Source of the DNA: Mycobacteriales bacterium
GTDB lineage: Bacteria; Actinomycetota; Actinomycetes; Mycobacteriales; CADCTP01
Assembly (NCBI GenBank): GCA_036558285.1
Contig: DATBFW010000145.1
Span: 19,214-83,213, forward strand
Length of the DNA stretch: 64,000 nucleotides
Direction of reading: 5' to 3'
In this document: one piece after another, positions 1 to 64,000 of the stretch
Layout: each line of letters begins with the position of its first letter
How positions within the stretch are numbered: the first letter of the stretch is position 1
Made by a program: the position numbers and the translations under genes
Notes under the pieces: generated by a model
What the model saw: only the letters and a program-made list of their open reading frames with translations
Told to the model about the DNA's origin: nothing
Database searches by the model: none

Positions 1-1028
1 ATGATGCACGGGTCGCTGGTGCCGCCGTTGAACTCGTACCGCTTCCACATCTTGAACGGGGTGTTGAACGCCATCGCCCAGCCGGTCGGGTAGTGGTTGT
101 AGGTTTTGGTGCTGCCGAGCTCGTCGAGCATGGCCAGGTTCTGCTCGAGGTCGTCGGGCAGCCCGTTCATGAACATCATCTCGTTGACCGAGCCGTTCGG
201 TCCGCTCTCCGCGCTGGCGCCGTTGTCGGAGACCACCATCAGCAGCGTGTTGTCGAGCTCGCCGATCGCCTCCAGGTAGTCCAGCAGTCGGCCGATGTGG
301 TGGTCGGCGTGCGACAGGAACCCGGCGTAGACCTCCGCCATGCGGGCGAACAGCCGCTTCTCCTCGTCCGACAGCGAGGCCCATGGCCGGGTGAAGTCCA
401 GCAGCGGGAACGGCTTACCCTCGGGCCCGGTAGGTGAGGTGGTAGCCCTCCTCCGGCGACCGCGGCTGGTCCACCGGGTGGTTGTCGTAGACCAGGTCCG
501 GATACCACCGGTTCGTCTCGGCGCCGAGGAAGCCGTACCACCGCTCGAACCCGCGGCCGCTGGGCCAGTTCCGCCGGGTCGCGGCCAGGTTCATCTCGTC
601 GGTCGGGCACAGGTGCCACTTGCCGACCATGTACGTGTTCCACCCGTACTCGCCGAGGATCTCGGACAGCATGCCGTTCTCCGGAGGCACGGTGCCGCGG
701 GCGTTGGGAAAGCCGATGGCCGCCTCGGTGATACAGGCCATCGAGTTGCGGGTGTGGTTCCGTCCGGTCAGCAGGCACGAGCGGGTCGGCGAGCACGCGC
801 GGTCGTGTGCCACTGGGTGTAGCGCAGGCCCGCCGCCGCGATCCGGTCGATGTTCGGCGTGTCGATCGGCCCGCCGTAGCAGTTCAGTGCCGCGAATCCG
901 ACGTCGTCCAGCACGATGTACACCACGTTGGGCGCTCCGGCGGGCGCCCGCGCCGCCCGGAACGGCGACCAGTCCGGGACCGAATCCCGGATATCGACGT
1001 TGACGACGCCGCCGAACCGCTCCGCCAT
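1..1028 (-). pseudogene. Arylsulfatase (type I sulfatase) gene, disrupted; its 3' end runs off the window start
   Basis: N-terminus MAERFGG..NVVYIVLDDVGFAALNCYGG..LRYTQWHTTA (ORF 768-1028). The sulfatase signature CSPTRSCLLTGRNH continues in a different frame (tail of ORF 415-2667) because one base is missing from the Leu codon at ~796-797. After ..SPEEGYHLT the reading jumps at ~430-440 into a third frame (TGPEGKPFPLLDFTRPW..MAEVYAGFLSHADHHIGRLLDYLE..VSDNGAS..FKMWKRYEFNGGTSDPCII). From memory, family members carry about 100 more residues at this junction. Confidence 0.8.
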
Positions 1029-1228
1029 GACAGCCCCTCGTGCCGCTGCGACCGGATCGAGTCTCTCGGGGGCCGGCGGCCCGGCGAACCCCTCGCCGGG
1101 GATGAATCGGCCGGCCGCTCCGTCGGCGCCCGCGCATCATCTGTTCGACGCCGGTCCGGTCGCACCGGGACCGGGTCCGGCGGGTGGACACCACCGGGGT
1201 CGAGGCGTACGTTGCGACCAATCTGTCA

Positions 1229-1243
1229 GTAAGGTTTCCTAAC
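1229..1243. promoter_or_regulatory. AT-rich imperfect palindrome GTAAGGTTTCCTAAC just upstream of the GH9 gene (candidate operator)
   Basis: Arms GTAAGG/CCTAAC (5 of 6 complementary) in a locally low-GC stretch 15 nt before ATG 1258. No known operator consensus recognised. Confidence 0.2.
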
Positions 1244-1257
1244 TTTTGGAGACCACC

Positions 1258-3189
1258 ATGCGGATGCGCCCTCGCCTGAACCTCGTCACGGCATCGCTCC
1301 TGGTGCTCGCGGTCACCCCGGCGGTCGCCTCGGCCGCGCCGGCATCGGCCTCCGACGGCGCCCCAGCCGGCGGGCTGGTCCGGGTCGACCAGGTCGGTTA
1401 CGCGCTGGACGAGAGCAAGCAGGGCTACCTGATGACCACGGCGACGCTGCCGAGGCCGGCGTTCGCCGTGACCGACAGCGCCGGGCGCGTCGTGCTGACC
1501 GGCCGCGCCGGCAGCAGCCTGGGTGGCTGGAACGCCCGCTACCAGGGCGTCTACCCGCTGGACTTCAGCGGCCTGCACCGGCGTGGCGTCTACCGGCTGG
1601 ACGTGCCCGGCCTGCACGCACGCTCGGTGCCGTTCCGGATCGACCGGGCCGACGCGCTCTGGCGGCCGCGGGTCGCCGACACCGTCGCGTTCTTCCAGGC
1701 CCAGCGGGACGGGCGGCACGTCGTCGGCGGCCCCTTGCGCCGCAAGCCGTCCCACCTCCACGACGCCACCGCCGCGGTCTACGCGCACCCGCAGTACGAG
1801 GACCCGGACAGCGACGTGATCGTCGGGGCGAGCCTGCGCCGGATCGGCGGCCCGGTGGACCTGGAAGGCGGCTGGTTCGACGCCGGCGACTTCATCAAGT
1901 TCACCCACACCACGGCGTACGCCGACAGCCTGCTGCTCGTCGCCGAGCGCGACCTGGGCCACGAGGCGCCGGCGAGCCTCGACAGGGAGATCCGGTTCGG
2001 GCTCGACTGGCTGCGCAAGGCCTGGGACCCGGCTCGCAACCGGCTCTACATCCAGGTCGGCATCGGCTCCGGCAACCAGGAGGGCACCTTCCTCGGTGAC
2101 CACGACCTGTGGCGGCTGCCGGAGAAGGACGACGCGCTGACCGGCGCGGAGAACCGGTACCTGGCGCACCGGCCTGCGTTCGACACCGACGCCGCACCCG
2201 GCCGGCTCGCGCCGAACCAGGCCGGCCGGATGTCCGCCGCGTTCGCGCTGGCCGCCCAGGTCGACGCGGCAACCCGACCGGGGCGCGCCCGCGCCGAGCT
2301 GGCCCTGGCCGCGGACATCTTCGCCCGGGCCAAGACCACCGGGGTCACCGAAGCCGACGTGGTGACCGCACTGCCGCACGCGTTCTACCCGGAGAGCGCC
2401 TGGCGGGACGACATGGAGCTGGGCGGCACCGAGCTCGCCCGGGCCGGCGCCCGGCTGCACGACCCGCGGGCGGGGGCATGGCTGGTGGCCGCGTCCCACT
2501 GGGCGGCGGACTACCTGCGCACCGAGGCCGCCGGCGGCGACACGCTCAACCTGTACGACGTCAGCGCGCTCGCGCACGCGGAGCTGATCCGCACGATCCG
2601 GCTCGGCGCCGGCCGTCCGCGGCTGGCGGTCTCCCCCGCCCGCCTGCTCGCCGACCTGCGCCGGCAACTGGCCATCGGGCTCGACCGCGCCGCCGGTGAC
2701 CCGTTCCGGGCCGGCGGGAACTACACCGACTTCGACGTCGCGTCACACACCTTCGGGCTGGTCGCCACCGCCGCGCTCTACCGGCAGGTGACCGGCCGGC
2801 AGGACTACGACCGGTTCGCCAGCCGGCAGCGCGACTGGGTCTTCGGCGCCAACCCCTGGGGCGCGTCGCTCATGATCGGCGCCGGCACGACGTTCCCCGC
2901 CTGCCCGCAGCACGTGGTGGCCAACCTGTCCGGCCGCCTGGACCGGACACCCCCGGTGCTGCGCGGCGCGGTGGTGAACGGGCCGAACAGCGCCGACCTG
3001 TTCACCGACGGCCTCGGCGAGTTCTTCGACACCGGGCGCACCTGCCCGGCCGACGGCGTCGACCGCTACGCGCCCTTCAACGGCCGGGGCAGCCAGTACA
3101 TCGACGACGTACGGGCCTGGCAGACGGTCGAGCCCGCCATCGACTTCACCGCGACCGCGGCACTCGCCCTCTCGCTGATCGCCACCTGA
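1258..3189 (+). CDS. Secreted glycoside hydrolase family 9 endoglucanase
   Basis: Signal peptide MRMRPRLNLVTASLLVLAVTPAVASA after RBS TGGAGA. GH9 hallmarks GGWFDAGDFIKF, DHDLWRLPEKDD and C-terminal YIDDVRAWQTVEPAIDF. ORF track 1246-3189; ATG 1258 preferred as start. Confidence 0.9.
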   Translation: MRMRPRLNLVTASLLVLAVTPAVASAAPASASDGAPAGGLVRVDQVGYALDESKQGYLMTTATLPRPAFAVTDSAGRVVLTGRAGSSLGGWNARYQGVYPLDFSGLHRRGVYRLDVPGLHARSVPFRIDRADALWRPRVADTVAFFQAQRDGRHVVGGPLRRKPSHLHDATAAVYAHPQYEDPDSDVIVGASLRRIGGPVDLEGGWFDAGDFIKFTHTTAYADSLLLVAERDLGHEAPASLDREIRFGLDWLRKAWDPARNRLYIQVGIGSGNQEGTFLGDHDLWRLPEKDDALTGAENRYLAHRPAFDTDAAPGRLAPNQAGRMSAAFALAAQVDAATRPGRARAELALAADIFARAKTTGVTEADVVTALPHAFYPESAWRDDMELGGTELARAGARLHDPRAGAWLVAASHWAADYLRTEAAGGDTLNLYDVSALAHAELIRTIRLGAGRPRLAVSPARLLADLRRQLAIGLDRAAGDPFRAGGNYTDFDVASHTFGLVATAALYRQVTGRQDYDRFASRQRDWVFGANPWGASLMIGAGTTFPACPQHVVANLSGRLDRTPPVLRGAVVNGPNSADLFTDGLGEFFDTGRTCPADGVDRYAPFNGRGSQYIDDVRAWQTVEPAIDFTATAALALSLIAT

Positions 3190-3203
3190 CGCGCGCAGCG
3201 TCA
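3187..3203. terminator. Short hairpin TGACGC-GCGCA-GCGTCA spanning both stop codons of convergent genes
   Basis: 6-bp stem, 5-nt loop, seen directly. It includes TGA of the GH9 gene and TCA (rc TGA) of the minus-strand ORF. No U-tract. Confidence 0.3.
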
Positions 3204-3596
3204 GTGCCGGCCGCCGGGCGCCAGCAGGCGCACCTCGCCGGGCAGCACGAGGCCCTCGGCGGCGAGCGCACGCAGCAGCCGGCGCAGCTCCTCGGTGTCG
3301 AGCCCGTTGTAGGGCGGTGGGTCCTGGTGCGGCAGCTGGAGCGCCCGCGCCGCCTTGATCGCCGGCCAGCTGATCGCCGCCTCCAGCGGCTTGAGCCACC
3401 TGGCGTGGACCGGGTCCCTGGACCGGCTCAGCTGCTCGTGCCTCCACAACAGGCGACGCAGGTCGTGGGCGAGCTGCTCGATCGGCGGGCCGGTGGGGGT
3501 CAGGTCGCGCCCGGCGCGCCGGCCACCGGCGAGCCACCGGAGGAGTCGGCGCAGGCGACCCGGGTCGCGATGCCGTCCGGCTGCGCCCATGCTCAT
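3201..3596 (-). CDS. Hypothetical protein
   Basis: ORF 3201-3632. ATG at 3596 (MSMGAAGRH..) has AGGAG 7 nt upstream. No family recognised. Confidence 0.45.
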   Translation of the reverse strand: MSMGAAGRHRDPGRLRRLLRWLAGGRRAGRDLTPTGPPIEQLAHDLRRLLWRHEQLSRSRDPVHARWLKPLEAAISWPAIKAARALQLPHQDPPPYNGLDTEELRRLLRALAAEGLVLPGEVRLLAPGGRH

Positions 3597-3783
3597 GGCT
3601 GGCTCCTGTCGGCGTCGGTGCGGTGCCTGCAACCACGATCGCGCGCAGACCCACTGCCGTCCTCACGGCCAGTGCCCAACTCCACCTACCCGCCACCGGG
3701 AAGTCGGAGGTGCAGGCCGCCGGCATCGTTACCCGGCCACGGCCGGCGCATGCGGCGGGAGTGCCGACGCCGCCAGGGGGCGG

Positions 3784-4338
3784 CTAGGTCGTCATCAGGC
3801 CGCGGCAGGCGTCGACGATGTCGACCATGCCGACCAGGCGGCCGTCGTCGACGACCGGGAGGTGGCGGATGCGGGAGGCCACCATGACGTTGGCCGCGGC
3901 GACGGCGGTCTGCTCCGGCGCCACCGTGATCGGCCGCCGCGCCGGCAGGTCGCTGATCCGTACGTCGTTGGGATCCTTGCCGTCCGCGACCGCGGCGGCG
4001 ATGTCCGTGTCGGTGATCACCGCGACCGGCCGGAGGTCGGCCTCGTCCTCGACCACGACCAGCGCGCTGTCGCCCGCCTTCTTCATCAGGTAGGCCGCGG
4101 CGGCGAGATGGGCGTCCCGCTCGACGCTGACGACCGGCGGCCGCATCAGGTCGCGCACCCGGATCGGCCGCTCCTCCACCCGCTCCAGCGACCGCACGTG
4201 ATCGTCGCGCACCCGAAGGATCGCGTCGCCGCCCCGGAACAGGACGGTCCAGCCGTCCTCCTGCTCGACGGTCACGCCGGCGAACGTCTCGCGCGCGACC
4301 TGCTCGCCGTCGCCGTACACCATCCGGTACGTCGCCAT
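3784..4338 (-). CDS. CBS domain-pair protein
   Basis: MATYRMVYGDGE.. then two CBS-like repeats (VRDLMRPPVVSV..ALVVVEDE; ISDLPARRPITV..IRHLPVVDDGRLVGMVDIVD). GGAGG lies upstream of ATG 4338. The long N-terminal extension in ORF 3784-4665 looks non-coding. Confidence 0.85.
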   Translation of the reverse strand: MATYRMVYGDGEQVARETFAGVTVEQEDGWTVLFRGGDAILRVRDDHVRSLERVEERPIRVRDLMRPPVVSVERDAHLAAAAYLMKKAGDSALVVVEDEADLRPVAVITDTDIAAAVADGKDPNDVRISDLPARRPITVAPEQTAVAAANVMVASRIRHLPVVDDGRLVGMVDIVDACRGLMTT

Positions 4339-4427
4339 GCCCCTGGCACCTCCGGCGGGTCTCTGGTCTCGATCACGAGCGTACGCCGACGGCGCGAGCG
4401 GGCGCGGCCCGGACGGCGGCGCCGGAA

Positions 4428-5102
4428 CTACGCCTCGCGCGGGGCGACGACCGGTTCCGCGGGCGCGAAGACCGCGGAGAACAGGTAGCTGGTCGCCAGG
4501 CTGCGGTACGGCCGCCACGGCTCGGCGATCGCGAGCACCTCCGGCTCGGTGGGCAGGTGGTCGAGCCCGTACGCGGCCCGCACCGCCTTGCGCAGCGCCA
4601 GGTCGCCCGGCAGCACGACGTCCGCCCGCTGCAGCGCGACGAGCATGGCTCCCTCCACCGTCCACGGACCGATGCCCGGGACCGCGGTCAGCTCGGCCAG
4701 GAGCTCGTCGTCCGGCAGGCCGCGCAGGACGTCCGGGTCGAGCCGGCCGTCGGAGAACCGCTCGGCCAGGTCGCGCAGCGTGCCGACCTTCCGCCAGGAC
4801 AGCCCCGCCTCGCGGAGCCGGCCCGGATCCACCGCGAGCAGTTCGGCGGGCTCCGGGAGGCGACCGGCGAACAGGCCCTCGATGCGGCCGATGATCCGCC
4901 GGGTCGCGACCACGGACAGCTGCTGGCCGGTGACCTGGAACAATAGCGCGCCGTAGAGGTCCATCGGCGGCAGCTCCGCCAGCCAGGCCCGCGGGTCGAA
5001 ACCCGGCCGCTCGTCGATGAGCCGGCCGATCACCGGGTCGGCCTCGCGAAGGTGGGCCCGCGCCTTCCGCAGCCCCGCCGCCCCGTCGGAGTCCTTGGTC
5101 AC
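4428..5102 (-). CDS. DNA-3-methyladenine glycosylase II-like base-excision enzyme (HhH-GPD, AlkA family)
   Basis: LFQVTGQQLSVVATRRI, LTAVPGIGPWTVEGAML (helix-hairpin-helix GPD) and PGDLALRKAV. GTG 5102 is preceded by GGGAGGG. Confidence 0.85.
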   Translation of the reverse strand: MTKDSDGAAGLRKARAHLREADPVIGRLIDERPGFDPRAWLAELPPMDLYGALLFQVTGQQLSVVATRRIIGRIEGLFAGRLPEPAELLAVDPGRLREAGLSWRKVGTLRDLAERFSDGRLDPDVLRGLPDDELLAELTAVPGIGPWTVEGAMLVALQRADVVLPGDLALRKAVRAAYGLDHLPTEPEVLAIAEPWRPYRSLATSYLFSAVFAPAEPVVAPREA

Positions 5103-5170
5103 CGAACCCTCCCTCTGCCGGCCCGAGACACTCCGTACCCCATCGACCGCCGGCCGGTCCAGCGCGGAAT

Positions 5171-5186
5171 TTCCGGCTAGCCGGGA
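5171..5186. promoter_or_regulatory. CTAG-centred palindrome, site D (TTCCGGCTAGCCGGGA)
   Basis: 15 of 16 match to the consensus TTCCGGCTAGCCGGAA derived from seven copies in this window. Lies 69 nt upstream of the AlkA-like start (minus strand). Confidence 0.5.
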
Positions 5187-5355
5187 CCTCGGGATTCCGG
5201 TGACCGGGAAGGCGAGATGGGTGTCAGCGCTGCTGAAAACCGCCCCGAAAACGGGCCGAGTGTCGAAAGCCGAGCGAAGGCCGCCCGCGAGGCCACCGAG
5301 GCAGTGGCCACGGGACCGCGGGGTCGCACCAACTGGACCCGCGGGGTCCGGCGGG

Positions 5356-5529
5356 GCGTTGATCATCGTCTCGGTGTTCTTCGTCTTCCGGCAGATCACC
5401 GGCATCAACGTGCCGTTCTACTACGGCCCGACCCTGCTCGGCCCGATCTTCGGCGGCACCGGCAGCCTCCTCAACCAGACGGTCGCCGGCCTCGAGGTCA
5501 CCGCCATGCTGGCCGCCGTCAACGTCGTT
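5356..5529 (+). pseudogene. Fragment of an MFS sugar-porter gene
   Basis: ALIIVSVFFVFRQITGINVPFYYGPTLLGPIFGG..NQTVAGLEVTAMLAAVNVV resembles the QQ(L/F)TGIN..YY.P loop/TM7-8 region of sugar porters. There is no N- or C-terminal remainder in any frame. Confidence 0.55.
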
Positions 5530-5664
5530 AGGGCGGCGGGCGCGTCGACCGGCCCCGGCGACACCCCGACCGCGGCCGTCCGCAGCGACGCCCACTGACT
5601 GCGACGCCGGCCCCCGAGTGGCCCGGACGCACACCGACGCTGCGCCGTTCTCGGGCCGCGGCCG

Positions 5665-5850
5665 ATGACGGAGAGCCGACGCAGTGGGCGTGGGATCGGC
5701 TACGTGCTCAAGCGCCGGGTGGCGGACGTGGCGGGTTCCTGGACACGATCGAAGCACGTACGGAGCATCCTGGCGAAACTGAGCCTGTGCGAGGTCGACG
5801 ACGACCACCGCCGGGTGCTCGCCGTGCTCACCTTCCTCGAGGCGTCCTAA
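5665..5850 (+). pseudogene. Remnant of a NarL/LuxR-type response regulator (decayed paralogue of 11991-12650)
   Basis: GYVLKRRVADV...KHVRSILAKLSLCEVDDDHRRVLAVLTFLEAS parallels GYLLKDRVVDM...EKHVRSILAKLDLPETEDDHRRVLAVVTFLGAR of the intact gene. The receiver domain and most of the HTH are missing. Confidence 0.65.
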
Positions 5851-5855
5851 TGGCC

Positions 5856-6218
5856 CTAGCCGGCGAGCAGGTCGCGGATCGCGCCGGCGGACAGCGAGAT
5901 CTTCGGGATGAACCCGACCGCGGGGCTGGCGGCGATCAGCTCGGCGTAGTCCTCCTCGGGATGGGTCGAGATCAGGATCACCGGCGGCGCCGCCGGGCCG
6001 CCGGCGTCGTGCAGCCGGTGGCTCAGCTCGAGGCCGCTCTCCCCGCCCAGGTCGATGTCCATGAGCACGACGTCCGGACGCAGATCCGCCGTCTGCCGCA
6101 GTGCCTCGGCACCGGTCGACGCCACCCCGGCCACGGTGATCCCCTGCAGCTCGAGCAGGCCGCGGGCGGCAGCGAGGAACTGCGGACTGTCGTCGACGAC
6201 CAGGCAGCGCAATTCCAT
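5856..6218 (-). CDS. Single-domain response regulator (REC only), paralogue 1
   Basis: MELRCLVVDDSP..RPDVVLMDIDLGGESG..PVILISTH..VGFIPK carries the acidic pocket, acceptor Asp, Thr/Ser and Lys positions. No output domain. Confidence 0.85.
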   Translation of the reverse strand: MELRCLVVDDSPQFLAAARGLLELQGITVAGVASTGAEALRQTADLRPDVVLMDIDLGGESGLELSHRLHDAGGPAAPPVILISTHPEEDYAELIAASPAVGFIPKISLSAGAIRDLLAG

Positions 6219-6252
6219 GACTCGATCGTGCAAGGCCGGCCTCCGGCATGCA

Positions 6253-6268
6253 TCCCAGCTACCTGGAA
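6253..6268. promoter_or_regulatory. CTAG-family palindrome, site F (TCCCAGCTACCTGGAA), degenerate
   Basis: 12 of 16 to consensus. Lies 35 nt upstream of the REC-only start 6218, in the same relative position as site E before the paralogous gene. Confidence 0.4.
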
Positions 6269-6283
6269 GGCAGACGGTAGCGT

Positions 6284-7207
6284 TCAGACGACCTCGGCGG
6301 CGGGGTCGAGTTTGACGTCGATGAGCAGCGGCCGGTCCCGTTCGGCGATGACCTTCGCCAGCTGCGCCAGGTCGGCCGCCGTACGGACGGTGACGCCGGC
6401 GCCGCCGAGCGCGTCGGCGACCGGCGCGAGGTCGGGCCACGGGATGAGGCTGAGGCCGACGTCGTGGCCGCGACCCCGCAGGTTGTCGCGCTCGGCGCCG
6501 TAGGCGCCGTCGTTGCAGACGACGGTGATCAGGTCGACGCCGTGCCGGACGGCGGTGTTGAACTCGGTCAGGCCGCCGAGCATGAAGCCGCCGTCGCCGA
6601 CCACGGCGACCGTCGGCGTCTCCGGCCGGGCGCAGGCCAGACCGACGGCCGTCGCGAGGGCGTTGCCGATCGCGCCGAACGCCCGGCCGGGGAAGGACCA
6701 CTGTTCCGGCCGCGGCACGTCGAGCCGCTTCACCGGTACGGACATGAACCTGCCGCCGTCCACGACGACCGAGCGGTCGGGCGGCAGCGCCGCGTTCAGC
6801 GCGTCCATCGCGGCGTCCAGGTCGACGAACTCGCCGGGCCGGCTGCTGCGCCGGCTGACCGGCTCCTCCCACCGCCCGGTCTGCGCGTGCCCGCGCCGGG
6901 CGGTGGCGGTGTCGGCGACGATCAGCACGATCGGCGCCCGTTCCCGGACCGCCGAATACAGCGTGCCCATCGCATTGGCCAGGCCCGGTCCCTGCGTCAC
7001 GGTGGCCACCCCGACCCGGCGGCACCCGAACGCGTACCCGGCCGCCATGAGCACCGACCCCGCCTCGTGCGCGGCCGCGACGTACCGACCGCCCTCGTCG
7101 GCGGTGAAGCTGTCGACGAGATAGACGTTGCCGTCGCCGACGAGACCGAACATCGTCGTGACGCCGTGGTCGGCCAGGGCGGCGGCGAGGGCGGCGTGCA
7201 CCTTCAT
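6284..7207 (-). CDS. Thiamine-diphosphate-dependent enzyme, short form (PYR + PP domains, no central domain)
   Basis: The N-terminus MKVHAALAAALADHGVTTMFGLVGDGN..AAHEAGSVLMAAGYA..TQGPGLANA is PYR-domain-like. The C-terminus VVGDGGFMLGGLTEFNTAVRHGVDLITVVCNDGAYG is the ThDP-binding GDG..N motif. At 307 aa it is much shorter than acetolactate-synthase-like enzymes. Confidence 0.75.
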   Translation of the reverse strand: MKVHAALAAALADHGVTTMFGLVGDGNVYLVDSFTADEGGRYVAAAHEAGSVLMAAGYAFGCRRVGVATVTQGPGLANAMGTLYSAVRERAPIVLIVADTATARRGHAQTGRWEEPVSRRSSRPGEFVDLDAAMDALNAALPPDRSVVVDGGRFMSVPVKRLDVPRPEQWSFPGRAFGAIGNALATAVGLACARPETPTVAVVGDGGFMLGGLTEFNTAVRHGVDLITVVCNDGAYGAERDNLRGRGHDVGLSLIPWPDLAPVADALGGAGVTVRTAADLAQLAKVIAERDRPLLIDVKLDPAAEVV

Positions 7208-7296
7208 GCCGCCGCCCCCGCCAGCGGCAGGAACGCCGCCGGCCGCGGCAGGCTCCCGGAGTGGGTCGTCAGGATCCGGTTCGACGCTGGCTCCAT
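7204..7296 (-). pseudogene. N-terminal 30-codon stub of a MetE-like (cobalamin-independent methionine synthase family) gene
   Basis: GAGGAGAG RBS, then MEPASNRILTTHSGSLPRP (family-typical start), then unrelated sequence and a stop overlapping the next gene's ATG (ATGA). Confidence 0.5.
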
Positions 7297-7422
7297 TGCG
7301 CGCTCTCCTCGTGCGGGACGCGGACACATCACATGCGGTTCCGTACGGCTTCGACGTCGTCGGCGGCGACGGCGAGCCGGGCCGGATCGAGGCCGGCCCG
7401 CTCGACCTGCAACAGCAGCCCG

Positions 7423-7602
7423 GACAGCGTCGACGAGATCGTGCGGGACGTCCGGGAGGCGTTGCGGTTCATCCCGGCCGAGAACCTGATCCTGTCCAGC
7501 GACTGCGGGTTCGGCCGCCAGGGCCTGAGCCGGCTGGTCGCCTTCCACAAGGCCGAGGCCCTCGCCCAGGCGGCCGCGACCGTCCGCGCCGACCTGCCCT
7601 GA
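7423..7602 (+). pseudogene. C-terminal fragment of a MetE-like gene, on the opposite strand to its N-terminal stub
   Basis: DSVDEIVRDVREALRFIPAENLILSSDCGFGRQGLSRLVAFHKAEALAQAAATVRADLP matches the family C-terminus (..lspdCGf..). The upstream part of ORF 7261-7602 is Arg/Ser-rich and looks non-coding. Confidence 0.6.
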
Positions 7603-7626
7603 GCCGCCGGCACCGCCCGGATCGAC

Positions 7627-9549
7627 TTAGTCGTACAGGCGGAGGTCGGCGACGCTCCACCAGCTGCCCGACGACCCGGTCGAGACCACCCGCAGGTAGC
7701 GGGCGTGGGTCCGCGGGACGTCGATGGCGGTGAGCTGGCCGGTGCCGGTCCCGCTAGCCAGCGTTCGCCAGCCGGCGGCGTCGTTGCTGGCCTGCAGGGT
7801 CCACGAGCGGGCGTAGTCCCCGGTGCTGGCACCGGTGTCGAGGACGACCCGGCGGAAGGCCTCCCGGCGGCCGAGATCGACCTGCAGCTGCTGGCCGGGC
7901 TCCTGCGCGGTGTCGGTCGACCACCGGGTGGACGCGTCGTCGTCGACCGCGCCCTGCGGCGTCTCGCCGGTCGGCGTCGCGGTCACCGTCGCCCCGTTCA
8001 GCGGCACCAGGTCGTACCCGTCGTCGAGCTGGCGGCTGCGCGGCCAGGTGAAGGTCGCCAGCGCCCCGCCGGGCAGCGTGTAGTCGAACGACCGGCCGCC
8101 GACCGCGACCGCGAACGTCCGCGGGTCGTCGTTCTCGTTGTGCACGACGAGCGCGGTCGAGCCGTCCGGGTTGCGGAACGCGACGTCCATGATCTGGCCG
8201 TTCCAGCCGGTGGTGCCGAAGGACGTGCTGGCGATCCGGACCGCGCCCGGCTGCACGAACTTCGACAGGTGGCCGATCGTGTAGTACTCGGCGTTGGTGG
8301 ACACCGTGCCGTCCGCCTCGAGGGTCAGCAGCCCGGTGCAGGTGTCGCAGCCGCCGTTGTGCGGGCCGCCGCTGGAGTCGAGCGCGATGTTCCAGGTGAT
8401 CGCGGTCTTCGCCCAGTTGCGGGTGGTGCCGATGGTGATGTTGCGGGCATGGAAGGTCAGCGTGTCCCGGAAGAACTTGGCCGGCGGGTCGTCCGGGCCG
8501 TGCGAGCCGGAGCACTCGGTGAACCAGATCCCCTTGTCCGGATAGGCGTCGTGCAGCGCGGTCTGCGCGCTCGGGTCACCGGAGTAGCAGTGGTAGGCGG
8601 TGCCGGCCACCCACTTCGCGGCGGGGCTGGCGAGCACCTCGTACGGGTAGTCGGTCTCCGGATCCTCGCCCGGCGGCGTGCTGGCGATGTCGCCGGGGTG
8701 GGTGGTCCAGTTGTGGTCGTACGCCAGGATCCTGGTCCGCAGACCGGCCGCCCGCAGCGCCGGCCCCACCGCCTCGATGAGCTTGACCTCCTGCGGCACC
8801 GGCAGGTCCATGCCAGGGTAGGCGTTCGGGGTCCGGTTCTGCGGCTCGTTCTGCACGGTGAGGTAGTCGACCGGGACGCCGGCGGCGCGGTACGCCTGGA
8901 CGAACTTGACGAAGTAGCGGGCGTACGCGGCATAGACGCGCGGGTCGTCCTTGAGCCGGCCGCCGATGAGGGAGTCGGTGGTCTTCATCCACGCCGGCGG
9001 GCTCCACGGGGTGGCGATCACCGTCACGCGCGGATTCAGCGCCCTGGCCCGGCGCAGCAGCGGCAGGATCTGCGCCTGGTCGTGGGCGATGCTGAAGTGC
9101 GCCAGCGCGAAGTCGGTCTGCCCGGCGGGCATGTCGTCGTAGGTGTAGTGCGGCTCGTCGGTGAAGTCCGAGGACCCGATCGGCTGGCGCAGCGCGCTGA
9201 CGCCGATCCCCCGTGCCGGATCGAACAGGCTGCGCATCGCCCGCTCGCGCGCCGCCGGGTCGAGCCGGTAGAGCACGGCGGCCGACGAGTCGGTGATCGA
9301 CGCTCCGAACCCGTCCATCGTCTGGTAGGTCCGGCTCGGGTCGACCGTGATCGTCAGCTCCCCGCTCCGCTGGGTGCCGAACGCGACGGTGCCGCGGTCG
9401 TGCATCAGCTCGGCCCGGTCGGGCGAGGTGACCCAGACCCGCGCGGTCGGAGCGGCACCGCCGGGGTCGGCGCTCGCGGCAGCGGGTGGGACGACCGCCG
9501 CGGTCAACGCGACCGCACCGACGACGACGAAGAAGCGACGTTGCCTCAT
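7627..9549 (-). CDS. Secreted glycoside hydrolase family 30 enzyme with C-terminal F5/8 type C (CBM32-like) domain
   Basis: Signal peptide MRQRRFFVVVGAVALTAAVVPPAAASA. TMDGFGASITDS, YLTVQNEPQ (acid/base Glu) and IWFTECSG (nucleophile Glu). C-terminal AVDDDASTRWST..YLRVVSTGSSGSWWSVADLRLYD. The ORF 7627-10479 upstream extension is rejected. Confidence 0.9.
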   Translation of the reverse strand: MRQRRFFVVVGAVALTAAVVPPAAASADPGGAAPTARVWVTSPDRAELMHDRGTVAFGTQRSGELTITVDPSRTYQTMDGFGASITDSSAAVLYRLDPAARERAMRSLFDPARGIGVSALRQPIGSSDFTDEPHYTYDDMPAGQTDFALAHFSIAHDQAQILPLLRRARALNPRVTVIATPWSPPAWMKTTDSLIGGRLKDDPRVYAAYARYFVKFVQAYRAAGVPVDYLTVQNEPQNRTPNAYPGMDLPVPQEVKLIEAVGPALRAAGLRTRILAYDHNWTTHPGDIASTPPGEDPETDYPYEVLASPAAKWVAGTAYHCYSGDPSAQTALHDAYPDKGIWFTECSGSHGPDDPPAKFFRDTLTFHARNITIGTTRNWAKTAITWNIALDSSGGPHNGGCDTCTGLLTLEADGTVSTNAEYYTIGHLSKFVQPGAVRIASTSFGTTGWNGQIMDVAFRNPDGSTALVVHNENDDPRTFAVAVGGRSFDYTLPGGALATFTWPRSRQLDDGYDLVPLNGATVTATPTGETPQGAVDDDASTRWSTDTAQEPGQQLQVDLGRREAFRRVVLDTGASTGDYARSWTLQASNDAAGWRTLASGTGTGQLTAIDVPRTHARYLRVVSTGSSGSWWSVADLRLYD

Positions 9550-9632
9550 CGAAAGGCCCTTCGGTCCGAAAGGGGCACCAGCTACCCGACTGTTACCCAG
9601 CCCCGGCCCCTGGCTACCCCGGGCGGACCCGG

Positions 9633-10100
9633 TCAGAGCACCGGGCGGAGGGGCGGCTCGTGCGGTCCGTACCGGGAGCGCAGCACGGCCGAGACGGCGC
9701 GACGCAACGCGGCGACGTCGCCCGGCCCGGCGACCTGCGCCCACCCGTCCTCGATCGCCCGGTACGCCGCCTCCGCGTCGGCGAGGAACCGCCGCCCGTC
9801 CGCGGTGAGCCCGAGGACGGCGGCCCGGCGGTCGCCGGGATCCTCGCGCCGCTCGACCAGCCCCTCGTCGACGAGCGAGGAGACCACCTTCGCCGCGGCC
9901 TGCTTGGTGACGCCGAGCAGCTCGCCCACCGCGCCGATGTTGCGCGGCCGGTCCCGCAGGGCGAGCAGCACGAAGCCCCACATCGGCCGTGCCCGCGGCC
10001 ATCCCGCGTCGGCCAGCCGCTCGTGCAGCTCGTCGACGACGGCGGCCAGCGCCATCGCCAGCAGCCGCCCGAGCGGCTGGTCGCCGACTACAGCGCCCAC
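9633..10100 (-). CDS. MarR family transcriptional regulator
   Basis: Winged-helix region IGAVGELLGVTKQAAAKVVSSLVDEGLVERREDPGDRRAAVLGLTADG. The GTG start overlaps the stop of the upstream cupin gene (GTGGGCGCTGTAG). Confidence 0.9.
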   Translation of the reverse strand: MGAVVGDQPLGRLLAMALAAVVDELHERLADAGWPRARPMWGFVLLALRDRPRNIGAVGELLGVTKQAAAKVVSSLVDEGLVERREDPGDRRAAVLGLTADGRRFLADAEAAYRAIEDGWAQVAGPGDVAALRRAVSAVLRSRYGPHEPPLRPVL

Positions 10101-10462
10101 GGCGGGGTGAACGGCTCCTCGCCCGGCATCCGTGCCTGACCGCCCACCGGGAGGTACGCGAGGGCGACCACGGGTTCCGTGCCGACCGCGGCCAGGCTGA
10201 ACGGGGTGTTGGGCGGCACGATGATCGCGCCGCCGGCCTCGACCTCGGCGACCCGGCCGCCGATCGAGGCGCGAGCGGTCCCGGACAGGACCACCAGCAC
10301 CTCCTCACGGGTGAGCTCGTGCGGGACGGCATCGGCGTCGGGTGGCAGCTCGACCCGCCACACGCAGATCTCGGTGGATCCGGACGACGGCGCGGCGAGC
10401 GGCGTGAACCGGGTGCCGGCCAGCTCGTGGACGGACGCGGTACGGGAGTGGGCGACGGGCAT
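10088..10462 (-). CDS. Cupin domain protein
   Basis: MPVAHSRT..HELTREEVLVVLSGTARASIGGRVAEVEAGGAIIVPPNTPF has a beta-barrel cupin pattern. Translationally coupled to the MarR gene. Confidence 0.8.
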   Translation of the reverse strand: MPVAHSRTASVHELAGTRFTPLAAPSSGSTEICVWRVELPPDADAVPHELTREEVLVVLSGTARASIGGRVAEVEAGGAIIVPPNTPFSLAAVGTEPVVALAYLPVGGQARMPGEEPFTPPWAL

Positions 10463-10472
10463 GTCGGCATGA

Positions 10473-10491
10473 TAGACAACCAAGTTGTCTA
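10473..10491. promoter_or_regulatory. Perfect 8+8 inverted repeat TAGACAAC-CAA-GTTGTCTA (candidate MarR operator)
   Basis: Seen directly, 11 nt upstream of the cupin-MarR operon start. AT-richer than its surroundings. MarR proteins typically autoregulate through such palindromes. Confidence 0.5.
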
Positions 10492-10509
10492 GTGTCGAGT
10501 AGCCGGGCA

Positions 10510-10580
10510 TGGCGGCTAGCAGGAACTCCGGCACTCCGGGTGGCATGGCCGGCGGCCTCCGGCTGACCGGGCTGACAGCC
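10510..10580 (+). promoter_or_regulatory. Conserved upstream module A: CTAG palindrome (TGGCGGCTAGCAGGAA) + TGGCATGG box + GGCTGACCGGGCTGACAGCC
   Basis: Aligns base-for-base with module B (12790-12860), including an identical 21-mer, and with module C. Its first base lies 144 nt before the Ser/Thr kinase ATG. Confidence 0.5.
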
Positions 10581-10653
10581 GCGACGGGAGAGGCCATTTT
10601 TGCTTGTGTCCGGTCGAGTACGCCCGATTGTCCACAAAGGAGCATCGACCGCC

Positions 10654-11547
10654 ATGACCGCTTACTGTCCACAGCCGACGATCCGCCAGCCGCGCGCCGC
10701 GCGAGCGCGGGTTCCGGTAAGGGCGGCCCGGTCACCGGTCGGCGAGCTGCTGGCCGGCCGCTACCGGGTGGCGGAGCGGGTCGGTCACGGCGCGACCGGC
10801 GGGGTGTGGCGCGCCGAGGACGAGCTGCTCGACCGGGACGTCGCGGTCAAGCGGCTCCCCCATCGACAGCCGGAGGGGTTGGCCGAGGCCCGCATCGCGG
10901 CCAGGGTGCGGCATCCCTCGGTCGCCACCGTGCACGACCTGGTCGAGCACGACGGGTCGTCCTGGATGGTGATGGACTACTACCCGGGCGGCACGCTCGC
11001 CGCGCTGCTGCAGGAGCAGTCCCGGCTGCCTCCGCCGGTGATCGCGGCGCTCGGCCTCCAGCTGGTCACCGCGCTCGACGCGGTGCACGCCGCCGGCATC
11101 GTGCACTGCGACGTCAAGCCGGCCAACCTGGTGCTCGGTGCGGACGGCCGGCTGGTGCTGGTGGACTTCGGGATCGCCGAGGCCGGCGACGCCGGTCCGG
11201 TCAACCCCGTCCGTGACGAGGGCTTCGTCGTCGGCTCCCCGGCGTACATGGCGCCGGAGCTGGTCCGCGGCGAGACCGCGTGCCCGGCGGCCGACGTGTG
11301 GTCGCTCGGCGCGACCCTGTACGCCGGGGTCGAGGGGCGGCCGCCGTTCGCGGGCGACGCGGCGGAGATCCTCGCAGCGGTGCTCAACGACCCGCCGCTG
11401 CCGACCCGCCGGGCCGGCCCGCTGGCGCCGCTGCTCGATCGGATGCTGGCCAAGGACCCGGCCCAGCGTCCCGCTCACGAGGCGATCCGGACGGCGCTGG
11501 CGGACGTCTCCCTCGCCCCGGCCGCGGGTGTGGTCGGCCAGGGCTGA
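10654..11547 (+). CDS. Ser/Thr protein kinase, catalytic domain only
   Basis: RBS AAAGGAG. GHGATGGVW (Gly loop), VAVKRL, HCDVKPANLV, DFG and SPAYMAPE are all intact. No TM or sensor domain follows. Confidence 0.9.
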   Translation: MTAYCPQPTIRQPRAARARVPVRAARSPVGELLAGRYRVAERVGHGATGGVWRAEDELLDRDVAVKRLPHRQPEGLAEARIAARVRHPSVATVHDLVEHDGSSWMVMDYYPGGTLAALLQEQSRLPPPVIAALGLQLVTALDAVHAAGIVHCDVKPANLVLGADGRLVLVDFGIAEAGDAGPVNPVRDEGFVVGSPAYMAPELVRGETACPAADVWSLGATLYAGVEGRPPFAGDAAEILAAVLNDPPLPTRRAGPLAPLLDRMLAKDPAQRPAHEAIRTALADVSLAPAAGVVGQG

Positions 11548-11551
11548 CGAC

Positions 11552-11567
11552 TTCCGGCTAGCCGGGA
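11552..11567. promoter_or_regulatory. CTAG-centred palindrome, site E (TTCCGGCTAGCCGGGA)
   Basis: Identical 16-mer to site D. Lies 36 nt upstream of the REC-only gene start 11603, in the 55-nt gap after the kinase gene. Confidence 0.5.
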
Positions 11568-11602
11568 TGCGCGGCGGCGATCCGCCGGGCAGCGTTGTCC
11601 GC

Positions 11603-12013
11603 ATGACACTGCGGTGCCTGATCGTCGACGACAGCCCTGCCTTCGTCGCGACCGCCCGCAGCCTGCTGGAGGGCCAGGGGATGAGCGTGCTCGGCGCGGT
11701 CGCCACCGGGGCCGACGCGCTACGGCTGACCGCGGACCTGCGCCCCGACGTCGTGCTGGTCGACCTGGATCTCGGCCCGGAGAGCGGCCTCGAGGTGGCC
11801 GGACGGCTGGCCCGGTCCGCCGAACCCGCGCCAACGCCGGTGATCCTCATCTCGACCTACGCGCAGGAGGACTTCGCCGACCTCATCGCCGACAGCCCCG
11901 CCGTCGGGTTCATCCCCAAGACCGCACTGGCGGTCGCCGCCATCCGCGAACTGCTCGGCGGTCAGGGCACCGCGGACCCGACCGGGACCGTCACCGGGCC
12001 CCGAGGAAGGTGA
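11603..12013 (+). CDS. Single-domain response regulator (REC only), paralogue 2
   Basis: MTLRCLIVDDSP..RPDVVLVDLDLGPESG..PVILISTY..VGFIPK. Roughly two-thirds identical by eye to 5856-6218. An upstream in-frame ATG at 11567 is possible. Confidence 0.85.
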   Translation: MTLRCLIVDDSPAFVATARSLLEGQGMSVLGAVATGADALRLTADLRPDVVLVDLDLGPESGLEVAGRLARSAEPAPTPVILISTYAQEDFADLIADSPAVGFIPKTALAVAAIRELLGGQGTADPTGTVTGPRGR

Positions 12014-12650
12014 CGACAGCCAGCACCCGGCGGTGGTCGTCCTCGGTCTCCGGCAGGTCGAGCTTGGCCAGGATGCTGCGCACGTGCTTCTCGACGGTGC
12101 CCTCGCTCACCCACAGCCGTCTCGCGATGCCCCCGTTCGACCGGCCCTCCGCCATCAGCGCCAGCACCTCGCGCTCCCGGCCGCTCAGCCGGCCCAGCGG
12201 GTCGTGGCGACGGCGGACCATGACCAACTCCTGCACCAGGGCGGGATCGACGACCGACCCGCCCTTCGCGATGCGGTCGAGCGTGTCGGCGAACTCGGCC
12301 ATGTCGACGACCCGGTCCTTGAGCAGGTAACCGACCGCACGGCCGGTGGCCAGCAGACCCATCGCCTGCTCGACGTCGGCGTGCGCGGAGAGGACCAGGA
12401 TGCCGATCTCCGGATGCTGCTCGCGGATCTGGCGGGCGGCGTCGAGGCCCTCGGTCGTCCTGGTCGGCGGCATCCGGACGTCCACCACGACCACGTCCGG
12501 CGTGCAGTCCGCCACCAGCGCCAGCAGCTGTGTCCCGTCGCCAGCCTGGCCGACCACCTGCATTCCCGACCGCTCGAGCAGGCTGGCCATCCCCTCCCGG
12601 AGCAGGACGTCGTCATCGGCCAGGACGATCCGGAGCCCACTGCCGCCCAC
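11991..12650 (-). CDS. NarL/FixJ-family two-component response regulator (REC + LuxR HTH)
   Basis: LRIVLADDDVLLREG..DVVVVDVRMP..LVLSAH..GYLLK, then LSGREREVLALMAEGRSNGGIARRLWVSEGTVEKHVRSILAKL. Confidence 0.92.
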   Translation of the reverse strand: MGGSGLRIVLADDDVLLREGMASLLERSGMQVVGQAGDGTQLLALVADCTPDVVVVDVRMPPTRTTEGLDAARQIREQHPEIGILVLSAHADVEQAMGLLATGRAVGYLLKDRVVDMAEFADTLDRIAKGGSVVDPALVQELVMVRRRHDPLGRLSGREREVLALMAEGRSNGGIARRLWVSEGTVEKHVRSILAKLDLPETEDDHRRVLAVVTFLGAR

Positions 12651-12789
12651 CGGTCACGCTCCGGGAGCCGGGCGGCCCGCCGCCGTCGGCCGCGTCGTCA
12701 TCGGGCCATTGTCGGCGAGCGGCCGCGGACCCGGTACCCCCACGCGCAGGTACGGCCGTACACCCGGCCCGACGGACGCCGGGACGGTC

Positions 12790-12860
12790 TGGCGGCTAGC
12801 TGGAAGGCCGACGCTGCTGATGGTGTGGACGCGGCCTGGTGGCTGACCGGGCTGACAGCC
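12790..12860 (+). promoter_or_regulatory. Conserved upstream module B: CTAG palindrome (TGGCGGCTAGCTGGAA) + TGGTGTGG box + GGCTGACCGGGCTGACAGCC
   Basis: See module A. Sits in the divergent region between the NarL-type regulator (start 12650) and the cupredoxin gene. First base is 146 nt before ATG 12936. Confidence 0.5.
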
Positions 12861-12935
12861 GGGACCGGCCGCGGGATGGTCATGGCGTCGGAGGCCACGC
12901 GGCGTCCGGACAAGGGTCCGCAAAAGGGATCGGGG

Positions 12936-13358
12936 ATGTCCAGGACAGCAGTAGCCCGGATACGAGCGCGCCGCCTGCTCGTCGGGATCGTCGCCATGCT
13001 GGCAGCTCTCACGACGGTCGCCGCGTGCGGCTCGGACTCGGGCGGCGGTGGCGGCGCGACCCCGCCACCGGCCTCGGCGTCCGCGTCCAACGGATCGGCC
13101 GCCCAGGGAGGCGGATCCACGGTGGAGATCATGAACTTCATGTTCATGCCGGGCACCCTGACCGTCCCCGCCGGCACCACGGTGACCTGGAAGTTCGACG
13201 ACTCGACCCAGCACACCGTCAACGCCGACGACAATTCGTTCTCGTCGTCGCCGATGGCGAACAGCTAGACGTTCACGCACAAGCTCACGACCGCCGGCAC
13301 GGTGACCTATCACTGCTCGATACACCCGTTCATGAAGGGCACGATCGTCGTCACGTAG
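12936..13358 (+). pseudogene. Cupredoxin (plastocyanin/amicyanin-like) lipoprotein gene interrupted by an in-frame TAG at 13266-13268
   Basis: Lipobox LAALTTVAAC. VEIMNFMFMPGTLTVPAGTTVTWKFDDSTQHTV..SSPMANS-stop-TFTHKLTTAGTVTYHCSIHPFMKGTIVVT. The Cys/His/Met copper ligands lie after the stop, in the same frame. Confidence 0.75.
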
Positions 13359-16300
13359 CAGCTGGTCGTGCCAGCGGCAGCTCGGCCCGGACGGTGGTGC
13401 CGGTGCCGGGCGCGCTGGTCAGCCACATGCGGCCGCCGAGCGCCTCGACCCGGTCCTTGACCCCGATCAGCCCGGATCCGCCGTGCAGGTCGGCGCCGCC
13501 GCGGCCGTCGTCGCTCACCCGGACCCGCAGGACCCCGTCGTCCGCGTCGACGTCGACGGTGACCGCCGTGGCCTCCGCGTGTTTGGCCGTGTTGGTCAAC
13601 ATCTCGGCGACGGCGAAGTACGTGGCGATCTCGACCTGCTCCGGCAGCCGCCCACCGACCTGTACGTCGAGGCGAACCGGCACGGTGCAGCGGCGGGCCA
13701 GCACGCGCAGCGCGGGACCGAGGCCGCCCTCGGTCAGAGCGGCCGGGTGGATGCCGCGGGCCAGCTCGCGCAGCTCGCCGACCGCGGTGTCGGCCTCGGC
13801 GGCGATGGCGTCCAGCCGCGCGTCCAACTCCGCGGACCCGGCCGGGCCGGCCTCCTTGGCGATCCGGGCCTGGATCGCGAGGCTGACCAGCCGCTGCTGG
13901 GCGCCGTCGTGCAGGTCCCGCTCGATGCGCCGGCGGGTCTGGTCGGCCGCCGTGACGATCCGCGCGCGGGACGCGGTGAGCTCCGAGTACAGCTGGGCGT
14001 TGTCGAGGGAGACGGTGAGCTGGGCGGCGATGAGCCTGACCGCGTCGAGCCGCTCGCTGGTGAACGCGCCGCGGATGAGCCGGTTCTCCAGCAGCAGCAC
14101 CGCCCGGAGCGACTCGCGGCCGAGGACGGGCAGCGCCAGCACGGAGCAGCGGCTCAGGCCGGCGAAGTACGGGTCGCGGGCGAACCGGTCGTCGCAGGTC
14201 GCGTCGTCCACGACCAGCGGCTGCCGGGCCCGCCGCACGTACCGCAGCACGGACATCGGCAGGTCTGACCCGCGGCCCGCGCCGGTGCCGCCCGGGCCGG
14301 GCAGCCAGGCCTGCTCGTCCTCGCTCCACAGCACCAACCGCACGCCGGTGGCTCCGGTCATCGTGCTGACCACCTGGACGACGCGCGAGCGCAGCCGCTC
14401 GATGCTGGTCTCCGAACTCAGTGCCTGCGACGCGGAGAGGATGCCGAGCAGGTCGAGCGTGCCGGTGGTGACGGTCGGGCGCGGGCCGACCGGGGCGCCG
14501 GCCGCCGGGTCGGTGTCCGGTCGCAGCGTCGGGTGCGCCCAGTCGAGCTGGGCGACCTTCGCCGTCGCGCCCCACACCGCGTAGGCGTGCCTGGCCTGCG
14601 CGAGCAGGTCCAAGCCGGCGTGCTCGACGCCGTGGGCGAGGTAGAAGCGGGCCGCGCGCTCGTCGATCAGCGCCCGGTGCCAGGGCCGGCCGCGGCCGGC
14701 GACGGCGCGTCGGGCGGCGTCGAAGGCGAGCACGGCGATGCGGAAGTCGCCGACCGTCCAGGCGCGCTCGGCCTCGACCAGCCGCAGCAGGTGCAGGAAG
14801 TTGGCCGGCCCGTCGGCGGCGCGGGCGGACAGCCACCGGGTCAGCTCGTCCAACTCGGCCAGCAGGGCGGCCCGCTCGTCGCCGTCGGTGCCGCGGGCCT
14901 GCCCGGCCAGCGCCAGCCCGCGCAGCAGCCGGGCGACCCCGGTCGGGTAGATGCCCTGCGCCGCTGTGAGCAGCGGCGTCGCCGCCGCGGTGTGCCGCAG
15001 CAGCCCGGGCGCGTCGTCGAGGACGGCGGCCGCGATCGCCCGGTTGATGTGCGTGTAGACGAGCGCCGCCGGGTTGTCGGCCGGTCGGTCGATCGGGATG
15101 ACGTCGCCGGCCGGTTCGCTTTCCCCGCGCAGCACGCCGCCCAGCCACCGGTACGGGTCGAGCAGCTCGCCGGACTGCGCGTTGCCGGTCCGGCGGACGA
15201 AGGCCAGGCACGCCTCCACGGCCGAGACGTAGGCGTCCAAGGACGGCGACGACTCCAGCAGGCCGGCCACCTCGGTGTGGCAGGCGTATCCGGCCCAGGC
15301 CAGCTCGCCGCCCGCGACCAGGCCCTCCCTGGCCCGCGCGGCCTCCCGGACGGCCAGCTCGATCGGCTCGAACCAGCAGCAGAGGGTGGCGAACGACGCG
15401 CGCACCAACGACGTCTCCGGCTCGAAGCCGCGGGACTCACCGAACGCCAGCGCGTACCGCATCGCCCGGTAGCCGACGGCGTAGTCGCCGCGCAACGCCA
15501 TCACGGCGTTGGCGGCGTGGGTCGCCGGGCCGATCAGGGACCGGCCGGGGCCGTGCTCCAGCCAGATCCGTACCGTCTCCAGGCTCAGCCACGCGTACAG
15601 GGAGAAGTCCGACGCGAAGAAGGCGGGCGGCAGGATCGCGTTGGTCAGCCGGGTCCCGGCGAGCAGCGCCGGATCGGTGATGTCCGGCCGGGCCGGGCCG
15701 GCAGAGCCCTCGACGTGGTCGAGCCACCGGTAGAGGTGATCGACCTGGGCGTCGAGCTCGGCCGGGAACCGCTCGGCGGTCGGAACGGCGATGCCGAGGT
15801 CGCGCAGCGCCGCGACGCCGAGAGCGACCGCGTCGGCGAAGCGGTTGCGGTGCGTCAGGCTGCTCAGCTGCACCGCCGTCGCGTCCGCCCGCTCCAGCGC
15901 GAGCGGGCACATCCCCTCGAGAATGCCGTACTCCTCGTCCGCCTCCTCCAGCCGCCCGAGGCCGAACAGGGCGGCGTGCCGGCGGGTGTGGATCTCGACG
16001 AGCGCGTCGGTCCGGTCGTCGTCGACGAGGGTCAGCGCGGCGCCGAGCAGGGCGCACACCAGCGCGTGGTCGGCCAGCGACCGGGCGCCCTCGGCCGCGC
16101 GCCGCAGCAGCTCTACCACCCGCTCCCGCTCGGCCGGGTCGTCCAGCGCGTCGATGACCGGCAGGTACTGCTCGGCGGCGACCGCGCACAGCTCGGGCAC
16201 CGGCGCCAGCCGGCGGGCCATGGTCAGGTGCAGGTCGCGTCGCCGGTCCGGGCCGAGGCCGCGGACGATCGCCTCCTGGATGCGGTCGTGGCGGAACCGC

Positions 16301-18267
16301 ACCGCCTCCTCGGCGCCCGGCTCGACCACCAGGACGCCCTCGTCGAGGGCCGGGGCGAGCTGCCGTTCCAGCGTGTCGGCCGGCTCGCCGGTGGCGGTCT
16401 GCAGCGCGTTGGCGGTGGCGCGCCCGCCGAGGCACGCCATCGCCTCGACCAACTGCCGGGACGGCGCCGGCATGTCCGCGACCGGCGTCGGCAGCGGCCC
16501 CCCGGCGTCGGGCCGGTCGAGGCGCTCACGGGCGGCGGCTGCGTCCCAGCGCCAGCCGCCGCCGGTCGCGGTGAGCACGCCCTCGCGGCGCAGCGCGTTG
16601 AGCAGTTCCACCGTCTCGTACGGGTTGCCGGCGGTGTGCAGCCCGACCAGCTCGGCCAGCTCCGCCGCGTCGGCCGGGTCCGCCCGCAGCATCTCGGCGA
16701 CCATGGTGGTCAGGCCGGCGGCGGGCAGGTTGGCGAGCCGGACGTGCCGCACGCCGGCCCGGTCCTGCCACCGGGACAGCGGCCCTGCCAGCGGATTCGC
16801 GCCGGTCACCGCCTGCTCCCGGTACGCGCACACGACCAGCAGGCCCTCGATCGGCTCGTCCTCCTCCAGCAGGAGGTCGACGAAGCCGAGCGGGGTTCGG
16901 CCGACCCACTGCAGGTCGTCGAGGACGAGCACGATCGGTCGCGCCGGTGACGCGGCCGCCCGCAGCACCTCGACGCCGTTGCGCTGGCCGCGGATCTGCA
17001 CGGTCATCGGATCCCCGGTGTCCGGCGGCACCGCCAGCAGCGCGCCGTACTCCGGGACCACCGCGGCCATCAGGCCGGCGCTGGCACCGAGCGCCGCCCG
17101 CATCCGCTCGCGCACCTCGACCAGCTCGTCCTCCGGCTCGGCCAGCAGCAGCCGGCCGAGCGTGCGGAACGCCCGGTAGACCGCGCTGGCCTCCAGGTCC
17201 CGCCGGTACTGGTCGAACTTGCCGGCCACGAACCAGCCGCCGGCGCGGGTCACCACTGGCCGCAGCTCGTCGATCAGCGCGGTCTTGCCGACCCCGGCCG
17301 CGCCGCCGACGAGCACCGCCCGGCCGCGCCCGGCGAGCGCGTCGTCGAACGCCTCGTGCAGCGTCGCGACCTCGGCCTCGCGGCCCACCAGCCTGGACGG
17401 CGGCAGCAGCCGCAGCGGGACGTCGCCCCGGCCGACGCGCACCGGCGCCGCGGCCCGATCCGGGCGGGCGTCCCGTACCCGCTGGAGGTCGTGGAGCAGG
17501 CCGTCCGCGGTCTGGTAGCGGTTGTCCGGCTCCTTCTCCAGCAGGTGCAGGATGATCTCGGACAGCGGCAGCGGCATGGCGGCGTTCATCTCGGCCGGCG
17601 ACACCGGGACCCGGGCGAGGTGGTCGTGGGTGAGCCGCAGCGGGTCGCCGGCACCGAACGGCGGTGCGCCCGTCGCCAGCTCGTACAGCGTCGCACCTAA
17701 GGCGTACAGGTCGGCCCGCTGGTCCACGGAACGGCCGGTGCGCCCGGTCTGCTCCGGGGCCAGGTACGCGAGCGTGCCGACGATCTCGGTGTGGTGGGTG
17801 AACTCGGGCCGGATCTCGGCCAGCGGCGTCGCCAGGCCGAAGCCGACCAGGCAGGGCGTGCCGTCCCGGGACAGCACGACGTTCGCCGGGGTGATGTCGC
17901 GGTGCAGCACACCCTGGCGGTGCATCCCCGCCACCGCGCCGGCCAGCGCGGACCCCAGCCGGACCAGGGCCGCGGCGTCCAGCGGCGTCGGCGCGCTGGC
18001 CAGGCTGGGGCCGCCGAGGTCCAGCAGCGAGATCGACCCCGGATACCGCGGCTCGTCCAGCAGCTGCACGACCCCGGCGACGCCGACCAGCCGCTGCAGC
18101 ACCGCCCGCTCCTGCCGCAGCCGGCGCTCGGCGTCCGGCCCCAGCGGCTGCTTGCGGATGACCGTCCCGCCGGGGAGGAAGATGCGGGTGACCCGGGTAC
18201 GGCCGGTCTCGCGCAGCACGTCAGCCGGACCAGGCAGCTCTCCGCCTGTCTGCATCGGCGCCTCCAC
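13351..18267 (-). CDS. Multidomain signalling protein: kinase-like domain + AAA/STAND ATPase + helical repeat region + GAF + HisKA_3/HATPase histidine kinase
   Basis: N-terminal HRDITPANVV..LVGFGLAT..LAYLAPEQ. Walker A VLVGGAAGVGKTAL. GAF region ..DPYFAGLSRCSVLALPVLGRESLRAVLLLENR. H-box RRIERDLHDGAQQRLVSL and a C-terminal ATPase (..GGSGLIGVKDRVEALGGRMW). The start may be GTG 18267 or ATG 18255. Confidence 0.92.
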   Translation of the reverse strand: MEAPMQTGGELPGPADVLRETGRTRVTRIFLPGGTVIRKQPLGPDAERRLRQERAVLQRLVGVAGVVQLLDEPRYPGSISLLDLGGPSLASAPTPLDAAALVRLGSALAGAVAGMHRQGVLHRDITPANVVLSRDGTPCLVGFGLATPLAEIRPEFTHHTEIVGTLAYLAPEQTGRTGRSVDQRADLYALGATLYELATGAPPFGAGDPLRLTHDHLARVPVSPAEMNAAMPLPLSEIILHLLEKEPDNRYQTADGLLHDLQRVRDARPDRAAAPVRVGRGDVPLRLLPPSRLVGREAEVATLHEAFDDALAGRGRAVLVGGAAGVGKTALIDELRPVVTRAGGWFVAGKFDQYRRDLEASAVYRAFRTLGRLLLAEPEDELVEVRERMRAALGASAGLMAAVVPEYGALLAVPPDTGDPMTVQIRGQRNGVEVLRAAASPARPIVLVLDDLQWVGRTPLGFVDLLLEEDEPIEGLLVVCAYREQAVTGANPLAGPLSRWQDRAGVRHVRLANLPAAGLTTMVAEMLRADPADAAELAELVGLHTAGNPYETVELLNALRREGVLTATGGGWRWDAAAARERLDRPDAGGPLPTPVADMPAPSRQLVEAMACLGGRATANALQTATGEPADTLERQLAPALDEGVLVVEPGAEEAVRFRHDRIQEAIVRGLGPDRRRDLHLTMARRLAPVPELCAVAAEQYLPVIDALDDPAERERVVELLRRAAEGARSLADHALVCALLGAALTLVDDDRTDALVEIHTRRHAALFGLGRLEEADEEYGILEGMCPLALERADATAVQLSSLTHRNRFADAVALGVAALRDLGIAVPTAERFPAELDAQVDHLYRWLDHVEGSAGPARPDITDPALLAGTRLTNAILPPAFFASDFSLYAWLSLETVRIWLEHGPGRSLIGPATHAANAVMALRGDYAVGYRAMRYALAFGESRGFEPETSLVRASFATLCCWFEPIELAVREAARAREGLVAGGELAWAGYACHTEVAGLLESSPSLDAYVSAVEACLAFVRRTGNAQSGELLDPYRWLGGVLRGESEPAGDVIPIDRPADNPAALVYTHINRAIAAAVLDDAPGLLRHTAAATPLLTAAQGIYPTGVARLLRGLALAGQARGTDGDERAALLAELDELTRWLSARAADGPANFLHLLRLVEAERAWTVGDFRIAVLAFDAARRAVAGRGRPWHRALIDERAARFYLAHGVEHAGLDLLAQARHAYAVWGATAKVAQLDWAHPTLRPDTDPAAGAPVGPRPTVTTGTLDLLGILSASQALSSETSIERLRSRVVQVVSTMTGATGVRLVLWSEDEQAWLPGPGGTGAGRGSDLPMSVLRYVRRARQPLVVDDATCDDRFARDPYFAGLSRCSVLALPVLGRESLRAVLLLENRLIRGAFTSERLDAVRLIAAQLTVSLDNAQLYSELTASRARIVTAADQTRRRIERDLHDGAQQRLVSLAIQARIAKEAGPAGSAELDARLDAIAAEADTAVGELRELARGIHPAALTEGGLGPALRVLARRCTVPVRLDVQVGGRLPEQVEIATYFAVAEMLTNTAKHAEATAVTVDVDADDGVLRVRVSDDGRGGADLHGGSGLIGVKDRVEALGGRMWLTSAPGTGTTVRAELPLARPAAT

Positions 18268-18353
18268 GCTCGGACCTGGGCGCGGCTCCCGCCGTGCCTA
18301 CGCCCGCCCCACCCACTCGCGCAAGAGTGGCACCCAAGCCCGGCCCAACGGCA

Positions 18354-18427
18354 TACCAGCTAGCCGGAAGGGCGAGGCTGCGGATGGCATGGACCCCGGT
18401 AGGCGGCTGGCCGGGCAGACGGCAGCC
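18354..18427 (+). promoter_or_regulatory. Conserved upstream module C: CTAG palindrome (TACCAGCTAGCCGGAA) + TGGCATGG box + GGCTGGCCGGGCAGACGGCAGCC
   Basis: Third copy of the module, in the divergent region between the giant kinase gene and the LuxR solo. First base is 133 nt before ATG 18487. The GGCTG/CAGCC arms are kept although the loop is 3 nt longer. Confidence 0.5.
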
Positions 18428-18486
18428 GTGCCGGCAGCGATGGTTGGTGTACATCGAGCGGAGCGGTGCGACACCGGAGGTAGCTC

Positions 18487-18981
18487 ATGACCGCGGCAAC
18501 GGCCCCGCCGGACGTCCTCGACGGCAGCGCGCCGCTCCCGGGCGGCGGCCCGGCCGGGGACCTGCGGGCCGTGTTCGGCGACCTGATGCGGCTGCACGCG
18601 GAGGCGGCCGGGATCCAGGCCGAGGCGCGCCACCGGGTGCCGCACGACCTGGACGAACGGCTCGCCGGGCTCGCCAGGGGTCTCGGCCGGGCCGCCGGCC
18701 GGCTGTCGTCCTCCTACCCGTCCCCGCACGCCGTCCGGCCCGTCGGGTCCGTCCGGCCCCGTCACTGGCAGGGGTGGGCTGCGCTGACCCCGGCGGAGCT
18801 TGAGGTGATCCGGGTGGTGGTGGCCGGCCGCACCAACCGGGAGGCGGCGGCGCTGCTGTTCCTGTCGCCGCACACGGTCAGCTCACACCTCCGGCACGCG
18901 TACGCGAAGCTCGGCATCAACTCCCGCGTCGAACTGGTCCGCGCGGCGGTGGCCACCGACATCCCCGGGCAGCAGCTGTAA
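18487..18981 (+). CDS. LuxR-family HTH regulator without a receiver domain (LuxR solo)
   Basis: RBS GGAGG. C-terminal LTPAELEVIRVVVAGRTNREAAALLFLSPHTVSSHLRHAYAKLGINSRVEL. The N-terminal ~95 aa has no recognisable domain. Confidence 0.85.
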   Translation: MTAATAPPDVLDGSAPLPGGGPAGDLRAVFGDLMRLHAEAAGIQAEARHRVPHDLDERLAGLARGLGRAAGRLSSSYPSPHAVRPVGSVRPRHWQGWAALTPAELEVIRVVVAGRTNREAAALLFLSPHTVSSHLRHAYAKLGINSRVELVRAAVATDIPGQQL

Positions 18982-19006
18982 CCCTGGCGGGGCTCGCGGA
19001 CATCTG

Positions 19007-19573
19007 ATGGGTATGGAGCCCGACCAGGTCGCCCGCTTCGAGCAGCTGTTCGCGGCGCACTACGGCGACCTGATGCGGTTCGCGACGCGGCGAGTGGGCG
19101 CGGATGCCGCCGGCGACGTCGTCTCCAGCACGTTCCTGGTCGCGTGGCGCCGGCTCGCCGACGTACCCGCCGATCGGAGCCGGGCCTGGCTGTTCGGCAC
19201 CGCCCGCCGGGTGATCGCGAACGAGCTGCGCGGACGCGAACGCCGTGAGCGGCTCGGCCGCCGGGTCGCGGCGCACGTCGACGTGGCGGCCGACGACCAC
19301 GCGGGACCGGTCACCGAGCAGCTGCGGGTCCGGGCCGTGCTCGGCGAGCTCCCACCGGGCGACCAGGAACTGTTGCGCCTGACCGAGTGGGACGGCCTCG
19401 ACATCGACCAGGTCGCCGCCGTCCTCGGCTGTTCCCCCGCCGCGGTGAAGGTGCGCCTGCACCGGGCCCGGCGCCGCTTCGCCAACCGGCTGGCCGCCGC
19501 CGACAGGGCCGACGAGGCCGTCGGTCGCACGGTCCGGCCGATCAGACTTCCCGAAGGGAACGCGACCTCATGA
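19007..19573 (+). CDS. ECF-type RNA polymerase sigma factor
   Basis: Region 2 (FEQLFAAHYGDLMRFATRRV..VSSTFLVAWRR) and region 4 (LPPGDQELLRLTEWDGLDIDQVAAVLGCSPAAVKVRLHRARRRF). Confidence 0.9.
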   Translation: MGMEPDQVARFEQLFAAHYGDLMRFATRRVGADAAGDVVSSTFLVAWRRLADVPADRSRAWLFGTARRVIANELRGRERRERLGRRVAAHVDVAADDHAGPVTEQLRVRAVLGELPPGDQELLRLTEWDGLDIDQVAAVLGCSPAAVKVRLHRARRRFANRLAAADRADEAVGRTVRPIRLPEGNATS

Positions 19574-20328
19574 ACACCACCACCGGCGCTGCCCTGGCCC
19601 GCCTTCGCTCGGTCGATCCGGTGTCCGGCCTGCCCGTGCCGGATGCGCAGGACGTCACCGCCAGGGCCATGCTCGACCAGATCCTCGCCGAACAACCGGG
19701 CGGTACGCCGGGTCATCGCCGCACCCGGCGTCGGCTGGTGATGGCCGGCGTCGTCGCGACGACGGCCGCCGCCGTGGTCGCTGCGGGAGTCGTCACCACC
19801 CCGTGGTCGCACGGTCGGCCGGCATCCGCCGCCTACGCGGTGACGACCGACGGCGACGGCGCGGTGAGCGTGACGGTGTACTGGGACCAGTTGCGCGATC
19901 CCGCGGCGCTCAACGCGGAGCTGGCGAGGCTGGGCGCGCGCACCGTCGTGATGCAGCGCTCGACCGACGGCGCGTGCCGGACGGGGGTCGCGACGGACCC
20001 GGCCCATCCTCCGTACCTGGGCATCAAGTTCGACGAGCACCCCGAGCTGCGTGACCCGGCGAAGTTCCGGGACTACGTGTGGTCGCAGATGCCGTGGATC
20101 GACCAGACGTACCGGTGGACGGACGGGGTGGCCTTCACGATCCGGCCGAACAGGATCCCCACCGGCGACACGCTGCTGATCCCGTACGAGTTCGCCCGCA
20201 CCGAACCGGCGGAGCCCGGCGGCACGGATGCGGCACTCTACGGCTCGATGCTCGTACGGGACGTTCCGGCCTGCTTCCCGGGCACCGCCGATGCCGTGTA
20301 CACGACCAACGGCGTCGAGGTGCGCTGA
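19570..20328 (+). CDS. Membrane-anchored protein, probable anti-sigma partner
   Basis: The start overlaps the sigma stop (ATGA). One TM segment (LVMAGVVATTAAAVVAAGVV). No family recognised for the extracytoplasmic part. Confidence 0.65.
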   Translation: MNTTTGAALARLRSVDPVSGLPVPDAQDVTARAMLDQILAEQPGGTPGHRRTRRRLVMAGVVATTAAAVVAAGVVTTPWSHGRPASAAYAVTTDGDGAVSVTVYWDQLRDPAALNAELARLGARTVVMQRSTDGACRTGVATDPAHPPYLGIKFDEHPELRDPAKFRDYVWSQMPWIDQTYRWTDGVAFTIRPNRIPTGDTLLIPYEFARTEPAEPGGTDAALYGSMLVRDVPACFPGTADAVYTTNGVEVR

Positions 20329-20350
20329 CGGAGCCGGCCCGGGCCGGCCG

Positions 20351-21010
20351 TCACTCGACGGTCACCAGACCGTTCGCGATCTCGATGAGCGTGCCGAGCG
20401 GCAGGACGTGTGACATCAGCTGGACGCCGTCGCCGTCCTCGACCCAGTGCAGCGACGTCTCCCCCGGTCCGCTGCCCCACTCGCCGGACACGCCGCGCAC
20501 GGCCGTGACGCCGGTGGACTCGAAGAAGGCCGGATGCGAGACGACGCCGAGCGGCGAAGGGCCCTGGTTCAGCAGGAACTCGCCACCCGGCCCGGTGAAC
20601 CACTGCGTCCAGGTCGGGCCGTGCCCGCTCTCGGATCGCGGCTGCCAGCCGGAGGCGGGGTGGACCGTGAGCACCCGCCGGAAGACCGGCACCGGGGACC
20701 CGGTCGACCGGTCGATCACCGGCCGATCGCCCGGCGGGCGCGCCAGCCCGACCGCGAGCAGGTAGGAGAAGCCGGCGAGGTCGAGGGCGTGACCGGGCGG
20801 CAGGTCCGCGTCCGGCAGCTGTTCCTGGACGACCAGCTCGATCACCTCGTCCGTCTCGGTGACCTCGGCCTGGTAGCCGCGCCAGCCCGGGTCCGCCGGC
20901 CCGCCCGCCACCGGGCGCAAGCCGGTGATCGACACGTACAAGGTCGCGCCGGCGACCCGCACGCCGTGAATCCGCATGCTGCGGCCCAGCCGTCCGCCCC
21001 AGCCGCTCAC
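20351..21010 (-). CDS. Hypothetical protein
   Basis: ORF with a non-repetitive, balanced composition, unlike off-frame ORFs here. The start is uncertain (GTG 21010 or ATG 20977). No family recognised. Confidence 0.55.
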   Translation of the reverse strand: MSGWGGRLGRSMRIHGVRVAGATLYVSITGLRPVAGGPADPGWRGYQAEVTETDEVIELVVQEQLPDADLPPGHALDLAGFSYLLAVGLARPPGDRPVIDRSTGSPVPVFRRVLTVHPASGWQPRSESGHGPTWTQWFTGPGGEFLLNQGPSPLGVVSHPAFFESTGVTAVRGVSGEWGSGPGETSLHWVEDGDGVQLMSHVLPLGTLIEIANGLVTVE

Positions 21011-21143
21011 CCAGCCCTCACCCCCACCGAGATCCTAGGGATCACCCCCGAACAAGGCACCGTCGGCGGCGGTTCGCCGAGCAGGATGAGACCCTGGGGT
21101 CGCCGGCCGACAGTCACCTGCACGCCGAACGCTGGCAGGTGTC

Positions 21144-21497
21144 TCAGTCGGTGTGGTGGACGATGTTGACCACGTTGCCGTCCGGGGCGCGGACCAGGAA
21201 CCGGTGCACTCCCCACGCCTCCGTGGTCAGTGGATGGACTATCTCGTAGCCGAGCCGCTGCGCCTCCGCGTAGGCGCTCTCGACGTCGTCGGTGTGGATG
21301 GAGATGACCGCGTCGTCCGCCGCGGCCGCGTCGCGGGTCAGCAGCTGCAGCCGCGCGCCGGTCTCCGGCGAGGTGTAGCGCGCCACCCAGCCCATGTTGA
21401 ACTCCTCGGTGGTCAGGCCGAGAAAGTCGGTGTAGAAGCCCTTCGCGGCCTCGATGTCGGCCACTCGAAGGTTGGCCATGATGCGCCTGGCCCGCAT
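21144..21497 (-). CDS. VOC (glyoxalase/bleomycin-resistance) family protein
   Basis: AGGAGG lies 6 nt before ATG 21497. MANLRVADIEAAKGFYTDFLGL..VHRFLVRAPDGNVVNIV. Confidence 0.85.
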   Translation of the reverse strand: MRARRIMANLRVADIEAAKGFYTDFLGLTTEEFNMGWVARYTSPETGARLQLLTRDAAAADDAVISIHTDDVESAYAEAQRLGYEIVHPLTTEAWGVHRFLVRAPDGNVVNIVHHTD

Positions 21498-21618
21498 GCG
21501 GTCCTCCTGTCTACGACGGGACGTGCACGATGATCGTCCGGACGGCACGCCTCGCCGGCAAGCACCGGCAGCGGCCATTGCCGCCGCCGGCGGGTCGTGG
21601 TCCGGGATACTCGGCCGG

Positions 21619-23118
21619 GTGAGCTCATCCGGTACGGGGAACCTCGTCACCATCACCAAGGCGCCGCTCGCGATCGAGGACCTGCTGGCGGTCGTCGACG
21701 GGGCGCGGGTGGAGCTGGACGACGCGACGAAAGCCCGGATCGCCGCCGGACGGGCGGTGGTCGACCGGGCGCTCGCCGACGGCCAGGCCGTCTACGGCCT
21801 CACGACGCAGGTCGGCCACGCCAGGAACACCAGGCTCACCGAGGAGGAGATCCTCGGCGAGCAGCGCTTCCTCGTCATCTCGCACGGCGGCGGGATCGGC
21901 CCGCCGCTGCCGACCGCGATCGTGCGGGCCGCCCTCACCGTGCGGCTTAACGGCATCGCCCGCGGGGGATCCGGCGCCGGCGTCGCGGTCGCCGAGATGC
22001 TGGCCGCGATGCTGAACGCCGGGGTGCATCCGGTCGCTGCCGGGACGGCGTCGGTCGGGGCGGCCGACGTCTCGCAGATGGCCGCCATGGCCCAGGTGAC
22101 CATCGGCCTCGGTCGCGCCGAGTACCAGGGAGAGGTGGTCTCCGGCGCCGAGGCGCTGCGCCGCGCCGGGATCGCCCCGCTGGAGCTCGGCGGCAAGGAC
22201 GGGCTGGCGCTCATCTCCGCGAACGGCGTGTCGATCGGCCAGGCGGCGTTGGTGGTCGCCCGGGCCGCGGCCGCGGCGGAGGCCGCGGACGTCGCCGCCG
22301 CGCTGTCGATGGAGGCGATCGAGGCCAACACGTCGATCCTGCAGCCGGTGGTGGGGCGGGCCAAGCCGATCCCGGGGCAGATCGCGGCCGCGGATCACCT
22401 GCGCGCGGTGCTCGCCGGGAGCCCGCTGCTCGTCCCTGGCACCGAGCGGTCCGTCCAGGACCCGCTGTCGTTCCGGGTCGTACCGCAGGTCCACGGGGCG
22501 CTGCGGGAGTACGTGACCGCGGCGCGGGACGCGGTGACGACGGAGCTGAACGCCGCCGCCGACAATCCGCTCGTGTCGGTCACCGACCAGGTGCTGGTCA
22601 GCAACGGCAATTTCCATCCGGTCGTCATGACGATCGCGCACGACGCGCTGCGGATCGCGCTGGCGCAGGTGGGACAGCTCAGCGAACGGCGGATGGGCCA
22701 CCTCTGGGACGCCTTCTTCCGGCATCCGGTGAGCAGCCTGCCCACGGTGGGCTACGGCCTGCAGCTGCGCTACCCGGCGGCCGCCCTGTTCCCCGAACTG
22801 AAGCAGCTCGCGGCACCGGCGAGCCTGGACACACCGCCGCTCGACCTCGACGTCGAGGACCACGGCACCAGCGCGCCGCTGAGCGTACGGAAGACCGACG
22901 CGGCGCTCGGCCTGCTCGAGGACCTGCTGGCGATCGAGCTGTTGCTGGCCCGGGACGTGCTGGCGACGGCGCCCGTCCCGCCCATGCTCGGCGCCGGCAC
23001 GGCGGCGGCCGTGCAGACGGCTGAGCAGGCGATCGCCGCCGCCGACCCGTACCCGGACGCCGTCCACCGTGCCCTGCGCGACCGTTTCCCGGCCCCGCCG
23101 GTAACCAGGGATCGATAG
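21619..23118 (+). CDS. Histidine/aromatic amino-acid ammonia-lyase family protein lacking the MIO-forming Ala-Ser-Gly triad
   Basis: Family-wide similarity (YGLTTQVGHA, ALISANGVS, QDPLSFRVVPQVHGA, NAAADNPLV, NGNFHP). Where GSVGASGDLAPL is expected the protein reads TASVGAADVSQM (22045-22080). Start GTG 21619 chosen by alignment logic. Confidence 0.85.
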   Translation: MSSSGTGNLVTITKAPLAIEDLLAVVDGARVELDDATKARIAAGRAVVDRALADGQAVYGLTTQVGHARNTRLTEEEILGEQRFLVISHGGGIGPPLPTAIVRAALTVRLNGIARGGSGAGVAVAEMLAAMLNAGVHPVAAGTASVGAADVSQMAAMAQVTIGLGRAEYQGEVVSGAEALRRAGIAPLELGGKDGLALISANGVSIGQAALVVARAAAAAEAADVAAALSMEAIEANTSILQPVVGRAKPIPGQIAAADHLRAVLAGSPLLVPGTERSVQDPLSFRVVPQVHGALREYVTAARDAVTTELNAAADNPLVSVTDQVLVSNGNFHPVVMTIAHDALRIALAQVGQLSERRMGHLWDAFFRHPVSSLPTVGYGLQLRYPAAALFPELKQLAAPASLDTPPLDLDVEDHGTSAPLSVRKTDAALGLLEDLLAIELLLARDVLATAPVPPMLGAGTAAAVQTAEQAIAAADPYPDAVHRALRDRFPAPPVTRDR

Positions 23119-23183
23119 CGTGTCGGGAGATCCGCCGGTCGGCGCCCGCCCGGGAGGGCCCGCCGCAGGAGCTGGGAGCTGAC

Positions 23184-23420
23184 ATGGACGGTGGGACGGT
23201 GGCCGTGGCGGTGGTCGACAACCGCATCGAGGCAGAGCTGATCGCCGGGCTGCTGCGCAGTCATGGCGTCCGCGCCGCGGTGACGGCGGACGACGCCGGC
23301 GGCCAGGAACCGCAGCTGCAGCTGGACGGTGTCCGGGTGCTGGTGGCCCGCGCCGACGAGACCGTCGCCCGGGAGCTGCTCGCCGCCGCCGACGACACCG
23401 ACACGACCAGCGAGCGCTAG
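23184..23420 (+). CDS. Small DUF2007-like (putative signal-transducing) protein
   Basis: RBS GGGAG. VAVAVVDNRIEAELIAGLLRSHGVRAAV..GVRVLVARADETVARELL matches the pattern of that family. Confidence 0.7.
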   Translation: MDGGTVAVAVVDNRIEAELIAGLLRSHGVRAAVTADDAGGQEPQLQLDGVRVLVARADETVARELLAAADDTDTTSER

Positions 23421-25082
23421 TCAGCCGCGCGCGGGGGGCAGCGCCAGATACTCGTGCACCTGGTGGATGCACATCGAGCCTTCGCCCACGGCCGAGGCGA
23501 CCCGCTTGACGGAGCCGTGCCGGACGTCGCCGACGGCGAACACGCCGGGCATGGTCGTCTCCAGCGGAAGGGGCGGCCGCTCCAGCGTCCACGTTCCGCG
23601 GGCGTCCGGCCCGGTGAGCAGGTAACCCCACCGGTCGCGGCCGAGCCGGCCGGGCAGCCAGCCGGTGAGCGGCTCGGCGCCGATCAGGACGAACAAGCCC
23701 CCGGCCGGCAGCGAGTCGACGCTGCCGGAGAACCGGTCTTGCAACCGTACGTACTCCAGCCGCCCGTCGCCGCCGCCGCCCACCACCTCGACGCCGTATC
23801 GGACGTCCACAGTGGACGCGGCGTCGATCTCCCGGATCAGGTAGTCCGACATGCTCTCGGCCAGCGACCGCGAGCGGACCAGGATCGAGACCTGGCTGGC
23901 GTACTTCGACAGGTGCAGCGCGGCCTGCCCGGCCGAGTTGCCGCCGCCGACGACGACGGCGTGCCGTCCCGCCATCGCCTGCGCCTGCACGGTGGCGGCA
24001 CCGTAGAACACGCCGGCGCCGACGAGCGCCTCGAGCTCGGGAACGCCGAGCCGCCGGTACGAGGCGCCGCTCGCGATGATCACCGTGCGGCTCCGGACCT
24101 CGCTGCCGTCCGCGAGCCCGAGGACGTAGCTGCCGCCGTCGTCGGCCATCGAGATGGCCGGGTTGCCGTAGACGAACTGCGTCCCGAACGTCCACGCCTG
24201 CTGGTACGCCCGCCAGGCCAGCTCCACCCCGCTGACACCCCACGGGAAACCCGGGTAGTTGCGGATCAGCGAGCTGGTCCCGGCCTGGCCGCCGAACGCC
24301 TCCCGCTCGAGCACCGCGGTCGGCAGGCCCTCGGAGGCCCCGTACACCGCCGCGGCCAGGCCCGCCGGCCCGGCGCCTACGATCAGCAGGTCGTACGTCC
24401 GCTCCGATGGCCGTACGTCGACCCCGAGCGCCTGCCCGACCTCGGCATTGCTGGGATCGACCAGGACCGCGCCGCTGTAGAGAATGACCACCGGACCCTG
24501 ATCGGGTCGCAGCCCCAGCCGGTCCAGCGCGGCGACTCCCTCCGCCGAGTCGGCACGGTGGAAGCCGAACGGCACGCTGTTGCGGGTGAGCACGTCGCGG
24601 ATCTCGTGCGAGCGGGCGTTGTGCTCGCCGCCGACCACGGTCACCGCCTCGAACCGGCCGCCCCGGTGCCGCCACCACTCCCCCAACGACGCGGTCAGCG
24701 CCAGGTGGAACTCCTCGTCCGGCGACCAGGCCGGCTTCGGGAGGTAGAACTCGATCTGTCCGAGTGCCGTGGCGGCGAGGATCGGCGCGGTGCTCGACCG
24801 GTCCCCCCACGAGATCAGCAGCCCGCGCCGGGCGGTGGGATGCAGCTCCCGGACCCGGGCCAGCATCTCGGTGCCGGTCGTCTCCGGCATCCACTGGTCG
24901 GCCAGGACCAGCGGCACGTCGACGGCCGCGGCCCGCAGCTCGGTCAGGACCGCCATCGCCTCCCGCGCCGAGGCGCACGCCACGATCCGGTAGTGCGCGC
25001 CGTAGCGCGCCTCCAGCTCCAGGCTGAGCGCCCGCAGGCTCTCCGCGTCGTCGTCGACGACGAGCACCACCGGCCTGGCCAC
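23421..25082 (-). CDS. Fused receiver (REC) domain / thioredoxin-reductase-like FAD-dependent oxidoreductase without the CxxC redox motif
   Basis: VVLVVDDD..VLADQWMPETTG.. then YDLLIVGAGPAGLAAAVY (FAD), VVVGGGNSAGQAALHL (NAD(P)H) and GVFAVGDVR. Where CATCDG is expected the protein reads GAATVQAQ. Confidence 0.88.
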   Translation of the reverse strand: MARPVVLVVDDDAESLRALSLELEARYGAHYRIVACASAREAMAVLTELRAAAVDVPLVLADQWMPETTGTEMLARVRELHPTARRGLLISWGDRSSTAPILAATALGQIEFYLPKPAWSPDEEFHLALTASLGEWWRHRGGRFEAVTVVGGEHNARSHEIRDVLTRNSVPFGFHRADSAEGVAALDRLGLRPDQGPVVILYSGAVLVDPSNAEVGQALGVDVRPSERTYDLLIVGAGPAGLAAAVYGASEGLPTAVLEREAFGGQAGTSSLIRNYPGFPWGVSGVELAWRAYQQAWTFGTQFVYGNPAISMADDGGSYVLGLADGSEVRSRTVIIASGASYRRLGVPELEALVGAGVFYGAATVQAQAMAGRHAVVVGGGNSAGQAALHLSKYASQVSILVRSRSLAESMSDYLIREIDAASTVDVRYGVEVVGGGGDGRLEYVRLQDRFSGSVDSLPAGGLFVLIGAEPLTGWLPGRLGRDRWGYLLTGPDARGTWTLERPPLPLETTMPGVFAVGDVRHGSVKRVASAVGEGSMCIHQVHEYLALPPARG

Positions 25083-25123
25083 GCGGCCGACCGTACGCGG
25101 CCCGACCGGCGGCCGGGCCGGAT

Positions 25124-26179
25124 TCAGCCGCCGGCGAGCACGTCCGGGCCGACCACGCGCACCGGGACGGCCGGCAGCGGCGAGGGTGCCGGCCCGGCCA
25201 GCACGGCGCCGGTGCCGGCGTCGTAGACCGCCCCGTGGCACGGGCACCGGAACGTACGCCCGTCCGGGGCGATCTCGACCGCGCAGCCGGCGTGGGTGCA
25301 GGCCCGCTGGAACCCGACGACCGTGTCGGCGGTCGGGCGGGCGAGCAGCGCCGGTGTGCCGCTGCCCGGCAGGGTCACGGCGACCGCTCCCCCGACCGGG
25401 ACGTCCGTCACCGCGGCCAGCCGAGCGCCGGACGCGCCCGGGTTCGCGCCGCCCGGGTTCGCGCCGCCAGGGTTCGCGCCGCCAGGGTTCGCGCCGCCCG
25501 GGTTCGCGCCGCCAGGGGTCGGGACGGCCGCGGGGACCACCGGCGACCGCGTACCGCGGGCGAGGAGCGCTGCCGCCCCGGCGAGTCCCGCCGTCACCGC
25601 GACCACGGCCGCCTGGGCCAGCAGCGCCCGCCGGTCGGGCCGCGGCTCGCCGCCGGCCGGGAACCGGCGGGCCAGCACGACCTCGAGCGACAGCACCCCG
25701 CCGGCGCCGAAGAGAACCAGCGGTAGCCAGCACACCAGGAACACGACGTCCGAGCCGTAGTAGTAGGGCCTCGTCGCCCAGGTGACCGTCAGCAGCAGGG
25801 ACAGCGAGATGAGCGCGCCGCCGGCCGCCGCCAGCCGGACCCGTACGCCGAGCAGGGTGGCCACGCCGACGGCGATCTCGCCGAGGGCGATCAGCACGCC
25901 GAGGGTGCCCGCGTGCCCGGACAAGGCTCGCAGGAGCGGACCGAGCGGGCTGGTGTCGCGGACGGCGGCGAGCTGGGCGTGGATCGAGGTCGGCGCCGCC
26001 GGGTCGAAGAAGCTCCGGTCCGCCAGCTTGTCCAGCCCGGCGTACGCGAAGGTGAACCCGAGGAACAGCCGCTGCGGCAGCAGCAGCCAGGTCGGGTCGG
26101 TGGTCCTGGCCCGCCATCGCCGCAGCCGGCCGTCGAGCGGCCGTACCTGGACGTGGTCGTCGTCCGCGCCGATCGCCAT
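25124..26179 (-). CDS. DoxX-like membrane domain fused to a Rieske [2Fe-2S] domain
   Basis: RBS GGAGGAGG. N-terminal TM helices (LLLPQRLFLGFTFAYAGLDKL..). C-terminal CTHAGC..(x14)..CPCHG Rieske ligands. A PGGAN x5 linker joins the two. Confidence 0.85.
   Translation of the reverse strand: MAIGADDDHVQVRPLDGRLRRWRARTTDPTWLLLPQRLFLGFTFAYAGLDKLADRSFFDPAAPTSIHAQLAAVRDTSPLGPLLRALSGHAGTLGVLIALGEIAVGVATLLGVRVRLAAAGGALISLSLLLTVTWATRPYYYGSDVVFLVCWLPLVLFGAGGVLSLEVVLARRFPAGGEPRPDRRALLAQAAVVAVTAGLAGAAALLARGTRSPVVPAAVPTPGGANPGGANPGGANPGGANPGGANPGASGARLAAVTDVPVGGAVAVTLPGSGTPALLARPTADTVVGFQRACTHAGCAVEIAPDGRTFRCPCHGAVYDAGTGAVLAGPAPSPLPAVPVRVVGPDVLAGG
25436..25510. repeat. 15-nt tandem repeat x5 (GCCCGGGTTCGCGCC-like) encoding (PGGAN)5
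   Basis: Seen directly. Units differ only at one position (C/A). Lies in-frame inside the DoxX-Rieske gene between the membrane and Rieske parts. Confidence 0.9.
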
Positions 26180-26283
26180 CGCGCCCCTCCTCCGCCGACC
26201 GCCGGTCCTCCTACACCGGTCGGGGCGGCCACGTTCCGATGGGAACCCCGGTGGCGGCAGTGGTGTAGAGGAGGCAGGCGGCG

Positions 26284-26916
26284 GTGTGGGAGCGACGACG
26301 TCGGTGCCACTGTTGGCCGACGTCGACCAGTGCCCGAGGGGAGGAGCAGACGGACGACGCGGAGGCGGCGGCCCGCGCCCGCGACGGCGACCTCGACGCG
26401 TTCGAGCTGCTCGTCGCGCGATACGCCACGGTCGCGCACCGTACGGCCGCGCTGCTCGGCGGCGGGGACGACGCGGCGGACATCGTGCAGGAGGCGTTCG
26501 TCAAGGCGTTCCGCGGGCTGCGCGGCTTCCAGCCCGGCGCGCCGTTCCGCCCGTGGTTGCTGAAGATCGTCGCGAACGAGACGCGCAACGTCCAGCGCTC
26601 CGCCCGCCGCCGGGCCGGTGCCTACCTGCGGCTGGCGAGCGAGCCCGGCCGCGGACCGGCCGAGCCCGAGCCGTCGCCGGAGCTGGCCGCGGTGGCGGCG
26701 GACCGTCGCGCCCGCCTGCTGGCCGCCGTCCGCGGGCTCCCCGAGCGGGACCAGCTGGTGATCACCTGCCGGTACTTCCTGGAGTTCGACGAGGCCGAGA
26801 CGGCGACGGTGCTCGGCTGGCCGCGCGGGACGGTGAAGTCCCGGCTGTCCCGCGCGCTGCGGCGGCTGCGGCTGCAACTGGACGAGGAGCTCGGGACGGA
26901 GGTGCGCCGTGCCTGA
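26284..26916 (+). CDS. ECF-type RNA polymerase sigma factor
   Basis: GDLDAFELLVARYATVAHRTA..DIVQEAFVKAFRGL..PWLLKIVANETRN and LPERDQLVITCRYFLEFDEAETATVLGWPRGTVKSRLSRAL. GAGGAGG precedes GTG 26284. Confidence 0.88.
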   Translation: MWERRRRCHCWPTSTSARGEEQTDDAEAAARARDGDLDAFELLVARYATVAHRTAALLGGGDDAADIVQEAFVKAFRGLRGFQPGAPFRPWLLKIVANETRNVQRSARRRAGAYLRLASEPGRGPAEPEPSPELAAVAADRRARLLAAVRGLPERDQLVITCRYFLEFDEAETATVLGWPRGTVKSRLSRALRRLRLQLDEELGTEVRRA

Positions 26917-27682
26917 CCCGGCTTCGACATCACCGGTGGACAGCGAGCTGCGGGAGCTTAGCCGCTGGCTGGCGGTACCGCCGGAGCCCGACGTGGCGAC
27001 CGCGGTCCGGGCGCGCCTGCAGGCGGCGGGGTCGGTCGGCAGGCCGCACCACCGGCTGTGGCGGGCTGCGGCGGTGCTGGTCGCGCTCATGATCGTCGCG
27101 GCCGGGACGGTGGTCGCGTCTCCGCAGGTCCGGGCCGCGCTGCTGGACGTCCTGCGGGTCGGCTCGGTCGAGGTGCACCCCGGCCCGGCGCCGACGGCCA
27201 CCTCGCCGCCGGCGCCGGTGGTCGGCCTGCACGCGGCGTCGCTGACCGCGGCCCGGGAGTCGGCGGACTTCCACGTGCTGGTGCCCGGCGCGCCGCTGCA
27301 GCACCCGGACGAGGTGCTGGTCGAGAACGGCCCGCGACCGACGTACGTGGCGCTGCGCTACCGTGCCGGTCCGGGTCGGCCGCCGGTCAGCACCGGTGGG
27401 CTCGCGGTGCAGGTCGACGAGATCGCCGGCGACAGCACCCGGTTCTACGAGAAGTACCTCGACGGCGCCGGGGCACGCCGGGTCCGGGTCGGCGGCGCGC
27501 CGGGCGTGTGGATCGACGGGCCGCACGAGCTGATCGTGGTCGACCGGGCCGGTGAGGTCCGCGTCGAGCAGCCGCGGCTGGCCGCGAGGACCCTGGTGTG
27601 GCAGCGCGACGGCGTCACCCTCCGGCTGGAAGCGGACCTGACGCTGGCGCAGGCCCTCGCGGTCGCCGGCGGAATGCGCTGA
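26909..27682 (+). CDS. Membrane-anchored anti-sigma-like protein with DUF4367-like C-terminus
   Basis: GTG overlaps the sigma stop. One TM (AAAVLVALMIVAAGTVVA). C-terminal ..TLVWQRDGVTLRLEADLTLAQALAVA pattern. Confidence 0.7.
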   Translation: MPDPASTSPVDSELRELSRWLAVPPEPDVATAVRARLQAAGSVGRPHHRLWRAAAVLVALMIVAAGTVVASPQVRAALLDVLRVGSVEVHPGPAPTATSPPAPVVGLHAASLTAARESADFHVLVPGAPLQHPDEVLVENGPRPTYVALRYRAGPGRPPVSTGGLAVQVDEIAGDSTRFYEKYLDGAGARRVRVGGAPGVWIDGPHELIVVDRAGEVRVEQPRLAARTLVWQRDGVTLRLEADLTLAQALAVAGGMR

Positions 27683-27720
27683 CGCTCGCTGCCGGCCGAA
27701 CTCGTGTGGTAGCAAGGGGA

Positions 27721-28698
27721 ATGGCCGGCGCCCGGCCCACCCACGACCCGCTGCGCGAGCAGCGGGTGGAACGAGTTCGGCTCGGGATCTGCGAGACCAT
27801 CGTGCCGTTCGACCTCCGCGTCGGCGCGGACGAGGACTGCCGGGCCGAGATCCACTCCCTGGATCTCGGGATGATCAGGATCGTCTGCGCCGCGGGCGAT
27901 TCGCTCGAGGGCGAGGTGTTCCGTACGCCCCGGCTCATCCGCGCCTCGGATCCGGACCTGTGCAAGATCGACGTGCAGGTGCGCGGGCGGGGGGTGCTCG
28001 AGCAGGACGACCGGCAGGCCGAGCTGGGACCGGGCGCCTTCAGCTTCGTCGACCTGTCCCGGCCGTGCCAGCTGGCCGGCGGGCTCGACGGCGTGGCGGC
28101 TGTGATGTTCCCGCGCTCGCTGCTGCCGCTGCGCTACCGGGACACCAAGCAGCTCGCCGGCGTCCGGTTCGACCCGGATGAGCCCAACAGCGCGCTGGTC
28201 GGCCTGCTGGTCGGGAAGGTCGCCGGCAACCTGGACGAGCACGTCACCCCGGCGAACGTCCGGATCGGCGGGGCCATCTTCGACCTGATCGTCGCGGCGC
28301 TGTCGGTCCGGCTCGACCGGGTCGACGCGGTCCCGGCGGACACCCGGCTGCGGGCGCTGGGCTGGCAGGTCAAGAGCTTCATCGAGGCGCAGCTGGGCGA
28401 CCCCGCGCTGACGCCGGGCCGGATCGCCGCCGCGCACCACATCTCGCTGCGGTACCTGTACCGGATCTTCGAGGCCGAGCACACGTCGGTCGGCTCCTGG
28501 ATCCGCGGTCGCCGGCTCGACCACTGCCGCCGCGACCTCACCGACCCGGCGCTGGCCGGACGTGCGGTCAGCGCGATCGGCGCCCGGTGGGGGTTCGTCG
28601 ACGCCACGCACTTCACCCGCGCGTTCAAGACGGCGTACGGCGTGACGCCCGGCGACTACCGGCGTCTGTCCGTCCAGCCCGACCGATCCCGCAGCTGA
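27721..28698 (+). CDS. AraC family transcriptional regulator
   Basis: C-terminal dual HTH: IAAAHHISLRYLYRIFEAE..SAIGARWGFVDATHFTRAFKTAYGVTPGDYR. Confidence 0.88.
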   Translation: MAGARPTHDPLREQRVERVRLGICETIVPFDLRVGADEDCRAEIHSLDLGMIRIVCAAGDSLEGEVFRTPRLIRASDPDLCKIDVQVRGRGVLEQDDRQAELGPGAFSFVDLSRPCQLAGGLDGVAAVMFPRSLLPLRYRDTKQLAGVRFDPDEPNSALVGLLVGKVAGNLDEHVTPANVRIGGAIFDLIVAALSVRLDRVDAVPADTRLRALGWQVKSFIEAQLGDPALTPGRIAAAHHISLRYLYRIFEAEHTSVGSWIRGRRLDHCRRDLTDPALAGRAVSAIGARWGFVDATHFTRAFKTAYGVTPGDYRRLSVQPDRSRS

Positions 28699-28814
28699 CT
28701 GACAGCGGGCACGGGCGGCCGAGGGTTGTGCACGGCCGGCCGAGACACCGCCGCGCGCGGGCCGCCACCCTCGACCGGAGTCCGCTCGGCGGACGTCGGC
28801 GGAAGGGGCCCGGG

Positions 28815-29636
28815 GTGAGCACATACCTGTTCGATCCGACCTGGCAGAAGGAACGGGACCGGCTCGGTGCCCTGGAGGCACTGTTCGACGGCTCGTCCCG
28901 GCGGCTGTTGGCCGACCTCGGCCTGCGCGAGGGGATGCGCTGCCTCGAGCTGGGCTGCGGCGCCGGCGGCCTCGCCGTCTGGCTGGCCGACGAGGTCGGC
29001 CGGACCGGACACGTGCTGGCGACCGACCTCGACACGCGGTTCGTCGACGGGCAGGGGCGCGCCAACCTCGACGTGCTCACCCACGACGTCGTCACCGACC
29101 CGCTCACCGAGGGGACCTTCGATCTCATCCACGCCCGCGCCGTGCTGGAGCACATCCCGGCCCGGGACGACGTCCTGCGCACGCTGGTCTCCGCGCTGAG
29201 GCCCGGCGGCCGACTGCTGCTGGAGGACGTCGACTTCGGCGCGCCGACGGCACCCGCGCTCGCGCACTACTTCTCGCCGGCGGCCGTGGCGGCGCCGACC
29301 GAGCGGATCTACCTGGCTGTGGCGACCCTGTTCGCCGCCGCCGGCGCGGACGCGTCGTACGGCCGCCGGCTGCCGGCCGCCCTGACCGGCGCCGGCCTGC
29401 GGGACGTGGGTGCCGAGGTGCACGCGCCGGTGGTCAGCGGCGGCACCGAGACCTGGACGCGCGGCTCGATCGAACAGCTCGCCGACCGGCTGATCGGCAC
29501 CGGGCTGACCAGCCCGGCGGACATCGAGCTGTTCCTCGCCACGACGGCGCAGCCGGCCACGTTCTACCTGCCCCCGCTGATGGTCAGCGCGTGGGGCCGG
29601 CGCCCCGCGCGGCTGATTCCGGCTAGCGGAGGGTAG
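28815..29636 (+). CDS. Class I SAM-dependent methyltransferase
   Basis: Motif I CLELGCGAGGLAVWLA, then ATDLD and LLLEDVD. GTG 28815 chosen as start. Confidence 0.85.
   Translation: MSTYLFDPTWQKERDRLGALEALFDGSSRRLLADLGLREGMRCLELGCGAGGLAVWLADEVGRTGHVLATDLDTRFVDGQGRANLDVLTHDVVTDPLTEGTFDLIHARAVLEHIPARDDVLRTLVSALRPGGRLLLEDVDFGAPTAPALAHYFSPAAVAAPTERIYLAVATLFAAAGADASYGRRLPAALTGAGLRDVGAEVHAPVVSGGTETWTRGSIEQLADRLIGTGLTSPADIELFLATTAQPATFYLPPLMVSAWGRRPARLIPASGG
29617..29632. promoter_or_regulatory. CTAG-family half-palindrome, site G (TTCCGGCTAGCGGAGG)
   Basis: The left half is perfect and the right half is degenerate (12 of 16). It lies where two convergent genes overlap, not in a promoter, so it may be a relic. 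Confidence 0.25.
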
Positions 29637-30324
29637 CCACCAGGGTCGGGCTGCCCGGCTGGACCAGCTCGACCCGGCGGATCGCACTGACCGCCAGGTC
29701 GATCGTCCGCCCGTACGCGCCGGAGCCGGCGGTGACCCGGCAGACGCCGGCGTCGACCGTGCGGTTGTCGGTGGTCACCAGGCGGATCGCGTACGACCCG
29801 GAGGCCGGGGCCGCGGTCAGCTCGACGAACAGCCAGGACGGCGAGCCCTGGTAGGCGAAGACGTGACCGGCCTTCTGCCCGGACGCCTCGGCGAGACCGG
29901 CGGCGGTGAGGTAGCGGCCGTCCGCCACCGCGAGGGTCTGCCGGTAGTGGTCGGCGAGCCGGCGGTCGTCGGCGGTGTGCCGCCAGGTCAGGCCGACCGC
30001 CAGCACCGCTACCAGCACCGCCGCCAGCACCGCGGCGGCGGCCCGGAGCACCAGCCGCCGGGTGGGCCGCCGCCGGTGGCGGTGCCGGGTCACGGGCAGC
30101 GCCGCCAGCACCCGGCTCTCGAAGCCGGCGGACGGCTCGTGCTCCGGGGCGAGCACCAGCATCAGCTCGTCGACCAGCGTCGCCGCCTCCTGCAGCTCAT
30201 GCCGGCAGTCGGGGCAGCCGGTGAGGTGGGCCAGCGCGCGGGCCCGCTGCTCGCCCGAGGCCACCCCCGAGGCGAGCTCGGGCAGGAGCTCGCGGACCTC
30301 CTGGCAGTCGGCACGGTCAGTCAT
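29623..30324 (-). CDS. Zinc-binding anti-sigma factor (ZAS type), membrane-anchored
   Basis: HLTGCPDCRHE (HxxxCxxC) in the N-terminal anti-sigma domain. TM AAAAVLAAVLVAVLAV. Overlaps the upstream ECF gene by 8 nt. Confidence 0.85.
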   Translation of the reverse strand: MTDRADCQEVRELLPELASGVASGEQRARALAHLTGCPDCRHELQEAATLVDELMLVLAPEHEPSAGFESRVLAALPVTRHRHRRRPTRRLVLRAAAAVLAAVLVAVLAVGLTWRHTADDRRLADHYRQTLAVADGRYLTAAGLAEASGQKAGHVFAYQGSPSWLFVELTAAPASGSYAIRLVTTDNRTVDAGVCRVTAGSGAYGRTIDLAVSAIRRVELVQPGSPTLVATLR

Positions 30325-30865
30325 CGGACACCCCCAACCCCTGCCGCAGAACGCTGAACCCCCTGCGTACCCGCGTCTTCACCGTGCCGACCGGGATGCC
30401 CTCCCGTTCGGCGATGTCCCGCGCGGTCAGCCCGTAGAGCACCATGAGCACGAGCGGCAGGCTCTGCTCGCTCGGCAGCTTGCCCAGCGCCCGGCGCAGG
30501 TCGTCCAGGCTGTCCACATCGGACGGATCCGGCGCACCGTCCGGCTGGCTGTCGAGAGCACTGAGCAGCAGGCTCGGATCGGTCGGCAACTCACGCTGGT
30601 AGCGGACGGCGTCGATCGCGGTGTTCCGGGTGATCGTCAGCAGCCAGGTCGTCACCCGACCGCGCCGGGGGTCGTACGCGCCCGCGTACCGCCAGGCCTT
30701 GAGGAACGCCTCCTGGGCGACGTCCTCGGCCAGCGCCGGACTGCCGACGATCGTGCGGGCCAGCCCGTAGACGCGCGCCTGGTAGCGGCGCACGAGCGTC
30801 GCGGCCGCCTGGGCGTCACCCGCGGCCATGCCGGCCAGCAGCGACTCGTCGGACAGTGAGACCAC
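30317..30865 (-). CDS. ECF-type RNA polymerase sigma factor
   Basis: AEDVAQEAFLKAWRY..TWLLTITRNTAIDAVR and LVLMVLYGLTARDIAEREGIPVGTVKTRVRRG. Confidence 0.9.
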   Translation of the reverse strand: MVSLSDESLLAGMAAGDAQAAATLVRRYQARVYGLARTIVGSPALAEDVAQEAFLKAWRYAGAYDPRRGRVTTWLLTITRNTAIDAVRYQRELPTDPSLLLSALDSQPDGAPDPSDVDSLDDLRRALGKLPSEQSLPLVLMVLYGLTARDIAEREGIPVGTVKTRVRRGFSVLRQGLGVSDD

Positions 30866-30978
30866 TCCGGTAGTACGGGACGCGACCCGATCGGGTTTGG
30901 TCCGGCCCGGAGAAATCCCGACGGCGGCGACCTCCCGTACACCCGTCAGAAGCGCGACGACACCCGAGGAGGACCCGC

Positions 30979-31413
30979 ATGCCGCGCCATTTCCGGTTTG
31001 CCCTGTTGCTCGTGGTCGGGATGCTGGCGGTCGCCGCCTGCGGCTCGGCCGGGGCGAACTCCGAGAGCCCTGCGAAGCTCGCGATCACGTCGCCGGCGGA
31101 CGGTTCCACCGTTCAGCTGCCGATCAACCTGCGGTTCACGTCCAACGTCCCGCTCGGGCCGCCCGACTCGGGCATGGACCACGTGCACGTGTTCATGGAC
31201 GGTCACACCAGCGACTACACGGTCGTGCCGACGACCACCTTCCGGATCACGAACCTCAGTCCGGGGCGGCACACGATCGGGGTGACGCTGCAGCACGCGG
31301 ACCACTCGCCGGCCGGTGCCAAGGCACAGGTGACCGTCGTCGTCTCCGGCATCGGACCCGGCGGCGCGACTCCGGGCAGCAGCCCGACCAGTGCCCCTGG
31401 CTATGACTACTGA
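30979..31413 (+). CDS. Lipoprotein, DUF4399-like
   Basis: RBS GAGGAGG. Lipobox MLAVAAC. ITSPADGSTVQLPINLRF..GMDHVHVFMDG resembles the DUF4399 pattern. Confidence 0.8.
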   Translation: MPRHFRFALLLVVGMLAVAACGSAGANSESPAKLAITSPADGSTVQLPINLRFTSNVPLGPPDSGMDHVHVFMDGHTSDYTVVPTTTFRITNLSPGRHTIGVTLQHADHSPAGAKAQVTVVVSGIGPGGATPGSSPTSAPGYDY

Positions 31414-32125
31414 GCCGGAGACCAGACGACCGCGTCCGATCGGGTCACGACGTGGGCGCGCCGGCACCGTCCAGCGGTACAACCGGCGCACCCGTTGGTT
31501 CCACGCCGGCATTTACCTGACGGTGCTGGTGCTGCTGGCCACCGGCTGGTGGTTGCGGCTCGGCCAGGAAGGACGACCGAGCCCGCTGTCCAGGATCGCC
31601 GGGGTCCCGGACACCCAGCTGCACACCTGGACCGGCTGGGCGCTCGCCGGCGTGGCCGCGCTCGGCCTCGTCCTCGGCGTCCGCGCGGTGCGCACCTTCG
31701 CGGTCGAGACGGCGCGGTTCCGCCGGGCCGACCTGACCTGGTTCGCCCGGTGGCCGCGGGCGGTGTGGACGGGCCGGTTCGCCCGGCACGACGGCCACTT
31801 CGACCCGGGCCAGCGCATCGCCAACGTGGTGATCGTGGCCGGCCTGGCCGCGCTGATCGGCAGCGGCGTCGGGATGGCCCTGCTGCACGGCGGGCCCGCG
31901 TTCGTCGTGCTGGTCCGGGTGCACCGCTGGTCGACGTACGTGATCACGCCGGTGCTGGTCGGGCACATCCTGATCACCTTCCTGCCGCCCGGTTACCGAG
32001 GCGCCTGGCGGTCGATGCACCTGGGCGGCCGGGTGAACCGCGCGGTCGCCCGCCGGCTCTGGCCGGGCTGGCTGGAGCGCACCGGTGGCCCGGACGACGA
32101 GCCGACCCCACTTCGCCGGCGCTGA
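31403..32125 (+). CDS. Cytochrome b (b561 / Ni-hydrogenase b-type) family membrane protein
   Basis: VQRYNRRTRWFHAGIYLTVLVLLATGW start pattern. Four TM helices with four candidate haem-ligand His. Overlaps the preceding lipoprotein gene. Confidence 0.8.
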   Translation: MTTEPETRRPRPIGSRRGRAGTVQRYNRRTRWFHAGIYLTVLVLLATGWWLRLGQEGRPSPLSRIAGVPDTQLHTWTGWALAGVAALGLVLGVRAVRTFAVETARFRRADLTWFARWPRAVWTGRFARHDGHFDPGQRIANVVIVAGLAALIGSGVGMALLHGGPAFVVLVRVHRWSTYVITPVLVGHILITFLPPGYRGAWRSMHLGGRVNRAVARRLWPGWLERTGGPDDEPTPLRRR

Positions 32126-32366
32126 GCTCGCCCGGGGCGAGGCATGCCTCCCGCACCGCCTCCGCAGCGTCCACATCGGACGGCGGGCGGCGTGCAGCGG
32201 ATCATCCGCGGCGGATGGTGTCGCCCGGACGTCCGGCACGGGCGCCGGGCCGGCCGCCGCACGGGCGCCGTCGAGCCGCCGCACTAGTCCCCATGGGATG
32301 AGGCGGCGACCTCCCGCGCGGCGACAAGGTCTGCGCACAGTGTGCGGCGGTCAGGGAGGCGGAGCC

Positions 32367-33251
32367 ATGTCGCGGCCGGTCGGGGCGCTTGGTGTGCTGC
32401 TCGCGGCGGTGGTTCTCGGTCCCGCGCTCGCCGGCTGCGGCGGGGGTGGCGGCGTGTCGCTGCCGTCCGAGCGCCCCGGCAGCGGGCTGCCCACGCTGTC
32501 GACGGACGCGACCCGACCGACGTTGCCCTCGGTGACCACGCCGACGCGAACGGTGGTTCCGCCGCCGCTCGTGACCACGACGGCACCGCCCACGACGCCG
32601 GCCCCGCCCACCACGACGGCACCCCCGACGACGACCGCGCCACCCACCACCGCGCCGCCGCCGACCGTGCCGCCGCCGACGCCGCCGCCGACCACCGCGC
32701 CGCCGACCACGGCCGCCCCGAGCTCGACCGCGCCGACCGCGTCACCGACTCCCACGGCGACCGCGACCGCTGCCACGGTGCCGGTGGCGTCCTCGTCCTC
32801 GCCGTCGACGTGGGTGTGGTGGCTGCTCGGCGTGCTCCTCGCGGTCATCGTCGCCGTGCTCGTGGTGATGGCCGTCCGGGCGCGCCGAGCGCGGAAGGCG
32901 TGGGAGGCACGGCTGGCCGAAGCGGTCGCCGAGTCGACCTGGCTCGCTCGGGAGTTTCTCCCCTACGTGCTCAGTGCCGGACCCGCCGTCAACCGCCACG
33001 ACGTCTGGGCCGCCTTCCGGCCCCGGGTGCATGCGCTGGTGAACAACCTCAACGCGGTGACGGCCTCGGCGTCGACCGATCGGACGCCCACCGTGGACCG
33101 GTTGCGCGCCGCCGTGACCGACGTCAGCGCGGCGATGGACCGCCACGCGGCGGCCGACCCGCAGGACCGGGAGACCCTCGGGGCCGTCCGGCAGGCGCAG
33201 CGACAGCTCGAGGAAGCCCTGCGCGTCCTCCAACCGCCACCGGTCAGCTGA
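32367..33251 (+). CDS. Pro/Thr-rich membrane protein (possible lipoprotein)
   Basis: Signal/lipobox LGPALAGC. A long PT-rich low-complexity region (TTAPPTTPAPPTTTAPP..), then one TM (WVWWLLGVLLAVIVAVLVVMAV) and a cytoplasmic helical tail. Confidence 0.7.
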   Translation: MSRPVGALGVLLAAVVLGPALAGCGGGGGVSLPSERPGSGLPTLSTDATRPTLPSVTTPTRTVVPPPLVTTTAPPTTPAPPTTTAPPTTTAPPTTAPPPTVPPPTPPPTTAPPTTAAPSSTAPTASPTPTATATAATVPVASSSSPSTWVWWLLGVLLAVIVAVLVVMAVRARRARKAWEARLAEAVAESTWLAREFLPYVLSAGPAVNRHDVWAAFRPRVHALVNNLNAVTASASTDRTPTVDRLRAAVTDVSAAMDRHAAADPQDRETLGAVRQAQRQLEEALRVLQPPPVS

Positions 33252-33648
33252 CCGTGACCGTGACGGCCCAGCGGGTCGCGGAGGTCGGCCCCGGTCCGAC
33301 GCCGCTGCCGCCCGGGCAGCTCGGAGGGTCCACGGCCGGTCCACAGAGGACCCGGACCAGCACGACCTGACCGGACCCGGCGCGCCGCGCCACGAGGGCG
33401 ACGCCGCCGACCGGCATGGCGCCGGTGTCCGGTGCCAGGGCCGGACGCGGGAACGACGCCAACGCCCAGTCGCCGTTGAGCCGGCCACCGGAGAGGATCA
33501 CCTGCAACCGGTCGCCCACCGCGAGGGTCACGGTCGTCCCGTTGTCGGCCGGGCCGAGCCGCACCACGGCACCCGTGCCGGCGCCGCCGCAGGACGCCAC
33601 GCCGAGCGCGGCGACGACGACGAGCGGGACGAGACTGGTGACCCGCAT
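33244..33648 (-). CDS. Small secreted lipoprotein of unknown function
   Basis: GAGGAG lies before ATG 33648. Lipobox ALGVASC. The beta-rich pattern ends ..RWAVTVTVS, a weak resemblance to I42-type inhibitor folds only. Confidence 0.7.
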   Translation of the reverse strand: MRVTSLVPLVVVAALGVASCGGAGTGAVVRLGPADNGTTVTLAVGDRLQVILSGGRLNGDWALASFPRPALAPDTGAMPVGGVALVARRAGSGQVVLVRVLCGPAVDPPSCPGGSGVGPGPTSATRWAVTVTVS

Positions 33649-33726
33649 GCCGGCCACTCCTCACGGGGCCCAGCCCGCAGCGTAGGAACCGTCGTACGAG
33701 GATCCTAGAAAGGGTAGCTCGCTGAG

Positions 33727-34137
33727 ATGACCAGCCGGGACGACGTGATGCGGTGGGTGGCCGGGTACGAGCGGGCCTGGCGCGAGGGCGACGTCGGTGC
33801 GCTCGCCGCGTTGTTCACCGAGGACGCCCGCTACCGGCGGTCCCCGTACGAGGCGGATGAGGTCGGCCACGCGGCGATCGGCGCGTTCTGGCGCGAGGAC
33901 GAGGGCGAGACCTTCACGGTCCGCGCCGAGCCGGTGGCGGTGCAGGGCAGGACCGCGGTGATCCGCCTCCAGGTGCGCTACGGCGACCCGGTCCACCAGG
34001 AGTATCGCGACCTGTGGGTGCTGCGCTTCGCCGCCGACGGTCGCGTCGAGGACTTCGAGGAATGGGCCTACTGGCCGGGTCACCCGTACTCGGCCGACGC
34101 CGATCCCGCTCCGGGCCGGACGCGCCCGGGTCGCTAA
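33727..34137 (+). CDS. SnoaL-like / NTF2-fold protein
   Basis: VMRWVAGYERAWREGDVGALAALFTEDARYR..WVLRFAADGRVEDFEEW. Confidence 0.85.
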   Translation: MTSRDDVMRWVAGYERAWREGDVGALAALFTEDARYRRSPYEADEVGHAAIGAFWREDEGETFTVRAEPVAVQGRTAVIRLQVRYGDPVHQEYRDLWVLRFAADGRVEDFEEWAYWPGHPYSADADPAPGRTRPGR

Positions 34138-34415
34138 CCCGTGCCGGCGCGGCAGGCGACGCTGCCGACCTTGCAGCGGTTGCTGCGGGCGGCCGGATAC
34201 GAGGTCCGGCTGGTGCTGGTGCCGACCGAAGGGGATGGCGAGTTCCGCCGCGCCGAGCCGGAGACGAGGCGGAAGCGCGACGAGCGGGCGCGGTGAGCGG
34301 CGCGCGGTGACCAGCCTGCTGGTCGCCGCCGGTGCCGTTCTGCTGGCCGGGCCGCTCCGGCACGAACGAGGGCTCCCGGACCGTCCACATCGGACGGAGC
34401 TGGCCGGGGCCGGGA

Positions 34416-34856
34416 TCAGTCCGCGGTGAGGTGGTCCTGGCGGCCGACCAGGTAGGCCTCGGCGAGCCAGGCACGGACGTCGGCGTCGACGTCCTCCGGG
34501 CCGAAGAGGCGAAATGCGTGCAGAACGTTGCGCGTGGAGTATTCCTCCACCCGGACGAACCGCGGGTGGTCCAGTCGCCTGGCGAGCACGACATGCCCGT
34601 CCAGACGATGTCGGCGGGCGACGAACGCCGCGAAGCTCATCCGGACCTGCAAGGCGATGCGACTCGACTGCGGCAGCACCGTCACCGGCCCGTACCGGCG
34701 GACCTCCCCGAGGACGGCGTCGAACGCCTGCCGCACCTGGGGATCCGTCCCGACGAAGTGCTCGTGCAGGTTGCGCAGCGGCCGGCAGGTGTGGGTCTGG
34801 TTACGGTTGGCGAAGGCACGTGTACACAGTGGACACACCCACAGCGTTTCGGCCAC
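34416..34856 (-). CDS. DUF5655-like protein with N-terminal CxxC..HxC knuckle
   Basis: WVCPLCTRAFANRNQTHTC then HFVGTDPQVRQAFDAVLGEVRRYGPVTVLPQSSRIALQVRMSFAAF. GTG 34856 chosen as start. Confidence 0.75.
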   Translation of the reverse strand: MAETLWVCPLCTRAFANRNQTHTCRPLRNLHEHFVGTDPQVRQAFDAVLGEVRRYGPVTVLPQSSRIALQVRMSFAAFVARRHRLDGHVVLARRLDHPRFVRVEEYSTRNVLHAFRLFGPEDVDADVRAWLAEAYLVGRQDHLTAD

Positions 34857-34983
34857 GAATACCAGGCTATCCCGCCATCCGGTCGTATCGAGCAGAGCCG
34901 GAAGACCCCTGTCCCCGGAGGCCCGCGGGCGGCATCGTTGTCCTGTGCAACGACAAGGTCGCGCCATTGCGATCGCGTCGACG

Positions 34984-35256
34984 GTGTGCGCCGCGGCGCT
35001 GGCGCTCGCGTGGGCGGTCACCGAGGCGGAGCGGAACAAGCTCGCGGCCGTCGCACAACGGCATCACGACGCAGTGATGGTGCAGGAACGGATGGTGCAG
35101 GACCTGGTCGCGGCGAAATGGGCGATCGAGGCCGGACACCCCGAGCGCGGGCTCGAGATCGTCAGGAACGCGTTGAGTGACGCGCAGGACGTGGTCACCC
35201 AGCTGCGGCGGGACGAGCACACGGGCCTGGCCGGCTGGCCGGGCCGCCGGCACTGA
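34984..35256 (+). CDS. Small ORF resembling an isolated HisKA_3 dimerisation/phosphotransfer (DHp) segment; may be a kinase remnant
   Basis: ..ALALAWAVTEAERNKLAAVAQRHHDAVMVQERMVQDLVAAKWAIEAGHPERGLEIVRNALSDAQDVVTQLRR parallels the H-box region of NarL-class kinases (E.R..IAR.LHD....L). No ATPase domain follows. The start is uncertain. Confidence 0.3.
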   Translation: MCAAALALAWAVTEAERNKLAAVAQRHHDAVMVQERMVQDLVAAKWAIEAGHPERGLEIVRNALSDAQDVVTQLRRDEHTGLAGWPGRRH

Positions 35257-35375
35257 CGGGCGAGTCCCGGTCACCGGGCACCGGTCCGGCCGCCGGCCGT
35301 TCCGCACCGTCCGCAGTGGACGGTCACCCGGACGCGCCGACAGCTCGGGGAACCGGCGAGACCCTTACGGCAGGC

Positions 35376-35585
35376 TCAGTCCTCGACCCGGAAGCCGATC
35401 TTCAGGACGACCTGCACGTGCGCCACGGCTCCGTTCTCGACGTGACCACGGATCTGGCCCACCTCGAACCAGTCGATGTTGCGCACGGTCTCCGACGCCT
35501 TCTGGATGGCCCGGCCGATCGCATCGTCCACGCTGGTCTCGCTGCTCCCGACGATCTCGCTGAGCCGGTACACGTGGTTGGTCAT
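35376..35585 (-). CDS. Dodecin family flavin-binding protein
   Basis: MTNHVYRLSEIVGSSETSVDDAIGRAIQKASETVRNIDWFEVGQIRGHVENGAVAHVQVVLKIGFRVED has the family-typical length and motifs. Confidence 0.92.
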   Translation of the reverse strand: MTNHVYRLSEIVGSSETSVDDAIGRAIQKASETVRNIDWFEVGQIRGHVENGAVAHVQVVLKIGFRVED

Positions 35586-35726
35586 CGGTGTCCTCCCGAT
35601 CGGTCAGCCGTCTGCTTCGGCGGGTCAGCGGCGCCATCCTCCTCCACGCGGGCGGCTCGTGGGGCCGGTCCGGCGCGGACGCGCCGAAGGCCGGGACGCG
35701 GCGCCGGCGGTCGCTATCCTGCGTCC

Positions 35727-35915
35727 GTGGTGAGCCGAGCCGAGGCGGTCGAGGCGTTCACCCGATGTTCGAACGCGGGCCGCTGGGGCACGGACGACGA
35801 GCTCGGCACGCTCAACCTCATCACCCCGGATACGCGGCGGCGCGCCGCCGGCCAACCCCATCGCCACGTTTCTAGGCCGGCGCGGATCAGCCTCCGCTGC
35901 CGTACGGGCGGGTGA
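35727..35915 (+). pseudogene. N-terminal fragment of a cyclase/arylformamidase-family gene
   Basis: SNAGRWGTDDELGTLNLITPDTRRRAA matches the family N-terminus. Similarity ends after ~40 codons and the frame runs into the convergent VOC gene. Confidence 0.5.
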
Positions 35916-36270
35916 TGATCTCCAGCAGGTGCCCGCTCGGGTCCTCCCAGTAGACGCCGCGGCCGCCGTCGTTGGTGTTGATCTCGCCGGACCGGCGCCG
36001 ACCGGGATCAGCCCAGTAGGGCAGGCCGCGGGCCTGGATCCGGCCGAAGATGCGGTCGAAGTCGGCCTCGCCGACGAGAAACGCGTAGTGCCGCGGGTGG
36101 ACGGGTCCGTCGTCGTCGGCGAAGTCCAGCGAGACGTCGTTGTCGACCTGCACCACCAGGAACCGCCCGAACGGGGTCGGCTCGGCCAGGCCGAGGATCT
36201 CGGCGAGGAAGGTCGCCGACTCACGCCGGTCGCGGACGGACACGATCGTGTGGTTCAACTGGACGGCCAT
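35887..36270 (-). CDS. VOC (glyoxalase/bleomycin-resistance) family protein
   Basis: MAVQLNHTIVSVRDRRESATFLAEILGL..HYAFLVGEADFDRIFGRIQARGLPYWADP..VYWEDPSGHLLEIIT. Confidence 0.85.
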   Translation of the reverse strand: MAVQLNHTIVSVRDRRESATFLAEILGLAEPTPFGRFLVVQVDNDVSLDFADDDGPVHPRHYAFLVGEADFDRIFGRIQARGLPYWADPGRRRSGEINTNDGGRGVYWEDPSGHLLEIITRPYGSGG

Positions 36271-36456
36271 CGCACCCCCTGACCGCGCGACACGCGCCAC
36301 GTCGTCGCCAGGACCCGGTGAACCTCGTAGCGTGACCCGCCCGTGTGATGCATTGTGCGCCGACGGTCGGGCGGAGGGGGCTGCTGTCCGGACGGGGGCG
36401 TATCACGGCTGGATACACTCGTTCATGACTCCACCATCATCGTGGAAGTAGGCGCA

Positions 36457-36927
36457 ATGACCGACGTCGAAACATCCGCCCGCAGCTACCGGGCAGTACG
36501 GACCGTGCTCATCGTCATCGTGGTCGCGGGGCTCGCCATCGACGCGTACGTGCACTTCGACCTCGCCAAGGCCTATTCCCCGGTGAAGACCAGCACGCTC
36601 AGCCAGGGCGACCTGTTCCGGGCCGAGGCCGTGGTGTCGATCCTGGCCGCGCTGCTGCTGATCTTCCACCCGAGGCGCTGGACGGCGGCGGTCGCCGCGG
36701 TCGTCGCCGGGGCGGGGCTGGCGGCCGTGCTCGTGTACGCGTACATCAACGTCCCGCAGATCGGCCCGATCCCGGCGATGTACGACGCCGTCTGGTACAC
36801 GGAGAAGACCATCTCCGCGATCGGCGAGGGTGCCGCCTTCGTCGCCGCGCTGATCCTGGTCTTCATCCCGTGGGGACGGTCGACGCGGACCACGGTCGGC
36901 GCCCACGGGCGCGCCGTCACCTCCTGA
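36457..36927 (+). CDS. Integral membrane protein (4 predicted TM helices)
   Basis: Hydrophobic segments VLIVIVVAGLAIDAYV, AVVSILAALLLIF, AVAAVVAGAGLAAVLVYAY and AAFVAALILVFI. No family recognised. Confidence 0.7.
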   Translation: MTDVETSARSYRAVRTVLIVIVVAGLAIDAYVHFDLAKAYSPVKTSTLSQGDLFRAEAVVSILAALLLIFHPRRWTAAVAAVVAGAGLAAVLVYAYINVPQIGPIPAMYDAVWYTEKTISAIGEGAAFVAALILVFIPWGRSTRTTVGAHGRAVTS

Positions 36928-36939
36928 CGCGGCCGGCGC

Positions 36940-38127
36940 TCAGCAGGTCCTGCCTGTGTTCAGGCAGGCGGTGAGCTGGGTCATCAGCCGCTCGGGCATG
37001 ACGTTCTCGAAGTCGAAGTGGTCGGTGATCGGCTTGCGCTGCTGGTCCGGGAAGGTGTCCACGGCGTACGCGTCGCCAGTGGGCACCCGGTAGCTCAGCG
37101 TGATCCGCAATCGCGGGATCGGCACCGTGCCGGCGGGGCAGGCGCCGGTGGCCGGGTCCGGGAACGTGACGTGCGAGCGGTGGGTGTCGCTGTCCAGGTC
37201 GACGCCGTTCCAGCAGCTCGGGAACTCGCCGACGCGCTGGACCAGCTGCCCGGCCGGGCACAGCGGATAGTACGTCGCGGTGGCCAGGGCCGGGGTTCCG
37301 GAGCAGGTCCAGTGCGCGCGGGCGGCGCCGGGTCCCTTCGTGACGGCCTTCGCGTCGCCGGTCACGATCCGCAGGAACCGCGGCATCGGCTGGACCGGCG
37401 CGCGGGGGTTGCCGAGGAAGCGAACGGCGACCGCGTCCGGGGTGAGGATGTGGCCCATGTTGCCGTCCTGGCCACCCCCGGCGTGGCCGGCGTCCCGACC
37501 GGAGTGCCGGAGGTCCCGGAGCACCGGCCAGAAATAGACCGACTTGTCGCCCCGTACGCAGGTCGTGCCCGCGCCCGCCAGCGACTCGTCGGTCGACGTG
37601 CCGTCGGTCGAGGTGTTGCCGACGTAGTCGTGGACGTGGTGGGCACCGTTGCTGCGCCCGGGCGCGGTGATGAAGTTGTCGGAGTTGCGGTGGCCGTTCT
37701 CGTTGCGGCCGCAGTCGGCGGCGAACGACCCGGTCGAGGCGGTCGGGCCGGGTCGCGGCGCCGGCGGCACGGCGTCGGCCATCACGATGGGCAGGAAGTC
37801 GGCGGAGACCGGCCCGGCGTGCACCGCCGCCCCCGCTCGGGGACCGCTCACCGCGGTCATCACCAGGGCGAACGCGACCAGGACGACGACGCCGGCGAGG
37901 GCGTCGACGATGGCGTGCCGTCGCCCGAACGGCCCGCGCTCCCCGCTCCGTTCCGCCACCGGGGCGGCCGGGCTCGCGGCGGGGGTCGAGGCGGCGGCCG
38001 GACTCGCAGCGGGGGTCGGGGTGGCGGCCGGGGTCGGGGTGGCGGCCGGGGTCGGGGCCGGGTCGGCGGGACGGTCGGCTATGACGCTCGTCCGGCCGGC
38101 GGCGTCGGCGTCCAGGTACGGCGGCAT
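36940..38127 (-). CDS. DUF1996 domain protein with Pro/Ala/Thr-rich N-terminus and membrane anchor
   Basis: SFAADCGRNENGHRNSDNFITAPGRSNGAHHVHDYVGNTSTD..GTTCVRGDKSVYFWPVL matches the DUF1996 pattern (..H.H.f.GN...St...L....TtC...D.S.YW.P). Confidence 0.85.
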   Translation of the reverse strand: MPPYLDADAAGRTSVIADRPADPAPTPAATPTPAATPTPAASPAAASTPAASPAAPVAERSGERGPFGRRHAIVDALAGVVVLVAFALVMTAVSGPRAGAAVHAGPVSADFLPIVMADAVPPAPRPGPTASTGSFAADCGRNENGHRNSDNFITAPGRSNGAHHVHDYVGNTSTDGTSTDESLAGAGTTCVRGDKSVYFWPVLRDLRHSGRDAGHAGGGQDGNMGHILTPDAVAVRFLGNPRAPVQPMPRFLRIVTGDAKAVTKGPGAARAHWTCSGTPALATATYYPLCPAGQLVQRVGEFPSCWNGVDLDSDTHRSHVTFPDPATGACPAGTVPIPRLRITLSYRVPTGDAYAVDTFPDQQRKPITDHFDFENVMPERLMTQLTACLNTGRTC

Positions 38128-38225
38128 GGGGTGTCCTCCGGTGGTGTCACTGCGGTACCGAGGACGCTAGGGACGCAGGTCGCCGGCCGAATCCGTAGCG
38201 GTCCCCCATACCGGCCCAGCCATTA

Positions 38226-38291
38226 CCCATCTCGGCCCCGACCCGGCCTCCGTACCGACCCATCTCGGCCCCGACCCGGCCTCGGTACCGT
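38226..38291. repeat. 33-nt tandem duplication (2 copies, 31 of 33 identical)
   Basis: CCCATCTCGGCCCCGACCCGGCCTC[C/G]GTACCG[A/T], seen directly in the intergenic region between the divergent DUF1996 and PhzF-like genes. Confidence 0.85.
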
Positions 38292-38369
38292 CCCGGATAG
38301 GGTCCGGGCCGTCCGGTCGTCGCCGTCACCCGGAGTGCCGATGTCCACAGCCCACCCGCGCGCCGGCCG

Positions 38370-39266
38370 ATGACGGCGCTCCCCGGCGGACGGGTCGAGT
38401 TCGCGATAGTCGACGTGTTCGCCGTCGCGCCGCTGACCGGCAACGCGCTGGCCGTCGTCCCGGACGCGGACGCGCTCGACGTGCCGACGATGCGGGCGAT
38501 CGCCCGGGAGTTCAACCAGTCGGAGACGACCTTCCTGGTGCGGCCCACCCTGCCCGCGGCCGCCTGGCGGCTGCGGTCGTTCACACCCGGCGGGCACGAG
38601 GTCGGCGGCGCCGGGCACAACGCGCTCGGCGCCTGGCTCTGGCTGGCCGACGCCGGCCGGGTCGGCGCCGGAACCTTCACCCAGCAGATCGGGACCGACC
38701 TGCTCCCGGTCGAGGTCGCCACCGGCGAGCCGACCCGCGTGACGATGGACCAGTCCGCACCCCGGTTCGGCGGCGAGGCCTCCGACCGCGCCGAGCTGGC
38801 CGCGGCGCTCGGGCTGACCGCCGGCGAGCTGGTCGCCGACCGCCCGGCCCAGGTCGTCTCCACCGGCGCCGGCCACCTGCTGGTGCCCGTCGCGAGCCGG
38901 GCGGCCGTGGACCGGGTCGCGGTCGACACCGCCCGGCTGCTGACCCTCCTGGTCGCCGCCGGCGGCGAGGGCTGCTACATATACACGACGGAGGCCGGCG
39001 CCGACGGCGCGGACGCGTACGCGCGCTTCGTGAACCCGGCGATGGGCATCGTCGAGGACCCGGCCACCGGCACCGCGGCCGGACCGCTCGCCGCCGTCCT
39101 GGTCCGGCACGGCGACGTCCCCGCCGGCCGGCCGGTGCTGATCCAGCAGGGCAACGCGACCGGCCGGCCCAGCCGGCTGAGGGTCGACGTCGACCGGGAG
39201 CGCGTCCGCATCACCGGCACCGGCCTGGTCGTCGCCGCCGGCCACCTCACCGTCCGGGTGGGCTAG
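38370..39266 (+). CDS. PhzF-family (phenazine biosynthesis-like) isomerase
   Basis: FAIVDVFAVAPLTGNALAVVPDAD..MRAIAREFNQSETTFLV, with the two-repeat DapF-like architecture. Confidence 0.9.
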   Translation: MTALPGGRVEFAIVDVFAVAPLTGNALAVVPDADALDVPTMRAIAREFNQSETTFLVRPTLPAAAWRLRSFTPGGHEVGGAGHNALGAWLWLADAGRVGAGTFTQQIGTDLLPVEVATGEPTRVTMDQSAPRFGGEASDRAELAAALGLTAGELVADRPAQVVSTGAGHLLVPVASRAAVDRVAVDTARLLTLLVAAGGEGCYIYTTEAGADGADAYARFVNPAMGIVEDPATGTAAGPLAAVLVRHGDVPAGRPVLIQQGNATGRPSRLRVDVDRERVRITGTGLVVAAGHLTVRVG

Positions 39267-39936
39267 CGGCGATCCGGGCGCTCGAGCCGCGCGTGGTCCA
39301 CAGGACCGCCGAGAGGCAGAGCAGCCAGCCGCACCACAGGACGTACCCGGCGAAGTTGGTGAGGGAGGCGGCGTCGACGCCGGCCGGGATCAATACTCCG
39401 GTCGCGATCAGCACCGCTGCCGCCGCGCCGAGCCAGGCCAGCCAGCGGGGCGCGCCGGCCCGGTCAAGGCCGACGACGACCAGGACGGTGAAGGTCGCGG
39501 TCAGTGCGTAGCCGACGGTCTCGCCGAGGACCTGGCCGAGCCAGGTGTGCAGCAGCTCGAAGGTGTGCCGGCCGCCCGCGTCCGCGGGCAGCCACGGTAC
39601 GACGAGCACCCACCGGGACAGGCCCACGGCCTGCACGACCGCGGCGGCGATCCCGACCCCGGCGATCCAGCGGCCGAGCCGCCCGCCGACCAGCCGGCCG
39701 AGCAGCACCCCCGCCGGCGCGAGCAGGGCGGCGCCGACGACGAGGACCAGGAACCAGCCGCTGACCGCCGCCCGGTGCGCCCGGTAGAGGGCGAGGATGT
39801 CGCCGGTCGGCTCGTCCAGGATCTGCGGGTAGTCGAACACCGATCCGAGGGCGGTGAAGCCGGCGATGGCGAGCCCGGCGGCGGACGCCAGGCAGGCGGC
39901 CGCGACCCGGCGGTCGCGGCGGTCGGCGGTGCTCAT
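39247..39936 (-). CDS. Integral membrane protein (DUF4386-like)
   Basis: Six hydrophobic segments. Its ATG overlaps the stop of the upstream gene (ATGA). The family assignment is tentative. Confidence 0.75.
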   Translation of the reverse strand: MSTADRRDRRVAAACLASAAGLAIAGFTALGSVFDYPQILDEPTGDILALYRAHRAAVSGWFLVLVVGAALLAPAGVLLGRLVGGRLGRWIAGVGIAAAVVQAVGLSRWVLVVPWLPADAGGRHTFELLHTWLGQVLGETVGYALTATFTVLVVVGLDRAGAPRWLAWLGAAAAVLIATGVLIPAGVDAASLTNFAGYVLWCGWLLCLSAVLWTTRGSSARIAASPPGR

Positions 39937-40874
39937 CGGACCGTCTCCTTCGCCTCGTCGTACGCCGCGAGGGTGCCGGCCAGGGCCTCGTCGAGGGGCG
40001 TGGCGCCCTCGCCGAACGCGGCGCGGAACTTGCCGTCGTCGACGACCCAGCGGTCGGTGAACTGGTAGAGCGTGTGCAGGTAGTCGCGCATCGCCGGCCG
40101 GACCAGGCCCAGCAGCCGCAGCGTGGTCGCGCCGGCGGCGAACAGCCGCGGCCGGTGCCCGGCGAGCCGGTAGACGTGCTCGACGATCTCCCGGGTGGTG
40201 CGCGGCGCAGCGACCGGAAGGTGCCAGATGTCGCCGGTCGCGCCGGGCCGGGTGGCCAGGGTGACCAGCCCGGCCGCGACGTCCGGCGTGTACGAGTAGC
40301 TGTGCGGCTGGTCCGGGTCGCCCATGACCTGGGCGGTCCGGCCGGCGAGCGCGGCGCCGAACACGGCCTCGCCCAGGGCGGAGCGGGTGGCGCCCGGGCC
40401 GACGTAGTCGGAGGCGCGACCGATCGCGACCTCGACCCGGCCGGCGCGGTGCGCGGCCAGCAGCTGCTCGGTCATCGCCGCCCGGGTGGCGGACTTCGCC
40501 GAGGTCGGCCGGGCCGGCAAGGTCTCCACCAGGTCCCGCCCGCCGGTCGGCCCGTACGCGTAGAGGTTGTCCAGGACGACGAGCCGCGCGCCGGCGGCGG
40601 CCGCCCCGGCGAGCACGCCGTCCTGCAGCGGCGGGAACTCCTCCGCCCAGCCGGCGTAGTTCGCGGCGTTGAGGCAGAAGTAGACGGCGTCCGCACCCGC
40701 GGTGACCGTGCCGGTGAACCGCGGGTCGGTGGCATCGCCGCCGACGACGGTGGCGCCGGGCAGGACGCCCCGGCCGGTGCGGTTGACGGCGACGACGTCG
40801 ACACCGCGCGCGACGAGCTGCTCGACGACGAGCCGGCCGATCTGGCCGGTGCCGAACACGACGTGCCGGGTCAC
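39933..40874 (-). CDS. NAD(P)-binding epimerase/dehydratase-family protein
   Basis: Rossmann start HVVFGTGQIGRLVVEQLVARG. GTG 40874 overlaps the upstream stop (GTGA). The long upstream part of ORF 39933-41897 is rejected. Confidence 0.85.
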   Translation of the reverse strand: MTRHVVFGTGQIGRLVVEQLVARGVDVVAVNRTGRGVLPGATVVGGDATDPRFTGTVTAGADAVYFCLNAANYAGWAEEFPPLQDGVLAGAAAAGARLVVLDNLYAYGPTGGRDLVETLPARPTSAKSATRAAMTEQLLAAHRAGRVEVAIGRASDYVGPGATRSALGEAVFGAALAGRTAQVMGDPDQPHSYSYTPDVAAGLVTLATRPGATGDIWHLPVAAPRTTREIVEHVYRLAGHRPRLFAAGATTLRLLGLVRPAMRDYLHTLYQFTDRWVVDDGKFRAAFGEGATPLDEALAGTLAAYDEAKETVR

Positions 40875-41431
40875 GACCGGACCGCCGTCCGGGCGGAGCG
40901 CGCGAGCGCGGCGGGCAGCACGAGGGTCAGGGCGGTGACGACCACCGCGCCGCTGGAGCCGAAGACCGTGAACCGGAGGTCGACCTCGACGCCGATCGCC
41001 GCGGTGACCGCCCAGCCGAGCGCCCAGCAGCCGGCCAGCAGCGCCGGCCAGGCGGCCGCGACCGGGCCGATCCGCCGGGCCAGCACCACGGCCTGCGCCA
41101 GGCCGACCACCGCGCCGCAGACCGCGCCCTGCACGACGAGATCGGACGTGCCGGTGCCGTACGAGACGGCTCCGGCGCCGAGCCCGAGGCCGGCGGCGAG
41201 CCCGAGCGCGGTGGCGAGGACCCAGGCACCGACCGCCGGCCGGGTGCGGCCGAGGCCGAGGGCCTGGACCAGGCCGAGGACGGCGCCGGTGACGAGGCCG
41301 CCGACGAGGGCCGGAACGGCACCGTCGACGGGGCCGGCGACGAGCCGGCCGGCGACGCCGCCGAGCGGGAAGCCGGCGAACGTGGCGAGCCAGCTCAGCG
41401 CGCTGCGCAGGGTGAGGACGGGCATGGTCAC
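40871..41431 (-). CDS. Gly/Ala/Val-rich integral membrane protein
   Basis: Continuous TM-like segments. Translationally coupled both upstream and downstream. Confidence 0.7.
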   Translation of the reverse strand: MTMPVLTLRSALSWLATFAGFPLGGVAGRLVAGPVDGAVPALVGGLVTGAVLGLVQALGLGRTRPAVGAWVLATALGLAAGLGLGAGAVSYGTGTSDLVVQGAVCGAVVGLAQAVVLARRIGPVAAAWPALLAGCWALGWAVTAAIGVEVDLRFTVFGSSGAVVVTALTLVLPAALARSARTAVRS

Positions 41432-41763
41432 TCCAGGGTGTCGGGGCCGGCGTGCTGGGTGGCGATCCAGGCCGCCAGCAGGCTGTCCGGATGGTCGGCG
41501 AGGTGGTCCCGGACGAGGACGCCGAGCCGTTCGGTGTCCCCGGCCAGGTGCGTCCGGGCGATGGCGACCAGCTGGCGGTCGCGGCTGGTCCGAGCGGCCA
41601 GCGCGGCCCGCTCCAGCAGGTCACCCGCATCCGGCCGGACCAGAGCAGCCAGCACCAGTGGCACCGGTCCGTCCGCCGCGGACGGCCGGCGCAGGGCGTC
41701 CCGGACACCGTCCGTGTCGCCGGCGACCAGCCGGCGGATGAGGGTCTCGCTGTCGATGGGCAC
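41428..41763 (-). CDS. Hypothetical helical protein, first gene of a four-gene minus-strand operon
   Basis: ORF with a balanced composition. Overlaps the next gene by 4 nt. No family recognised. Confidence 0.6.
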   Translation of the reverse strand: MPIDSETLIRRLVAGDTDGVRDALRRPSAADGPVPLVLAALVRPDAGDLLERAALAARTSRDRQLVAIARTHLAGDTERLGVLVRDHLADHPDSLLAAWIATQHAGPDTLE

Positions 41764-41785
41764 GCCGGCACCGTCCCGGACGGTC

Positions 41786-41913
41786 CTGACGCGGCGCTGA
41801 CGGCGGCGCTGACGGCGGCGCTGACGGCGGCGCTGACGCCGGCGCTCACGGCGGCGCTGACGCCGGCGCTCACGGCGGCGCTGACGGCGGCGCTCACGGC
41901 GGCGCTGACGGCG
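41786..41913. repeat. 12-nt tandem repeat, about 10.5 copies (CTGACGGCGGCG with C/G variants)
   Basis: Seen directly. It fills most of the 199-nt divergent intergenic region between the operon start at 41763 and the SARP gene start at 41963. Confidence 0.9.
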
Positions 41914-41962
41914 TGCCGGCGATCGGGCCCGCCGGCCAGCCGGTCCGCCCTACCCTCGGCGG

Positions 41963-44900
41963 ATGCTGACCGTCGCCGTGCTCGGACCGGTACGGGTCCA
42001 CCGCGACGGCCAGCCGGTGCCGGTGCCGGCCGGCAAGACCACCGAGGTGCTGGTCCGGCTGGCGCTCGAGGCCGGCCGGCCGGTCCGGGCGGAGCGGATC
42101 ATCGAGGACCTCTGGACCGATGCCGCGGCCACCGGTCGCAACACCCTCCAGTCCAAGGTGTCCCAGCTGCGGCGGGCGCTCGGCGACGCCGGCCTGGTCG
42201 CCGCCGCGGCCGGCGGTTACGCGCTCGCGGTCGATGCGGCCCAGGTCGACGCGCTGGCCGTGGCGCGGCTGGCGGAGTCGGCCGCGGCCGCCCGGCGGAA
42301 CGGCGACGCGCAGGCCGCCGCCGACACGGCGACCGAGGCGCTGGCGCTGTTCGGCGGCGACGTGCTGCCCGACGCCGGCGACGGCGACTGGGTCCGGCCG
42401 TACCGGGCGCGGCTGGAGGAGGTGCGTCTCGGCCTGCTGGAGGACCGCGTCGCCGCCCTGGTCGCCCTCGGCGCCGGTGCGGACGTGCTCGGCGAGCTGG
42501 AAGGCCTGGTCGAGCTGCACCCGCTGCGGGAGGGCCTGTGGTCGTCGCTGATCACCGCGCTCTACCGGGCCGGGCGCCAGGCGGACGCGCTCGCCGCGTA
42601 CGGGCGGGTGCGCGGCCGGCTCGCCGACGAGCTCGGCCTCGACCCCGGTCCGGCGCTGCGCGCGCTGGAGGAGCAGGTCCTGCGGCAGAGCCCGGCGCTC
42701 GGCGGCGACGACGGCGGTGCGCCGCTGGGCGTGGGCAACCTGCCAGGGCTCGTCTCCGAGCTGGTCGGACGCGTCGACGAGCTGGCCGAGCTGTGCGGCC
42801 TGGTGCGGCGGCACCGGCTGGTCACCGTCGTCGGTCCGGCCGGCGTCGGCAAGACGCGCACGGCGATCGAGGTGGCCCGCGGTCTCGACCCGCCCGGCGG
42901 GGTGTGGCTGGTCCGGCTCGACGGCCTGGACGCCGCGGCCTCGGTTCCTCGCGCGGTGGCCGAGACGCTGCACGTGGCCGGCGGCGAGGCGATGCTCGCC
43001 GAGCGGTTCGCCGGCGGCGAGAGCCTGCTGCTGCTGGACAACTGCGAGCACGTCGTGGACGGTGCGGCCGCTCTGGTCGGTCGGTTGCTCGACTCGGCGC
43101 CGCAGCTGCGGGTGTTGGCCACCAGCCAGCTGCCGCTCGGTCTGGACGGTGAGGTCGTGCACACCCTGCCGCCGCTGTCGCCGGCCGACGCCACCGCGCT
43201 GTTCGCGGCGCGGGCGGCCAGGATGCGCCGCGGCTTCACGGTCGGTCCGGCGAACGCGGCGACCGTCGAGGAGGTCTGCCGGGCGCTGGACGGCCTGCCG
43301 CTCGCCATCGAGCTGGCCGCCACCCGGCTCAAGTCGTTGTCGGTGCAGGAGATCGCCCGCCGGCTCGACGATCGGTTCGCCCTGCTCCGCGACCCGACCA
43401 GCCGGGCCGCCGAGCGCCGCCGCACGCTGGCCGCCGCGATCGGCTGGAGCTACGACCTGCTGTTCCCGGACGACCAGCGAGGGCTGTGGGCGCTGTCGAC
43501 GTTCGCCGGCGGCGCGCCCTTGGACGCGGCCGAGCACGTGCTCGCGGCGCTCGACGTGCCACCCGAGTCCACAGTGGACCTCGCCGGCCGGCTGGCCGAC
43601 CGGTGCCTGGTCTCGGTGGCCGAGGGGGCCGACGGCGCCGTCCGCTACCGGCTGCTCGACAGCATCCGCGCGTTCGCCCGGGCCAGGCTGGCCGACGCCG
43701 ACCTGGAGGACACCGCCTGCGCGGCGCACGCCGGCTGGTTCGCCGCCGCGGCCGACCGGTGCGCCGCGACCGTCCGCGGTCCCGGGCAGGCCGCGTGCCT
43801 CGACGTCGTGCGCGCCGACCGGGCCGACATCGATGCCGCCCTCGCCTGGTGCGCCGGGCACGACCCGGCGCTCGGCGTACGGATCGGGGTCGGGTTCGGG
43901 TGGACCTGGGTGGTGCTCGGCGACGGGGTCGCCGGAGCGGCCCGGGTGCGGGACGCCGTGGCCGCGGCCGGGACGCTTCCCCCGGCGGTCGCGGCCGAGG
44001 CGCTGCTGCTCGCCGGCTGGCTGGAAGCCTCCGCCGGCGACGTGAGCCGGGCGGAGTCCGACCTTGACCGGGCGCTGGCCATCGCCGCCGGGCTCGACGA
44101 CGAGCGGCTGCGCGCCGACGGCCGCCGGCACCTGGCCTTCCTCCGGATCCAGCAGGGCCGCCCGCGCGACGTGCTCGCCGAGGCCGCGGCGAGCCTCGAG
44201 GTCTGCCGGCGGCTGGGGCGGGTCTGGGAGACGGCCGCCGGCCTGCTGCTGTCCGCGTACGGGTCGATCATGCTGGGCGACACCGCGGCCGCCCGCCGGG
44301 CCGCCGAGGAGGCGGTGGCGCTGCTGGAGCCGATCGACGACTCCTGGGGCCAGGTGCACGCCCAGGGGATGCTCGGCGCGATCGCGCAGGCCGAGCACCG
44401 GTTCGACGACGCCGTCGCCGCGCTGTCCGCCGCCGTCGCCGAGTCCGACCGGCTGGGCTTCCTCGGCCAGGCGGCGCTGCACCTCACCCGGCTCGGGCGC
44501 GTCGAGCAGCAGCGTGGCGACCCGGACGCCGCCGTCGGCACGCTGCACCGGGCCATCGCCGCGGCGCGTCGCAGCGGTGACCTCCGGATCGCGGCTACCG
44601 CCCGGATCATCCTGGCCCGGATCCTGCGGTCGGCCGGCGACGACGTCGCCGCGCTCGCCCTGCTCGAGCAGGCCGACCGCTGGTACCGGGTCGCCGGCGG
44701 CGGGGACGACGCCCTGCTCACGCGCTGCCTGATCGCCTCACTGACCGCGCGGACCGACCCCGCCGGCGCCCGGCCGCTGCTCGACCGGCTCGCCGGCGAG
44801 GCCCGCGACGCCGGCGCGGCGGAGGCCGAGCTCGTGGCGCTGGACGCGCTGGCCAGGCTGGCCGCGGAGGCGGGCGACGCGGACGCGGCCCGCCGGCAGC

Positions 44901-44992
44901 TGGACGCGGCCGACGCGCTGCACGGCCGGCTCCGGCACCTGGTGGACGACCCCGACCGGCTCGATGCGGCGATCGCGCGCCAGGTCCGCTGA
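41963..44992 (+). CDS. AfsR/SARP-family regulator (OmpR-type DNA-binding + BTAD + NB-ARC ATPase + TPR)
   Basis: MLTVAVLGPVRVHRDGQPVPV..KTTEVLVRLAL; BTAD ..WSSLITALYRAGRQADALAAYGRVRGRLADELGLDPGPAL; Walker A VVGPAGVGKTRTA; LLLLDNCEHV; C-terminal TPR-like repeats. Confidence 0.92.
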   Translation: MLTVAVLGPVRVHRDGQPVPVPAGKTTEVLVRLALEAGRPVRAERIIEDLWTDAAATGRNTLQSKVSQLRRALGDAGLVAAAAGGYALAVDAAQVDALAVARLAESAAAARRNGDAQAAADTATEALALFGGDVLPDAGDGDWVRPYRARLEEVRLGLLEDRVAALVALGAGADVLGELEGLVELHPLREGLWSSLITALYRAGRQADALAAYGRVRGRLADELGLDPGPALRALEEQVLRQSPALGGDDGGAPLGVGNLPGLVSELVGRVDELAELCGLVRRHRLVTVVGPAGVGKTRTAIEVARGLDPPGGVWLVRLDGLDAAASVPRAVAETLHVAGGEAMLAERFAGGESLLLLDNCEHVVDGAAALVGRLLDSAPQLRVLATSQLPLGLDGEVVHTLPPLSPADATALFAARAARMRRGFTVGPANAATVEEVCRALDGLPLAIELAATRLKSLSVQEIARRLDDRFALLRDPTSRAAERRRTLAAAIGWSYDLLFPDDQRGLWALSTFAGGAPLDAAEHVLAALDVPPESTVDLAGRLADRCLVSVAEGADGAVRYRLLDSIRAFARARLADADLEDTACAAHAGWFAAAADRCAATVRGPGQAACLDVVRADRADIDAALAWCAGHDPALGVRIGVGFGWTWVVLGDGVAGAARVRDAVAAAGTLPPAVAAEALLLAGWLEASAGDVSRAESDLDRALAIAAGLDDERLRADGRRHLAFLRIQQGRPRDVLAEAAASLEVCRRLGRVWETAAGLLLSAYGSIMLGDTAAARRAAEEAVALLEPIDDSWGQVHAQGMLGAIAQAEHRFDDAVAALSAAVAESDRLGFLGQAALHLTRLGRVEQQRGDPDAAVGTLHRAIAAARRSGDLRIAATARIILARILRSAGDDVAALALLEQADRWYRVAGGGDDALLTRCLIASLTARTDPAGARPLLDRLAGEARDAGAAEAELVALDALARLAAEAGDADAARRQLDAADALHGRLRHLVDDPDRLDAAIARQVR

Positions 44993-45086
44993 CCTGTTGG
45001 CCGTGCGTTGACCGGCCCGGTGCCGGTGGCTGACCTGGTCGTTCCTAGCGTGGGCTGTGTCGGTGGGAGGCGGCGATGGCGGCGGC

Positions 45087-46292
45087 ATGACAGCGCGCGG
45101 AGTCCACTCGATCGCGACACTGCCGCCCGGGTTGGTCCGTTCGGTGCGGCAGAACGGCTGGCTGGAGGACTGGTGGCTGGCCGCCGGGCTGGTCGCGCTC
45201 GGCCTGGCCGTGGCGGTGGGGTGGACGGTGCTCGCCGTCCGGGACCGGCGGGCCGGCCGGCGTCGCCGCCACCCGATCGTGCGGCGCAGCGGGCTCGCGG
45301 CCCTGGTCACGCTGCTCGTGCTCGCCGGCGCCGGGCTCGGCGTCAACGCGTACGCCGGCTATGCGCCGGATCTCACCACGCTGCTGCGCACCATGCCGGA
45401 CCTGCTCGGCGGCGGGTCGACGGCCAGGCCCGGCCAGACCGCGGCGCTGCCCGGGACCGGCCGGTACCCGGCCGAGCTGGTCGCGCTCGTACGCTCCGAC
45501 CCGGCCGACCGCATACCGCGCGGCGCGAACTGGGTCTACCTGCCGCCGGGCTACGCGGACCCGATCAACGCCCACCGGCGCTATCCCGTCGTCTACCTCG
45601 TACACGGCTGGCCCGGCACGCCGTGGGACTGGTTCGGCGCCGGCCAGGCCGGCCGCACCGCCGCAACCATGCAGCGAGAACACCTGATCCGGCCGATGAT
45701 CCTGGTCTCGGTCAATGCGGGCGCCGGCACGCCCCGGGACACCGAGTGCCTCGACTCCACCACCGGCGGCCCGCGGATCCAGACCTTCCTCAGCGCCGCG
45801 CTGGTGGCCGACGTCGACCACGCCTACCGCACGATCCGCGGCCCGGCCGGTCGGGCCCTCGGCGGCGTGTCGTCGGGCGGCTACTGCGCCCTCAACCTCG
45901 GCCTGCGCCACCAGCGGGTGTTCGGCACGATCCTGGCGATGATGCCGTACGGCGACCCGGGCCGGAACGCGGTGGCGTTCATGCTCGGCGGCGACACCGC
46001 GCTCGGCCGGGCGAACAGCCCGTCCGACTACGTCCGCACGATGCGGCTGCGGGCGCACCAGTCGGTCTTCCTCGCCACCGGCCGGCGCGATTCCGACACG
46101 TACCGGACCGTGCAGCTGATGGCGTCGGTGCTGGGCGAGCGCGGCGACTACGTCGGGGTCCGGATCAACTCCGGGCTCGGGCACAACTGGCGGGAGGCCA
46201 GGGACGAGCTGCCGTACGCGCTCGCGTTCGCCGCTGCCCGATTCGGCCCGCCGCCGGCCGCTCCGCCGACCTCCCATCGGGTGGCCTTCTGA
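45087..46292 (+). CDS. Membrane-anchored esterase-family (alpha/beta hydrolase) protein
   Basis: Two N-terminal TM segments. YPVVYLVHGWPGTPWDWF and GGVSSGGYCALNLG (GxSxG-like). The start is uncertain (45057 or 45087). Confidence 0.8.
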   Translation: MTARGVHSIATLPPGLVRSVRQNGWLEDWWLAAGLVALGLAVAVGWTVLAVRDRRAGRRRRHPIVRRSGLAALVTLLVLAGAGLGVNAYAGYAPDLTTLLRTMPDLLGGGSTARPGQTAALPGTGRYPAELVALVRSDPADRIPRGANWVYLPPGYADPINAHRRYPVVYLVHGWPGTPWDWFGAGQAGRTAATMQREHLIRPMILVSVNAGAGTPRDTECLDSTTGGPRIQTFLSAALVADVDHAYRTIRGPAGRALGGVSSGGYCALNLGLRHQRVFGTILAMMPYGDPGRNAVAFMLGGDTALGRANSPSDYVRTMRLRAHQSVFLATGRRDSDTYRTVQLMASVLGERGDYVGVRINSGLGHNWREARDELPYALAFAAARFGPPPAAPPTSHRVAF

Positions 46293-46383
46293 CCGAAAGC
46301 CTTCTGGGCCGTGCCGACGATGCGTCATGATGCCCGCCGTCGACACTTACGCCTGGAGGCACGACATGGAAGACGGCGGATCG

Positions 46384-47265
46384 ATGGAGCGCGCACCGGG
46401 TCACCTGCCGGGGCGCCGTGCGGTGATCGCGGCGGCGCTGGCGGCGGCCGGGGTGGCGGTACTGCCCGCGGCGCCGGCGTCGGCCGCGCCGGCACCGGCC
46501 GCGAAGGGACGGCGGCGGATCCCGGCCGGGTATGGCCAGGTCGACCCGCGGACCGCCCAGCGGGTGCCGCTGACGCTCTCGCTGCGCGACGGCGTGCCGC
46601 TGTTCCCGGGGGACCCGCAGTTCACCTGGGAGGTGTTCACGGACACCCGCACCCCCGCGCACGACGACGGCGGCTTCCTGCTCGAGCACATCACCAGCCT
46701 CGGCACGCACACCGCCAGCCACATCTCGGCGCCGGTGCACTTCATCCTCGGCGGGAAGCGTCTCAACCAGCTCAACGAGGACTTCACGCTCATGCCGCTC
46801 GCCGTCGTCGACGTGCGGGCGCGGATCCGGGCGCACGGTCCGGACTTCTTCATCACCCGCGCCGACCTGCAGCGGTACGAGCGTGAGCACGGCCGGATCC
46901 CGGCGGGCGGGTGCGTGCTCATGCTCACCGGCTACGCGCCGCTGTTCTTCCGCGGCAGCGGCGAGACCTCCCCGTACGTGACGACGCCGGCGCCGGGGTT
47001 CAGCGGTGACGCGGTCGACTGGCTGTTCCGGGAGCGGTCGATCATCGCCACCGGCTCGGACACGCTCGGTCCGGACGCGACGATGGACCTCGTGCTGCAG
47101 GCGACCACCCGCACTCTGCTGCACGGCGGCATCACGCTGGAGAACGTCGGCACCCAGCTGCCGCGGATGCGCCCGCACGGCGACTGGATCGCGGTGAACG
47201 GCAACCGGCCGGCGTTCAGCGGGTTCCAGATGGGCTTCACCGGCTTCACCGTCCCCCACCACTGA
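46384..47265 (+). CDS. Cyclase-family (kynurenine-formamidase-like) protein with a Tat-type signal
   Basis: GRRAVIAAALAAAGVAVLPAAPASA. SLGTHTASHISAPVHF resembles the H.GTH.D.P.H motif. Confidence 0.82.
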   Translation: MERAPGHLPGRRAVIAAALAAAGVAVLPAAPASAAPAPAAKGRRRIPAGYGQVDPRTAQRVPLTLSLRDGVPLFPGDPQFTWEVFTDTRTPAHDDGGFLLEHITSLGTHTASHISAPVHFILGGKRLNQLNEDFTLMPLAVVDVRARIRAHGPDFFITRADLQRYEREHGRIPAGGCVLMLTGYAPLFFRGSGETSPYVTTPAPGFSGDAVDWLFRERSIIATGSDTLGPDATMDLVLQATTRTLLHGGITLENVGTQLPRMRPHGDWIAVNGNRPAFSGFQMGFTGFTVPHH

Positions 47266-47278
47266 GGCAGCGGACCCG

Positions 47279-49681
47279 TCAGCGGCGCGGGTAGCCGTCG
47301 GCGGGGAGCGGGTCCGGCGCGGCGGCGTGGGCGCCGCCGTTGGCGGACCGGACGGCGGCGGTGGTGAGCGGGCCGGGCACGTGCGGCGCGGTCAGCCGGA
47401 GCCGGGTGACCGGCTCCGGCCGGCCGAAGAAGTAGCCCTGCCCGAGGTCGCAGCCGAGCCGGGTCAGGTCGGCCGCCTGCTCGGCGGTCTCGATGCCCTC
47501 CCCCACCACGAGCATGCCGAGCGTCCGGGAGATCGAGACCACCGAGCGGCGCAGCGCGGTGCCGCGGTCCGGGTCGCCGGCCGGCACCGCGAGCGTCCGG
47601 TCCAGCTTGACCACGTCGATCGGAAGGACGTGCAGGCTAGCGAGCGTTCCGTAGCCGGTACCGAAGTCGTCGAGCGCCAGCCGGATCCCCCGACTGCGCA
47701 AGGCCTGCAGGATCGGCATGGCCGCGTCGACGTCCGGCACCATGCTGGTCTCGGTGATCTCGAGCACGAGCGACGCCGCGGGCAGGTCGTGCCGGGCCAG
47801 CGCCGACTCGACCGCGGCGACCAGCCCCGGGTCGTCCAGCCGGGTCGCGGAGACGTTCACGTGCACCGCGAGCGGGATGCCACTGTTCGCCCGCAGCGCG
47901 GCCATGTCCCGGCAGGCGCGGTCGAGCACGTGGTCGTCGAGGGCGTCGATGAGCCCGGTGCGCTCGGCCGCCGCCACGAACGCCTCCGGCGGGACCGGCC
48001 CGCGCTCCCGGTCCGTCCACCGCGCCAGCGCCTCGACCGCGACGGTGCTGCGGTCGCTGAGCCGGACGATCGGCTGGTAGACCACCTCGACGTCGCCGCG
48101 GCGCAGCGCCTCGGCCAGCCGGGTCGGCAGGCCGGGGTCGTCCACCAGCGAGATCAGGCCCGGCTCGTAGCAGACCACCGCGCCACCGCCGCGCCGCTTG
48201 GCCGCATACATCGCCGCGTCGGCCCGCCGCAGCAGCGACTCGGCCGAGACCGCAGCGTCCGGCCCGTCCGGCACCACCAGCCCGATGCTCGCCCGTACGT
48301 ACCGGGCCTGGGTCTCCAGCGGGAACGGCCGGGCCAGCGCCTCGACGACCCGGGCGGCGACCACGGTCGGGTCGCGGTCGCTCTCCACCAGCACGGCGAA
48401 CTCGTCCCCGCCCAACCGGGCGACCGTGTCCGCCGCCGGGACGCAGCCGCGCAGGCGCTGCCCGACCTGCCGCAGCAGCGCGTCGCCGGCCGCGTGCCCG
48501 AGCGTGTCGTTGACGATCTTGAAGTCGTCGAGGTCGACGAACAGCAGGCCGATCGGATGCCGGTCGTCCCGGTGCAGGTCGGCGGCGTGCGCGAGCCGGT
48601 CGCCGAACAGCGTGCGGTTGGGCAGGCCGGTGAGCGGGTCGTGGAAGGCCTGGTAGGACAGCGCCTCCTGGCCGCGCTGGACCCGTTCCAGCAGGATCGT
48701 GTTCTCCCGCAGGGTCAGGAACTGGCGGGTGACGACGAGCGCGACCACCAGCAGGCCGAGGTAGATCTCCAGCCGGTCGAACATCTGGTCCATCGACGTC
48801 TGCACGACGAGCAGGACGCCGACGGCGGCCAGCGGCACGTACGGGACGAGCAGGTGCCAGCGGGTGCCCTGGCGGCGATCCGTGTCGGCGCCGTCCGGTG
48901 CGGCCGCCGCCATCGGCGCGAGCGCAGCCAGCGCGACCAGGAACGGGCCGGCGACGAAGCCGACGTCGCCGATCGGCGGCAGGTCGTGCGCGCCGGAGCT
49001 GACCAGGTAGGCGAAGACGCTGTCGGAGACCGAGATCGCGACCAGGCCGAGGACGAGCAGCAGCAGCTGCGGGCGCCGCTCCACCCGGCGCAGGGTCAGT
49101 GCCAGCAGCGCGATCGCGACCAGCACCAGGTCGGAGATCGGGTACGCCACCGCGACCGCCAGTGCCAGCCGGGTCGGCGCGCCGGCCATGACCACAGCCG
49201 ACAGCACGGTCGACCAGGTCAGCACGCTCATCGAGCCGACGATCACCAGCGCGTCGAGGACGAGCACCGACCGGGACCGGCCGGAGGTCTCGAAGGAGTC
49301 CCCGCGCCGGCGTCGCCCCGACGCCGCGATCACCAGCAGCGACGGCAGCGCGAACACCGGCAGCATCAGGTAGCCGACGTCGGCCAGCGACGGCGACGGG
49401 ATCGGGTCGAGGCTGACCACCTGCGACCAGGTCCACAGCGCCTGGCCGCCGGTCCAGCCGGCGAAGCCGGCGGCCATCAGCAGCCGCCAGCGGCGCTCCG
49501 CACCGGTCGCGCGCAGGCCGGTCACGGCGCAGGCGACGGTCGCCGCGGCGCCGCCGAGCAGCTGCCCGAGGTCGTTGACGGCGCTCGACGCCCGGTCGCT
49601 GAGCACTCCGGAGCCGGCTACCGCCACGACGCCGACGACCAGCACGGCGACGGCCACGGCGGCAGACCGGAAGCGGGTCAC
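47279..49681 (-). CDS. Membrane-bound GGDEF-EAL protein (diguanylate cyclase / c-di-GMP phosphodiesterase)
   Basis: About 8 N-terminal TM helices. RLGGDEFAVL; YQPIV..VEALARW; LEITET; ALDDFGTGY. Confidence 0.92.
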   Translation of the reverse strand: MTRFRSAAVAVAVLVVGVVAVAGSGVLSDRASSAVNDLGQLLGGAAATVACAVTGLRATGAERRWRLLMAAGFAGWTGGQALWTWSQVVSLDPIPSPSLADVGYLMLPVFALPSLLVIAASGRRRRGDSFETSGRSRSVLVLDALVIVGSMSVLTWSTVLSAVVMAGAPTRLALAVAVAYPISDLVLVAIALLALTLRRVERRPQLLLLVLGLVAISVSDSVFAYLVSSGAHDLPPIGDVGFVAGPFLVALAALAPMAAAAPDGADTDRRQGTRWHLLVPYVPLAAVGVLLVVQTSMDQMFDRLEIYLGLLVVALVVTRQFLTLRENTILLERVQRGQEALSYQAFHDPLTGLPNRTLFGDRLAHAADLHRDDRHPIGLLFVDLDDFKIVNDTLGHAAGDALLRQVGQRLRGCVPAADTVARLGGDEFAVLVESDRDPTVVAARVVEALARPFPLETQARYVRASIGLVVPDGPDAAVSAESLLRRADAAMYAAKRRGGGAVVCYEPGLISLVDDPGLPTRLAEALRRGDVEVVYQPIVRLSDRSTVAVEALARWTDRERGPVPPEAFVAAAERTGLIDALDDHVLDRACRDMAALRANSGIPLAVHVNVSATRLDDPGLVAAVESALARHDLPAASLVLEITETSMVPDVDAAMPILQALRSRGIRLALDDFGTGYGTLASLHVLPIDVVKLDRTLAVPAGDPDRGTALRRSVVSISRTLGMLVVGEGIETAEQAADLTRLGCDLGQGYFFGRPEPVTRLRLTAPHVPGPLTTAAVRSANGGAHAAAPDPLPADGYPRR

Positions 49682-49767
49682 CGGGCCTCCTCGACGCCGA
49701 CCGTCCTCGGAGCACTACCCGCGAGGGGCGGCAGTCATGGTACTGGAACACCGGTGCTGTCGGGGGC

Positions 49768-49795
49768 GTCCCGCTCTGGCGCCTCGGAGCGGGAC
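49768..49795 (-). terminator. Hairpin GTCCCGCTC-(10 nt)-GAGCGGGAC downstream of the Cys-rich micro-ORF
   Basis: A perfect 9-bp GC-rich stem, seen directly, 21 nt after the micro-ORF stop on the minus strand. No clear U-tract, as is common in high-GC actinomycetes. Confidence 0.55.
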
Positions 49796-49816
49796 GGACG
49801 TGCTCAACCCTGCGAC

Positions 49817-49882
49817 TCAGCCGCAGCAGCAGCCGCTGCCGCAGTCACAGCCATGCTCCTCGCAGCACGGGCAGCATGCCAT
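49817..49882 (-). CDS. 21-codon cysteine-rich micro-ORF MACCPCCEEHGCDCGSGCCCG (candidate miniature metallothionein / metal-buffering peptide)
   Basis: Absent from the ORF track (too short). AGGAGG lies 10 nt upstream of the ATG. 9 Cys + 1 His in 21 residues. 18 of 21 codons end in G/C. The MerR-type metal regulator gene ends 40 nt upstream on the same strand. A hairpin follows. Confidence 0.55.
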   Translation of the reverse strand: MACCPCCEEHGCDCGSGCCCG

Positions 49883-49922
49883 CGGTCGGTCACCTCCTCT
49901 CGACGGTGCCGGACTCCGCCCG

Positions 49923-50384
49923 TCAGGGCACGACGGGCGGACACCAGGTGCCCGGTTCCGGATCCGGGCAGGCCGGGCCGGGCATGTGCGCGAGCATGCC
50001 GACCAGGTCCTCGCGCAGCCGGGACAGGCGGCGCATCTCGCTGTCGATCTCGTCCAGGTGCCGGCGCAGCAGCAGCTCGGCCGGCTCGCACGGGCAGACC
50101 CCGGTGTCCCGCACCGCCAGCAGGTCGCGGATCTCGGCCAACCGGAGACCGAGCCGCTGGGCCCCGCGGATGAACTGGAGCCGGTCGACCATGGCCGACG
50201 GGTACCGGCGGTGCGCGCCGCTGGTGCGCGGCGGCTCGGGCAGCAGCCCGACCCGCTCGTAGTAGCGGATCGTGTCGATCGGCACGTCGACCGCGCGGGC
50301 GATCTGCGCCGTCGACAGCCCTGGTTCGAACTCGACGCTCGTCACGTCCTCGACGGTAGAACCTGGACCGCGGTCCAGGGTCAA
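49923..50384 (-). CDS. MerR-family (heavy-metal-responsive type) transcriptional regulator
   Basis: HTH LSTAQIARAVDVPIDTIRYYERVGLL..SGAHRRY. Cys pairs at ..DTGVCPCEP.. and ..GPACPDPEPGTWCPP at positions typical of metal-binding MerR proteins. The start may be GTG 50345 rather than TTG 50384. Confidence 0.88.
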   Translation of the reverse strand: MTLDRGPGSTVEDVTSVEFEPGLSTAQIARAVDVPIDTIRYYERVGLLPEPPRTSGAHRRYPSAMVDRLQFIRGAQRLGLRLAEIRDLLAVRDTGVCPCEPAELLLRRHLDEIDSEMRRLSRLREDLVGMLAHMPGPACPDPEPGTWCPPVVP

Positions 50385-50400
50385 GCGCTCGCCGCGAAGA

Positions 50401-52164
<1,764 letters not shown>

Positions 52165-52203
52165 TCTCCCCGATCCCGTCCTCGTCCCGATCCGGTGACC
52201 TGT

Positions 52204-52746
52204 CTACCCCTGCCCGCCGCGGTACGTCGAGGGCAGGCCGGCACGCACCGCCCGGGTCCGCAGCTCGGCGGCGATGTGGTCGGCCCAGGCGCGGACGGCC
52301 GCCCAGTCCCGGTAGTCCCCGTCGTCGGCGCGGACGAGCCGGACGGCCAGCCGGTCCCGCGCGCCGAGTAGCTCCCGGTGCAGTGCGCCGGGGAACACCA
52401 CGTGCTCGCGGGCGCCGATGGCGGCGGCCAGCTCGGCGGCGTCGGCCGGCTCGGTCGCGGGCAGCGCCGGATCGCCGACCGGCCCGCTGGAGAACAGCCA
52501 GACCGGCCGCTGCCGCAGCTGCTCCGCGTGCGCGGTCACCTGCCAGCGAGCCTCGCTCAGCCACCGTCCGAAGTAGACGGCGCTGCCGACGACGACCGCG
52601 TCGTAGTCGGCCAGGTCGCCGACCCTGGTCGGCGGGACGACGTCGACGCCGACACCGGGCAGCGCGCCACGCAGTGCCTTGCCGAGCTCGGTCGCGATCT
52701 CGGCGGTCGAGCCGTGCCGGCTCGCCGCGGTCACCAGCAGTCGCAT
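52204..52746 (-). CDS. Flavodoxin-like fold protein
   Basis: MRLLVTAASRHGSTAEIA..YDAVVVGSAVYFGRW. GGGAGG precedes ATG 52746. Confidence 0.82.
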   Translation of the reverse strand: MRLLVTAASRHGSTAEIATELGKALRGALPGVGVDVVPPTRVGDLADYDAVVVGSAVYFGRWLSEARWQVTAHAEQLRQRPVWLFSSGPVGDPALPATEPADAAELAAAIGAREHVVFPGALHRELLGARDRLAVRLVRADDGDYRDWAAVRAWADHIAAELRTRAVRAGLPSTYRGGQG

Positions 52747-52786
52747 CACGGCCACCTCCCTCGGGTCGTGGCTCGGTCCCGGCTGT

Positions 52787-53791
52787 TCAGTCCTGGTAGC
52801 CGAGCACGTCGGTCAGCGGGCGTCGGCCGGTCGGGGGCGGGGTCGCACCGGGCTGGGGACGTCCGATGCGCATCACCATCTGCGGGTGGTCCGGCCAGTC
52901 CATCAGCATGCGGAACCGCTCGCGGACCGCCGGCAGGTCGACCGCCTGGGTCATCGCCGAGCTGGCCAGGCCGAGCCGTTCGGCCTCGACCGAGATCCGC
53001 GCGTACGCCTCGCCGGCGCGCAGCCGGGCCGCCGGGTCGTCGGCGGTGCTGAACACGACCAGGTAGACCGGCCGCTCGTCGACGGCCTCGGTCAGTTCCT
53101 GGCCGCCGGTGATGCCGGCCTCGAAGTCCCGCACCGGCACCTCGGTGTGCCGCACCGCCCCCGCGGGCAGGTGCGGGACCGCCGCGGCCGGCACCCCGTC
53201 GGGCGCGTCGCCGGAGCGTGTCCAGTGCGCGAGCTCGGTCCGGTAGGCCGGGTCGGCCAGCTCCACCCCGTCCGCCCAGGAGAACACCACGGCCAGGTCG
53301 AGCTGCTCGTCGGCCCGTTCGACCGCGTACGCGTAGACACCCGCGTCGGTGGCCACCGCGAGCAGGGACCGGATCGTCCCGTCGTCGACCGGCTCGGGCA
53401 GGAACGGGCGCCGTTCGGTGTGCCGGCGCTCGGCCGCCTCCGCCCGCTCCACCACCGTCGCGTCCACCGCCGCCCGGGCCGCCGGCCGGATTCGGGCCAG
53501 CAGGTCGGGCCGGTCCGGGTCGGGCAGCCGCTCGACCTCGGTCTGCCGGCCGCCGGCCGCGAACCCCAGCCGGGCCAGCTCCAGCGCCGCTCCGCAGGAC
53601 AGCAGCATCGACCGGCCGTCCGGATCGAGCGCCGGCAGCTGCCGGGACCGGTCCGCGTACAGCTCCAGCACGCCGGCGCGGTAGACCCACCGCCACGGCT
53701 GGGAGTTGTGGATCGAGGGCGCGCGCACGCCGAACGACACGGCCCGCTCGACCTCGGACCGCGCCGGCGCCTGGCTGGTGGTGTCGGTCAT
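52787..53791 (-). CDS. Acg-family (DosR-regulon type) putative nitroreductase
   Basis: RAPSIHNSQPWRW start motif, a two-lobed nitroreductase-like layout and a C-terminal ..MVMRIGRP pattern, as in mycobacterial Acg/Rv3131-like proteins (from memory). Confidence 0.9.
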   Translation of the reverse strand: MTDTTSQAPARSEVERAVSFGVRAPSIHNSQPWRWVYRAGVLELYADRSRQLPALDPDGRSMLLSCGAALELARLGFAAGGRQTEVERLPDPDRPDLLARIRPAARAAVDATVVERAEAAERRHTERRPFLPEPVDDGTIRSLLAVATDAGVYAYAVERADEQLDLAVVFSWADGVELADPAYRTELAHWTRSGDAPDGVPAAAVPHLPAGAVRHTEVPVRDFEAGITGGQELTEAVDERPVYLVVFSTADDPAARLRAGEAYARISVEAERLGLASSAMTQAVDLPAVRERFRMLMDWPDHPQMVMRIGRPQPGATPPPTGRRPLTDVLGYQD

Positions 53792-54449
53792 GACCCGACG
53801 CTAGAGCCGGGACCCGGCCGCCGACCCGGGTCGAAGGTCCCTACCTGGCAGGCCTCCCCCGCCGCCGGGCTGCCGAAGGGCATGTTGTCCCTCACGATCG
53901 CCAGCTCCCGGCCGCTGTCGTCGGTGATGCTGGTGAGCACGCGGTGCGCGGACGCCGGGGTGTCCTCGTCCGGCAGCTCGGCGTTCGACAGCTTGTCCCG
54001 GCCGATGGCCCGCTGCTGCTCCTCGACGGTCAGCGCGTTCCACGCCACCAGGTCGTGCTGGTAGCGCTGCACCATGAGATAGCTGCCACCGGCGAAGGCC
54101 GGGTCCTCGGGCCCGATCAGCGCCGCGTCGGCGGCGGCGCGACCGGTCGGGTTCTCGGTGCCGTCGACGAAGCCGAGCAGGTCGCGGAAGTCGAAGAACC
54201 GGAAGCTGCACCTCGTCGACCGGGGTGACCGCGCCGCCGAGCGCGGTCAGCACCTGGCTGGCCAGCTCGAAGCACAGGTCCGGGCGGCCGGACCGGATGT
54301 GCAGCACCAGGTCGCCCGGCGTCGCCGGCGCCCGGTGCCGGTCCCGGCCAGCTCCCGGAACGGGTGCAGCTCGGCCGGCGGAGCGGAGCTGAACAGCCTC
54401 GGCCAGACGCCCGGACCGGCCGATCCACCCGGTTCGCAACCGGCGAACG
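53788..54449 (-). pseudogene. DyP-type peroxidase gene, truncated at both ends and carrying at least two frameshifts
   Basis: There are three frame segments: ..AELHPFRELAGTGTG | HRAPATPGDLVLHIRSGRPDLCFELASQVL..VDEVQ | FRFFDFRDLLGFVDGTENPTG..SYLMVQRYQHDLVAWNALTVEEQQRAIGRDK..SAHRVLT..IVRDNMPFG. The breaks are near 54335 and 54203-54206. Both the N-terminal part and the C-terminal part after ..PFGSPAAGE are missing. Confidence 0.8.
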
Positions 54450-55181
54450 TCAGGCCAGCGCCTTCAGCCCTTCGCCGGACAGCAGGTACGCGGGTGCGAT
54501 CGACGCGGCGTCCGCCCGGACCAGATCGACGACCGCGGTGCCGGCCGCCGCCGGGGTGAGCGGCTCGCCGAGCTGCCGCAGGTAGTCCTCTTCGGACAGA
54601 CCGCCGCGCGCCGCGTACGCGGCCACGGCCGGGCGGCCCAGGTCGGTCAGCGGGGTGAGCCGCGGCAGCACGGCGGTGACGGTGATGCCGAGGCCGGCCC
54701 GGTCCGCCTCGTCCCGGGCGTAGCCGGCGAGGAAACGCTGGGTCGCCTTCGCTCCGGCATAGCCGCCGGACAGCGGCGAGCCGGCCAGGGCGGCACCGCT
54801 GCTGACGACGACGACCCGGCCGCCGGGCCGCAGCGGCCGGCGCAGGATCTCGCCCAGCCAGCTGAACGCGATCCGGACGTCGGCGTGCCAGTTGACCGAG
54901 AACGTCTCCCAGGTCTGGTCCTGCAGCGGGCGCAGGACCGGGGTCGCCCCGGCGACGAGGACGACCGCGAGCGGGTCGTACCGGTCGAGCAGCCGGCGGG
55001 CCGCACCGGCGTCGGTGGCGTCCGCGACCTCGGCGGCGACGCCGTCCGCCGGTTCCGGTGCGGTCCGGGCGACCGCCACGACCGGCGCACCGGCCTCGGC
55101 GAGCGCGGCCGCGATCCCCCGGCCGAGCCCGCGGCTGGCGCCGACGACGAGAGTGGTCGTGCCGGACAGGTCACCGGTCAT
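54450..55181 (-). CDS. Short-chain dehydrogenase/reductase (SDR)
   Basis: TLVVGASRGLGRGIA (TGxxxGxG-like), VVVSSGAA, YAGAKA. Confidence 0.9.
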   Translation of the reverse strand: MTGDLSGTTTLVVGASRGLGRGIAAALAEAGAPVVAVARTAPEPADGVAAEVADATDAGAARRLLDRYDPLAVVLVAGATPVLRPLQDQTWETFSVNWHADVRIAFSWLGEILRRPLRPGGRVVVVSSGAALAGSPLSGGYAGAKATQRFLAGYARDEADRAGLGITVTAVLPRLTPLTDLGRPAVAAYAARGGLSEEDYLRQLGEPLTPAAAGTAVVDLVRADAASIAPAYLLSGEGLKALA

Positions 55182-55602
55182 CGCTGGTACCGCCCGTCGC
55201 GATCCGGTTCCGCAGGCTGGTTTCGACGTAGTGGCGCCAGGCGGTCGAGCAGGCCTGGTAGCAGTCGTAGTCCGGGACGAGGCCGAGGTGGGTGAACCTG
55301 ACCTCGGTCCCGCCGTCCGTGCCGGCGATGTCGAAGGTGATCTCGGTGCCGGTCCACTCGGTCTTGTCCGCGGCGAAGTCGAGCTCGGCGTCGACGACCC
55401 GCCAGGCGACCCGCTTGCCCGGGACCAGCTCGGTGATCCGCTGGGTGCTGCGGTGCACGGTCCCGTACCGGTAGGTGAACTCGCTGCCGAGCTCGTCGGT
55501 GCCGCCGTCGATCTGTCCGGTCCACCAGCTGCGGACGTCGTTGATGGCGGCGAACACCTCGTCGGGGCTGCGGTCCACGGTGAACGCGGTGCTGAAGCTC
55601 AT
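55171..55602 (-). CDS. SRPBCC-superfamily protein (AHSA1-like)
   Basis: FTVDRSPDEVFAAINDVRSWW..FTYRYGTVHRSTQRITELVPGKRVAWRV..TEVRFTHLG. Confidence 0.88.
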   Translation of the reverse strand: MSFSTAFTVDRSPDEVFAAINDVRSWWTGQIDGGTDELGSEFTYRYGTVHRSTQRITELVPGKRVAWRVVDAELDFAADKTEWTGTEITFDIAGTDGGTEVRFTHLGLVPDYDCYQACSTAWRHYVETSLRNRIATGGTSDDR

Positions 55603-55733
55603 GTCTGTCTCCTCCTCAGGGACGGTTCGGGAGGACAGACACGGCCGGCCGCGGAAACTGGTCGCCGGAGGAGCGACCAGTTCCGCCCCGCGCCGGTGTC
55701 GGTACCGGAGACGATCTGGACAGGAGGTGGCCG

Positions 55734-56723
55734 ATGTCGGCAGAGCTGCTCGCGCGGGCGCGCGCCGGGGACCGGGACGCGTTCGCCGCCCTGGTCGAGC
55801 CGCACCGGCACGAGCTGCAGGTGCACTGCTACCGCATGCTCGGATCGCTGCAGGACGCCGAGGACGCGCTGCAGGAGACCCTGCTGGCGGCGTGGCTCGG
55901 CCTGGACGGCTTCGAGGGACGCTCGTCCGTACGCACCTGGCTCTACCGCATCGCCACCAACCGGTGCCTCAACCTGCTGCGCTCGTCGGCGCGCCGGCCG
56001 GCGGCCGCGGCGGCGCTGCCGGCGCCGGCTCCGGACCCGAGTGGGCTCGGCGAGGTGCTGTGGCTGCAGCCGTACCCGGACGAGCTGCTCGACGGCCTGC
56101 CCGACGGCGCGCCCGGCCCGGAGGCCCGGTACGAGACGCGGGAGGCGATCTCGCTCGCGTTCGTCACCGCCGTGCAGCTGCTGCCGCCCAACCAGCGGGC
56201 CGTGCTGCTGCTGCGCGACGTGCTCGGCTACCGCGCGAGCGAGGCCGCCACGATCCTCGGCAGCACCGAGGACGCGGTCACCAGCGCGCTCAAGCGGGCC
56301 CGCGCGACGATGGACGCGGCCCGCCCACCCCGGCCGGCCGCCGTGGCGGGCGCGGCCGAGCAGGCGCTGCTCGACCGGTTCGTCGCGGCCTTCACCGGAT
56401 CGGACGTCGACGCGCTGCTGGCGCTGATGACCGACGACGCCTGGGTTCGGATGCCGCCGCTGCCGTTCGAGTACCGCGGGACCGAGGCGGTGCGCCGGTT
56501 CTTCAGCGCGATCGACGCGCACCGGCGCCAGATCGGCCGGATGGTGCCGGTACGGGCGAACGGCCAGCCGGGCTGGGGCGAGTACGTCCGCGACCCGGTC
56601 GCCGGCGGCCTGCACCTGGCCGGCATCGTCACGATCGCCCTGGCCGGCGACCGGATCTGCGAGATCACCCACTTCGAGACGACCGTCGCTCCCTACCTCG
56701 GCCTCCCCCGCACCCTCGACTGA
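55734..56723 (+). CDS. ECF41-like sigma factor with fused C-terminal SnoaL-like domain
   Basis: Sigma regions (HCYRMLGSLQDAEDALQETLLAAW..WLYRIATNRCLN; LPPNQRAVLLLRDVLGYRASEAATILGSTEDAVTSALKRAR) plus ..LLDRFVAAFTGSDVDALLALMTDDAW... No anti-sigma gene is adjacent. Confidence 0.9.
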   Translation: MSAELLARARAGDRDAFAALVEPHRHELQVHCYRMLGSLQDAEDALQETLLAAWLGLDGFEGRSSVRTWLYRIATNRCLNLLRSSARRPAAAAALPAPAPDPSGLGEVLWLQPYPDELLDGLPDGAPGPEARYETREAISLAFVTAVQLLPPNQRAVLLLRDVLGYRASEAATILGSTEDAVTSALKRARATMDAARPPRPAAVAGAAEQALLDRFVAAFTGSDVDALLALMTDDAWVRMPPLPFEYRGTEAVRRFFSAIDAHRRQIGRMVPVRANGQPGWGEYVRDPVAGGLHLAGIVTIALAGDRICEITHFETTVAPYLGLPRTLD

Positions 56724-56728
56724 CCGGC

Positions 56729-57241
56729 TCAGCCCAGCTCGCGGTCGATGTCCCGGTAGACCGGGCTGAGCGCGGTCCAGCGGGCGTGCCAGTCGCCGGG
56801 TTCGCGGCCGGCGAGATGGGCGGTCAGGTCCTCCACGTGTGCCTGCCAGCCGGCGCCGTGGTCGGCGAGCTCGGCGACCGGGAGGCCGCGCTCCTCGATG
56901 ACGAGGTGGGTCCGGTCCTGCTCGGCGACGAGGACGGCGTCGATGACGGTCTCGTCGCTCGCGCCGGGCGACATCGTCACGGTCAGGTGGTGCGGGGCCG
57001 CGCAGACGTCGATCCGGCCCGCTCCCTCCCAGGAGCTGGTGAACCGCGCGTGGATCAGGCCGCCGAGCCTGAGGTCGCCGTCCACCTCGGCGATCCAGCG
57101 GGCCAGCCGGGCCGGGTCGGTCAGCGCGGACCACAGGTCGTCGATGTCCGTGTCGTAGCGGTCCTCCATCCGGACGACGCCCTTGCCGTCGCCGGTGCGG
57201 CGGAGGCTCCCCACGATGCGGGTGCTGGTCATGTCCTGCTC
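56729..57241 (-). CDS. SRPBCC-superfamily protein (AHSA1-like)
   Basis: VRMEDRYDTDIDDLWSALTDPARLARW... Overlaps the upstream ArsR gene by 13 nt. Confidence 0.85.
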   Translation of the reverse strand, partial: EQDMTSTRIVGSLRRTGDGKGVVRMEDRYDTDIDDLWSALTDPARLARWIAEVDGDLRLGGLIHARFTSSWEGAGRIDVCAAPHHLTVTMSPGASDETVIDAVLVAEQDRTHLVIEERGLPVAELADHGAGWQAHVEDLTAHLAGREPGDWHARWTALSPVYRDIDRELG

Positions 57242-57555
57242 CTTCGTTCGCGCTTTCCGCGGGCGACTTCGGTGTGGAGGGCGTCGACGCGCTGCTCCCA
57301 GAGGGCGCGGTAACGCCCGAGCCAGGCGTCGAGCTCGGCGAGCGGCTCGGGGCGCAGGCTGTAGACCCGCCGCTGCGCGTCCTGCCGGACGTCCACCAGC
57401 CCGGCCTCGCGCAGCACCCGCAGATGCCGGGAGACTCCCGGTCTGGCGATGGGCAGCCGGTCGGACAGCTCGCCGGCCGTGGCCGGGTGGTCCCTGAGCA
57501 CGTCGAGGATCGTCCGCCGGCTCCGGTCCGACAGCGCGTTCACCACTGCGTCCAC
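57229..57555 (-). CDS. ArsR/SmtB-family transcriptional regulator
   Basis: ALSDRSRRTILDVLRDHPATAGELSDRLPIARPGVSRHLRVLREAGLV. Confidence 0.9.
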   Translation of the reverse strand: MDAVVNALSDRSRRTILDVLRDHPATAGELSDRLPIARPGVSRHLRVLREAGLVDVRQDAQRRVYSLRPEPLAELDAWLGRYRALWEQRVDALHTEVARGKRERRSRT

Positions 57556-57596
57556 AGGGGCAGCGTACCCGACTGGTTACGTAACCGGCAAGGTAC

Positions 57597-58211
57597 CTAG
57601 AGGCCGCGGCGGACGACGGCGAGGGCGGTGCTGGTGGCATCCTCGCGCTCCTGTGGCGACAGCGCCCGCAGCGGCCCGTCCAGCAGCAGGCCGGACAGCC
57701 CGTGCACCGTCGACCAGGCGGCCACCTCGGCGCCCGGCCGGCGCTCCGGCGGCAGCGCGCCCACCTCGACCAGCTCGTCCAGCCGCGCCGACAGCAGCGC
57801 GTACGGGTCGTCCTCGGGCGGCACCGCCTGCTCGCCGGGGTCGGCCGGGTGCCCGGCGAAGGCGGTGCGGAACCAGCCCGGCTCGCTGACCGCGAAGTCG
57901 ACGTACGCCCGGCCGATCGCCTCCAGCCGCGCCCGTGCCCGCCGGACCGGCTCGCGCACCCGGACGGCGCGAGTCCGCTCGGCCATGAGGTGGGCGAGCT
58001 CGGCCATGCACCGCGCGGCGACCGCGGCCAGCAGCTCGTCGTGATCGGCGAAGTGCCGGTACGCGGCGTTGTGCGAGACGCCCGCCTGCCGGGACACCGC
58101 ACGCAGCACGACGGCGTCGGGCCCACCGGCGCGGGCCAGCTCGACCCCGGCCTCGACCAGGGTCTCCCGCAGGTTGCCGTGGTGGTACGGCCGGCTCGTG
58201 TGCGTCTGCAT
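57597..58211 (-). CDS. TetR-family transcriptional regulator
   Basis: YHHGNLRETLVEAGVELARAGGPDAVVLRAVSRQAGVSHNAAYRHF. The upstream part of ORF 57597-59708 is rejected. Confidence 0.9.
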   Translation of the reverse strand: MQTHTSRPYHHGNLRETLVEAGVELARAGGPDAVVLRAVSRQAGVSHNAAYRHFADHDELLAAVAARCMAELAHLMAERTRAVRVREPVRRARARLEAIGRAYVDFAVSEPGWFRTAFAGHPADPGEQAVPPEDDPYALLSARLDELVEVGALPPERRPGAEVAAWSTVHGLSGLLLDGPLRALSPQEREDATSTALAVVRRGL

Positions 58212-58263
58212 GTTGACAGTGTCCACATGAAATGCCAGGCTCGTCAATGTTGTCAGTGTCAAC
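58212..58263. promoter_or_regulatory. Two related boxes GTTGACAGTGTC (58212-58223) and GTTGTCAGTGTCAAC (58249-58263) between the TetR and MFS genes (candidate TetR operators)
   Basis: Seen directly. The second box is an imperfect palindrome (GTTG.CA.TG.CAAC). The region is AT-richer than its surroundings. The divergent TetR/efflux layout is classical. Confidence 0.4.
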
Positions 58264-58283
58264 ATGACCTTCGGGAGTGAAAC

Positions 58284-59828
58284 ATGGGCGCTTCGGCCCT
58301 CCGCCGGCGCTACGCGGTCCTGGCCACGGTGTGCCTGGCCGCGTTCGCGATCAACCTCGACACGACGATCGTCAACGTCGCGCTGCCGGATCTCGCCCGC
58401 GAGCTGGGCGCGACCACCCGGCAGCTGCAGTGGATCGTCGACGGCTACAACCTGGCCTTCGCCGGCCTCGTCCTCACCGCCGGCTCGCTCGGCGACCGGT
58501 TCGGCCGCCGGCCGGCGCTGCTGCTCGGCCTCGGCGGGTTCGCGCTCGCCAGCGGGCTCGGCGCGGCGGCCGGCTCCAGCGGCGCGCTGATCGCGGTGCG
58601 GTTCGCGATGGGCGCGTTCGCCGCGCTGATCTTCCCGACCACGCTGTCGATCATCACCAACACCTTCCCCGACCGCGGCGAGCGCGCCAGGGCGATCGGC
58701 ATCTGGGGTGCCGTCACCGGCCTCGGCGTGGCGATCGGCCCGGTGACCGGCGGGTTGCTGCTGGCGCACTACTCGTGGCCGTCGGTGTTCCTCGCGCTGG
58801 TCCCGGTGGCGCTCGTCGCTCTGGTCGCGGCCGCGATCCTGGTGCCCGAGTCCCGCGACGCCGGCCGGGCCAGGCTCGACCTGCCCGGGCTCGTCCTCTC
58901 CTCGGCCGCGGTCGGCCTGCTCGTCTACACGGTGATCGAGGCGCCCCGGCGCGGCTGGCAGGACCCGGCGACGCTGGCCGGCTTCGCCGTCACCGCCGTG
59001 CTGGCCGCCGCGTTCGTCGCGATCGAGCGGCGGCGGGCGCACCCGATGATCGACGTCTCGCTGTTCCGCACCCCGGCGTTCTCCGCCGCCAGCGGCTCGG
59101 TGACCGTCGCGTTCTTCGCGCTGTTCGGCTTCATCTTCCTGGTGACGCAATATTTCCAGTTCATCCGCGGCTACGGCACGCTGTCCACCGGCCTGCGCAT
59201 CCTCCCGGTCGCGACCACCATCGCGATCGGCTCCGTCGCCGGTGTCGCGCTCGCCGGCCGGCTCGGCACCCGCGCGGTCGTCAGCACCGGGCTGTTGCTG
59301 CTCGGCACCTCGTTCGGCTGGATCGCGCTGTCGCCCGCGTTCACCGCGTACGGGCAGATCGTCGGGCAGATGGTGCTCATGGGCCTCGGCCTCGGCCTCA
59401 CCACCGCCCCGGCGACGGAGTCCATCCTCAGCGTGCTGCCGCCGGCGAAGGCCGGCGTCGGCTCGGCCGTCAACGACGCGACCCGGGAGGCCGGCGGCAC
59501 GCTCGGCGTCGCCGTGCTCGGCAGCATCTTCACGTCGCTGTACGCCGACCGCATCGGCTCCGGCGCGTTCGCCGTGCTGCCGGAACCGGTCCGGCGGGCC
59601 GCGCAGGACTCGGTCGCCGCCGCGATCGGCGCGGCCCAGCAGGCCACCGGATCTTCCCGGATCGCGCTGAACGACGCGCTGCAGGCGTCGTTCATGTCCG
59701 GCATGCACGTGGCGAGCTTCGTCGCTGCCGGCGTCTGCTGGGCCGGCGCGCTCGGCGCGCTGGCCCTGCCGGGCCGCTCCCGGGCGACCGCGCCGGCACC
59801 CCGGGCGGTCGAGGCCGCGCTCTCGTGA
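58284..59828 (+). CDS. MFS transporter, DHA2 (EmrB/QacA-like, 14-TM) drug:H+ antiporter family
   Basis: LDTTIVNVALP, WIVDGYNLAFAGLVLTAGSLGDRFGRR, and about 14 hydrophobic segments. Confidence 0.92.
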   Translation: MGASALRRRYAVLATVCLAAFAINLDTTIVNVALPDLARELGATTRQLQWIVDGYNLAFAGLVLTAGSLGDRFGRRPALLLGLGGFALASGLGAAAGSSGALIAVRFAMGAFAALIFPTTLSIITNTFPDRGERARAIGIWGAVTGLGVAIGPVTGGLLLAHYSWPSVFLALVPVALVALVAAAILVPESRDAGRARLDLPGLVLSSAAVGLLVYTVIEAPRRGWQDPATLAGFAVTAVLAAAFVAIERRRAHPMIDVSLFRTPAFSAASGSVTVAFFALFGFIFLVTQYFQFIRGYGTLSTGLRILPVATTIAIGSVAGVALAGRLGTRAVVSTGLLLLGTSFGWIALSPAFTAYGQIVGQMVLMGLGLGLTTAPATESILSVLPPAKAGVGSAVNDATREAGGTLGVAVLGSIFTSLYADRIGSGAFAVLPEPVRRAAQDSVAAAIGAAQQATGSSRIALNDALQASFMSGMHVASFVAAGVCWAGALGALALPGRSRATAPAPRAVEAALS

Positions 59829-59846
59829 CGGACGCCGGCGAGCCGG

Positions 59847-60482
59847 CTACCGCGGCGCGGCGGCGGGCTGCGGCCGGCCGGCCCGGCGACGGTCGAGCCG
59901 GCCGCCGCGCAGAGCGGTGACCCAGGCGACGAGGAGCAGGTTTCCGCCGATCAGCAGCACGCTGCCGAGGCCGGCGCCCTTGACGTCGGCGAGCAGCGTG
60001 TCGCGCTGCTCGGGCGACCAGGCGCCGTCGTCGTACGCCGAGTTCGTCGCGCCGGACGCGCCGATGAGGTGGGTGGTGTGCAGCGACGACGACTTGGTCA
60101 GCAGTTGGGACTGCAGGTGGTAGTCGTACGTGGTGCTGACGATCATCGCGACGATGCCCGCAACGGCCGCGACGGCCGCGATGAGCAGCACCGTCGCGGC
60201 CGTGCGCCGGCCGCGGCCGGACGACCGGGCCAACGCCCAGGTCACCGCGAGGACGAAGACCGGCACCAGGATCGCCGAGTAGCGTAGCCAATTCGTGAAC
60301 GGGGTCTGCGCCCGTTCGATCGCGCCGATCGCGCCCTGCACCGCGACGATGACGAACCCGTTCGCCAGCGCCAAGGTCACAGCCAATCCGGCCACGAAGC
60401 CCCACGGCAACGGGACCCGGCCGCGCAGGGCCGCGAAACGAACGGTCGGTGGGCTCGCCGGAACGCTGGTCGACACGGTCAC
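59847..60482 (-). CDS. Integral membrane protein of unknown function
   Basis: Four TM-like segments. The start is uncertain (GTG 60482 chosen). The upstream part of ORF 59847-60629 is Arg/Pro-rich. Confidence 0.6.
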   Translation of the reverse strand: MTVSTSVPASPPTVRFAALRGRVPLPWGFVAGLAVTLALANGFVIVAVQGAIGAIERAQTPFTNWLRYSAILVPVFVLAVTWALARSSGRGRRTAATVLLIAAVAAVAGIVAMIVSTTYDYHLQSQLLTKSSSLHTTHLIGASGATNSAYDDGAWSPEQRDTLLADVKGAGLGSVLLIGGNLLLVAWVTALRGGRLDRRRAGRPQPAAAPR

Positions 60483-60532
60483 CTCGGCACGGTCCGCTGT
60501 GGACAGTGGCGTGTGGACCTCCGGGTCGGCTC

Positions 60533-60577
60533 CTCGGTGCCTGTCCCCGGGAGGTTGGGACGGAGGCAGGCACCGAG
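60533..60577. other. Hairpin with an 11-bp perfect stem CTCGGTGCCTG / CAGGCACCGAG and a 23-nt loop
   Basis: Seen directly in the 278-nt intergenic region that also holds the most AT-rich stretch of the window (60630-60730). Confidence 0.4.
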
Positions 60578-60760
60578 CCCCGGGAAGGGTGGGAGACTCC
60601 TGCCCGGACGCGCAACCGCGGCGATCCACACGTCACTGCTTCATGCAATCACTGCACTATGCAGATAATCGTCGCGCGACTCAGGAATGCGGCCTACTCC
60701 CCAAAATGGTTCGAGCGCCCATCCCCAACATTGGGGGTGCGCGAGGGCTAAGGTCGGCCC

Positions 60761-61201
60761 ATGCCGGTGGACGTCACCACCTGGACCGACATCGCCCGGC
60801 CGCGGGTCGAGGTCGCGGCCTTCGCGGCGGACCCGAGCAACGCGCCGCGCTGGTACGAGAACATCGACTCGGTCCGCTGGGAGACCGAGCCGCCGGTCGC
60901 CGTCGGGTCCCGGATGGCGTTCGTGGCCAGGTTCCTGGGCCGGCGGCTGGCGTACACCTACCAGGTGCGCGAGCTGGTCCCCGGCGAGCGTCTGGTGATG
61001 AGCACGGCCGAGGGTCCGGTCCCGATGGAGACCACGTACACCTGGGCCGACGTGGACGGCGGAACCCGGATGACACTGCGCAACCGCGGCGAGCCGGCCG
61101 GGCTGACGAAGCTGGCCGCGCCGGCGGTCGCGGCCGCCATGCGCCGCGCCAACCGCAAGGACCTCGCCCAGCTCAAGCGCCTGCTGGAGGACAGGACCTG
61201 A
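60761..61201 (+). CDS. SRPBCC-superfamily protein (polyketide cyclase/dehydrase-like)
   Basis: IARPRVEVAAFAADPSNAPRWYENIDSVRWET..RLVMSTAEGPVPMETTYTW..TRMTLRNRGEP. Confidence 0.85.
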   Translation: MPVDVTTWTDIARPRVEVAAFAADPSNAPRWYENIDSVRWETEPPVAVGSRMAFVARFLGRRLAYTYQVRELVPGERLVMSTAEGPVPMETTYTWADVDGGTRMTLRNRGEPAGLTKLAAPAVAAAMRRANRKDLAQLKRLLEDRT

Positions 61202-61237
61202 CCGGCCGAGGTCAGGACGGAGGTCCTCGGGTCGCCC

Positions 61238-61291
61238 CGACCCGGACCGGGAAGGTGCCGCGGCCGACCCGGACCGGGAAGGTGCCGCGGC
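61238..61291. repeat. 27-nt perfect tandem duplication CGACCCGGACCGGGAAGGTGCCGCGGC x2
   Basis: Seen directly, in the intergenic region upstream of the recombinase remnant. Confidence 0.85.
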
Positions 61292-61430
61292 CCCGGTAGA
61301 AGGCCCCGCGCCCGTGCCGGCACGCGCAAACGCGATCCGCGTCACGGTGGCGGCCGCCCGCGGGCGCGTCATGCCGGAGCGCCGTCGCGCTGTCATGGGT
61401 GAGGACGGTCGCGGACCCGGGAGGTGACGC

Positions 61431-62285
61431 ATGTCGACCGACGAGAAGACGAGCCCGCTCTTCCCGTCGGCCATCCGGCGGGCGTACGACCTGCTGTTGG
61501 CCGGGGTGAGCCCGGGCAGCATCGCCGGCACCTGGAACGCGGCCGGCCTGCCGGCCGGGCCGGGCGGCGGCCCGGCGGCGACCGGACGGCGCGGGACCTG
61601 GACCGCCGACCGGGTCCGGGCCGTGCTCGGGGATCCCGGCCACGCCGGCGACCTGGTGGACGAGCCGACCTGGCGCGCGGCGACGGCACTGCTGTCGAAG
61701 CCGCCCCGGCACGGGTCGCCGGGCTCGGACCGGGCGCTGCTCACCGCGATCGCCTGCTGCGGACGGTGCGGGCGGCCGGTGCGGGCGGCGGTCGTCTCCC
61801 CCGCCCGGGTCGCGTACCAGTGCGGCGGCGGCGAGCACCGCATCCACCTGGCCCGTAGCTCCGCCCCGATCGATGCGCACGTCCGGCTGGAGGTGCTGGC
61901 CCGGCTGGATCGCCCCGGTGCGCCGGACGTGCTCGCCGACCGGCGTACTCCCGACCTGCCCGCGCTGGGCGCCCACTCGGCCGGGCTGCGGACCCGCCTG
62001 CAGCAGTCCCGGCCGGCCGCCGGCGGCGGGCTGGACGCGCAGCTGGCCGCCGTCGAGGACCAGATGATCGAGCACGCCGCCCGGGACCTGCCGGTCTCGC
62101 TCACCGGGGCCGACCCGCTCGACCATGCCTGGGACCGGCTCGCCGTCTCCCGCCAACGCGGGATCCTGCTCGCGCTGGCCGAGCGGATCGAGCTGCACCC
62201 GATCCCGCCGGGCCGGCGGGCCGGCGACCCGGACGTCCTCCGGCAGAGCGTGTTGATCACGTGGCTGGAGGAGCAGGCCGCGTAA
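61431..62285 (+). mobile_element. Large serine recombinase remnant: recombinase + zinc-ribbon + coiled-coil regions only, with no N-terminal resolvase catalytic domain
   Basis: IAGTWNAAGLP..RRGTWTADRVRAVLGDPGHAG (W..v..iL.np.Y.G pattern) and LLTAIACCGRCGRPV..VAYQCGG (zinc ribbon). The ORF starts at an ATG with a GGGAGG RBS, but the catalytic Ser region is absent in all frames upstream. Confidence 0.75.
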
Positions 62286-62364
62286 TGGGCTCGCCTCCGG
62301 GCGCTCTCCTCTGCGTACGGGTCGTCCGGGCGACCCCCCAACAGCCCGGTCCGGCCCGGCCGTC

Positions 62365-62412
62365 ACCGCTCGCGGGTTTCGTTGCCGAGGGACAGTGGAA
62401 CCCGCGAGCGGT
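62365..62412. other. Hairpin / inverted repeat with a 14-bp perfect stem ACCGCTCGCGGGTT / AACCCGCGAGCGGT and a 20-nt loop
   Basis: Seen directly, 80 nt after the recombinase-remnant stop and 81 nt before the hydrolase start. Could be a terminator or a recombination-site relic. Confidence 0.5.
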
Positions 62413-62492
62413 CCCGTGTCCTGGCCCCGCACAGGCCGCAGGTGGATGCTGGCCCCGCCGGCACGGACGGTGCCGGCCGTGGGGGCGAGCGG

Positions 62493-63344
62493 ATGCGGGT
62501 GCGGGTCAACGGGACCGAGCTGTGGTTCGACGTCGACGGACCCGGTCTCGTGCCGGACGGGCGCCGGATGCGGCGGCGGCCCACGGTCCTGGCCGTGCAC
62601 GGCGGCCCCGGCGGCTACGACCACTCCTACCTGGCGGCGCACTTCGCGCCGCTGACCGCGCACGCCCAGGTCGTCTACCTCGACCTGCGCGGGCACGGGC
62701 GGTCTGCGCGGACGCCCGTCCCGGACTGGACGTTCGAGGCCTGCGCGGACGACCTGGCCGCGTTCTGCGACACCGTCGGCATCGCCGACCCGGTGGTGCT
62801 CGGCCACTCGCTCGGCGGCTGCATCGCGCTGCTGTATGCGGCCCGCCACCCGGACCACCCGGCCGGGCTGGTGCTGCAGTCCACGATGGCCCGGTTCGAC
62901 CTGGACCGGATCTCCGCCGGCTTCGCCAGGGTCGCCGGCGCCGACGTCGCCGCGCTGGCCCGGCGCGACTACGGCGGCGACCCCGTCACGGACGAGGAGT
63001 GGTCGCGGGTGTTCGCCGCCTTCGGCCCGCGGGTCCCGGACGCCGACGAGCTGGCCCGCCGGGTCAGGAACCCGGAGCTGGGCGAGCACGGCATGGCGCT
63101 GCTGCGCCGCTTCGACGCGGTCGACCAGCTCGCCCGGATCCGCTGCCCGGTGCTGGTCTGCGTGGGCCGGGAGGACGCGGTCACCCCGGTCGAGGCCGCC
63201 CGCGAGATCGCCGACCACCTCGACCCCGCCACCACCAGGCTGGCGCTCCTCGACGACACCGGCCACTTCCCCTGGCTCGACCACCCCGACCGCTACTGGC
63301 CGCTGCTGACCGGGTGGCTGGCGGAGAACGGCGCCCGCGGGTGA
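62493..63344 (+). CDS. Alpha/beta hydrolase (prolyl aminopeptidase-like, S33-type)
   Basis: LAVHGGPGG (oxyanion HGGPG), LGHSLGG (nucleophile elbow), and a C-terminal ..DDTGHFPW (catalytic His region). Confidence 0.88.
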   Translation: MRVRVNGTELWFDVDGPGLVPDGRRMRRRPTVLAVHGGPGGYDHSYLAAHFAPLTAHAQVVYLDLRGHGRSARTPVPDWTFEACADDLAAFCDTVGIADPVVLGHSLGGCIALLYAARHPDHPAGLVLQSTMARFDLDRISAGFARVAGADVAALARRDYGGDPVTDEEWSRVFAAFGPRVPDADELARRVRNPELGEHGMALLRRFDAVDQLARIRCPVLVCVGREDAVTPVEAAREIADHLDPATTRLALLDDTGHFPWLDHPDRYWPLLTGWLAENGARG

Positions 63345-64000
63345 GGGCCAGGGTCCCGGTCGCGCTCGCCGTGCTCGGTGCGGTGCTGCTCTCGCTCGGG
63401 CTGTTGGCCGGCTCGGTGAACCGCGAGGTCCTCGACGGCGCGCGGTTCGCCGAGCACGTCGACACGGTACGCAAGGACCCGCTGGTCGCTGAGCGGGCCG
63501 GGCAGGCGATCACCGGCCGGCTGCTGATCGCCGACCCTGACCTGGTCGCGGTGCGGCCGCTGCTGGAGTCCGCGGCCACCTCGCTGGTGGGCAGCCCGAC
63601 CTTCGGGCCGGTGGTCCGGCTCGCGGCGCGGCAGGCGCACCAGGCGATGACCAACGACGACCCGACGCAGATCGTGCTGCGGCTGGCCGACCTCGGCGTG
63701 GTGCTGGCCGGGGTGCTCCGGGCGGTGGCGCCGGCCGAGGCGGCGAAGATCCCGCCCGACCTCAACCTCACCCTGGCCGAGCTCGGTGCGCAGACGCCGG
63801 CCGCGGACACGCTCCGGCTGATCCGGACCGTCGGCCTGCTGTCCTGGCTGTTCCCGCTGCTGGCGCTGGTCGCGTTCGGGGTGGCGGTCGGCATCGGCAC
63901 CGACCGGCGGCAGGAAACGGTGACCGTCGGCCGCGGCATCCTCGCCGCCGGCGTCGTCGTCGGCGTGGTGGCGGTCGCGGCTCGCATCGCCGCCGCCGCG
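63341..64000 (+). CDS. Membrane protein of unknown function, 3' end beyond the window
   Basis: Not in the ORF track (no stop in the window). GTG overlaps the hydrolase stop (GTGA). The open frame covers all 220 codons: VRARVPVALAVLGAVLLSLGLLAG..LLSWLFPLLALVAFGVAV..ILAAGVVVGVVAVAA. Confidence 0.6.
   Translation, partial: MRARVPVALAVLGAVLLSLGLLAGSVNREVLDGARFAEHVDTVRKDPLVAERAGQAITGRLLIADPDLVAVRPLLESAATSLVGSPTFGPVVRLAARQAHQAMTNDDPTQIVLRLADLGVVLAGVLRAVAPAEAAKIPPDLNLTLAELGAQTPAADTLRLIRTVGLLSWLFPLLALVAFGVAVGIGTDRRQETVTVGRGILAAGVVVGVVAVAARIAAAA

Follow-up and report, generated by a model that had tools for sequence, protein, structure and literature searches.

A CTAG-centred palindrome at single-box and three-box promoters around an actinobacterial NarL/FixJ-family regulator gene

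Genes and box sites at the locus

The DNA analysed here, a 64-kb window from a Mycobacteriales bacterium, contains signalling genes grouped around a NarL/FixJ-family response regulator gene (11991–12653, minus strand), whose product carries the Pfam domains Response_reg and GerE. Among solved structures, this protein is closest to VraR, DevR and NarL (E = 1e-24 to 1e-20), and no NCBIfam equivalog was found at cut-off. A stand-alone receiver (REC-only) gene with Pfam Response_reg only (11603–12013, plus strand) is convergent with the regulator gene and overlaps its 3′ end by 23 nt. A paralogous receiver gene is located at 5856–6218, and the two copies form an inverted duplication (5853–6219 and 11602–11968) with 76% identity. 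A giant kinase (13351–18297, minus strand) has the Pfam architecture Pkinase-AAA_16-GAF-HisKA_3-HATPase_c; the HisKA_3 portion probably donates phosphate to the regulator. Pfam analysis of the flanking genes (serine/threonine kinase, stand-alone receiver, REC+GerE regulator, GerE-only protein, giant kinase, cupin and MarR) agreed with the identities given in the initial annotation.

That annotation also described seven copies of a 16-bp palindrome. Searching the whole 64 kb with the consensus TTCCGGCTAGCCGGAA and up to three mismatches identified five sites and no others: D (5171–5186), A (10510–10525), E (11552–11567), B (12790–12805) and C (18354–18369), all with the coordinates and sequences originally listed. 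They lie between 5 and 18.4 kb, surrounding the regulator gene; D and E are the identical 16-mer. Shuffled sequences gave an expectation of 0.10 sites, and five were reached in 0 of 100 shuffles. The tetranucleotide CTAG, remarked on as rare, is indeed depleted in the window (22 copies versus 63 expected), and five of the 22 copies lie inside boxes. Neither the consensus search nor a profile of the whole promoter unit found an additional copy in the second half of the window, as had been noted, or any box in the other 45 kb.

The two remaining sites of the original list fared differently. Site F (6253–6268) lacks CTAG and has a GTAG core on the minus strand. It is nonetheless a true homologue of E, and hence a sixth site, because it lies at an equal distance upstream of the paralogous receiver gene and because orthologous sites elsewhere can also have GTAG or TTAG as their core. 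By contrast, site G (29617–29632) was rejected: its left half alone matches, a chance half-match within two gene ends. The CTAG of G is the stop codon of a zf-HC2 gene (29623–30324, minus strand), and the site falls within the 3′ end of a methyltransferase gene (28587–29636).

Over more than 70 instances, the box consensus is 16 bp long, TTsCnGCTAGCnGsAA, with conserved outer TT/AA and GCTAGC core. Judged from its sequence, the box is an inverted repeat with conserved half-sites, of a size that would suit a dimer. Many boxes read TTGCAG-CTAG-CTGCAA or TTGCGG-CTAG-CCGCAA.

Single-box and three-box promoter layouts

The boxes occur in two layouts. Box E, TTCCGGCTAGCCGGGA (11552–11567, plus strand), is a single box in the promoter of the stand-alone receiver gene and is followed by 22 nt, a −10-like CAGCGT (11590–11595), 7 nt and the ATG at 11603. 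Box F, TTCCAGGTAGCTGGGA on the minus strand, stands alone before the paralogous receiver gene, with 34 nt to the ATG and a −10-like CACGAT between. Across genera, a box precedes the stand-alone receiver gene in 51 of 56 orthologues, making this the most conserved target; the box end is 34–35 nt from the start codon in 34 of 50, with a conserved nAtnCT between. The general single-box layout is box end, 22–23 nt, −10-like nAtnCT hexamer, 6–7 nt and start codon. These promoters show no recognisable −35 element, and the box occupies its place, with predicted centres for E and F near −42.5. Since the start codon is only 6–7 nt past the −10-like hexamer, the receiver-gene transcripts are probably leaderless. 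The receiver-gene box often heads a divergent three-box array in related loci; E and F consist of one box only.

At A, B, C and D, the 16-mer is the first and strongest of three phased boxes in a larger unit, with core-to-core spacings of 24 and then 23 bp. The distal box is well conserved, the second degenerate and the third half-conserved. The 3′ end of the third box constitutes a −35-like xxGAC, and a spacer of 17 nt separates this from a downstream −10-like nAnnnT. The −10-like hexamer is without the usual first T, and a strict sigma-70 consensus scan did not detect the promoters; the −10 and −35 assignments were made from conserved spacing alone. The boxes keep a fixed distance from both the −10-like hexamer and the start codon, the core elements themselves being predicted. 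We place the centres of the three boxes, from putative transcription start sites, near −89.5 (distal), −65.5 and −42.5. A spacing of 23–24 bp corresponds to about 2.2–2.3 helical turns, so adjacent dimers would not share precisely one face of the helix, in contrast to DevR boxes, which are spaced 21 bp apart.

The three-box unit aligns without gaps over ~100 nt in 33 instances from many genera, the pattern used to choose the seed instances having come in part from the copies in the window. Secondary box-like matches are sharply concentrated at offsets +24 (25 hits) and +47 (21 hits); most other offsets have 0–4. A profile built without the window sequences recovered C, D, A and B (E = 1e-10 to 2e-5) as its only matches in the window; its remaining 74 hits with E < 1e-3 are all in close-orthologue loci.

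Promoter A (10510–10600, plus strand; E = 6.8e-6 with this profile) comprises box 1 at 10510–10525, box 2 at 10534–10549, box 3 with the −35-like element at 10562–10576 and a −10-like CATTTT at 10595–10600, upstream of the Ser/Thr kinase gene (10654–11547). Orthologous units were found in two related loci, L081 and L055. Promoter B (12790–12880, plus strand; E = 2.2e-5 with the same profile) has its boxes at 12790–12805, 12814–12829 and 12842–12856 and a −10-like GATGGT at 12875–12880; it precedes a small cupredoxin-like lipoprotein gene (about 12882–13268), and its orthologue in L081 precedes a Cupredoxin_1/Copper-bind gene. In promoter C (18354–18444, plus strand; E = 1e-10, L081 orthologue E = 2e-11), the boxes occupy 18354–18369, 18378–18393 and 18406–18420, with GATGGT at 18439–18444. 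The GerE-only gene (18487–18981) lies downstream, and an ECF sigma gene (19007–19573) just beyond.

Promoter D (5171–5244, plus strand; E = 7.7e-7 over 5169–5244) consists of box 1 at 5171–5186, box 2 TTCCGGTGACCGGGAA at 5195–5210 and a box 3-like element at 5223–5237; its −10 is poorly preserved. The unit faces a decayed region on the plus strand, containing a sugar-transporter fragment (5320–5595) and a regulator C-terminal remnant (5743–5844). The initial annotation had placed E and F upstream of the REC-only genes, which is borne out, and D upstream of an AlkA-like (HhH-GPD) gene; the unit does not point toward that gene, which is on the other strand, and D does not serve it. A possible weaker two-box promoter (3633–3707, minus strand) has a box at the reverse complement of 3687–3702, box 3 at that of 3659–3673 and a −10-like GATCGT at that of 3635–3640, upstream of a hypothetical ORF (3204–3632). 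This assignment is tentative, the profile match (model positions 25–98) having an E of only 0.1.

Conservation and linkage to the regulator

We fetched 80 loci around relatives of the regulator (~1.4 Mb), comprising 59 close-orthologue and 21 distant-relative loci, split at about 60% identity, a boundary set after synteny had been seen. Strong boxes occur in 43/59 close-orthologue loci and in 0/21 distant-relative loci (Fisher p = 1.3e-9). Taxonomy alone does not explain this split, since Solirubrobacterales genomes fall into both groups. The close-orthologue loci contain 74 strong boxes in about 1.0 Mb, compared with 1–3 in order-1 Markov simulations. Box density is highest, 3.4 per 10 kb, less than 1 kb from the regulator gene and declines to 0 at 9–10 kb. 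In the window and the related loci together, copies cluster near the regulator gene, with no promoter-independent scatter. Strong boxes of related loci lie outside coding sequence in 62 of 66 cases, as defined by a rough coding mask under which 31% of the sequence counts as non-coding.

In a 95%-identical relative (L081/L082), A, B, C and E are all kept upstream of the same genes, so that the motif recurs before orthologues both there and across genera. The convergent receiver/regulator arrangement is likewise kept in most close-orthologue loci. The giant kinase is absent from L081; in related loci, a HisKA_3 kinase 50–58% identical to its C-terminal part adjoins the regulator. Recognition-helix residues read TEGTVEKHVRSIL in box-positive and TEHTVEKHVKNIF in box-negative relatives. 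A box lies no more than 300 nt upstream of the regulator gene itself in only ~15 of 58 cases, and direct autoregulation is therefore not general.

The initial annotation pointed to two adjacent regulators as possible binders. Linkage to the boxes holds for the REC+GerE regulator; the GerE-only protein was found by tblastn in just 1 of 80 loci. Because the latter is not conserved beside the motif, the REC+GerE regulator is the candidate binder.

A proposed regulon, its alternatives and known systems

The same promoter positions are occupied beside the regulator's relatives in many actinobacterial genera, and the palindrome is for this reason most likely the regulator's DNA site. We consider it probable that the 16-bp box is recognised by a dimer of the NarL/FixJ-family regulator and serves, most likely, as an activator site. 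Conservation, promoter position and regulator linkage support the earlier suggestion that the boxes are the operator of a local regulon linking the signalling genes. By analogy with what experiments have established for the tandem boxes of DevR/DosR, the phosphorylated regulator would occupy the strong box first and then spread cooperatively onto the weaker ones, and the copy at −42.5 would recruit RNA polymerase. Between a receiver gene and a divergent gene, one array could serve both directions, its strong box lying at −42.5 counted from the receiver gene's side and at −89.5 from the opposite side. From these patterns we infer which protein binds, in which direction it regulates, where transcription starts and that binding is cooperative.

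The same regulator might instead bind the boxes and repress, its occupancy of the −42.5 box blocking RNA polymerase. The proximal box overlaps the −35 position, a common repressor location, and in the three-box promoters the −35-like xxGAC and 17-nt spacer are fairly good, so that these promoters might work without an activator. Yet the receiver-gene promoters have the box in place of a recognisable −35, the weak −10 suits activator dependence, and in the closest architecture studied by experiment, DevR acts as an activator and has a −42.5 site (PMC3177182); we regard repression as rather unlikely. It is less likely still that the boxes are the operator of another factor, either the GerE-only protein, which shares the HTH type and is itself preceded by a three-box promoter, or an unlinked regulator, with the NarL-type gene co-occurring through a co-regulated cluster. 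Against this stand the rarity of the GerE-only protein in related loci, the tracking of the REC+GerE regulator by the boxes across genera, with a density peak within 1 kb, and the recognition-helix differences that follow box presence.

That the unit serves as promoter for an alternative sigma factor, such as the ECF sigma encoded at 19007–19573, with the palindrome as part of its recognition sequence, appears highly improbable. The sigma gene lies within the cluster, the −10-like element is non-canonical and GGAA resembles ECF −35 motifs. However, the box is a symmetric inverted repeat, present once or three times at 24/23 bp, unlike sigma elements; in both layouts its GGAA lies too far from the −10-like hexamer for an ECF promoter; and no ECF sigma gene was called in four annotated related neighbourhoods (L081/L082, L083/L084, L085). 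A structured RNA (riboswitch, leader or small RNA), with the palindrome as a hairpin and further helices in a ~90-nt extension, would be in keeping with the ~80 nt of common conservation of A, B and C upstream of genes, and RNAalifold on those three sequences alone gave a long hairpin. On 33 sequences, however, RNAalifold yielded 0 pairs, Rfam gave no match either at the gathering score or with E relaxed to 5, box half-sites pair in 61% of cells, compared with a higher mean of 65% in shuffles, and there is no covariation at positions 3/14 and 5/12. Moreover, the unit is upstream of the conserved −10-like hexamer, hence outside the transcript of that promoter. With no Rfam hit, consensus fold or covariation, we rejected RNA structure, which we give almost no credence; symmetric half-sites whose variable positions do not covary favour a protein site over an RNA hairpin. 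Several similar copies within 13 kb, including the identical D and E, could also suggest that a rare word clusters by chance or that the copies belong to a REP- or MITE-like dispersed repeat. Across the window and the ~1.4 Mb of related loci, this reading is equally implausible given the chance expectation of 0.1, the fixed promoter positions in many genera within unrelated flanking sequence, the predominantly non-coding location and the emptiness of the other 45 kb of the window.

Beyond recognition of the box by the regulator, which we prefer, it is possible, although we hold this tentatively, that the boxes define an undescribed regulon across Actinomycetota, under an uncharacterised NarL-type two-component system and with the leaderless, convergent stand-alone receiver as a nearly invariant target. 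If so, the receiver could act back on the phosphorelay, perhaps as a phosphate sink or connector, and the variable targets would point to stress or dormancy (catalase, Dps, aquaporins, WhiB-like proteins, aldo-keto reductases, sugar transporters, GH13/GH15 enzymes, kinases and anti-sigma-like proteins). The 24/23-bp three-box array would then be a symmetric two-way switch between divergent promoters.

Related architectures are known. The ComA box of Bacillus subtilis, TTGCGG-N4-CCGCAA, is a 6-4-6 inverted repeat bound by a NarL/FixJ-type dimer, with an unspecified central spacer. Many boxes here share the 6-4-6 arrangement, whereas their central CTAG is strongly conserved, and phylum and regulon differ. 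NarL 7-2-7′ heptamer pairs and LiaR/VraR boxes are also inverted repeats recognised by a GerE-type HTH dimer; regulator family and principle are the same, while half-site sequences and spacing differ, and to our knowledge those systems have no stand-alone receiver gene as conserved first target.

The closest parallel is DevR (DosR) of Mycobacterium tuberculosis. Both systems, ours known from sequence alone, pair a NarL-subfamily regulator with HisKA_3 kinases bearing GAF domains and use divergent promoters. The similarity is at family level (phmmer E = 2.7e-22 to 3c3w), and with no NCBIfam equivalog we rejected the regulator as a DevR orthologue. DevR promoters contain 2–4 tandem boxes, one conserved primary and degenerate secondary ones, bound cooperatively in dependence on helical phasing, with tgs1 sites at −42.5 and −63.5 (PMC3177182); a further account describes the DosR dimer as touching sigma region 4 and the alpha subunit (PMC13486717). 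Palindromic boxes in tandem, primary plus degenerate secondary, are common to both; the proximal −42.5 site of tgs1 has a putative counterpart here, placed near −42.5 from predicted promoter elements, and cooperative binding is proposed here by analogy. The likeness to DosR boxes drawn in the initial annotation stands for the tandem-array architecture, but not for sequence and spacing. The Dev box half-site is defined by G4G5G6A7C8T9 (PMC3177182); this GGGACT is absent here, where the half-site is TTsCnGCT with a CTAG centre. Boxes are 18–20 bp long in DevR promoters and 16 bp here, and centre-to-centre distances are 21 bp and 24/23 bp, respectively. Finally, DevR promoters never have one box only (PMC3177182), whereas the system described here includes the single-box promoters E and F.

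Occurrences of the 16-bp box and their genes

We searched the 64-kb window for TTCCGGCTAGCCGGAA, allowing up to 3 mismatches, and obtained five matches: sites D (5171), A (10510), E (11552), B (12790) and C (18354). Shuffled windows are expected to hold 0.10 matches, and five were reached in 0 of 100 shuffles. The window, taken from a metagenome-assembled genome assigned to Mycobacteriales, has a G+C content of 73–78% and is depleted of CTAG (22 copies versus 63 expected). The initial annotation had counted seven copies of the palindrome, six of which are real. The sixth, site F (6253–6268), lacks CTAG but corresponds to E in an inverted duplication (5853–6219 and 11602–11968, 76% identical); both sit upstream of a receiver paralogue, at the same distance. 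Site G (29617–29632) was discounted: its left half alone matches the consensus, its CTAG serves as a stop codon, and it falls where a methyltransferase gene and a zf-HC2 gene overlap at their 3′ ends.

Gene order was determined using Pfam. Genes for an HhH-GPD glycosylase (4428–5102), a stand-alone receiver paralogue (5856–6218), a TPP enzyme (6284–7210), GH30 (7627 to about 9500), MarR (9633–10100) and a cupin (10088–10462), all on the minus strand, are followed by a Ser/Thr kinase (10654–11547) and a stand-alone receiver (11603–12013) on the plus strand. Next come a REC+GerE response regulator (11991–12653, minus), a small lipoprotein with weak cupredoxin similarity (about 12882–13268, plus), a 1,648-residue Pkinase-AAA_16-GAF-HisKA_3-HATPase_c protein (13351–18297, minus), a GerE-only protein (18487–18981, plus) and an ECF sigma factor (19007–19573, plus). 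The receiver gene and the regulator gene converge, their 3′ ends sharing 23 nt (11991–12013), an overlap also annotated in three related loci (L081, L083 and L085). The receiver/regulator locus has a decayed duplicate at 5200–5850, with a sugar-transporter fragment (5320–5595) followed by an in-frame stop (5596–5598). A full second regulator gene was rejected here, as all that remains is a C-terminal remnant (5743–5844) of 34 residues, 76% identical to residues 186–219. The receiver paralogue and box F are intact beside this stretch.

The giant protein encoded at 13351–18297 fuses Ser/Thr kinase, AAA_16 and GAF domains to a HisKA_3 histidine kinase, and has full-length relatives in two related loci, L055 (65% identical) and L015. 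The 95%-identical relative L081 lacks its gene, and there the cupredoxin gene adjoins the GerE-only gene.

A putative three-box promoter unit

Around 80 nt downstream of the 16-mer are similar among A, B and C. We fetched 80 loci with relatives of the regulator (53–77% identical) from Nocardia, Mycobacterium, Pseudonocardia, Saccharopolyspora, Micromonospora, Kribbella, Streptomyces, Streptosporangiaceae, Solirubrobacterales, Gaiellaceae and others, and the unit recurs in these loci. A gap-free alignment of 33 instances, seeded with a pattern that drew in part on A, B and C, spans ~100 nt. It comprises box 1 (TTgCaGCTAGCnGGaA), an 8-nt gap, the degenerate box 2 (gtnCnGctggCnggna), a 12-nt gap usually ending in aTGGnn, box 3 (GCTgGCngcGanGAC), a 19-nt gap and a −10-like element (AtnnT). 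The 16-mer noted initially is a candidate operator element and makes up one of the three boxes. Secondary box-like matches around 78 strong boxes peak at offsets 24 (25 matches) and 47 (21 matches), with 0–4 at most other offsets.

Judged from the alignment, the 3′ part of the unit can be read as promoter elements, xxGACn and nAnnnT separated by a 17-nt spacer. This reading replaced CAAGAT, directly upstream of box 3, as the −10 element, the downstream xxGAC, 17-nt spacer and nAnnnT being better conserved. With the −10-like hexamer set at −12 to −7, the box cores would be centred at about −89.5, −65.5 and −42.5.

A profile built without window sequences identified C (1e-10), D (8e-7), A (7e-6) and B (2e-5) in the window, and nothing below E = 0.1 beyond these. 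The unit at D faces away from the AlkA-like gene, and the earlier assignment of D as the promoter of that gene was rejected. A possible weaker two-box unit (3633–3707, minus strand; profile E = 0.1) precedes a hypothetical ORF (3204–3632) without a Pfam match. One Streptosporangiaceae MAG locus (L043, about 950–12600) carries at least 7 promoter units at a profile E < 1e-3, and in several of these a second near-perfect box follows the first at 24 nt. This shows that a local regulon can far exceed that of the window in size.

The extension common to A, B and C first suggested a riboswitch or leader RNA. We rejected this reading on Rfam, RNAalifold and pair counts: Rfam returned no match for the unit, RNAalifold predicted no pairs in the 33 aligned units, and the possible hairpin of the palindrome pairs in 61% of cells, lower than the shuffle mean of 65%. 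Box positions 3/14 and 5/12 show no covariation, and half-sites such as TTGCAG...CAGGAA occur often. A dimeric protein site would likewise be symmetric at its conserved positions only. A leader peptide or upstream ORF starting at the conserved ATG/TTG/GTG-GG immediately upstream of box 3 was also ruled out by a frame that varies among instances, an in-frame stop in one of them (L032) and low GC3; the TGG makes a better left half-site for box 3.

Other elements lie close to these units. The ECF sigma gene begins 25 nt past the GerE-only gene, in the same orientation, and three-box promoter C may drive both as one transcript. A scan for E. coli-type promoters across 3–19.6 kb detected none of the box promoters; the sole sigma-70-consensus promoter there (10469–10498; TCGACA, 18 nt, TATCAT, minus strand) serves the cupin-MarR operon. 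It is overlapped by a 19-bp palindrome, TAGACAAC-CAA-GTTGTCTA (10473–10491), which is therefore probably the MarR auto-operator; this palindrome is kept in L081 and contains one of the window's CTAG copies. A perfect 12-bp palindrome, GTACGGCCGTAC (12750–12761), between the regulator start codon and box B, has no relation to the box consensus and is only partly kept in L081.

Association with the regulator and the receiver gene

We divided the 80 loci into close orthologues (L001–L059, at least 60% identity, mostly with a convergent receiver gene) and distant relatives (L060–L080). With this 60% boundary, fixed after synteny was inspected, boxes occur in 43/59 close-orthologue loci versus 0/21 distant ones (Fisher p = 1.3e-9). 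The close-orthologue loci hold 74 strong boxes, compared with 1–3 in order-1 Markov simulations, and all 74 matches of the three-box profile built without window sequences (E < 1e-3) fall within them. Within 1 kb of the regulator gene the box density is 3.4 per 10 kb, dropping to 0 at 9–10 kb, and the HTH recognition helix reads TEGTVEKHVRSIL in the box-positive group versus TEHTVEKHVKNIF in the box-negative group. Both encoded regulators had been proposed as binders; the REC+GerE regulator stands as the candidate, whereas the GerE-only protein was found in just one related locus. The regulator gene itself has a box within 300 nt upstream in only about 15/58 loci, and general autoregulation was rejected.

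Placement and conservation agree with the initial operator reading, which holds with four corrections (G, D, the binder and the box count). Outside a rough coding mask lie 62/66 boxes. The 95%-identical relative (L081/L082) keeps each of boxes A, B, C and E upstream of the matching gene, despite the absence of the giant kinase gene. Intergenic regions of the window and this relative are 70–86% identical, too close to resolve positions, and phylogenetic footprinting against this relative was dropped.

The most conserved target is the stand-alone receiver gene, with a box within 100 nt upstream in 51/56 orthologues. The consensus of 50 box-aligned receiver promoters is TTCCnGCTAGCnGcAATGcg, ~17 nt, gAtnCTgg, ~6 nt, then ATG or GTG, the box lying 34–35 nt from the start codon in 34 of them; no −35-like hexamer is visible in the 50. 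Leaderless transcripts typically show such a distance of 6–7 nt between a −10-like hexamer and the start codon. Read in this way, the spacing would place the receiver box at about −50 to −35, centred at −42.5. In many loci (for example, L014, L022, L032–L034, L036 and L038), the receiver gene is divergent from another gene, and its box is box 1 of the opposite-facing three-box unit. No exact match to the receiver protein was found in public assemblies.

Candidate regulon and comparison with DevR

We scanned the automatically called first ORFs downstream of 61 three-box units with Pfam. These encode histidine kinases or anti-sigma-like ATPases (6 ORFs), aquaporins (4), sugar or MFS transporters, aldo-keto reductases and Ser/Thr kinases (3 each), catalases, trypsin-like proteases, alpha/beta hydrolases and GerE regulators (2 each), and GH13, GH15, a molybdopterin oxidoreductase and an amidohydrolase (1 each). 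A Dps-like and a WhiB-like protein were also seen by eye. Together, these products point loosely to a stress-type regulon that includes signalling genes.

The regulator family is abundant in soil Actinomycetota, with at least 7,999 relatives at E below 1e-40 among 8,000 candidates scored. It lacks a curated name: NCBIfam gave no equivalog at cut-off, the closest solved structures are family-level relatives only, and the names in source records are either generic or wrongly transferred ('PknK' being one case). Searching the literature for the motif and for the system as described returned no account of the motif, regulator family or system. The defined operator, predicted promoter architecture and candidate targets make the system directly testable, and also allow regulon prediction in any carrier genome. 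Candidates for a cultivable carrier are Pseudonocardia alaniniphila (L055), Microbispora sp. CA-135349 (L022) and Nocardia sp. CA-107356 (L002).

On sequence grounds, we class the boxes as a candidate operator for a response regulator of the NarL/FixJ type, with tandem boxes in a DevR-like arrangement. A regulator dimer would bind the box and activate from a position overlapping −35, which fits the sequence evidence; the boxes may instead mediate repression. Under activation, by analogy with DevR, the high-affinity distal box of three-box promoters would nucleate cooperative filling of the two weaker boxes. DevR promoters contain 2–4 tandem boxes, one conserved and the rest degenerate, and cooperative binding is spacing-dependent, with sites at −42.5 and −63.5 at tgs1-Rv3131 (PMC3177182). 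A DosR dimer makes contact with sigma region 4 and with the alpha subunit (PMC13486717). The half-site sequence, the box size (16 bp here) and the existence of single-box promoters here set the system apart from DevR. DevR boxes are spaced 21 bp apart, compared with 24 and 23 bp here; the contrast provides another natural case in which cooperative activation by NarL-type regulators can be studied.

What the first reader, a model, noticed from the sequence alone, without database searches (positions are those of the whole stretch)
10510..18427. Three copies of a ~70-nt upstream module at a fixed distance (133-146 nt) from start codons: promoter cassette or structured leader
**What the sequence shows.**
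- Beyond the palindrome, sites A (10510-10580), B (12790-12860) and C (18354-18427) stay alignable in the same orientation.
- The shared layout is GCTAGC.GGAA, about 15 nt, (G)ATGG(C/T)(A/G)TGG(A/C)C, about 10 nt, then GGCTGACCGGGCTGACAGCC.
- A and B share an identical 21-mer (GGCTGACCGGGCTGACAGCCG).
- C reads GGCTGGCCGGGCAGACGGCAGCC. It keeps the GGCTG/CAGCC arms while the enclosed segment is 3 nt longer, as expected if a stem is under selection.
- A and B also contain GCTGAC twice, 9 nt apart.
- Each module precedes a plus-strand gene at nearly the same distance: Ser/Thr kinase 10654, cupredoxin 12936, LuxR solo 18487.

**Interpretation.** The translated frames differ and have no stops or starts in common, so a conserved peptide is unlikely. 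The module could be a duplicated promoter/operator cassette or a cis-regulatory RNA leader. I recognise no known riboswitch class in it.
Basis: seen in the sequence. Interest (0 to 1): 0.7.

Follow-up and report, generated by a model that had tools for sequence, protein, structure and literature searches.

The report
Shared promoter-operator cassette in signalling cluster
The three repeated 70-nt modules are real, but they are most likely untranscribed promoter and regulator-binding DNA that puts three (really four) operons of one actinobacterial signalling gene cluster under common control, which is a useful but ordinary kind of element and not a structured RNA leader.

Summary
Three gapless, same-orientation copies lie at 10510-10588, 12790-12868 and 18354-18432 (3 pattern hits against 0.03 expected). 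There are no other full copies in 64 kb, so it is not a REP/MITE.

I collected 28 distinct copies from soil metagenomes and MAGs of one Mycobacteriales lineage. The module always sits upstream, in the same orientation, of the same kinds of gene: a Ser/Thr kinase, a small lipoprotein, or a LuxR solo. The gene on its other side varies.

The module contains two related boxes 47 bp apart: a distal GGCTAGCCGGAA and a proximal GGCTGRCCGGGC. The proximal box ends in a -35-like CWGACR. An SANNNT -10 motif follows 17 nt later in all 28 copies, although the spacer itself is not conserved.

A fourth, overlooked promoter lies between the kinase gene and a receiver-domain gene. It is a near-perfect palindrome, TTCCGGCTAGCCGGGA (11552-11567), with the same box-to-(-10) distance. 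Its -10 sits 7 nt before an ATG that has no Shine-Dalgarno sequence, which suggests a leaderless transcript. That places the box centre at about -42.5, the classic class II activator position.

RNA tests were negative: no Rfam hit, no consensus fold on either strand, no compensatory pairs, and ordinary z-scores.

Best reading: an activator-dependent promoter cassette, probably bound by the cluster's NarL-type response regulator and/or the LuxR solo. It is a new member of a known kind, of modest interest.

The parts
10510..10525 (+). Module A distal box TGGCGGCTAGCAGGAA, a half-degenerate copy of the palindrome TTCCGGCTAGCCGGAA
   Evidence: GCTAGC is conserved in 27 of 28 distinct copies (GCTAAC in one, L007).
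10541..10548 (+). Module A middle block TGGCATGG
   Evidence: TGG..TGG is invariant in the pattern-ascertained copies and relaxed to TGGCGGGG in L053.
10557..10577 (+). Module A proximal box CTCCGGCTGACCGGGC (centre 10564.5), overlapping the -35-like hexamer CTGACA (10572-10577)
10595..10600 (+). Predicted -10 CATTTT for the kinase operon. The predicted start is about 10606-10608, giving a 5' UTR of about 47 nt before ATG 10654.
   Evidence: Invariant A and T in alignment A2. 17-nt spacer and offset 0. No transcription start was mapped.
10654..11547 (+). Ser/Thr protein kinase, 297 aa, kinase domain only
   Evidence: Pfam Pkinase, E 1.4e-43.
11552..11567 (+). Fourth site: near-perfect palindrome TTCCGGCTAGCCGGGA (centre 11559.5) between the kinase stop codon and the receiver gene
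   Evidence: Conserved in L051, L039, L053 and L008 while the flanks diverge.
11590..11595 (+). Predicted -10 CAGCGT of the receiver-gene promoter. Its T lies 7 nt before ATG 11603 and there is no Shine-Dalgarno sequence, so the mRNA is probably leaderless.
   Evidence: Orthologues read CAACGT or CACGGT at the same place.
11603..12013 (+). Stand-alone receiver-domain (REC) protein, 136 aa
   Evidence: Pfam Response_reg, E 7.5e-18. Translation.
11991..12650 (-). NarL/VraR/DevR-type response regulator (REC + GerE HTH). This is the candidate protein binding the palindromic boxes.
   Evidence: Pfam. PDB relatives VraR, DevR and NarL. It is a neighbour of the module in most loci long enough to show one.
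12790..12805 (+). Module B distal box TGGCGGCTAGCTGGAA
12821..12828 (+). Module B middle block TGGTGTGG
12837..12857 (+). Module B proximal box TGGTGGCTGACCGGGC (centre 12844.5) plus the -35-like hexamer CTGACA (12852-12857)
12875..12880 (+). Predicted -10 GATGGT for the lipoprotein gene. The predicted start is about 12887.
12936..13268 (+). 110-aa lipoprotein with a partial cupredoxin-like N-terminal half
   Evidence: Signal/lipobox sequence. Cupredoxin_1 E 0.0065, below the cut-off.
13351..18267 (-). 1638-aa hybrid sensor: Ser/Thr kinase, AAA_16, GAF, HisKA_3, HATPase_c. It is the probable partner kinase of the response regulator.
   Evidence: Pfam.
18354..18369 (+). Module C distal box TACCAGCTAGCCGGAA
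18385..18392 (+). Module C middle block TGGCATGG
18401..18421 (+). Module C proximal box AGGCGGCTGGCCGGGC (centre 18408.5) plus the -35-like hexamer CAGACG (18416-18421)
18439..18444 (+). Predicted -10 GATGGT for the LuxR-solo/ECF operon. The predicted start is about 18451.
18487..18981 (+). LuxR solo: C-terminal GerE HTH and a 95-aa N-terminal region with no family match. It is a second candidate binder and would be autoregulated.
   Evidence: Pfam GerE. Homologues.
19007..19573 (+). ECF sigma factor, co-transcribed with the LuxR solo in this genome. It is absent at this position in closely related strains.
   Evidence: Pfam. Presence/absence.

Best explanation
The module is untranscribed promoter and operator DNA. 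It is not an RNA element.

Each copy is the upstream half of an activator-dependent, housekeeping-type (SigA-like) promoter. Its parts are:
- a proximal box, GGCTGRCCGGGC, whose 3' end runs into a -35-like CWGACR;
- a 17-nt (16-18) spacer that is not conserved;
- a weak -10 of the form SANNNT.

Transcription would start about 7 nt further on, leaving short 5' UTRs of roughly 35-50 nt.

The proximal box is a degenerate copy of the 16-bp palindrome TTCCGGCTAGCCGGRA. Its centre falls at about -42.5. A second, better copy of the box lies 47 bp upstream, at about -89.5. A third conserved block, TGGCRTGG, lies at about -62.

The same palindrome, at the same distance from a -10 motif, forms a simpler fourth promoter in front of the leaderless receiver-domain gene.

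I infer that a dimeric GerE-type helix-turn-helix protein encoded in the cluster binds the boxes and recruits RNA polymerase, in the manner of a class II activator. The most likely candidate is the NarL-type response regulator, controlled by the giant Ser/Thr-kinase/histidine-kinase hybrid. The LuxR solo may occupy the non-palindromic middle block.

The result would be that the kinase-receiver operon, the lipoprotein gene and the LuxR-solo(-ECF) operon are switched on together as one small regulon with feedback.

What is shown: the repeat family, its orientation and gene association, the conserved -35/-10 geometry, the fourth site, and the absence of evidence for RNA structure.

What is inferred: the transcription start positions, activation rather than repression, and the identity of the binding protein.
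For: 1. Real and specific. There are 3 hits against 0.03 expected and no other full copy in 64 kb. Related contigs of 31 kb and 44 kb also carry 3 copies each.

2. Synteny. Across 31 metagenome/MAG loci plus L053-L055, the module always points at a downstream gene: a Ser/Thr kinase, the lipoprotein, a LuxR solo, a Lipoprotein_15 protein or a DUF2231 protein. The upstream neighbour varies: GH30, the response regulator, the giant kinase, the receiver gene, another ECF, or a co-directional ndh or response-regulator gene.

3. Promoter geometry. In alignment A2 the only invariant columns downstream of the proximal block are the A and the T of ANNNT. All 28 distinct copies have SANNNT at a fixed offset from the proximal box: offset 0 in 22 copies, +1 in 5 and -1 in 1. 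All have CWGACR 16-18 nt upstream of it.

4. Window-wide check. Of 20 GGCTRRCNGG boxes on both strands, only four have ANNNT at +35.5 bp: A, B, C and the receiver-gene site.

5. The receiver-gene site. The palindrome and cANNNT are conserved in lineages whose flanks differ. The T lies 6-7 nt before an ATG with no Shine-Dalgarno sequence. This independently anchors the ANNNT as a -10 and puts the box centre at -42.5.

6. Literature. ANNNT at -13 to -6 is the core -10 of 79% of mycobacterial promoters, VANNNT promoters are weaker, and leaderless mRNAs are common (PMC6448022). The LuxR lux box is centred at -42.5 (PMC3376562).

7. Box enrichment. GGCTRRCCGGR gives 8 hits against 0.89 expected.

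8. Candidate binders. Two GerE-HTH proteins are encoded in the cluster.

9. Negative RNA tests.

10. The neighbouring GH30 gene has its own separate promoter (TCGACA-18-TATCAT, 10498-10469). The module is therefore not needed for that gene.
Against: - No transcription start site or binding data exist. The organism is known only from MAGs and metagenomes.
- The -10 lacks the usual first T (S instead of T). ANNNT reads the same on both strands, so a leftward promoter cannot be formally excluded.
- The proximal box overlaps the -35-like hexamer. Depending on the true start site, a bound protein could repress rather than activate.
- The two boxes are 47 bp apart, about 4.5 helical turns, so they lie on opposite faces of the DNA. 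That is not the textbook arrangement for cooperative activators.
- The middle block has no assigned binder.
- The copies come from one narrow lineage and the most conserved blocks hardly vary. The absence of covariation is therefore weak evidence against an RNA structure.
Confidence: 0.68

Rival explanations
1. The module is a transcribed cis-regulatory RNA leader (riboswitch-like or protein-binding), made from a promoter upstream of GCTAGC. The GGCTG...CAGCC hairpin, or pairing between box 1 and box 3, would act on the downstream gene.
For: The module lies at a roughly constant distance from start codons. RNAalifold pairs the distal box with the proximal box, with only one-sided changes. Leaders B and C fold slightly better than shuffles (z = -1.89 and -1.57).
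Against: There is no Rfam match, even at E <= 10, apart from a chance sul1 hit at 19 bits against a threshold of 36. The consensus energy is only -4.5 kcal/mol on the plus strand and -6.2 on the minus strand, and no pairs have compensatory changes. The outer stem pair is broken in 7 of 16 sequences. The three minimum-energy folds are unrelated to each other. No conserved promoter lies upstream of the module, whereas a conserved -35/-10 lies at its 3' edge. The complementarity between box 1 and box 3 is expected if both are copies of one palindrome.
Confidence: 0.08
2. The module is the target promoter of an ECF or other alternative sigma factor, such as the ECF at 19007-19573, which would then autoregulate. 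GGAA(C/G) would be the -35 and block 2 the -10, or CWGAC would be the -35 and CGTY the -10.
For: An ECF gene is co-transcribed with the LuxR solo behind module C. A different ECF/anti-sigma pair lies divergent from the module in L014. GGAAC resembles common ECF -35 elements (my own knowledge). Several -10 regions read CGTC or CGTT.
Against: The ECF gene is absent directly behind the LuxR solo in at least seven loci (L006, L007, L012, L013, L026, L041, L045). Those that also carry the module keep it essentially unchanged, including a locus (L012) whose 140-nt module sequence is identical to that of one that has the ECF (L021). GGAA is not conserved: it reads GGGCAC, GGGAGG or CGGAGG in other copies. 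GAC and CGT are 21-22 nt apart, compared with the 16-17 nt that I recall as usual for ECF promoters. The hexamer spacing of 17 nt fits a housekeeping-type promoter.
Confidence: 0.09
3. The DNA element is the same but the logic differs. It could be a repressor operator array that occludes the -35, or a bidirectional control region that mainly serves the divergently transcribed regulator genes (the response regulator and the giant kinase).
For: All three window copies lie in divergent intergenic regions. The proximal box overlaps the -35-like hexamer. ANNNT reads the same on both strands.
Against: The upstream neighbour is not conserved. In L002 and L050 it is co-directional, and in L002 the module starts at the stop codon of ndh. 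The distal box has no ANNNT at the matching distance on the minus strand. The -10 is weak (SANNNT) and the receiver-gene site sits at -42.5, both of which fit activation. GH30 has its own promoter.
Confidence: 0.12
4. The module is a dispersed REP/MITE-like repeat, or the footprint of a conserved small peptide (uORF).
For: The sequence is repeated. Block 2 contains ATG or GTG in the three window copies, with an in-frame TGA in A and B.
Against: There are only 3 full copies in 64 kb and 3 per related contig, always in this cluster and always in front of genes. No terminal inverted repeats were seen. The would-be start codon is ATG, GTG, TTG or CTG in different copies, and the stop codon is lost in C-type copies.
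Confidence: 0.02

Closest known systems
Class II activator-dependent promoters with a GerE/LuxR-family inverted-repeat operator (for example the lux box of luxI, centred at -42.5)
   Same: There is an inverted-repeat box centred about 42.5 bp upstream of the predicted start, overlapping the -35 region. The -10 is weak. GerE-type HTH proteins are encoded next door (PMC3376562).
   Different: The box is 16 bp (TTCCGGCTAGCCGGRA) rather than 20 bp, and its sequence is unrelated to the lux box. The full module adds a second box 47 bp upstream and a non-palindromic middle block. No acyl-homoserine-lactone domain is present. The binder and the start site are inferred, not measured.
NarL/DevR(DosR)/VraR-type two-component regulons, with several operator copies in front of a few operons and a GAF-HisKA_3 sensor kinase
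   Same: The response regulator's closest solved relatives are VraR, DevR and NarL. The partner sensor carries GAF-HisKA_3-HATPase_c, as DosS/DosT do (the DosS/DosT architecture is from my own knowledge). Palindromic boxes recur in front of the cluster's genes.
   Different: As I recall the published DosR and NarL sites, the box sequence matches neither. The sensor is fused to a Ser/Thr kinase and an AAA_16 domain. The regulon seen so far is confined to the cluster.
Mycobacterial/actinobacterial SigA-type promoters with an ANNNT -10, and leaderless mRNAs
   Same: There is an invariant ANNNT at the right distance from a -35-like hexamer. In the receiver gene it lies 6-7 nt before an ATG with no Shine-Dalgarno sequence (PMC6448022).
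   Different: The base before ANNNT is always G or C, the weaker VANNNT class. Conservation extends about 65 bp upstream of the -35, far more than a plain promoter needs.
Rfam cis-regulatory RNAs of Actinobacteria
   Same: It is a conserved, GC-rich sequence of about 70 nt upstream of genes.
   Different: It matches no covariance model and has no conserved structure or covariation.

Membership tests
Structured cis-regulatory RNA / riboswitch | Match to a curated covariance model | tested here: not met
   No hits at gathering thresholds over the whole window. At E <= 10 there is only a 19-bit sul1 hit against a threshold of 36.2.
Structured cis-regulatory RNA / riboswitch | Conserved secondary structure supported by compensatory changes | tested here: not met
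RNAalifold gives -4.5 kcal/mol (plus strand) and -6.2 kcal/mol (minus strand). The one such pair in the plus-strand fold is broken in 4 of 16 sequences. z-scores are 0.22, -1.89 and -1.57. Low sequence variation limits the power of this test.
Structured cis-regulatory RNA / riboswitch | Lies within the transcribed 5' UTR | not testable with these tools
   The predicted -35/-10 places the start downstream of the module. No transcription start data exist.
SigA-type actinobacterial promoter | ANNNT -10 motif 6-13 nt upstream of the start site | tested here: met
   The A and T are invariant in 16 of 16 aligned sequences and present in 28 of 28 distinct copies. At the receiver gene the T is 6-7 nt before the ATG. 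The start site itself is not mapped.
SigA-type actinobacterial promoter | -35-like hexamer 16-18 nt upstream of the -10 | tested here: met
   CWGACR matches TTGACA at 4-5 of 6 positions. The spacer is 17 nt in 22 copies, 18 nt in 5 and 16 nt in 1. The stricter generic scan does not call these sites because the -10 matches TATAAT at only 2-3 of 6 positions.
Class II activator promoter with a GerE/LuxR-family operator | Inverted-repeat operator | tested here: met
   TTCCGGCTAGCCGGGA at 11552 and 5171 matches the ideal palindrome at 15 of 16 positions. The distal boxes match at 13-14 of 16, and the only proximal box within the 5-mismatch listing (A) at 11 of 16.
Class II activator promoter with a GerE/LuxR-family operator | Operator centred near -41.5/-42.5 | tested here: inconclusive
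   The box centre lies 35.5 bp before the T of the -10 in A, B, C and the receiver-gene site. That equals -42.5 if transcription starts 7 nt after that T. This is supported by the leaderless ATG at the receiver gene but has not been measured.
Class II activator promoter with a GerE/LuxR-family operator | Bound and activated by a GerE-family protein | not testable with these tools
   Two candidates are encoded in the cluster. Their recognition helices differ.
ECF sigma-dependent promoter | Conserved AAC-type -35 and CGT-type -10, 16-17 nt apart | tested here: not met
   GGAA is variable. The distance from GAC to CGT is 21-22 nt.
ECF sigma-dependent promoter | Co-occurrence with the cognate ECF gene | tested here: not met
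   No ECF gene lies directly behind the LuxR solo in L006, L007, L012, L013, L026, L041 and L045, most of which still carry the module. An ECF gene elsewhere in those genomes cannot be excluded.
REP/MITE-like dispersed repeat | Many copies unrelated to gene starts | tested here: not met
   There are 3 full copies per 31-64 kb of sequence, all in one cluster and all upstream of genes in the same orientation.
Leader peptide / uORF | Conserved start codon and reading frame | tested here: not met
   The first base of the would-be start codon is A, G, T or C in different copies, and the stop codon is not conserved.

The most novel reading that the evidence does not exclude
The module could be transcribed after all, from an unrecognised upstream or alternative-sigma promoter. 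It would then act as a lineage-specific structured leader in which the distal and proximal boxes pair with each other. Alternatively, as DNA, it could be a three-site, enhancer-like platform where a Ser/Thr-kinase pathway (acting through the LuxR solo) and a two-component pathway (acting through the response regulator) are integrated at a single promoter.
Probability: 0.1. Interest if true: 0.55.

Novelty: new member of a known kind. Interest (0 to 1): 0.27.

Why it matters
The element defines a small, self-contained regulon in an uncultured soil Mycobacteriales lineage. It links a Ser/Thr kinase, a stand-alone receiver, a NarL-type regulator, a giant Ser/Thr-kinase/histidine-kinase hybrid, a LuxR solo and sometimes an ECF sigma factor.

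That helps anyone studying cross-talk between Ser/Thr-kinase and two-component signalling.

It removes one candidate from the list of possible new riboswitches. It does not reveal a new kind of mechanism.

Tried and rejected
- **Rfam.** Searches at gathering thresholds and at E <= 10 found nothing.
- **Genome-collection scan.** A strict three-block pattern gave only 3 loci. One of them (L003, Solirubrobacterales) is probably a chance hit.
- **Metagenome scan.** It returned 49 loci, of which 18 were false positives. Most were collagen-like GGCTGACCGGGCTGAC repeats.
- **uORF in block 2.** Rejected, because the start base is variable.
- **N-terminal extension of the downstream proteins.** Rejected. 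In-frame stop codons at 10573-10575 and 18481-18483 close the kinase and LuxR frames.
- **Peptide on the reverse strand.** Rejected, because B-type copies have no ATG there.
- **Promoter for the divergent genes.** I looked for -35/-10 pairs on the minus strand within blocks 0-2, and for ANNNT 35.5 bp from the distal box. I found none.
- **Promoter for GH30.** Rejected, because GH30 has its own promoter.
- **Deeper orthologues.** LuxR-solo homologues at 52% identity (L056, L057) lack the module, so phylogenetic depth could not be increased.
- **ECF autoregulation.** Rejected on spacing and on the presence/absence pattern of the ECF gene.
- **Module copies as deletion endpoints.** The deletion junctions in L007, L016, L022 and L023 are not at module boundaries.

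Full report
**Observation**

The window has 74.6% G+C. The LuxR-solo protein encoded at 18487 is identical to one annotated from a 'MAG TPA: Mycobacteriales bacterium'.

The three sites are real. The repeat finder reports them as one family of three copies: 10510-10588, 12790-12868 and 18354-18432, at 75% and 65% identity to copy A and without gaps.

The composite pattern GCTAGCNGGAA-N14-RTGGYRTGGMC occurs exactly three times even when three mismatches are allowed, against 0.03 expected.

**Gene context**

GC3 frame analysis and Pfam give this order:

| Coordinates | Strand | Gene |
|---|---|---|
| 7627-10479 | - | GH30 glycosidase |
| (module A) | | |
| 10654-11547 | + | Ser/Thr kinase |
| 11603-12013 | + | stand-alone receiver (REC) |
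| 11991-12650 | - | NarL-type response regulator |
| (module B) | | |
| 12936-13268 | + | 110-aa lipoprotein |
| 13351-18267 | - | 1638-aa protein: Ser/Thr kinase, AAA_16, GAF, HisKA_3, HATPase_c |
| (module C) | | |
| 18487-18981 | + | GerE-type LuxR solo |
| 19007-19573 | + | ECF sigma factor |

The lipoprotein is only a sub-threshold, partial cupredoxin match. All three modules lie in divergent intergenic regions, so the strand they serve had to be established.

**Relatives**

- A strict pattern scan of one genome per species found three loci. Two are true relatives: L001, an Actinomycetota MAG, and L002, a Mycobacteriales MAG.
- A metagenome scan with the block 2 + block 3 pattern found 49 loci. 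Of these, 31 are true copies from soil and rhizosphere samples.
- Looking up LuxR-solo homologues added L053-L055, at 64% protein identity.
- Homologues at 52% identity have no module. The element is therefore confined to one fairly narrow lineage.
- In total there are 28 distinct copies.

**Which genes the module serves**

tblastn synteny and gene calls show that the module always points at a downstream gene. That gene is one of:
- the Ser/Thr kinase (A-type copies, and the divergent copies in L034, L050 and L053);
- the lipoprotein (B-type copies);
- the LuxR solo, with or without the ECF (C-type copies, L008, L053);
- a Lipoprotein_15 protein (L014, L040);
- a DUF2231 membrane protein followed by the giant kinase (L002).

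The gene on the other side is not conserved. It can be GH30, the response regulator, the giant kinase, the receiver gene or a different ECF/anti-sigma pair. In L002 and L050 it is a co-directional ndh or response-regulator gene, and in L002 the TAG stop of ndh is the TAG inside GCTAGC.

GH30 has its own canonical promoter, TCGACA-18-TATCAT at 10498-10469 on the minus strand, wrapped around a palindromic operator.

Each genome fragment of 31-64 kb carries only three full copies, all within the cluster. That excludes a REP/MITE-like repeat.

**Anatomy**

The alignment of 16 distinct copies (A2) shows these conserved parts:
- an AT about 8 nt before GCTAGC;
- block 1, GCTAGC.GGAA;
- a small CT.C motif;
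- block 2, TGGCRTGG;
- block 3, GGCTGRCCGGGCWGAC.

After block 3 comes an unconserved stretch. The only invariant columns in it are an A and a T four positions apart.

In all 28 distinct copies this SANNNT lies at a fixed distance from block 3: offset 0 in 22 copies, +1 in 5 and -1 in 1. Examples are GATGGT, CATTTT, GATCGT, GAGCGT, CATCGT, GAAGGT, CACGCT, GAGTTT and GACCGT. It is preceded, 16-18 nt upstream, by the last six bases of block 3, CWGACR, which match TTGACA at 4-5 of 6 positions.

This is the geometry of a housekeeping-type promoter. ANNNT at -13 to -6 is the core -10 element of 79% of mapped Mycobacterium smegmatis promoters, and promoters with V instead of T before it are weaker (PMC6448022).

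The '3-nt longer loop' in copy C disappears once this is seen. The spacer from CWGACR to the -10 is 17 nt in A, B and C alike.

**A fourth site**

Block 1 is one half of a 16-bp palindrome. Near-perfect copies, TTCCGGCTAGCCGGGA, occur at 11552-11567 and 5171-5186.

The 11552 site lies between the kinase stop codon and the receiver gene. It is conserved in lineages whose flanks have diverged: L051, L039, L053 and L008. It is followed by cANNNT (CAGCGT, CAACGT or CACGGT), whose T sits 6-7 nt before the receiver gene's ATG. There is no Shine-Dalgarno sequence, and an alternative upstream ATG is out of frame in L053. This is the signature of a leaderless mRNA.

The distance from the palindrome centre to that T is 35.5 bp. 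The same 35.5 bp separates the centre of block 3 from the -10 T in A, B and C, when block 3 is read as a degenerate copy of the same box (GGCT|RRCC).

Of 20 such boxes on both strands of the window, only these four have ANNNT at that distance. With a start 7 nt after the T, the box centre is at -42.5. That is the position of the lux box and of class II activator sites in general (PMC3376562).

The full module then reads:
- distal box at about -89.5, 47 bp upstream of the proximal box (46 bp in three copies);
- middle block at about -62;
- proximal box at -42.5, overlapping the -35;
- weak -10.

The box motif GGCTRRCCGGR is enriched in the window: 8 hits against 0.89 expected.

**RNA hypothesis**

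- There is no Rfam match at any sensible threshold.
- RNAalifold on the 16 sequences gives -4.5 kcal/mol on the plus strand and -6.2 kcal/mol on the minus strand, with a negligible covariation term.
- The only helix proposed pairs the distal box with the proximal box. That is expected if both derive from one palindrome, and it shows no compensatory change.
The outer pair forms in 9 of 16 sequences, there are no double-sided changes, and the shuffle control is uninformative.
- Most C-type orthologues lack the CAGCC arm.
- Single-sequence folds of the three leaders are unrelated to each other and are not unusually stable: z = 0.22, -1.89 and -1.57.
- A conserved peptide is excluded, because the would-be start codon is ATG, GTG, TTG or CTG in different copies.
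- In-frame stop codons separate modules A and C from the downstream coding frames.

The low variation of the core blocks means the RNA tests have limited power. I therefore keep about 8% for this reading.

**ECF hypothesis**

An ECF gene follows the LuxR solo in the window. It is missing directly behind the LuxR solo in at least seven related loci. One of these, L012, has a module identical over 140 nt to that of a locus that has the ECF, L021. GGAA is not conserved, and the GAC-to-CGT distance of 21-22 nt does not fit the ECF spacing I recall as usual. I give this about 9%.

**Mechanism (inferred)**

A dimeric GerE-type HTH protein binds the palindromic boxes and activates four weak promoters. 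The most consistent neighbour of the module is the NarL/VraR/DevR-like response regulator. Its likely sensor is the giant kinase, which carries GAF-HisKA_3-HATPase_c.

The LuxR solo has a different recognition helix. It could bind the non-palindromic middle block.

The targets include the regulator-side genes themselves: the kinase, the receiver and the LuxR solo. This implies feedback.

Whether binding activates or represses, and which protein binds, are not shown.

**Verdict**

The element is a lineage-specific member of a well-known kind: an activator-type promoter with repeated operators. It has a tidy and testable geometry, plus one extra promoter that had been overlooked. Interest is modest.

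Noticed in passing
window 10469-10498 (minus strand): The GH30 gene has a canonical promoter, TCGACA-18-TATCAT. Its spacer is filled by the palindrome ATAGACAAC-caa-GTTGTCTA (10471-10491), which looks like a repressor operator. In the relative L001 a near-identical palindrome, TATAGACAACgtgGTTGTCTATA, lies on the other side of module A, where the kinase gene has been deleted.
   Followed up: partly
window 5171-5210: Two palindromes 24 nt apart: TTCCGGCTAGCCGGGA, identical to the 11552 site, and TTCCGGTGACCGGGAA. They lie between an HhH-GPD gene (4428-5105, minus strand) and a stretch of gene fragments, namely an apparent sugar (MFS-type) transporter piece judged from its sequence alone and the C-terminal 34 aa of a second response-regulator paralogue at 5743-5844. 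That paralogue is intact in L039 and L025 but has a different upstream region there. The sites have no ANNNT at the +35.5 position.
   Followed up: partly
window 29617-29632: A partial box, TTCCGGCTAGCGGAGG, lies at the 3' end of a zf-HC2 anti-sigma-like gene (29623-30378, minus strand), apparently between converging genes. Its function is unknown.
   Followed up: no
L001, L007, L016, L022, L023, L025 compared with window 10654-19573: The cluster is highly polymorphic among closely related strains. The ECF gene is present or absent. The giant kinase is internally deleted in L016 and absent, along with all or part of the lipoprotein gene, in L022, L025 and L007. The receiver gene is deleted in L022, L025 and L023, and the kinase is deleted in L001. 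The promoter modules are retained throughout. Some of this may be assembly artefact.
   Followed up: partly
window 13351-18267 (minus strand): A 1638-aa protein combines an N-terminal Ser/Thr kinase domain, an AAA_16 domain, a GAF domain and a HisKA_3/HATPase_c histidine kinase in one chain. In L054 the GAF-HisKA_3-HATPase part is called as a separate 534-aa gene.
   Followed up: no
window 12884-12896; L014, L040, L050 at equivalent positions: A conserved YCGGAGGC(C) motif lies right at or after the predicted transcription start of B-type and related copies, far from the start codon. A-type leaders share CTGTCCACRRMGGAG, which includes the Shine-Dalgarno sequence. These may be downstream operator or 5'-end RNA features.
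   Followed up: no
window 41767-41934 and 25420-25539: There are two tandem repeat arrays: about 13-14 copies of a 12-nt unit (GCGGCGCTGACG) at the start of a 1028-aa ORF, and about 8 copies of a 15-nt unit (CGCCCGGGTTCGCGC).
   Followed up: no
window 19573-20351: No convincing high-GC3 ORF lies between the ECF gene and the next gene (20351-21010, minus strand). Together with the presence/absence polymorphism of the ECF, this stretch may be decaying sequence, for example a lost anti-sigma gene.
   Followed up: no

What the first reader, a model, noticed from the sequence alone, without database searches (positions are those of the whole stretch)
13351..18267. 1638-aa kinase-like/STAND/GAF/histidine-kinase fusion whose Ser/Thr-kinase domain looks catalytically dead
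**What the sequence shows.**
- The N-terminal domain keeps the kinase fold landmarks (HRD, APE as LAPEQ).
- The catalytic loop reads HRDITPAN (17881-17904), where Thr replaces the canonical Lys.
- The Mg-binding DFG is GFG (GGC TTC GGC, 17836-17844).
- The stand-alone kinase 7 kb away (10654-11547) has HCDVKPAN and DFG intact. The substitutions are therefore not a general feature of this genome.
- The fusion continues with a Walker-A STAND/AAA module (GAAGVGKT), a long helical region, a GAF domain and a complete NarL-class histidine kinase (H-box RDLHDGAQQ).

**Inference.** A pseudokinase scaffold or sensor feeds a STAND switch that controls a His-kinase output. The NarL-type regulator at 11991-12650 and the two REC-only proteins are candidate partners.
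Basis: partly seen in the sequence, partly recalled or inferred. Interest (0 to 1): 0.6.

Follow-up and report, generated by a model that had tools for sequence, protein, structure and literature searches.

The report
Sensor histidine kinase with degenerate kinase-like domain
This is an ordinary member of a very large, already named bacterial family of giant cytoplasmic sensor histidine kinases; the odd motifs in its kinase-like head are family or lineage traits kept by selection, not private damage.

Summary
The ORF is real (13351-18255/18267, minus strand, GC3 0.96).

**Architecture:**
- Hanks-type kinase-like domain (predicted fold closest to PknB)
- STAND NTPase with a TPR-like solenoid (predicted fold closest to 6mfv, Apaf-1 and MalT)
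- GAF domain
- intact HisKA_3/HATPase_c histidine kinase

**Motifs:**
- HRDITPAN is not private. The catalytic-loop Lys is T/S/A in 116 of 121 closest homologues and mostly N in the wider family. The Gly-rich loop is also replaced family-wide by xxRTRVxR.
- The family consensus for DFG is DFA. GFG is a minority state that arose at least 6-8 times; a single origin is rejected.
- GFG is shared by this gene's nearest orthologues and same-genus copies, so it is not a sequencing error.
- The β3 Lys, αC Glu and HRD Asp stay invariant, and the domain is under purifying selection. It is therefore a conserved regulatory pseudokinase or atypical kinase, not a decaying one.

**New here:** the neighbouring canonical Ser/Thr kinase, a REC-only protein and the NarL regulator form a conserved gene neighbourhood with this kinase subfamily in several genomes.

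NCBI already names the architecture, and it has been described in cyanobacteria, in the CP1 kinase family and in fungi. Verdict: new member of a known kind, modest interest.

The parts
13351..18255 (-). Whole gene. It encodes 1634 aa from ATG 18255, or 1638 aa from GTG 18267. The stop codon is at 13351-13353.
   Evidence: The ORF is open with GC3 0.96. GGAGG lies 5 nt before ATG 18255, and 103 of 121 homologues start at this Met.
17482..18216 (-). Hanks-type kinase-like (pseudokinase) domain, residues 18-262.
   Evidence: - Pfam Pkinase scores 73.8 bits.
- The AF2 model has pTM 0.76 with N-lobe pLDDT about 90. The best Foldseek matches are PknB structures, TM 0.64-0.71.
- phmmer against PDB matches PknB at 1e-33 over the C-lobe only.
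- dN/dS against the L011 orthologue is 0.37.
18184..18213 (-). Replacement of the Gly-rich loop: RETGRTRVTR, residues 19-28. No Gly occupies any of the three GxGxxG positions.
   Evidence: R23, T24, R25 and R28 are near-invariant in 121 homologues. The wider family consensus is YESxRTRVxR.
18151..18153 (-). β3 Lys (K39, in VIRK). It is retained.
   Evidence: K in 121 of 121 homologues. The αC Glu E53 is also 121 of 121.
17881..17904 (-). Catalytic loop HRDITPAN, residues 122-129. The Lys is replaced by Thr; the HRD Asp and the loop Asn are retained.
   Evidence: Position 126 is T 95, S 11, A 10 of 121. D124 is 121 of 121 and N129 is 119 of 121. The wider family reads H(R/K)D(I/V)NPxN.
17836..17844 (-). 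GFG in place of DFG, residues 142-144 (GGC TTC GGC).
   Evidence: - Among 121 homologues: DFA 90, GFG 15, GFA 4, DFG 4.
- The Gly state needs 8 changes on the tree. A single origin is rejected, p-AU 1e-68.
- GFG is shared by L011, P0044, both G004 copies and the G012 orthologue.
16831..17394 (-). AAA_16 / STAND nucleotide-binding domain, residues 292-479. Walker A is at 17281-17304 and Walker B at 16906-16932.
   Evidence: Pfam AAA_16 scores 97.7 bits. The G..GKT and DD residues are invariant in 72 homologues. The predicted fold matches STAND proteins 6mfv, Apaf-1, CED-4 and MalT.
14518..16830 (-). Winged-helix/arm plus TPR-like α-solenoid, the presumed STAND sensor region, residues 480-1250.
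   Evidence: The AF2 model of residues 291-1250 has mean pLDDT 85.9 and is almost all paired helices. The best Foldseek match is 6mfv, a STAND protein with TPR, at E 4e-10. There is no Pfam hit and no PDB sequence hit.
14005..14400 (-). GAF domain, residues 1290-1421.
   Evidence: Pfam GAF scores 34.2 bits against a cut-off of 22.4.
13735..13935 (-). HisKA_3 dimerisation/phosphoacceptor domain, residues 1445-1511. The phosphoacceptor His1453 is at 13909-13911.
   Evidence: Pfam HisKA_3 scores 47.4 bits. The H-box ERDLHDGAQQ has its His in 71 of 72 homologues.
13369..13623 (-). HATPase_c catalytic domain, residues 1549-1633, with intact N, G1 and G2 boxes.
   Evidence: Pfam HATPase_c scores 47.0 bits. 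Box conservation is shown.
11991..12650 (-). NarL/LuxR-type response regulator (REC + GerE), the likely cognate regulator.
   Evidence: Pfam Response_reg plus GerE. Orthologues lie next to related kinases in L011 (94%), L026 (82%) and L031 (73%). A copy at about 65% lies 2-3 kb from the kinase in L033-L035.
11603..12013 (+). REC-only protein, convergent with the regulator. It is a likely second phosphoacceptor or phosphate sink.
   Evidence: tblastn against the L011 REC-only protein gives 88%. Orthologues adjoin related kinases in L026 (76%), L031 (70%) and L033-L035/L043 (47-51%).
10654..11547 (+). Stand-alone canonical Hanks Ser/Thr kinase with GxGxxG, VAVK, HCDVKPAN and DFG. It is a conserved neighbour of this kinase subfamily.
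   Evidence: Pfam Pkinase scores 149 bits. Orthologues lie beside a big histidine kinase of this family in L011 (91%), L026 (77%) and L033/L034/L035/L043 (56-59%).

Best explanation
The gene encodes a cytoplasmic multi-input sensor histidine kinase. NCBI names this family 'trifunctional serine/threonine-protein kinase/ATP-binding protein/sensor histidine kinase'.

**Shown:**
- It has a bilobal Hanks-type kinase-like domain, a STAND NTPase with a TPR-like solenoid, a GAF domain and an intact HisKA_3/HATPase_c transmitter.
- The kinase-like domain is atypical across the whole family. It has no Gly-rich loop, and the catalytic-loop Lys is T/S/A/N.
- In this lineage it has also lost the Mg-binding DFG Asp. 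That loss recurred at least 6-8 times in the family without relaxing constraint on the rest of the domain.

**Inferred:**
- The N-terminal domain no longer performs canonical Mg-ATP Ser/Thr phosphotransfer.
- It acts instead as a regulatory module, either a nucleotide-binding or allosteric switch or a docking surface. Its conserved K39-E53 pair, HRD Asp and very conserved activation segment through αF helix are what selection maintains.
- Signals sensed by the STAND/TPR and GAF parts set the autophosphorylation of His1453. The phosphoryl group then goes to the NarL-type regulator (11991-12650), with the REC-only protein (11603-12013) as a competing acceptor.
- The conserved neighbouring canonical Ser/Thr kinase (10654-11547) probably feeds into the same circuit.
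For: **Architecture**
- The predicted kinase fold is closest to PknB.
- The predicted STAND fold is closest to 6mfv, Apaf-1 and MalT.
- Walker A/B, the H-box and the N/G1/G2 boxes are intact and conserved.

**Family**
- 3690 hits in the word-index search, with the top 120 about 70% identical in the head domain and carrying the same Pfam set.
- 5283 cluster representatives at E<=1e-30.
- Named relatives occur in Pseudonocardia, Dactylosporangium, Amycolatopsis, Geomonas and Pseudoduganella.

**Motifs**
- K39, E53 and D124 are 121/121. Position 126 is T/S/A in 116/121. The DFG triplet is DFA 90, GFG 15, GFA 4.
- The wider family reads H(R/K)D(I/V)NPxN and DF(D/E/G/A/S).

**Recurrence**
- 8 changes are needed on both FastTree and IQ-TREE trees. 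One clade is rejected, ΔlnL 1248, p-AU 1e-68.

**Constraint retained**
- dN/dS is 0.37 between the two GFG orthologues, against 0.21-0.52 for the other domains.
- Column entropy is 0.595 in GFG lineages against 0.582±0.021 in DFA subsamples.
- Residues 151-200 show 91% pairwise identity, the highest in the protein.

**Metal site specifically eroding**
- D142G is coupled to A144G (79% versus 4%).
- The second Mg ligand, N129, is lost in 2/19 Gly lineages and 0/101 Asp lineages.

**Partners**
- Orthologous regulator, REC-only protein and stand-alone kinase lie beside related kinases.

**Literature**
- CP1 kinases are all linked to a COG3899 ATPase, often with GAF/PAS, and about 40% are pseudokinases, 17% lacking the DFG Asp (PMC12599244; bioRxiv 10.1101/2025.01.12.632604).
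Against: - No biochemical data exist for any member of this actinobacterial clade.
- The strict retention of β3 Lys, αC Glu, HRD Asp and, mostly, the loop Asn is what one expects of a domain that still binds nucleotide and might still catalyse something.
- CASK lacks the DFG Asp and is an active, Mg-independent kinase (PMC4718504).
- dN/dS values are inflated and imprecise at 96% GC3.
- Homologues were selected by similarity to the head domain, which biases the per-domain conservation comparison.
- The AF2 activation segment (residues 143-173) has low confidence, so active-site geometry was not assessed.
- Most family members examined have no adjacent regulator. The partner assignment therefore holds only for this subfamily.
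Confidence: 0.7

Rival explanations
1. The head domain is an atypical but active protein kinase. It phosphorylates Ser/Thr, on itself or on a partner such as the regulator or the REC-only protein, without the DFG Asp. It would do so in a metal-independent way like CASK, or use other residues such as the conserved Arg-rich β1-β2 loop to hold the phosphates.
For: K39, E53 and D124 are invariant and N129 is nearly so, including in the GFG lineages. The activation-loop Thr157, which aligns with PknB pThr171, is conserved in 115/121. CASK is a precedent (PMC4718504). R23, R25 and R28 are near-invariant.
Against: - Three separate elements used for ATP/Mg handling are missing at once: the Gly-rich loop, the catalytic-loop Lys and the DFG Asp.
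- CASK, by contrast, keeps its Gly-rich loop (PMC4718504).
- The Asp was lost repeatedly with no compensating pattern other than A144G.
- N129 begins to be lost only in Gly lineages.
Confidence: 0.2
2. The gene is on its way to being lost. GFG is one step in the decay of a dispensable accessory signalling module, and the head domain has no maintained function in this genome.
For: - A close relative (L039, about 90% nt identity) has a clean deletion of window 11580-18789, which removes the REC-only gene, the regulator, the cupredoxin gene and this kinase.
- The same-genus orthologue in G012 is frameshifted inside the head domain.
- Only 2 of 12 other species of the genus carry the family.
- The convergent cupredoxin gene has an in-frame TAG.
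- The genome holds a decayed paralogue remnant (L002).
Against: - The 4.9-kb frame is fully open, with GC3 0.96.
- Every functional motif of the NTPase and the histidine kinase is intact.
- dN/dS is below 1 in every domain against an orthologue that also has GFG.
- GFG lineages show no overall relaxation.
Confidence: 0.07
3. GGC at 17842-17844 is a sequencing or assembly error in a metagenome-assembled genome, and the true codon is GAC.
For: The genome is a 264-contig MAG.
Against: Independent assemblies carry Gly at the same position: the L011 orthologue, P0044, two copies in G004 and the orthologue in G012. The linked A144G change is present as well.
Confidence: 0.01

Closest known systems
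NCBI-named 'trifunctional serine/threonine-protein kinase/ATP-binding protein/sensor histidine kinase' proteins, also annotated 'AAA family ATPase' or 'ATP-binding sensor histidine kinase', in Pseudonocardia, Dactylosporangium, Amycolatopsis and Geomonas
   Same: Same domain order and length (about 1650 aa). The head domain is about 70% identical to actinobacterial members and 45-60% to other phyla. The atypical motif set is the same.
   Different: Nothing essential differs. This copy has the minority GFG state rather than the DFA or DFD consensus.
CP1 family of bacterial Ser/Thr kinases in the bSTK atlas (PMC12599244; bioRxiv 10.1101/2025.01.12.632604)
   Same: - Cytoplasmic kinase or pseudokinase domain, always fused to a COG3899-type predicted ATPase and often to GAF/PAS.
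- A mixed family with about 40% pseudokinases, 17% lacking the DFG Asp.
- The listed Leptospira CP1 motif HKSLCPGN/DFS resembles motifs seen here in distant relatives, HKNLNPDN/DFS.
   Different: CP1 is described mainly from cyanobacteria and proteobacteria, whereas this clade is actinobacterial. Formal assignment by the atlas's constraint patterns could not be run. The atlas also has a PknK family with multiple fused domains, which was not excluded.
Cyanobacterial 'dual protein kinases' (cbSTKIII: HstK/Alr2258, Pkn40/Pkn41) (PMC2176072)
   Same: N-terminal Ser/Thr-kinase-type domain, at least one GAF, and a C-terminal histidine kinase in one polypeptide. These form large paralogous families.
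   Different: They are cyanobacterial and were described with HisKA rather than HisKA_3 transmitters. Their motif state was not compared here, and the original HstK papers are not held in the library.
Fungal group X hybrid histidine kinases (C. albicans Chk1, S. pombe Mak2/Mak3) (PMC6324907, PMC9069115)
   Same: A Ser/Thr-kinase-related domain plus GAF ahead of a histidine kinase core. They have been studied as peroxide/oxidant sensors.
   Different: The fungal proteins are hybrid kinases with a C-terminal receiver that feeds an HPt relay. This protein has no fused receiver, and it uses a HisKA_3 transmitter with a separate NarL-type regulator.
M. tuberculosis PknB, the closest solved structure of the head domain
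   Same: Bilobal Hanks fold, TM 0.64-0.71. C-lobe sequence similarity is strong, E 1e-33, including the activation-loop Thr that aligns with pThr171.
   Different: PknB has GxGxxG, HRDVKPAN and DFG, and is a membrane receptor kinase with PASTA domains. Here the N-lobe sequence is too diverged to align by phmmer, and three ATP/Mg elements are replaced.
CASK, a eukaryotic CaM-kinase-like domain that lacks the DFG Asp
   Same: The Mg-binding Asp of DFG is absent while the β3 Lys is retained (PMC4718504).
   Different: [quoted passage not shown] It is not homologous beyond the shared kinase fold.

Membership tests
Hanks-type (eukaryotic-like) protein kinase, catalytically competent | Bilobal protein-kinase fold | tested here: met
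   Pfam PF00069 scores 73.8 bits against a cut-off of 31.7. The AF2 model's top 23 Foldseek matches are PknB/Stk1/PknA chains, prob 1.00.
Hanks-type (eukaryotic-like) protein kinase, catalytically competent | Gly-rich loop GxGxxG | tested here: not met
   Residues 19-28 read RETGRTRVTR, with no Gly at the three positions. This is family-wide.
Hanks-type (eukaryotic-like) protein kinase, catalytically competent | β3 Lys (VAIK) and αC Glu | tested here: met
   K39 and E53 are present and are 121/121 in homologues.
Hanks-type (eukaryotic-like) protein kinase, catalytically competent | Catalytic loop HRDxKxxN: Asp, Lys and Asn | tested here: not met
   The loop reads HRDITPAN. Asp and Asn are present, and Lys is replaced by Thr. 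The position is T/S/A in 116/121 homologues.
Hanks-type (eukaryotic-like) protein kinase, catalytically competent | Mg-binding Asp of DFG | tested here: not met
   The motif is GFG at residues 142-144. The position is Asp in 101/121 homologues and Gly in 19/121.
Hanks-type (eukaryotic-like) protein kinase, catalytically competent | Phosphotransfer to Ser/Thr | not testable with these tools
   This needs an in vitro kinase assay.
Pseudokinase (bioinformatic definition: lacks at least one of VAIK-Lys, HRD-Asp, DFG-Asp) | At least one of the three residues is absent | tested here: met
   The DFG Asp is absent (G142). The definition is as used in PMC12599244 and PMC4718504.
STAND NTPase | P-loop NTPase with Walker A and Walker B | tested here: met
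   GAAGVGKT and VLVLDDLQW are present, and the G..GKT and DD residues are invariant in 72 homologues. Pfam AAA_16 scores 97.7 bits.
STAND NTPase | NOD followed by a helical arm or winged helix and a repeat sensor (TPR-like) | tested here: met
   The AF2 model has pLDDT 85.9. Best Foldseek matches are 6mfv (STAND with TPR, E 4e-10), Apaf-1, CED-4 and MalT 8bob. TM-scores are low (0.17-0.5) because the model is multi-domain.
STAND NTPase | Nucleotide-dependent switching or oligomerisation | not testable with these tools
   Biochemistry is required.
HisKA_3 (NarL-class) sensor histidine kinase | H-box with the phosphoacceptor His in a HisKA_3 domain | tested here: met
   PF07730 scores 47.4 bits. 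ERDLHDGAQQ contains His1453.
HisKA_3 (NarL-class) sensor histidine kinase | HATPase_c with N, G1 and G2 boxes | tested here: met
   PF02518 scores 47.0 bits. EMLTNTAKHA, DDGRGG and GSGLIGVKDR are all present and conserved.
HisKA_3 (NarL-class) sensor histidine kinase | Cognate NarL/LuxR-type response regulator | tested here: inconclusive
   A REC+GerE regulator lies 0.7 kb downstream on the same strand, behind a convergent gene. Its orthologues lie beside related kinases in L011, L026 and L031. Phosphotransfer was not tested.
CP1 bSTK family (bSTK atlas) | Kinase domain physically linked to a COG3899-type ATPase, often with GAF/PAS | tested here: met
   The fusion to an AAA_16/STAND ATPase and GAF is shown. 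JGI annotates relatives as 'predicted ATPase/signal transduction histidine kinase'. COG3899 itself was not scored.
CP1 bSTK family (bSTK atlas) | Family-specific constraint pattern as defined by omcBPPS clustering | not testable with these tools
   The atlas profiles are not available here. Assignment to the PknK family or to no family is not excluded.
Fungal group X hybrid histidine kinase | C-terminal fused receiver domain (hybrid kinase) | tested here: not met
   The protein ends 5 residues after HATPase_c, and Pfam finds no Response_reg.
Anti-phage defence kinases (PD-T4-6, MADS Mad6, BREX PglW) and TOMM kinase/cyclase | Full-length match to the system's model above its cut-off | tested here: not met
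   Only the generic kinase C-lobe, and for TOMM the ATPase, matches. NCBIfam scores are far below cut-offs: Mad6 89.7 against 460, PglW 59.6 against 990, TOMM_kin_cyc 141 against 706.

The most novel reading that the evidence does not exclude
The conserved four-gene neighbourhood is one circuit that couples Hanks-type and two-component signalling through a kinase/pseudokinase pair. The four genes are the kinase-like/STAND/GAF histidine kinase, the stand-alone canonical Ser/Thr kinase, the REC-only protein and the NarL regulator. In this reading the stand-alone kinase docks on the degenerate head domain or phosphorylates it. A candidate site is the conserved activation-loop Thr157, which aligns with PknB pThr171. 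This would gate the STAND switch and so the histidine kinase output. It would also explain why the head can lose its Mg site repeatedly while its activation segment and C-lobe stay about 91% conserved.
Probability: 0.15. Interest if true: 0.6.

Novelty: new member of a known kind. Interest (0 to 1): 0.3.

Why it matters
The architecture is abundant in soil actinobacteria: thousands of relatives, with several paralogues per Pseudonocardia genome. It is already named and surveyed, so this copy changes no concept.

Three comparative points are useful for people who study bacterial pseudokinases:
1. In this clade the catalytic-loop Lys and the Gly-rich loop are absent family-wide, while the Lys-Glu pair and the HRD Asp are invariant.
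2. The Mg-binding Asp has been lost many times independently, almost always as DFA to GFG, without relaxing constraint on the domain. This is natural-experiment evidence that canonical phosphotransfer is not what selection maintains.
3. One subfamily travels with a canonical stand-alone Ser/Thr kinase, a REC-only protein and a NarL regulator. That gives a concrete, testable partner set for a family with no experimental data in actinobacteria.

Tried and rejected
- **GFG kinases specifically paired with the stand-alone canonical kinase.** Rejected. The same neighbourhood occurs with DFA-type kinases in P. xinjiangensis, P. alaniniphila and Pseudonocardia sp. CNS-004. Five other Gly-type members (P0044, P0088, P0039, P0090, P0026) lack it.
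- **A single origin of GFG.** Rejected by the AU test.
- **General relaxation of the head domain after Asp loss.** Not seen.
- **Defence-system membership.** Only generic kinase hits.
- **Rfam match for the three-copy upstream element.** None. RNAalifold gives only one compensatory pair, and there are no further copies in the genome.
- **PDB sequence relatives of the STAND/helical region.** None.
- **The original HstK and Pkn41 papers.** Not held in the library. A text search for 'HstK' returned unrelated papers.
- **Model coordinates.** They are not exposed, so K39-E53 geometry and the position of the Arg-rich loop relative to the cleft could not be measured.

Full report
**1. Observation**

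The minus-strand ORF 13351..18267 is open for 1638 codons. Its codon-position GC is 0.79/0.53/0.96, the signature of real genes in this 74% GC window.

- HRDITPAN, residues 122-129, nt 17881-17904
- GFG, residues 142-144, nt 17836-17844, GGC TTC GGC
- LAPEQ, residues 169-173

Pfam finds five domains, all above their gathering scores:

| Domain | Residues |
|---|---|
| Pkinase | 48-259 |
| AAA_16 | 292-479 |
| GAF | 1290-1421 |
| HisKA_3 | 1445-1511 |
| HATPase_c | 1549-1633 |

NCBIfam gives only sub-threshold partial matches, so no equivalog applies.

The true start is probably ATG 18255. GGAGG lies 5 nt upstream, and 103 of 121 homologues begin at the aligned Met. The protein is then 1634 aa.

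Residues 19-28 read RETGRTRVTR, with no Gly at any of the three GxGxxG positions.

**2. Anatomy**

*Head domain.*
- An AlphaFold2 model of the head (pTM 0.76; N-lobe pLDDT about 90; activation segment 143-173 low) is a complete bilobal kinase fold.
- Its best Foldseek matches are M. tuberculosis PknB structures, TM 0.64-0.71.
- By sequence only the C-lobe aligns with PknB, at 1e-33. HRDITPAN lies opposite HRDVKPAN, GFGLA opposite DFGIA, and Thr157 opposite PknB Thr171. The PknB residue numbering comes from my own knowledge.

*Central region.*
- A model of residues 291-1250 (mean pLDDT 85.9) shows a P-loop domain followed by winged-helix elements and a long array of paired helices.
- Its best matches are a STAND protein with TPR (6mfv, E 4e-10), Apaf-1, CED-4 and MalT.
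- This confirms the STAND reading. The region has no Pfam hit and no PDB sequence hit.

*NTPase and transmitter motifs.* Walker A, Walker B, the H-box (His1453) and the N, G1 and G2 boxes are intact. All are near-invariant in 72 full-length homologues.

**3. Are the substitutions private?**

No.
- The word-index search returned 3690 relatives. The best 120 are about 70% identical over the head and carry the same Pfam set. They come from Pseudonocardia, Dactylosporangium, Amycolatopsis, a Streptosporangiaceae bacterium and many soil metagenomes.
- In the alignment of 121 sequences, K39, E53 and D124 are invariant, H122 is 120/121 and N129 is 119/121.
- The catalytic-loop 'Lys' position is T 95, S 11, A 10.
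- The DFG triplet is DFA 90, GFG 15, GFA 4, DFG 4.
- In 88 more distant representatives (45-68% identity, taken from 5283 clusters with E<=1e-30), the consensus is YESxRTRVxR / VIxK / E / H(R/K)D(I/V)NPxN / DF(D/E/G/A/S) / APE.

So Lys-to-Thr and the missing Gly loop are ancestral family traits. The family's usual 'DFG' is DFA or DFD. GFG is a minority state.

**4. History of GFG**

- On a FastTree tree of all 121 sequences, and on an IQ-TREE tree of 66 sequences by 1254 columns, the Gly state needs 8 changes. At least 6-7 of these are forced by well-supported branches.
- Holding all Gly rows together costs 1248 log-likelihood units, p-AU 1e-68.
- This gene groups with P0002 (the syntenic metagenome contig L011) and P0044. 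Both are GFG.
- In the same genus, both copies in G004 and the orthologue in G012 are GFG too.
- D142G is tightly coupled to A144G, 79% against 4%.
- The Gly lineages show no overall relaxation. Mean column entropy is 0.595 against 0.582±0.021 for size-matched Asp subsamples.
- K39, E53 and D124 remain 19/19 in the Gly lineages.
- The only other catalytic residue that starts to vary is N129, the second Mg ligand: lost in 2/19 Gly lineages and 0/101 Asp lineages.
- Between the two GFG orthologues (window and L011), Nei-Gojobori dN/dS by domain is:

| Domain | dN/dS |
|---|---|
| Head | 0.37 |
| NTPase | 0.24 |
| Helical region | 0.52 |
| GAF | 0.45 |
| HisKA_3 | 0.24 |
| HATPase_c | 0.21 |

- Absolute values are inflated by the 96% GC3. 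The ranking still shows the head is not decaying.
- Residues 151-200 (activation segment, APE, αF) are the most conserved stretch of the whole protein, 91% pairwise. The caveat is that homologues were selected on the head domain.

**5. Neighbourhood**

The nearest orthologue locus (L011) is syntenic. Its gene order is:
- GerE-only gene, divergent
- the big histidine kinase
- a convergent cupredoxin-like lipoprotein
- the NarL regulator (94% identical)
- the REC-only protein (88%)
- the stand-alone Pkinase (91%)
- cupin, MarR and GH30 genes

A more distant GFG member (P0011, L026) has the regulator 60 nt downstream of the kinase, followed by the REC-only gene and the stand-alone kinase. Identities are 82%, 76% and 77%. 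A DFA member (P0005, L031) has the regulator (73%) and the REC-only protein (70%) but no kinase within 5 kb.

I then searched with the stand-alone kinase as query. Its orthologues (56-59%) in P. xinjiangensis, P. alaniniphila, Pseudonocardia sp. CNS-004 and P. adelaidensis each lie directly beside a big histidine kinase of this family and a REC-only gene, with a NarL regulator 2-3 kb away. Those kinases are DFA-type.

Two conclusions follow:
- The stand-alone canonical kinase is a conserved neighbour of one subfamily of these sensors.
- It is not a companion specific to GFG forms. I considered that idea and rejected it.

Other family members sit in unrelated contexts without a regulator. The family as a whole is therefore mostly 'orphan'.

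Both the regulator and the REC-only protein keep the acidic pocket, the phosphoacceptor Asp, the Thr/Ser and the Lys, read directly from the translations.

**6. Dispensability**

- The family is patchy: 2 of 12 other species of the genus carry it.
- The G012 orthologue is frameshifted after EIRPEFTH.
- A close relative (L039, about 90% nt identity) has a clean deletion of window 11580-18789. It removes the REC-only gene, the regulator, the cupredoxin gene, this kinase and the 5' part of the GerE gene.
- The window's cupredoxin gene has an in-frame TAG where the orthologue has Gln.
- The genome also holds a remnant paralogue with HRAISPAT + GFG, joined out of frame to a HATPase_c tail.

This is an accessory module with high turnover. 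The copy in the window is nevertheless intact and constrained.

**7. Mechanism**

*Shown:*
- the domain set
- an intact NTPase and transmitter
- a degenerate ATP/Mg site with the Lys-Glu pair and the HRD Asp retained
- purifying selection
- a conserved partner neighbourhood

*Inferred, roughly 70% confidence:*
- The head is a regulatory pseudokinase. It binds nucleotide and/or a partner, and it has lost canonical Mg-ATP phosphotransfer.
- The STAND/TPR and GAF parts integrate intracellular signals and control autophosphorylation of His1453.
- Output goes to the NarL regulator, with the REC-only protein as a competing acceptor.
- The review literature notes that an intact Gly-rich loop plus VAIK has been the best sequence predictor of activity. 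It also notes that CASK, which lacks the DFG Asp but keeps its Gly loop, is active without Mg (PMC4718504). The atypical-active rival therefore keeps about 20%.

**8. Comparison with known systems**

- NCBI already names relatives 'trifunctional serine/threonine-protein kinase/ATP-binding protein/sensor histidine kinase'.
- The bSTK atlas and its review describe the CP1 family. It is always fused to a COG3899 ATPase, often with GAF/PAS. About 40% are pseudokinases, and 17% lack the DFG Asp.
- Cyanobacterial 'dual protein kinases' (HstK, Pkn40/41) share the STK-GAF-HK layout.
- Fungal group X hybrid kinases (Chk1, Mak2/3) share an S/T-kinase-related domain plus GAF, but they carry a fused receiver.
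- This protein works like these. Formal CP1 membership could not be tested, and it fails the hybrid-kinase criterion for group X.
- PADLOC and NCBIfam defence or TOMM models match only generic parts, below their cut-offs.

**9. Verdict**

This is a new member of a known kind, and interest is modest. Its value lies in the comparative evidence for recurrent, tolerated loss of the Mg-binding Asp, and in the conserved kinase / REC-only / regulator neighbourhood. Together these give testable partners for an uncharacterised but very abundant actinobacterial sensor family.

Noticed in passing
window 10510-10588, 12790-12868, 18354-18432 (all + strand): A three-copy direct repeat of about 80 nt. Each copy lies just upstream of a + strand gene that flanks the big kinase: the stand-alone Pkinase, the cupredoxin-like gene and the GerE-only gene. 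The same three copies sit at the same three places in the syntenic contig L011. There is no Rfam hit, only one compensatory pair in RNAalifold, and no further copies in the genome. It is probably a shared promoter/operator or leader that defines a local regulon.
   Followed up: partly
window 12936-13358 (+): A cupredoxin-like lipoprotein gene convergent with the kinase; its last 8 nt (13351-13358) overlap the kinase's 3' end. It has an in-frame TAG at 13266-13268 where the L011 orthologue has Gln (..MANS*TFTH.. against ..MANGQTFAH..). It is either a pseudogene or an assembly error.
   Followed up: partly
L039 (close relative MAG, contig CAVSMA010000002.1) against window 11580-18789: A relative with about 90% nucleotide identity has a clean 7.2-kb deletion. 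It removes the REC-only gene, the NarL regulator, the cupredoxin gene, the big kinase and the 5' two-thirds of the GerE-only gene. About 6 nt overlap at the junction.
   Followed up: partly
L002 (own genome, contig C192), about 1573-2012: A decayed paralogue remnant. A 137-codon ORF encodes the middle of a kinase-like head (HRAISPAT, GFG, APE intact). A frame jump then leads into the last ~30 residues of a HATPase_c domain. This is an internal deletion or pseudogene, or a MAG mis-assembly.
   Followed up: no
G012 contig C6, 54259-55099 (loci L020/L023): The same-genus orthologue (84-87% identical, GFG) is split by a frameshift inside the activation segment, after EIRPEFTH. It is a pseudogene or an assembly error.
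   Followed up: no
window about 5740-6220 (-): A second receiver-domain locus. Its REC part is 66% identical to the REC-only protein at 11603-12013. A nearby + strand fragment at 5743-5838 is 78% identical to the C-terminal end of the NarL regulator at 11991-12650. This looks like a duplicated, partly decayed copy of the regulator pair.
   Followed up: no
L028, 5001-14929: In one metagenome contig, two full-length members of this kinase family lie in tandem (P0039, GFG type, followed by a second 1694-aa copy). This illustrates the paralogous expansion of the family.
   Followed up: no
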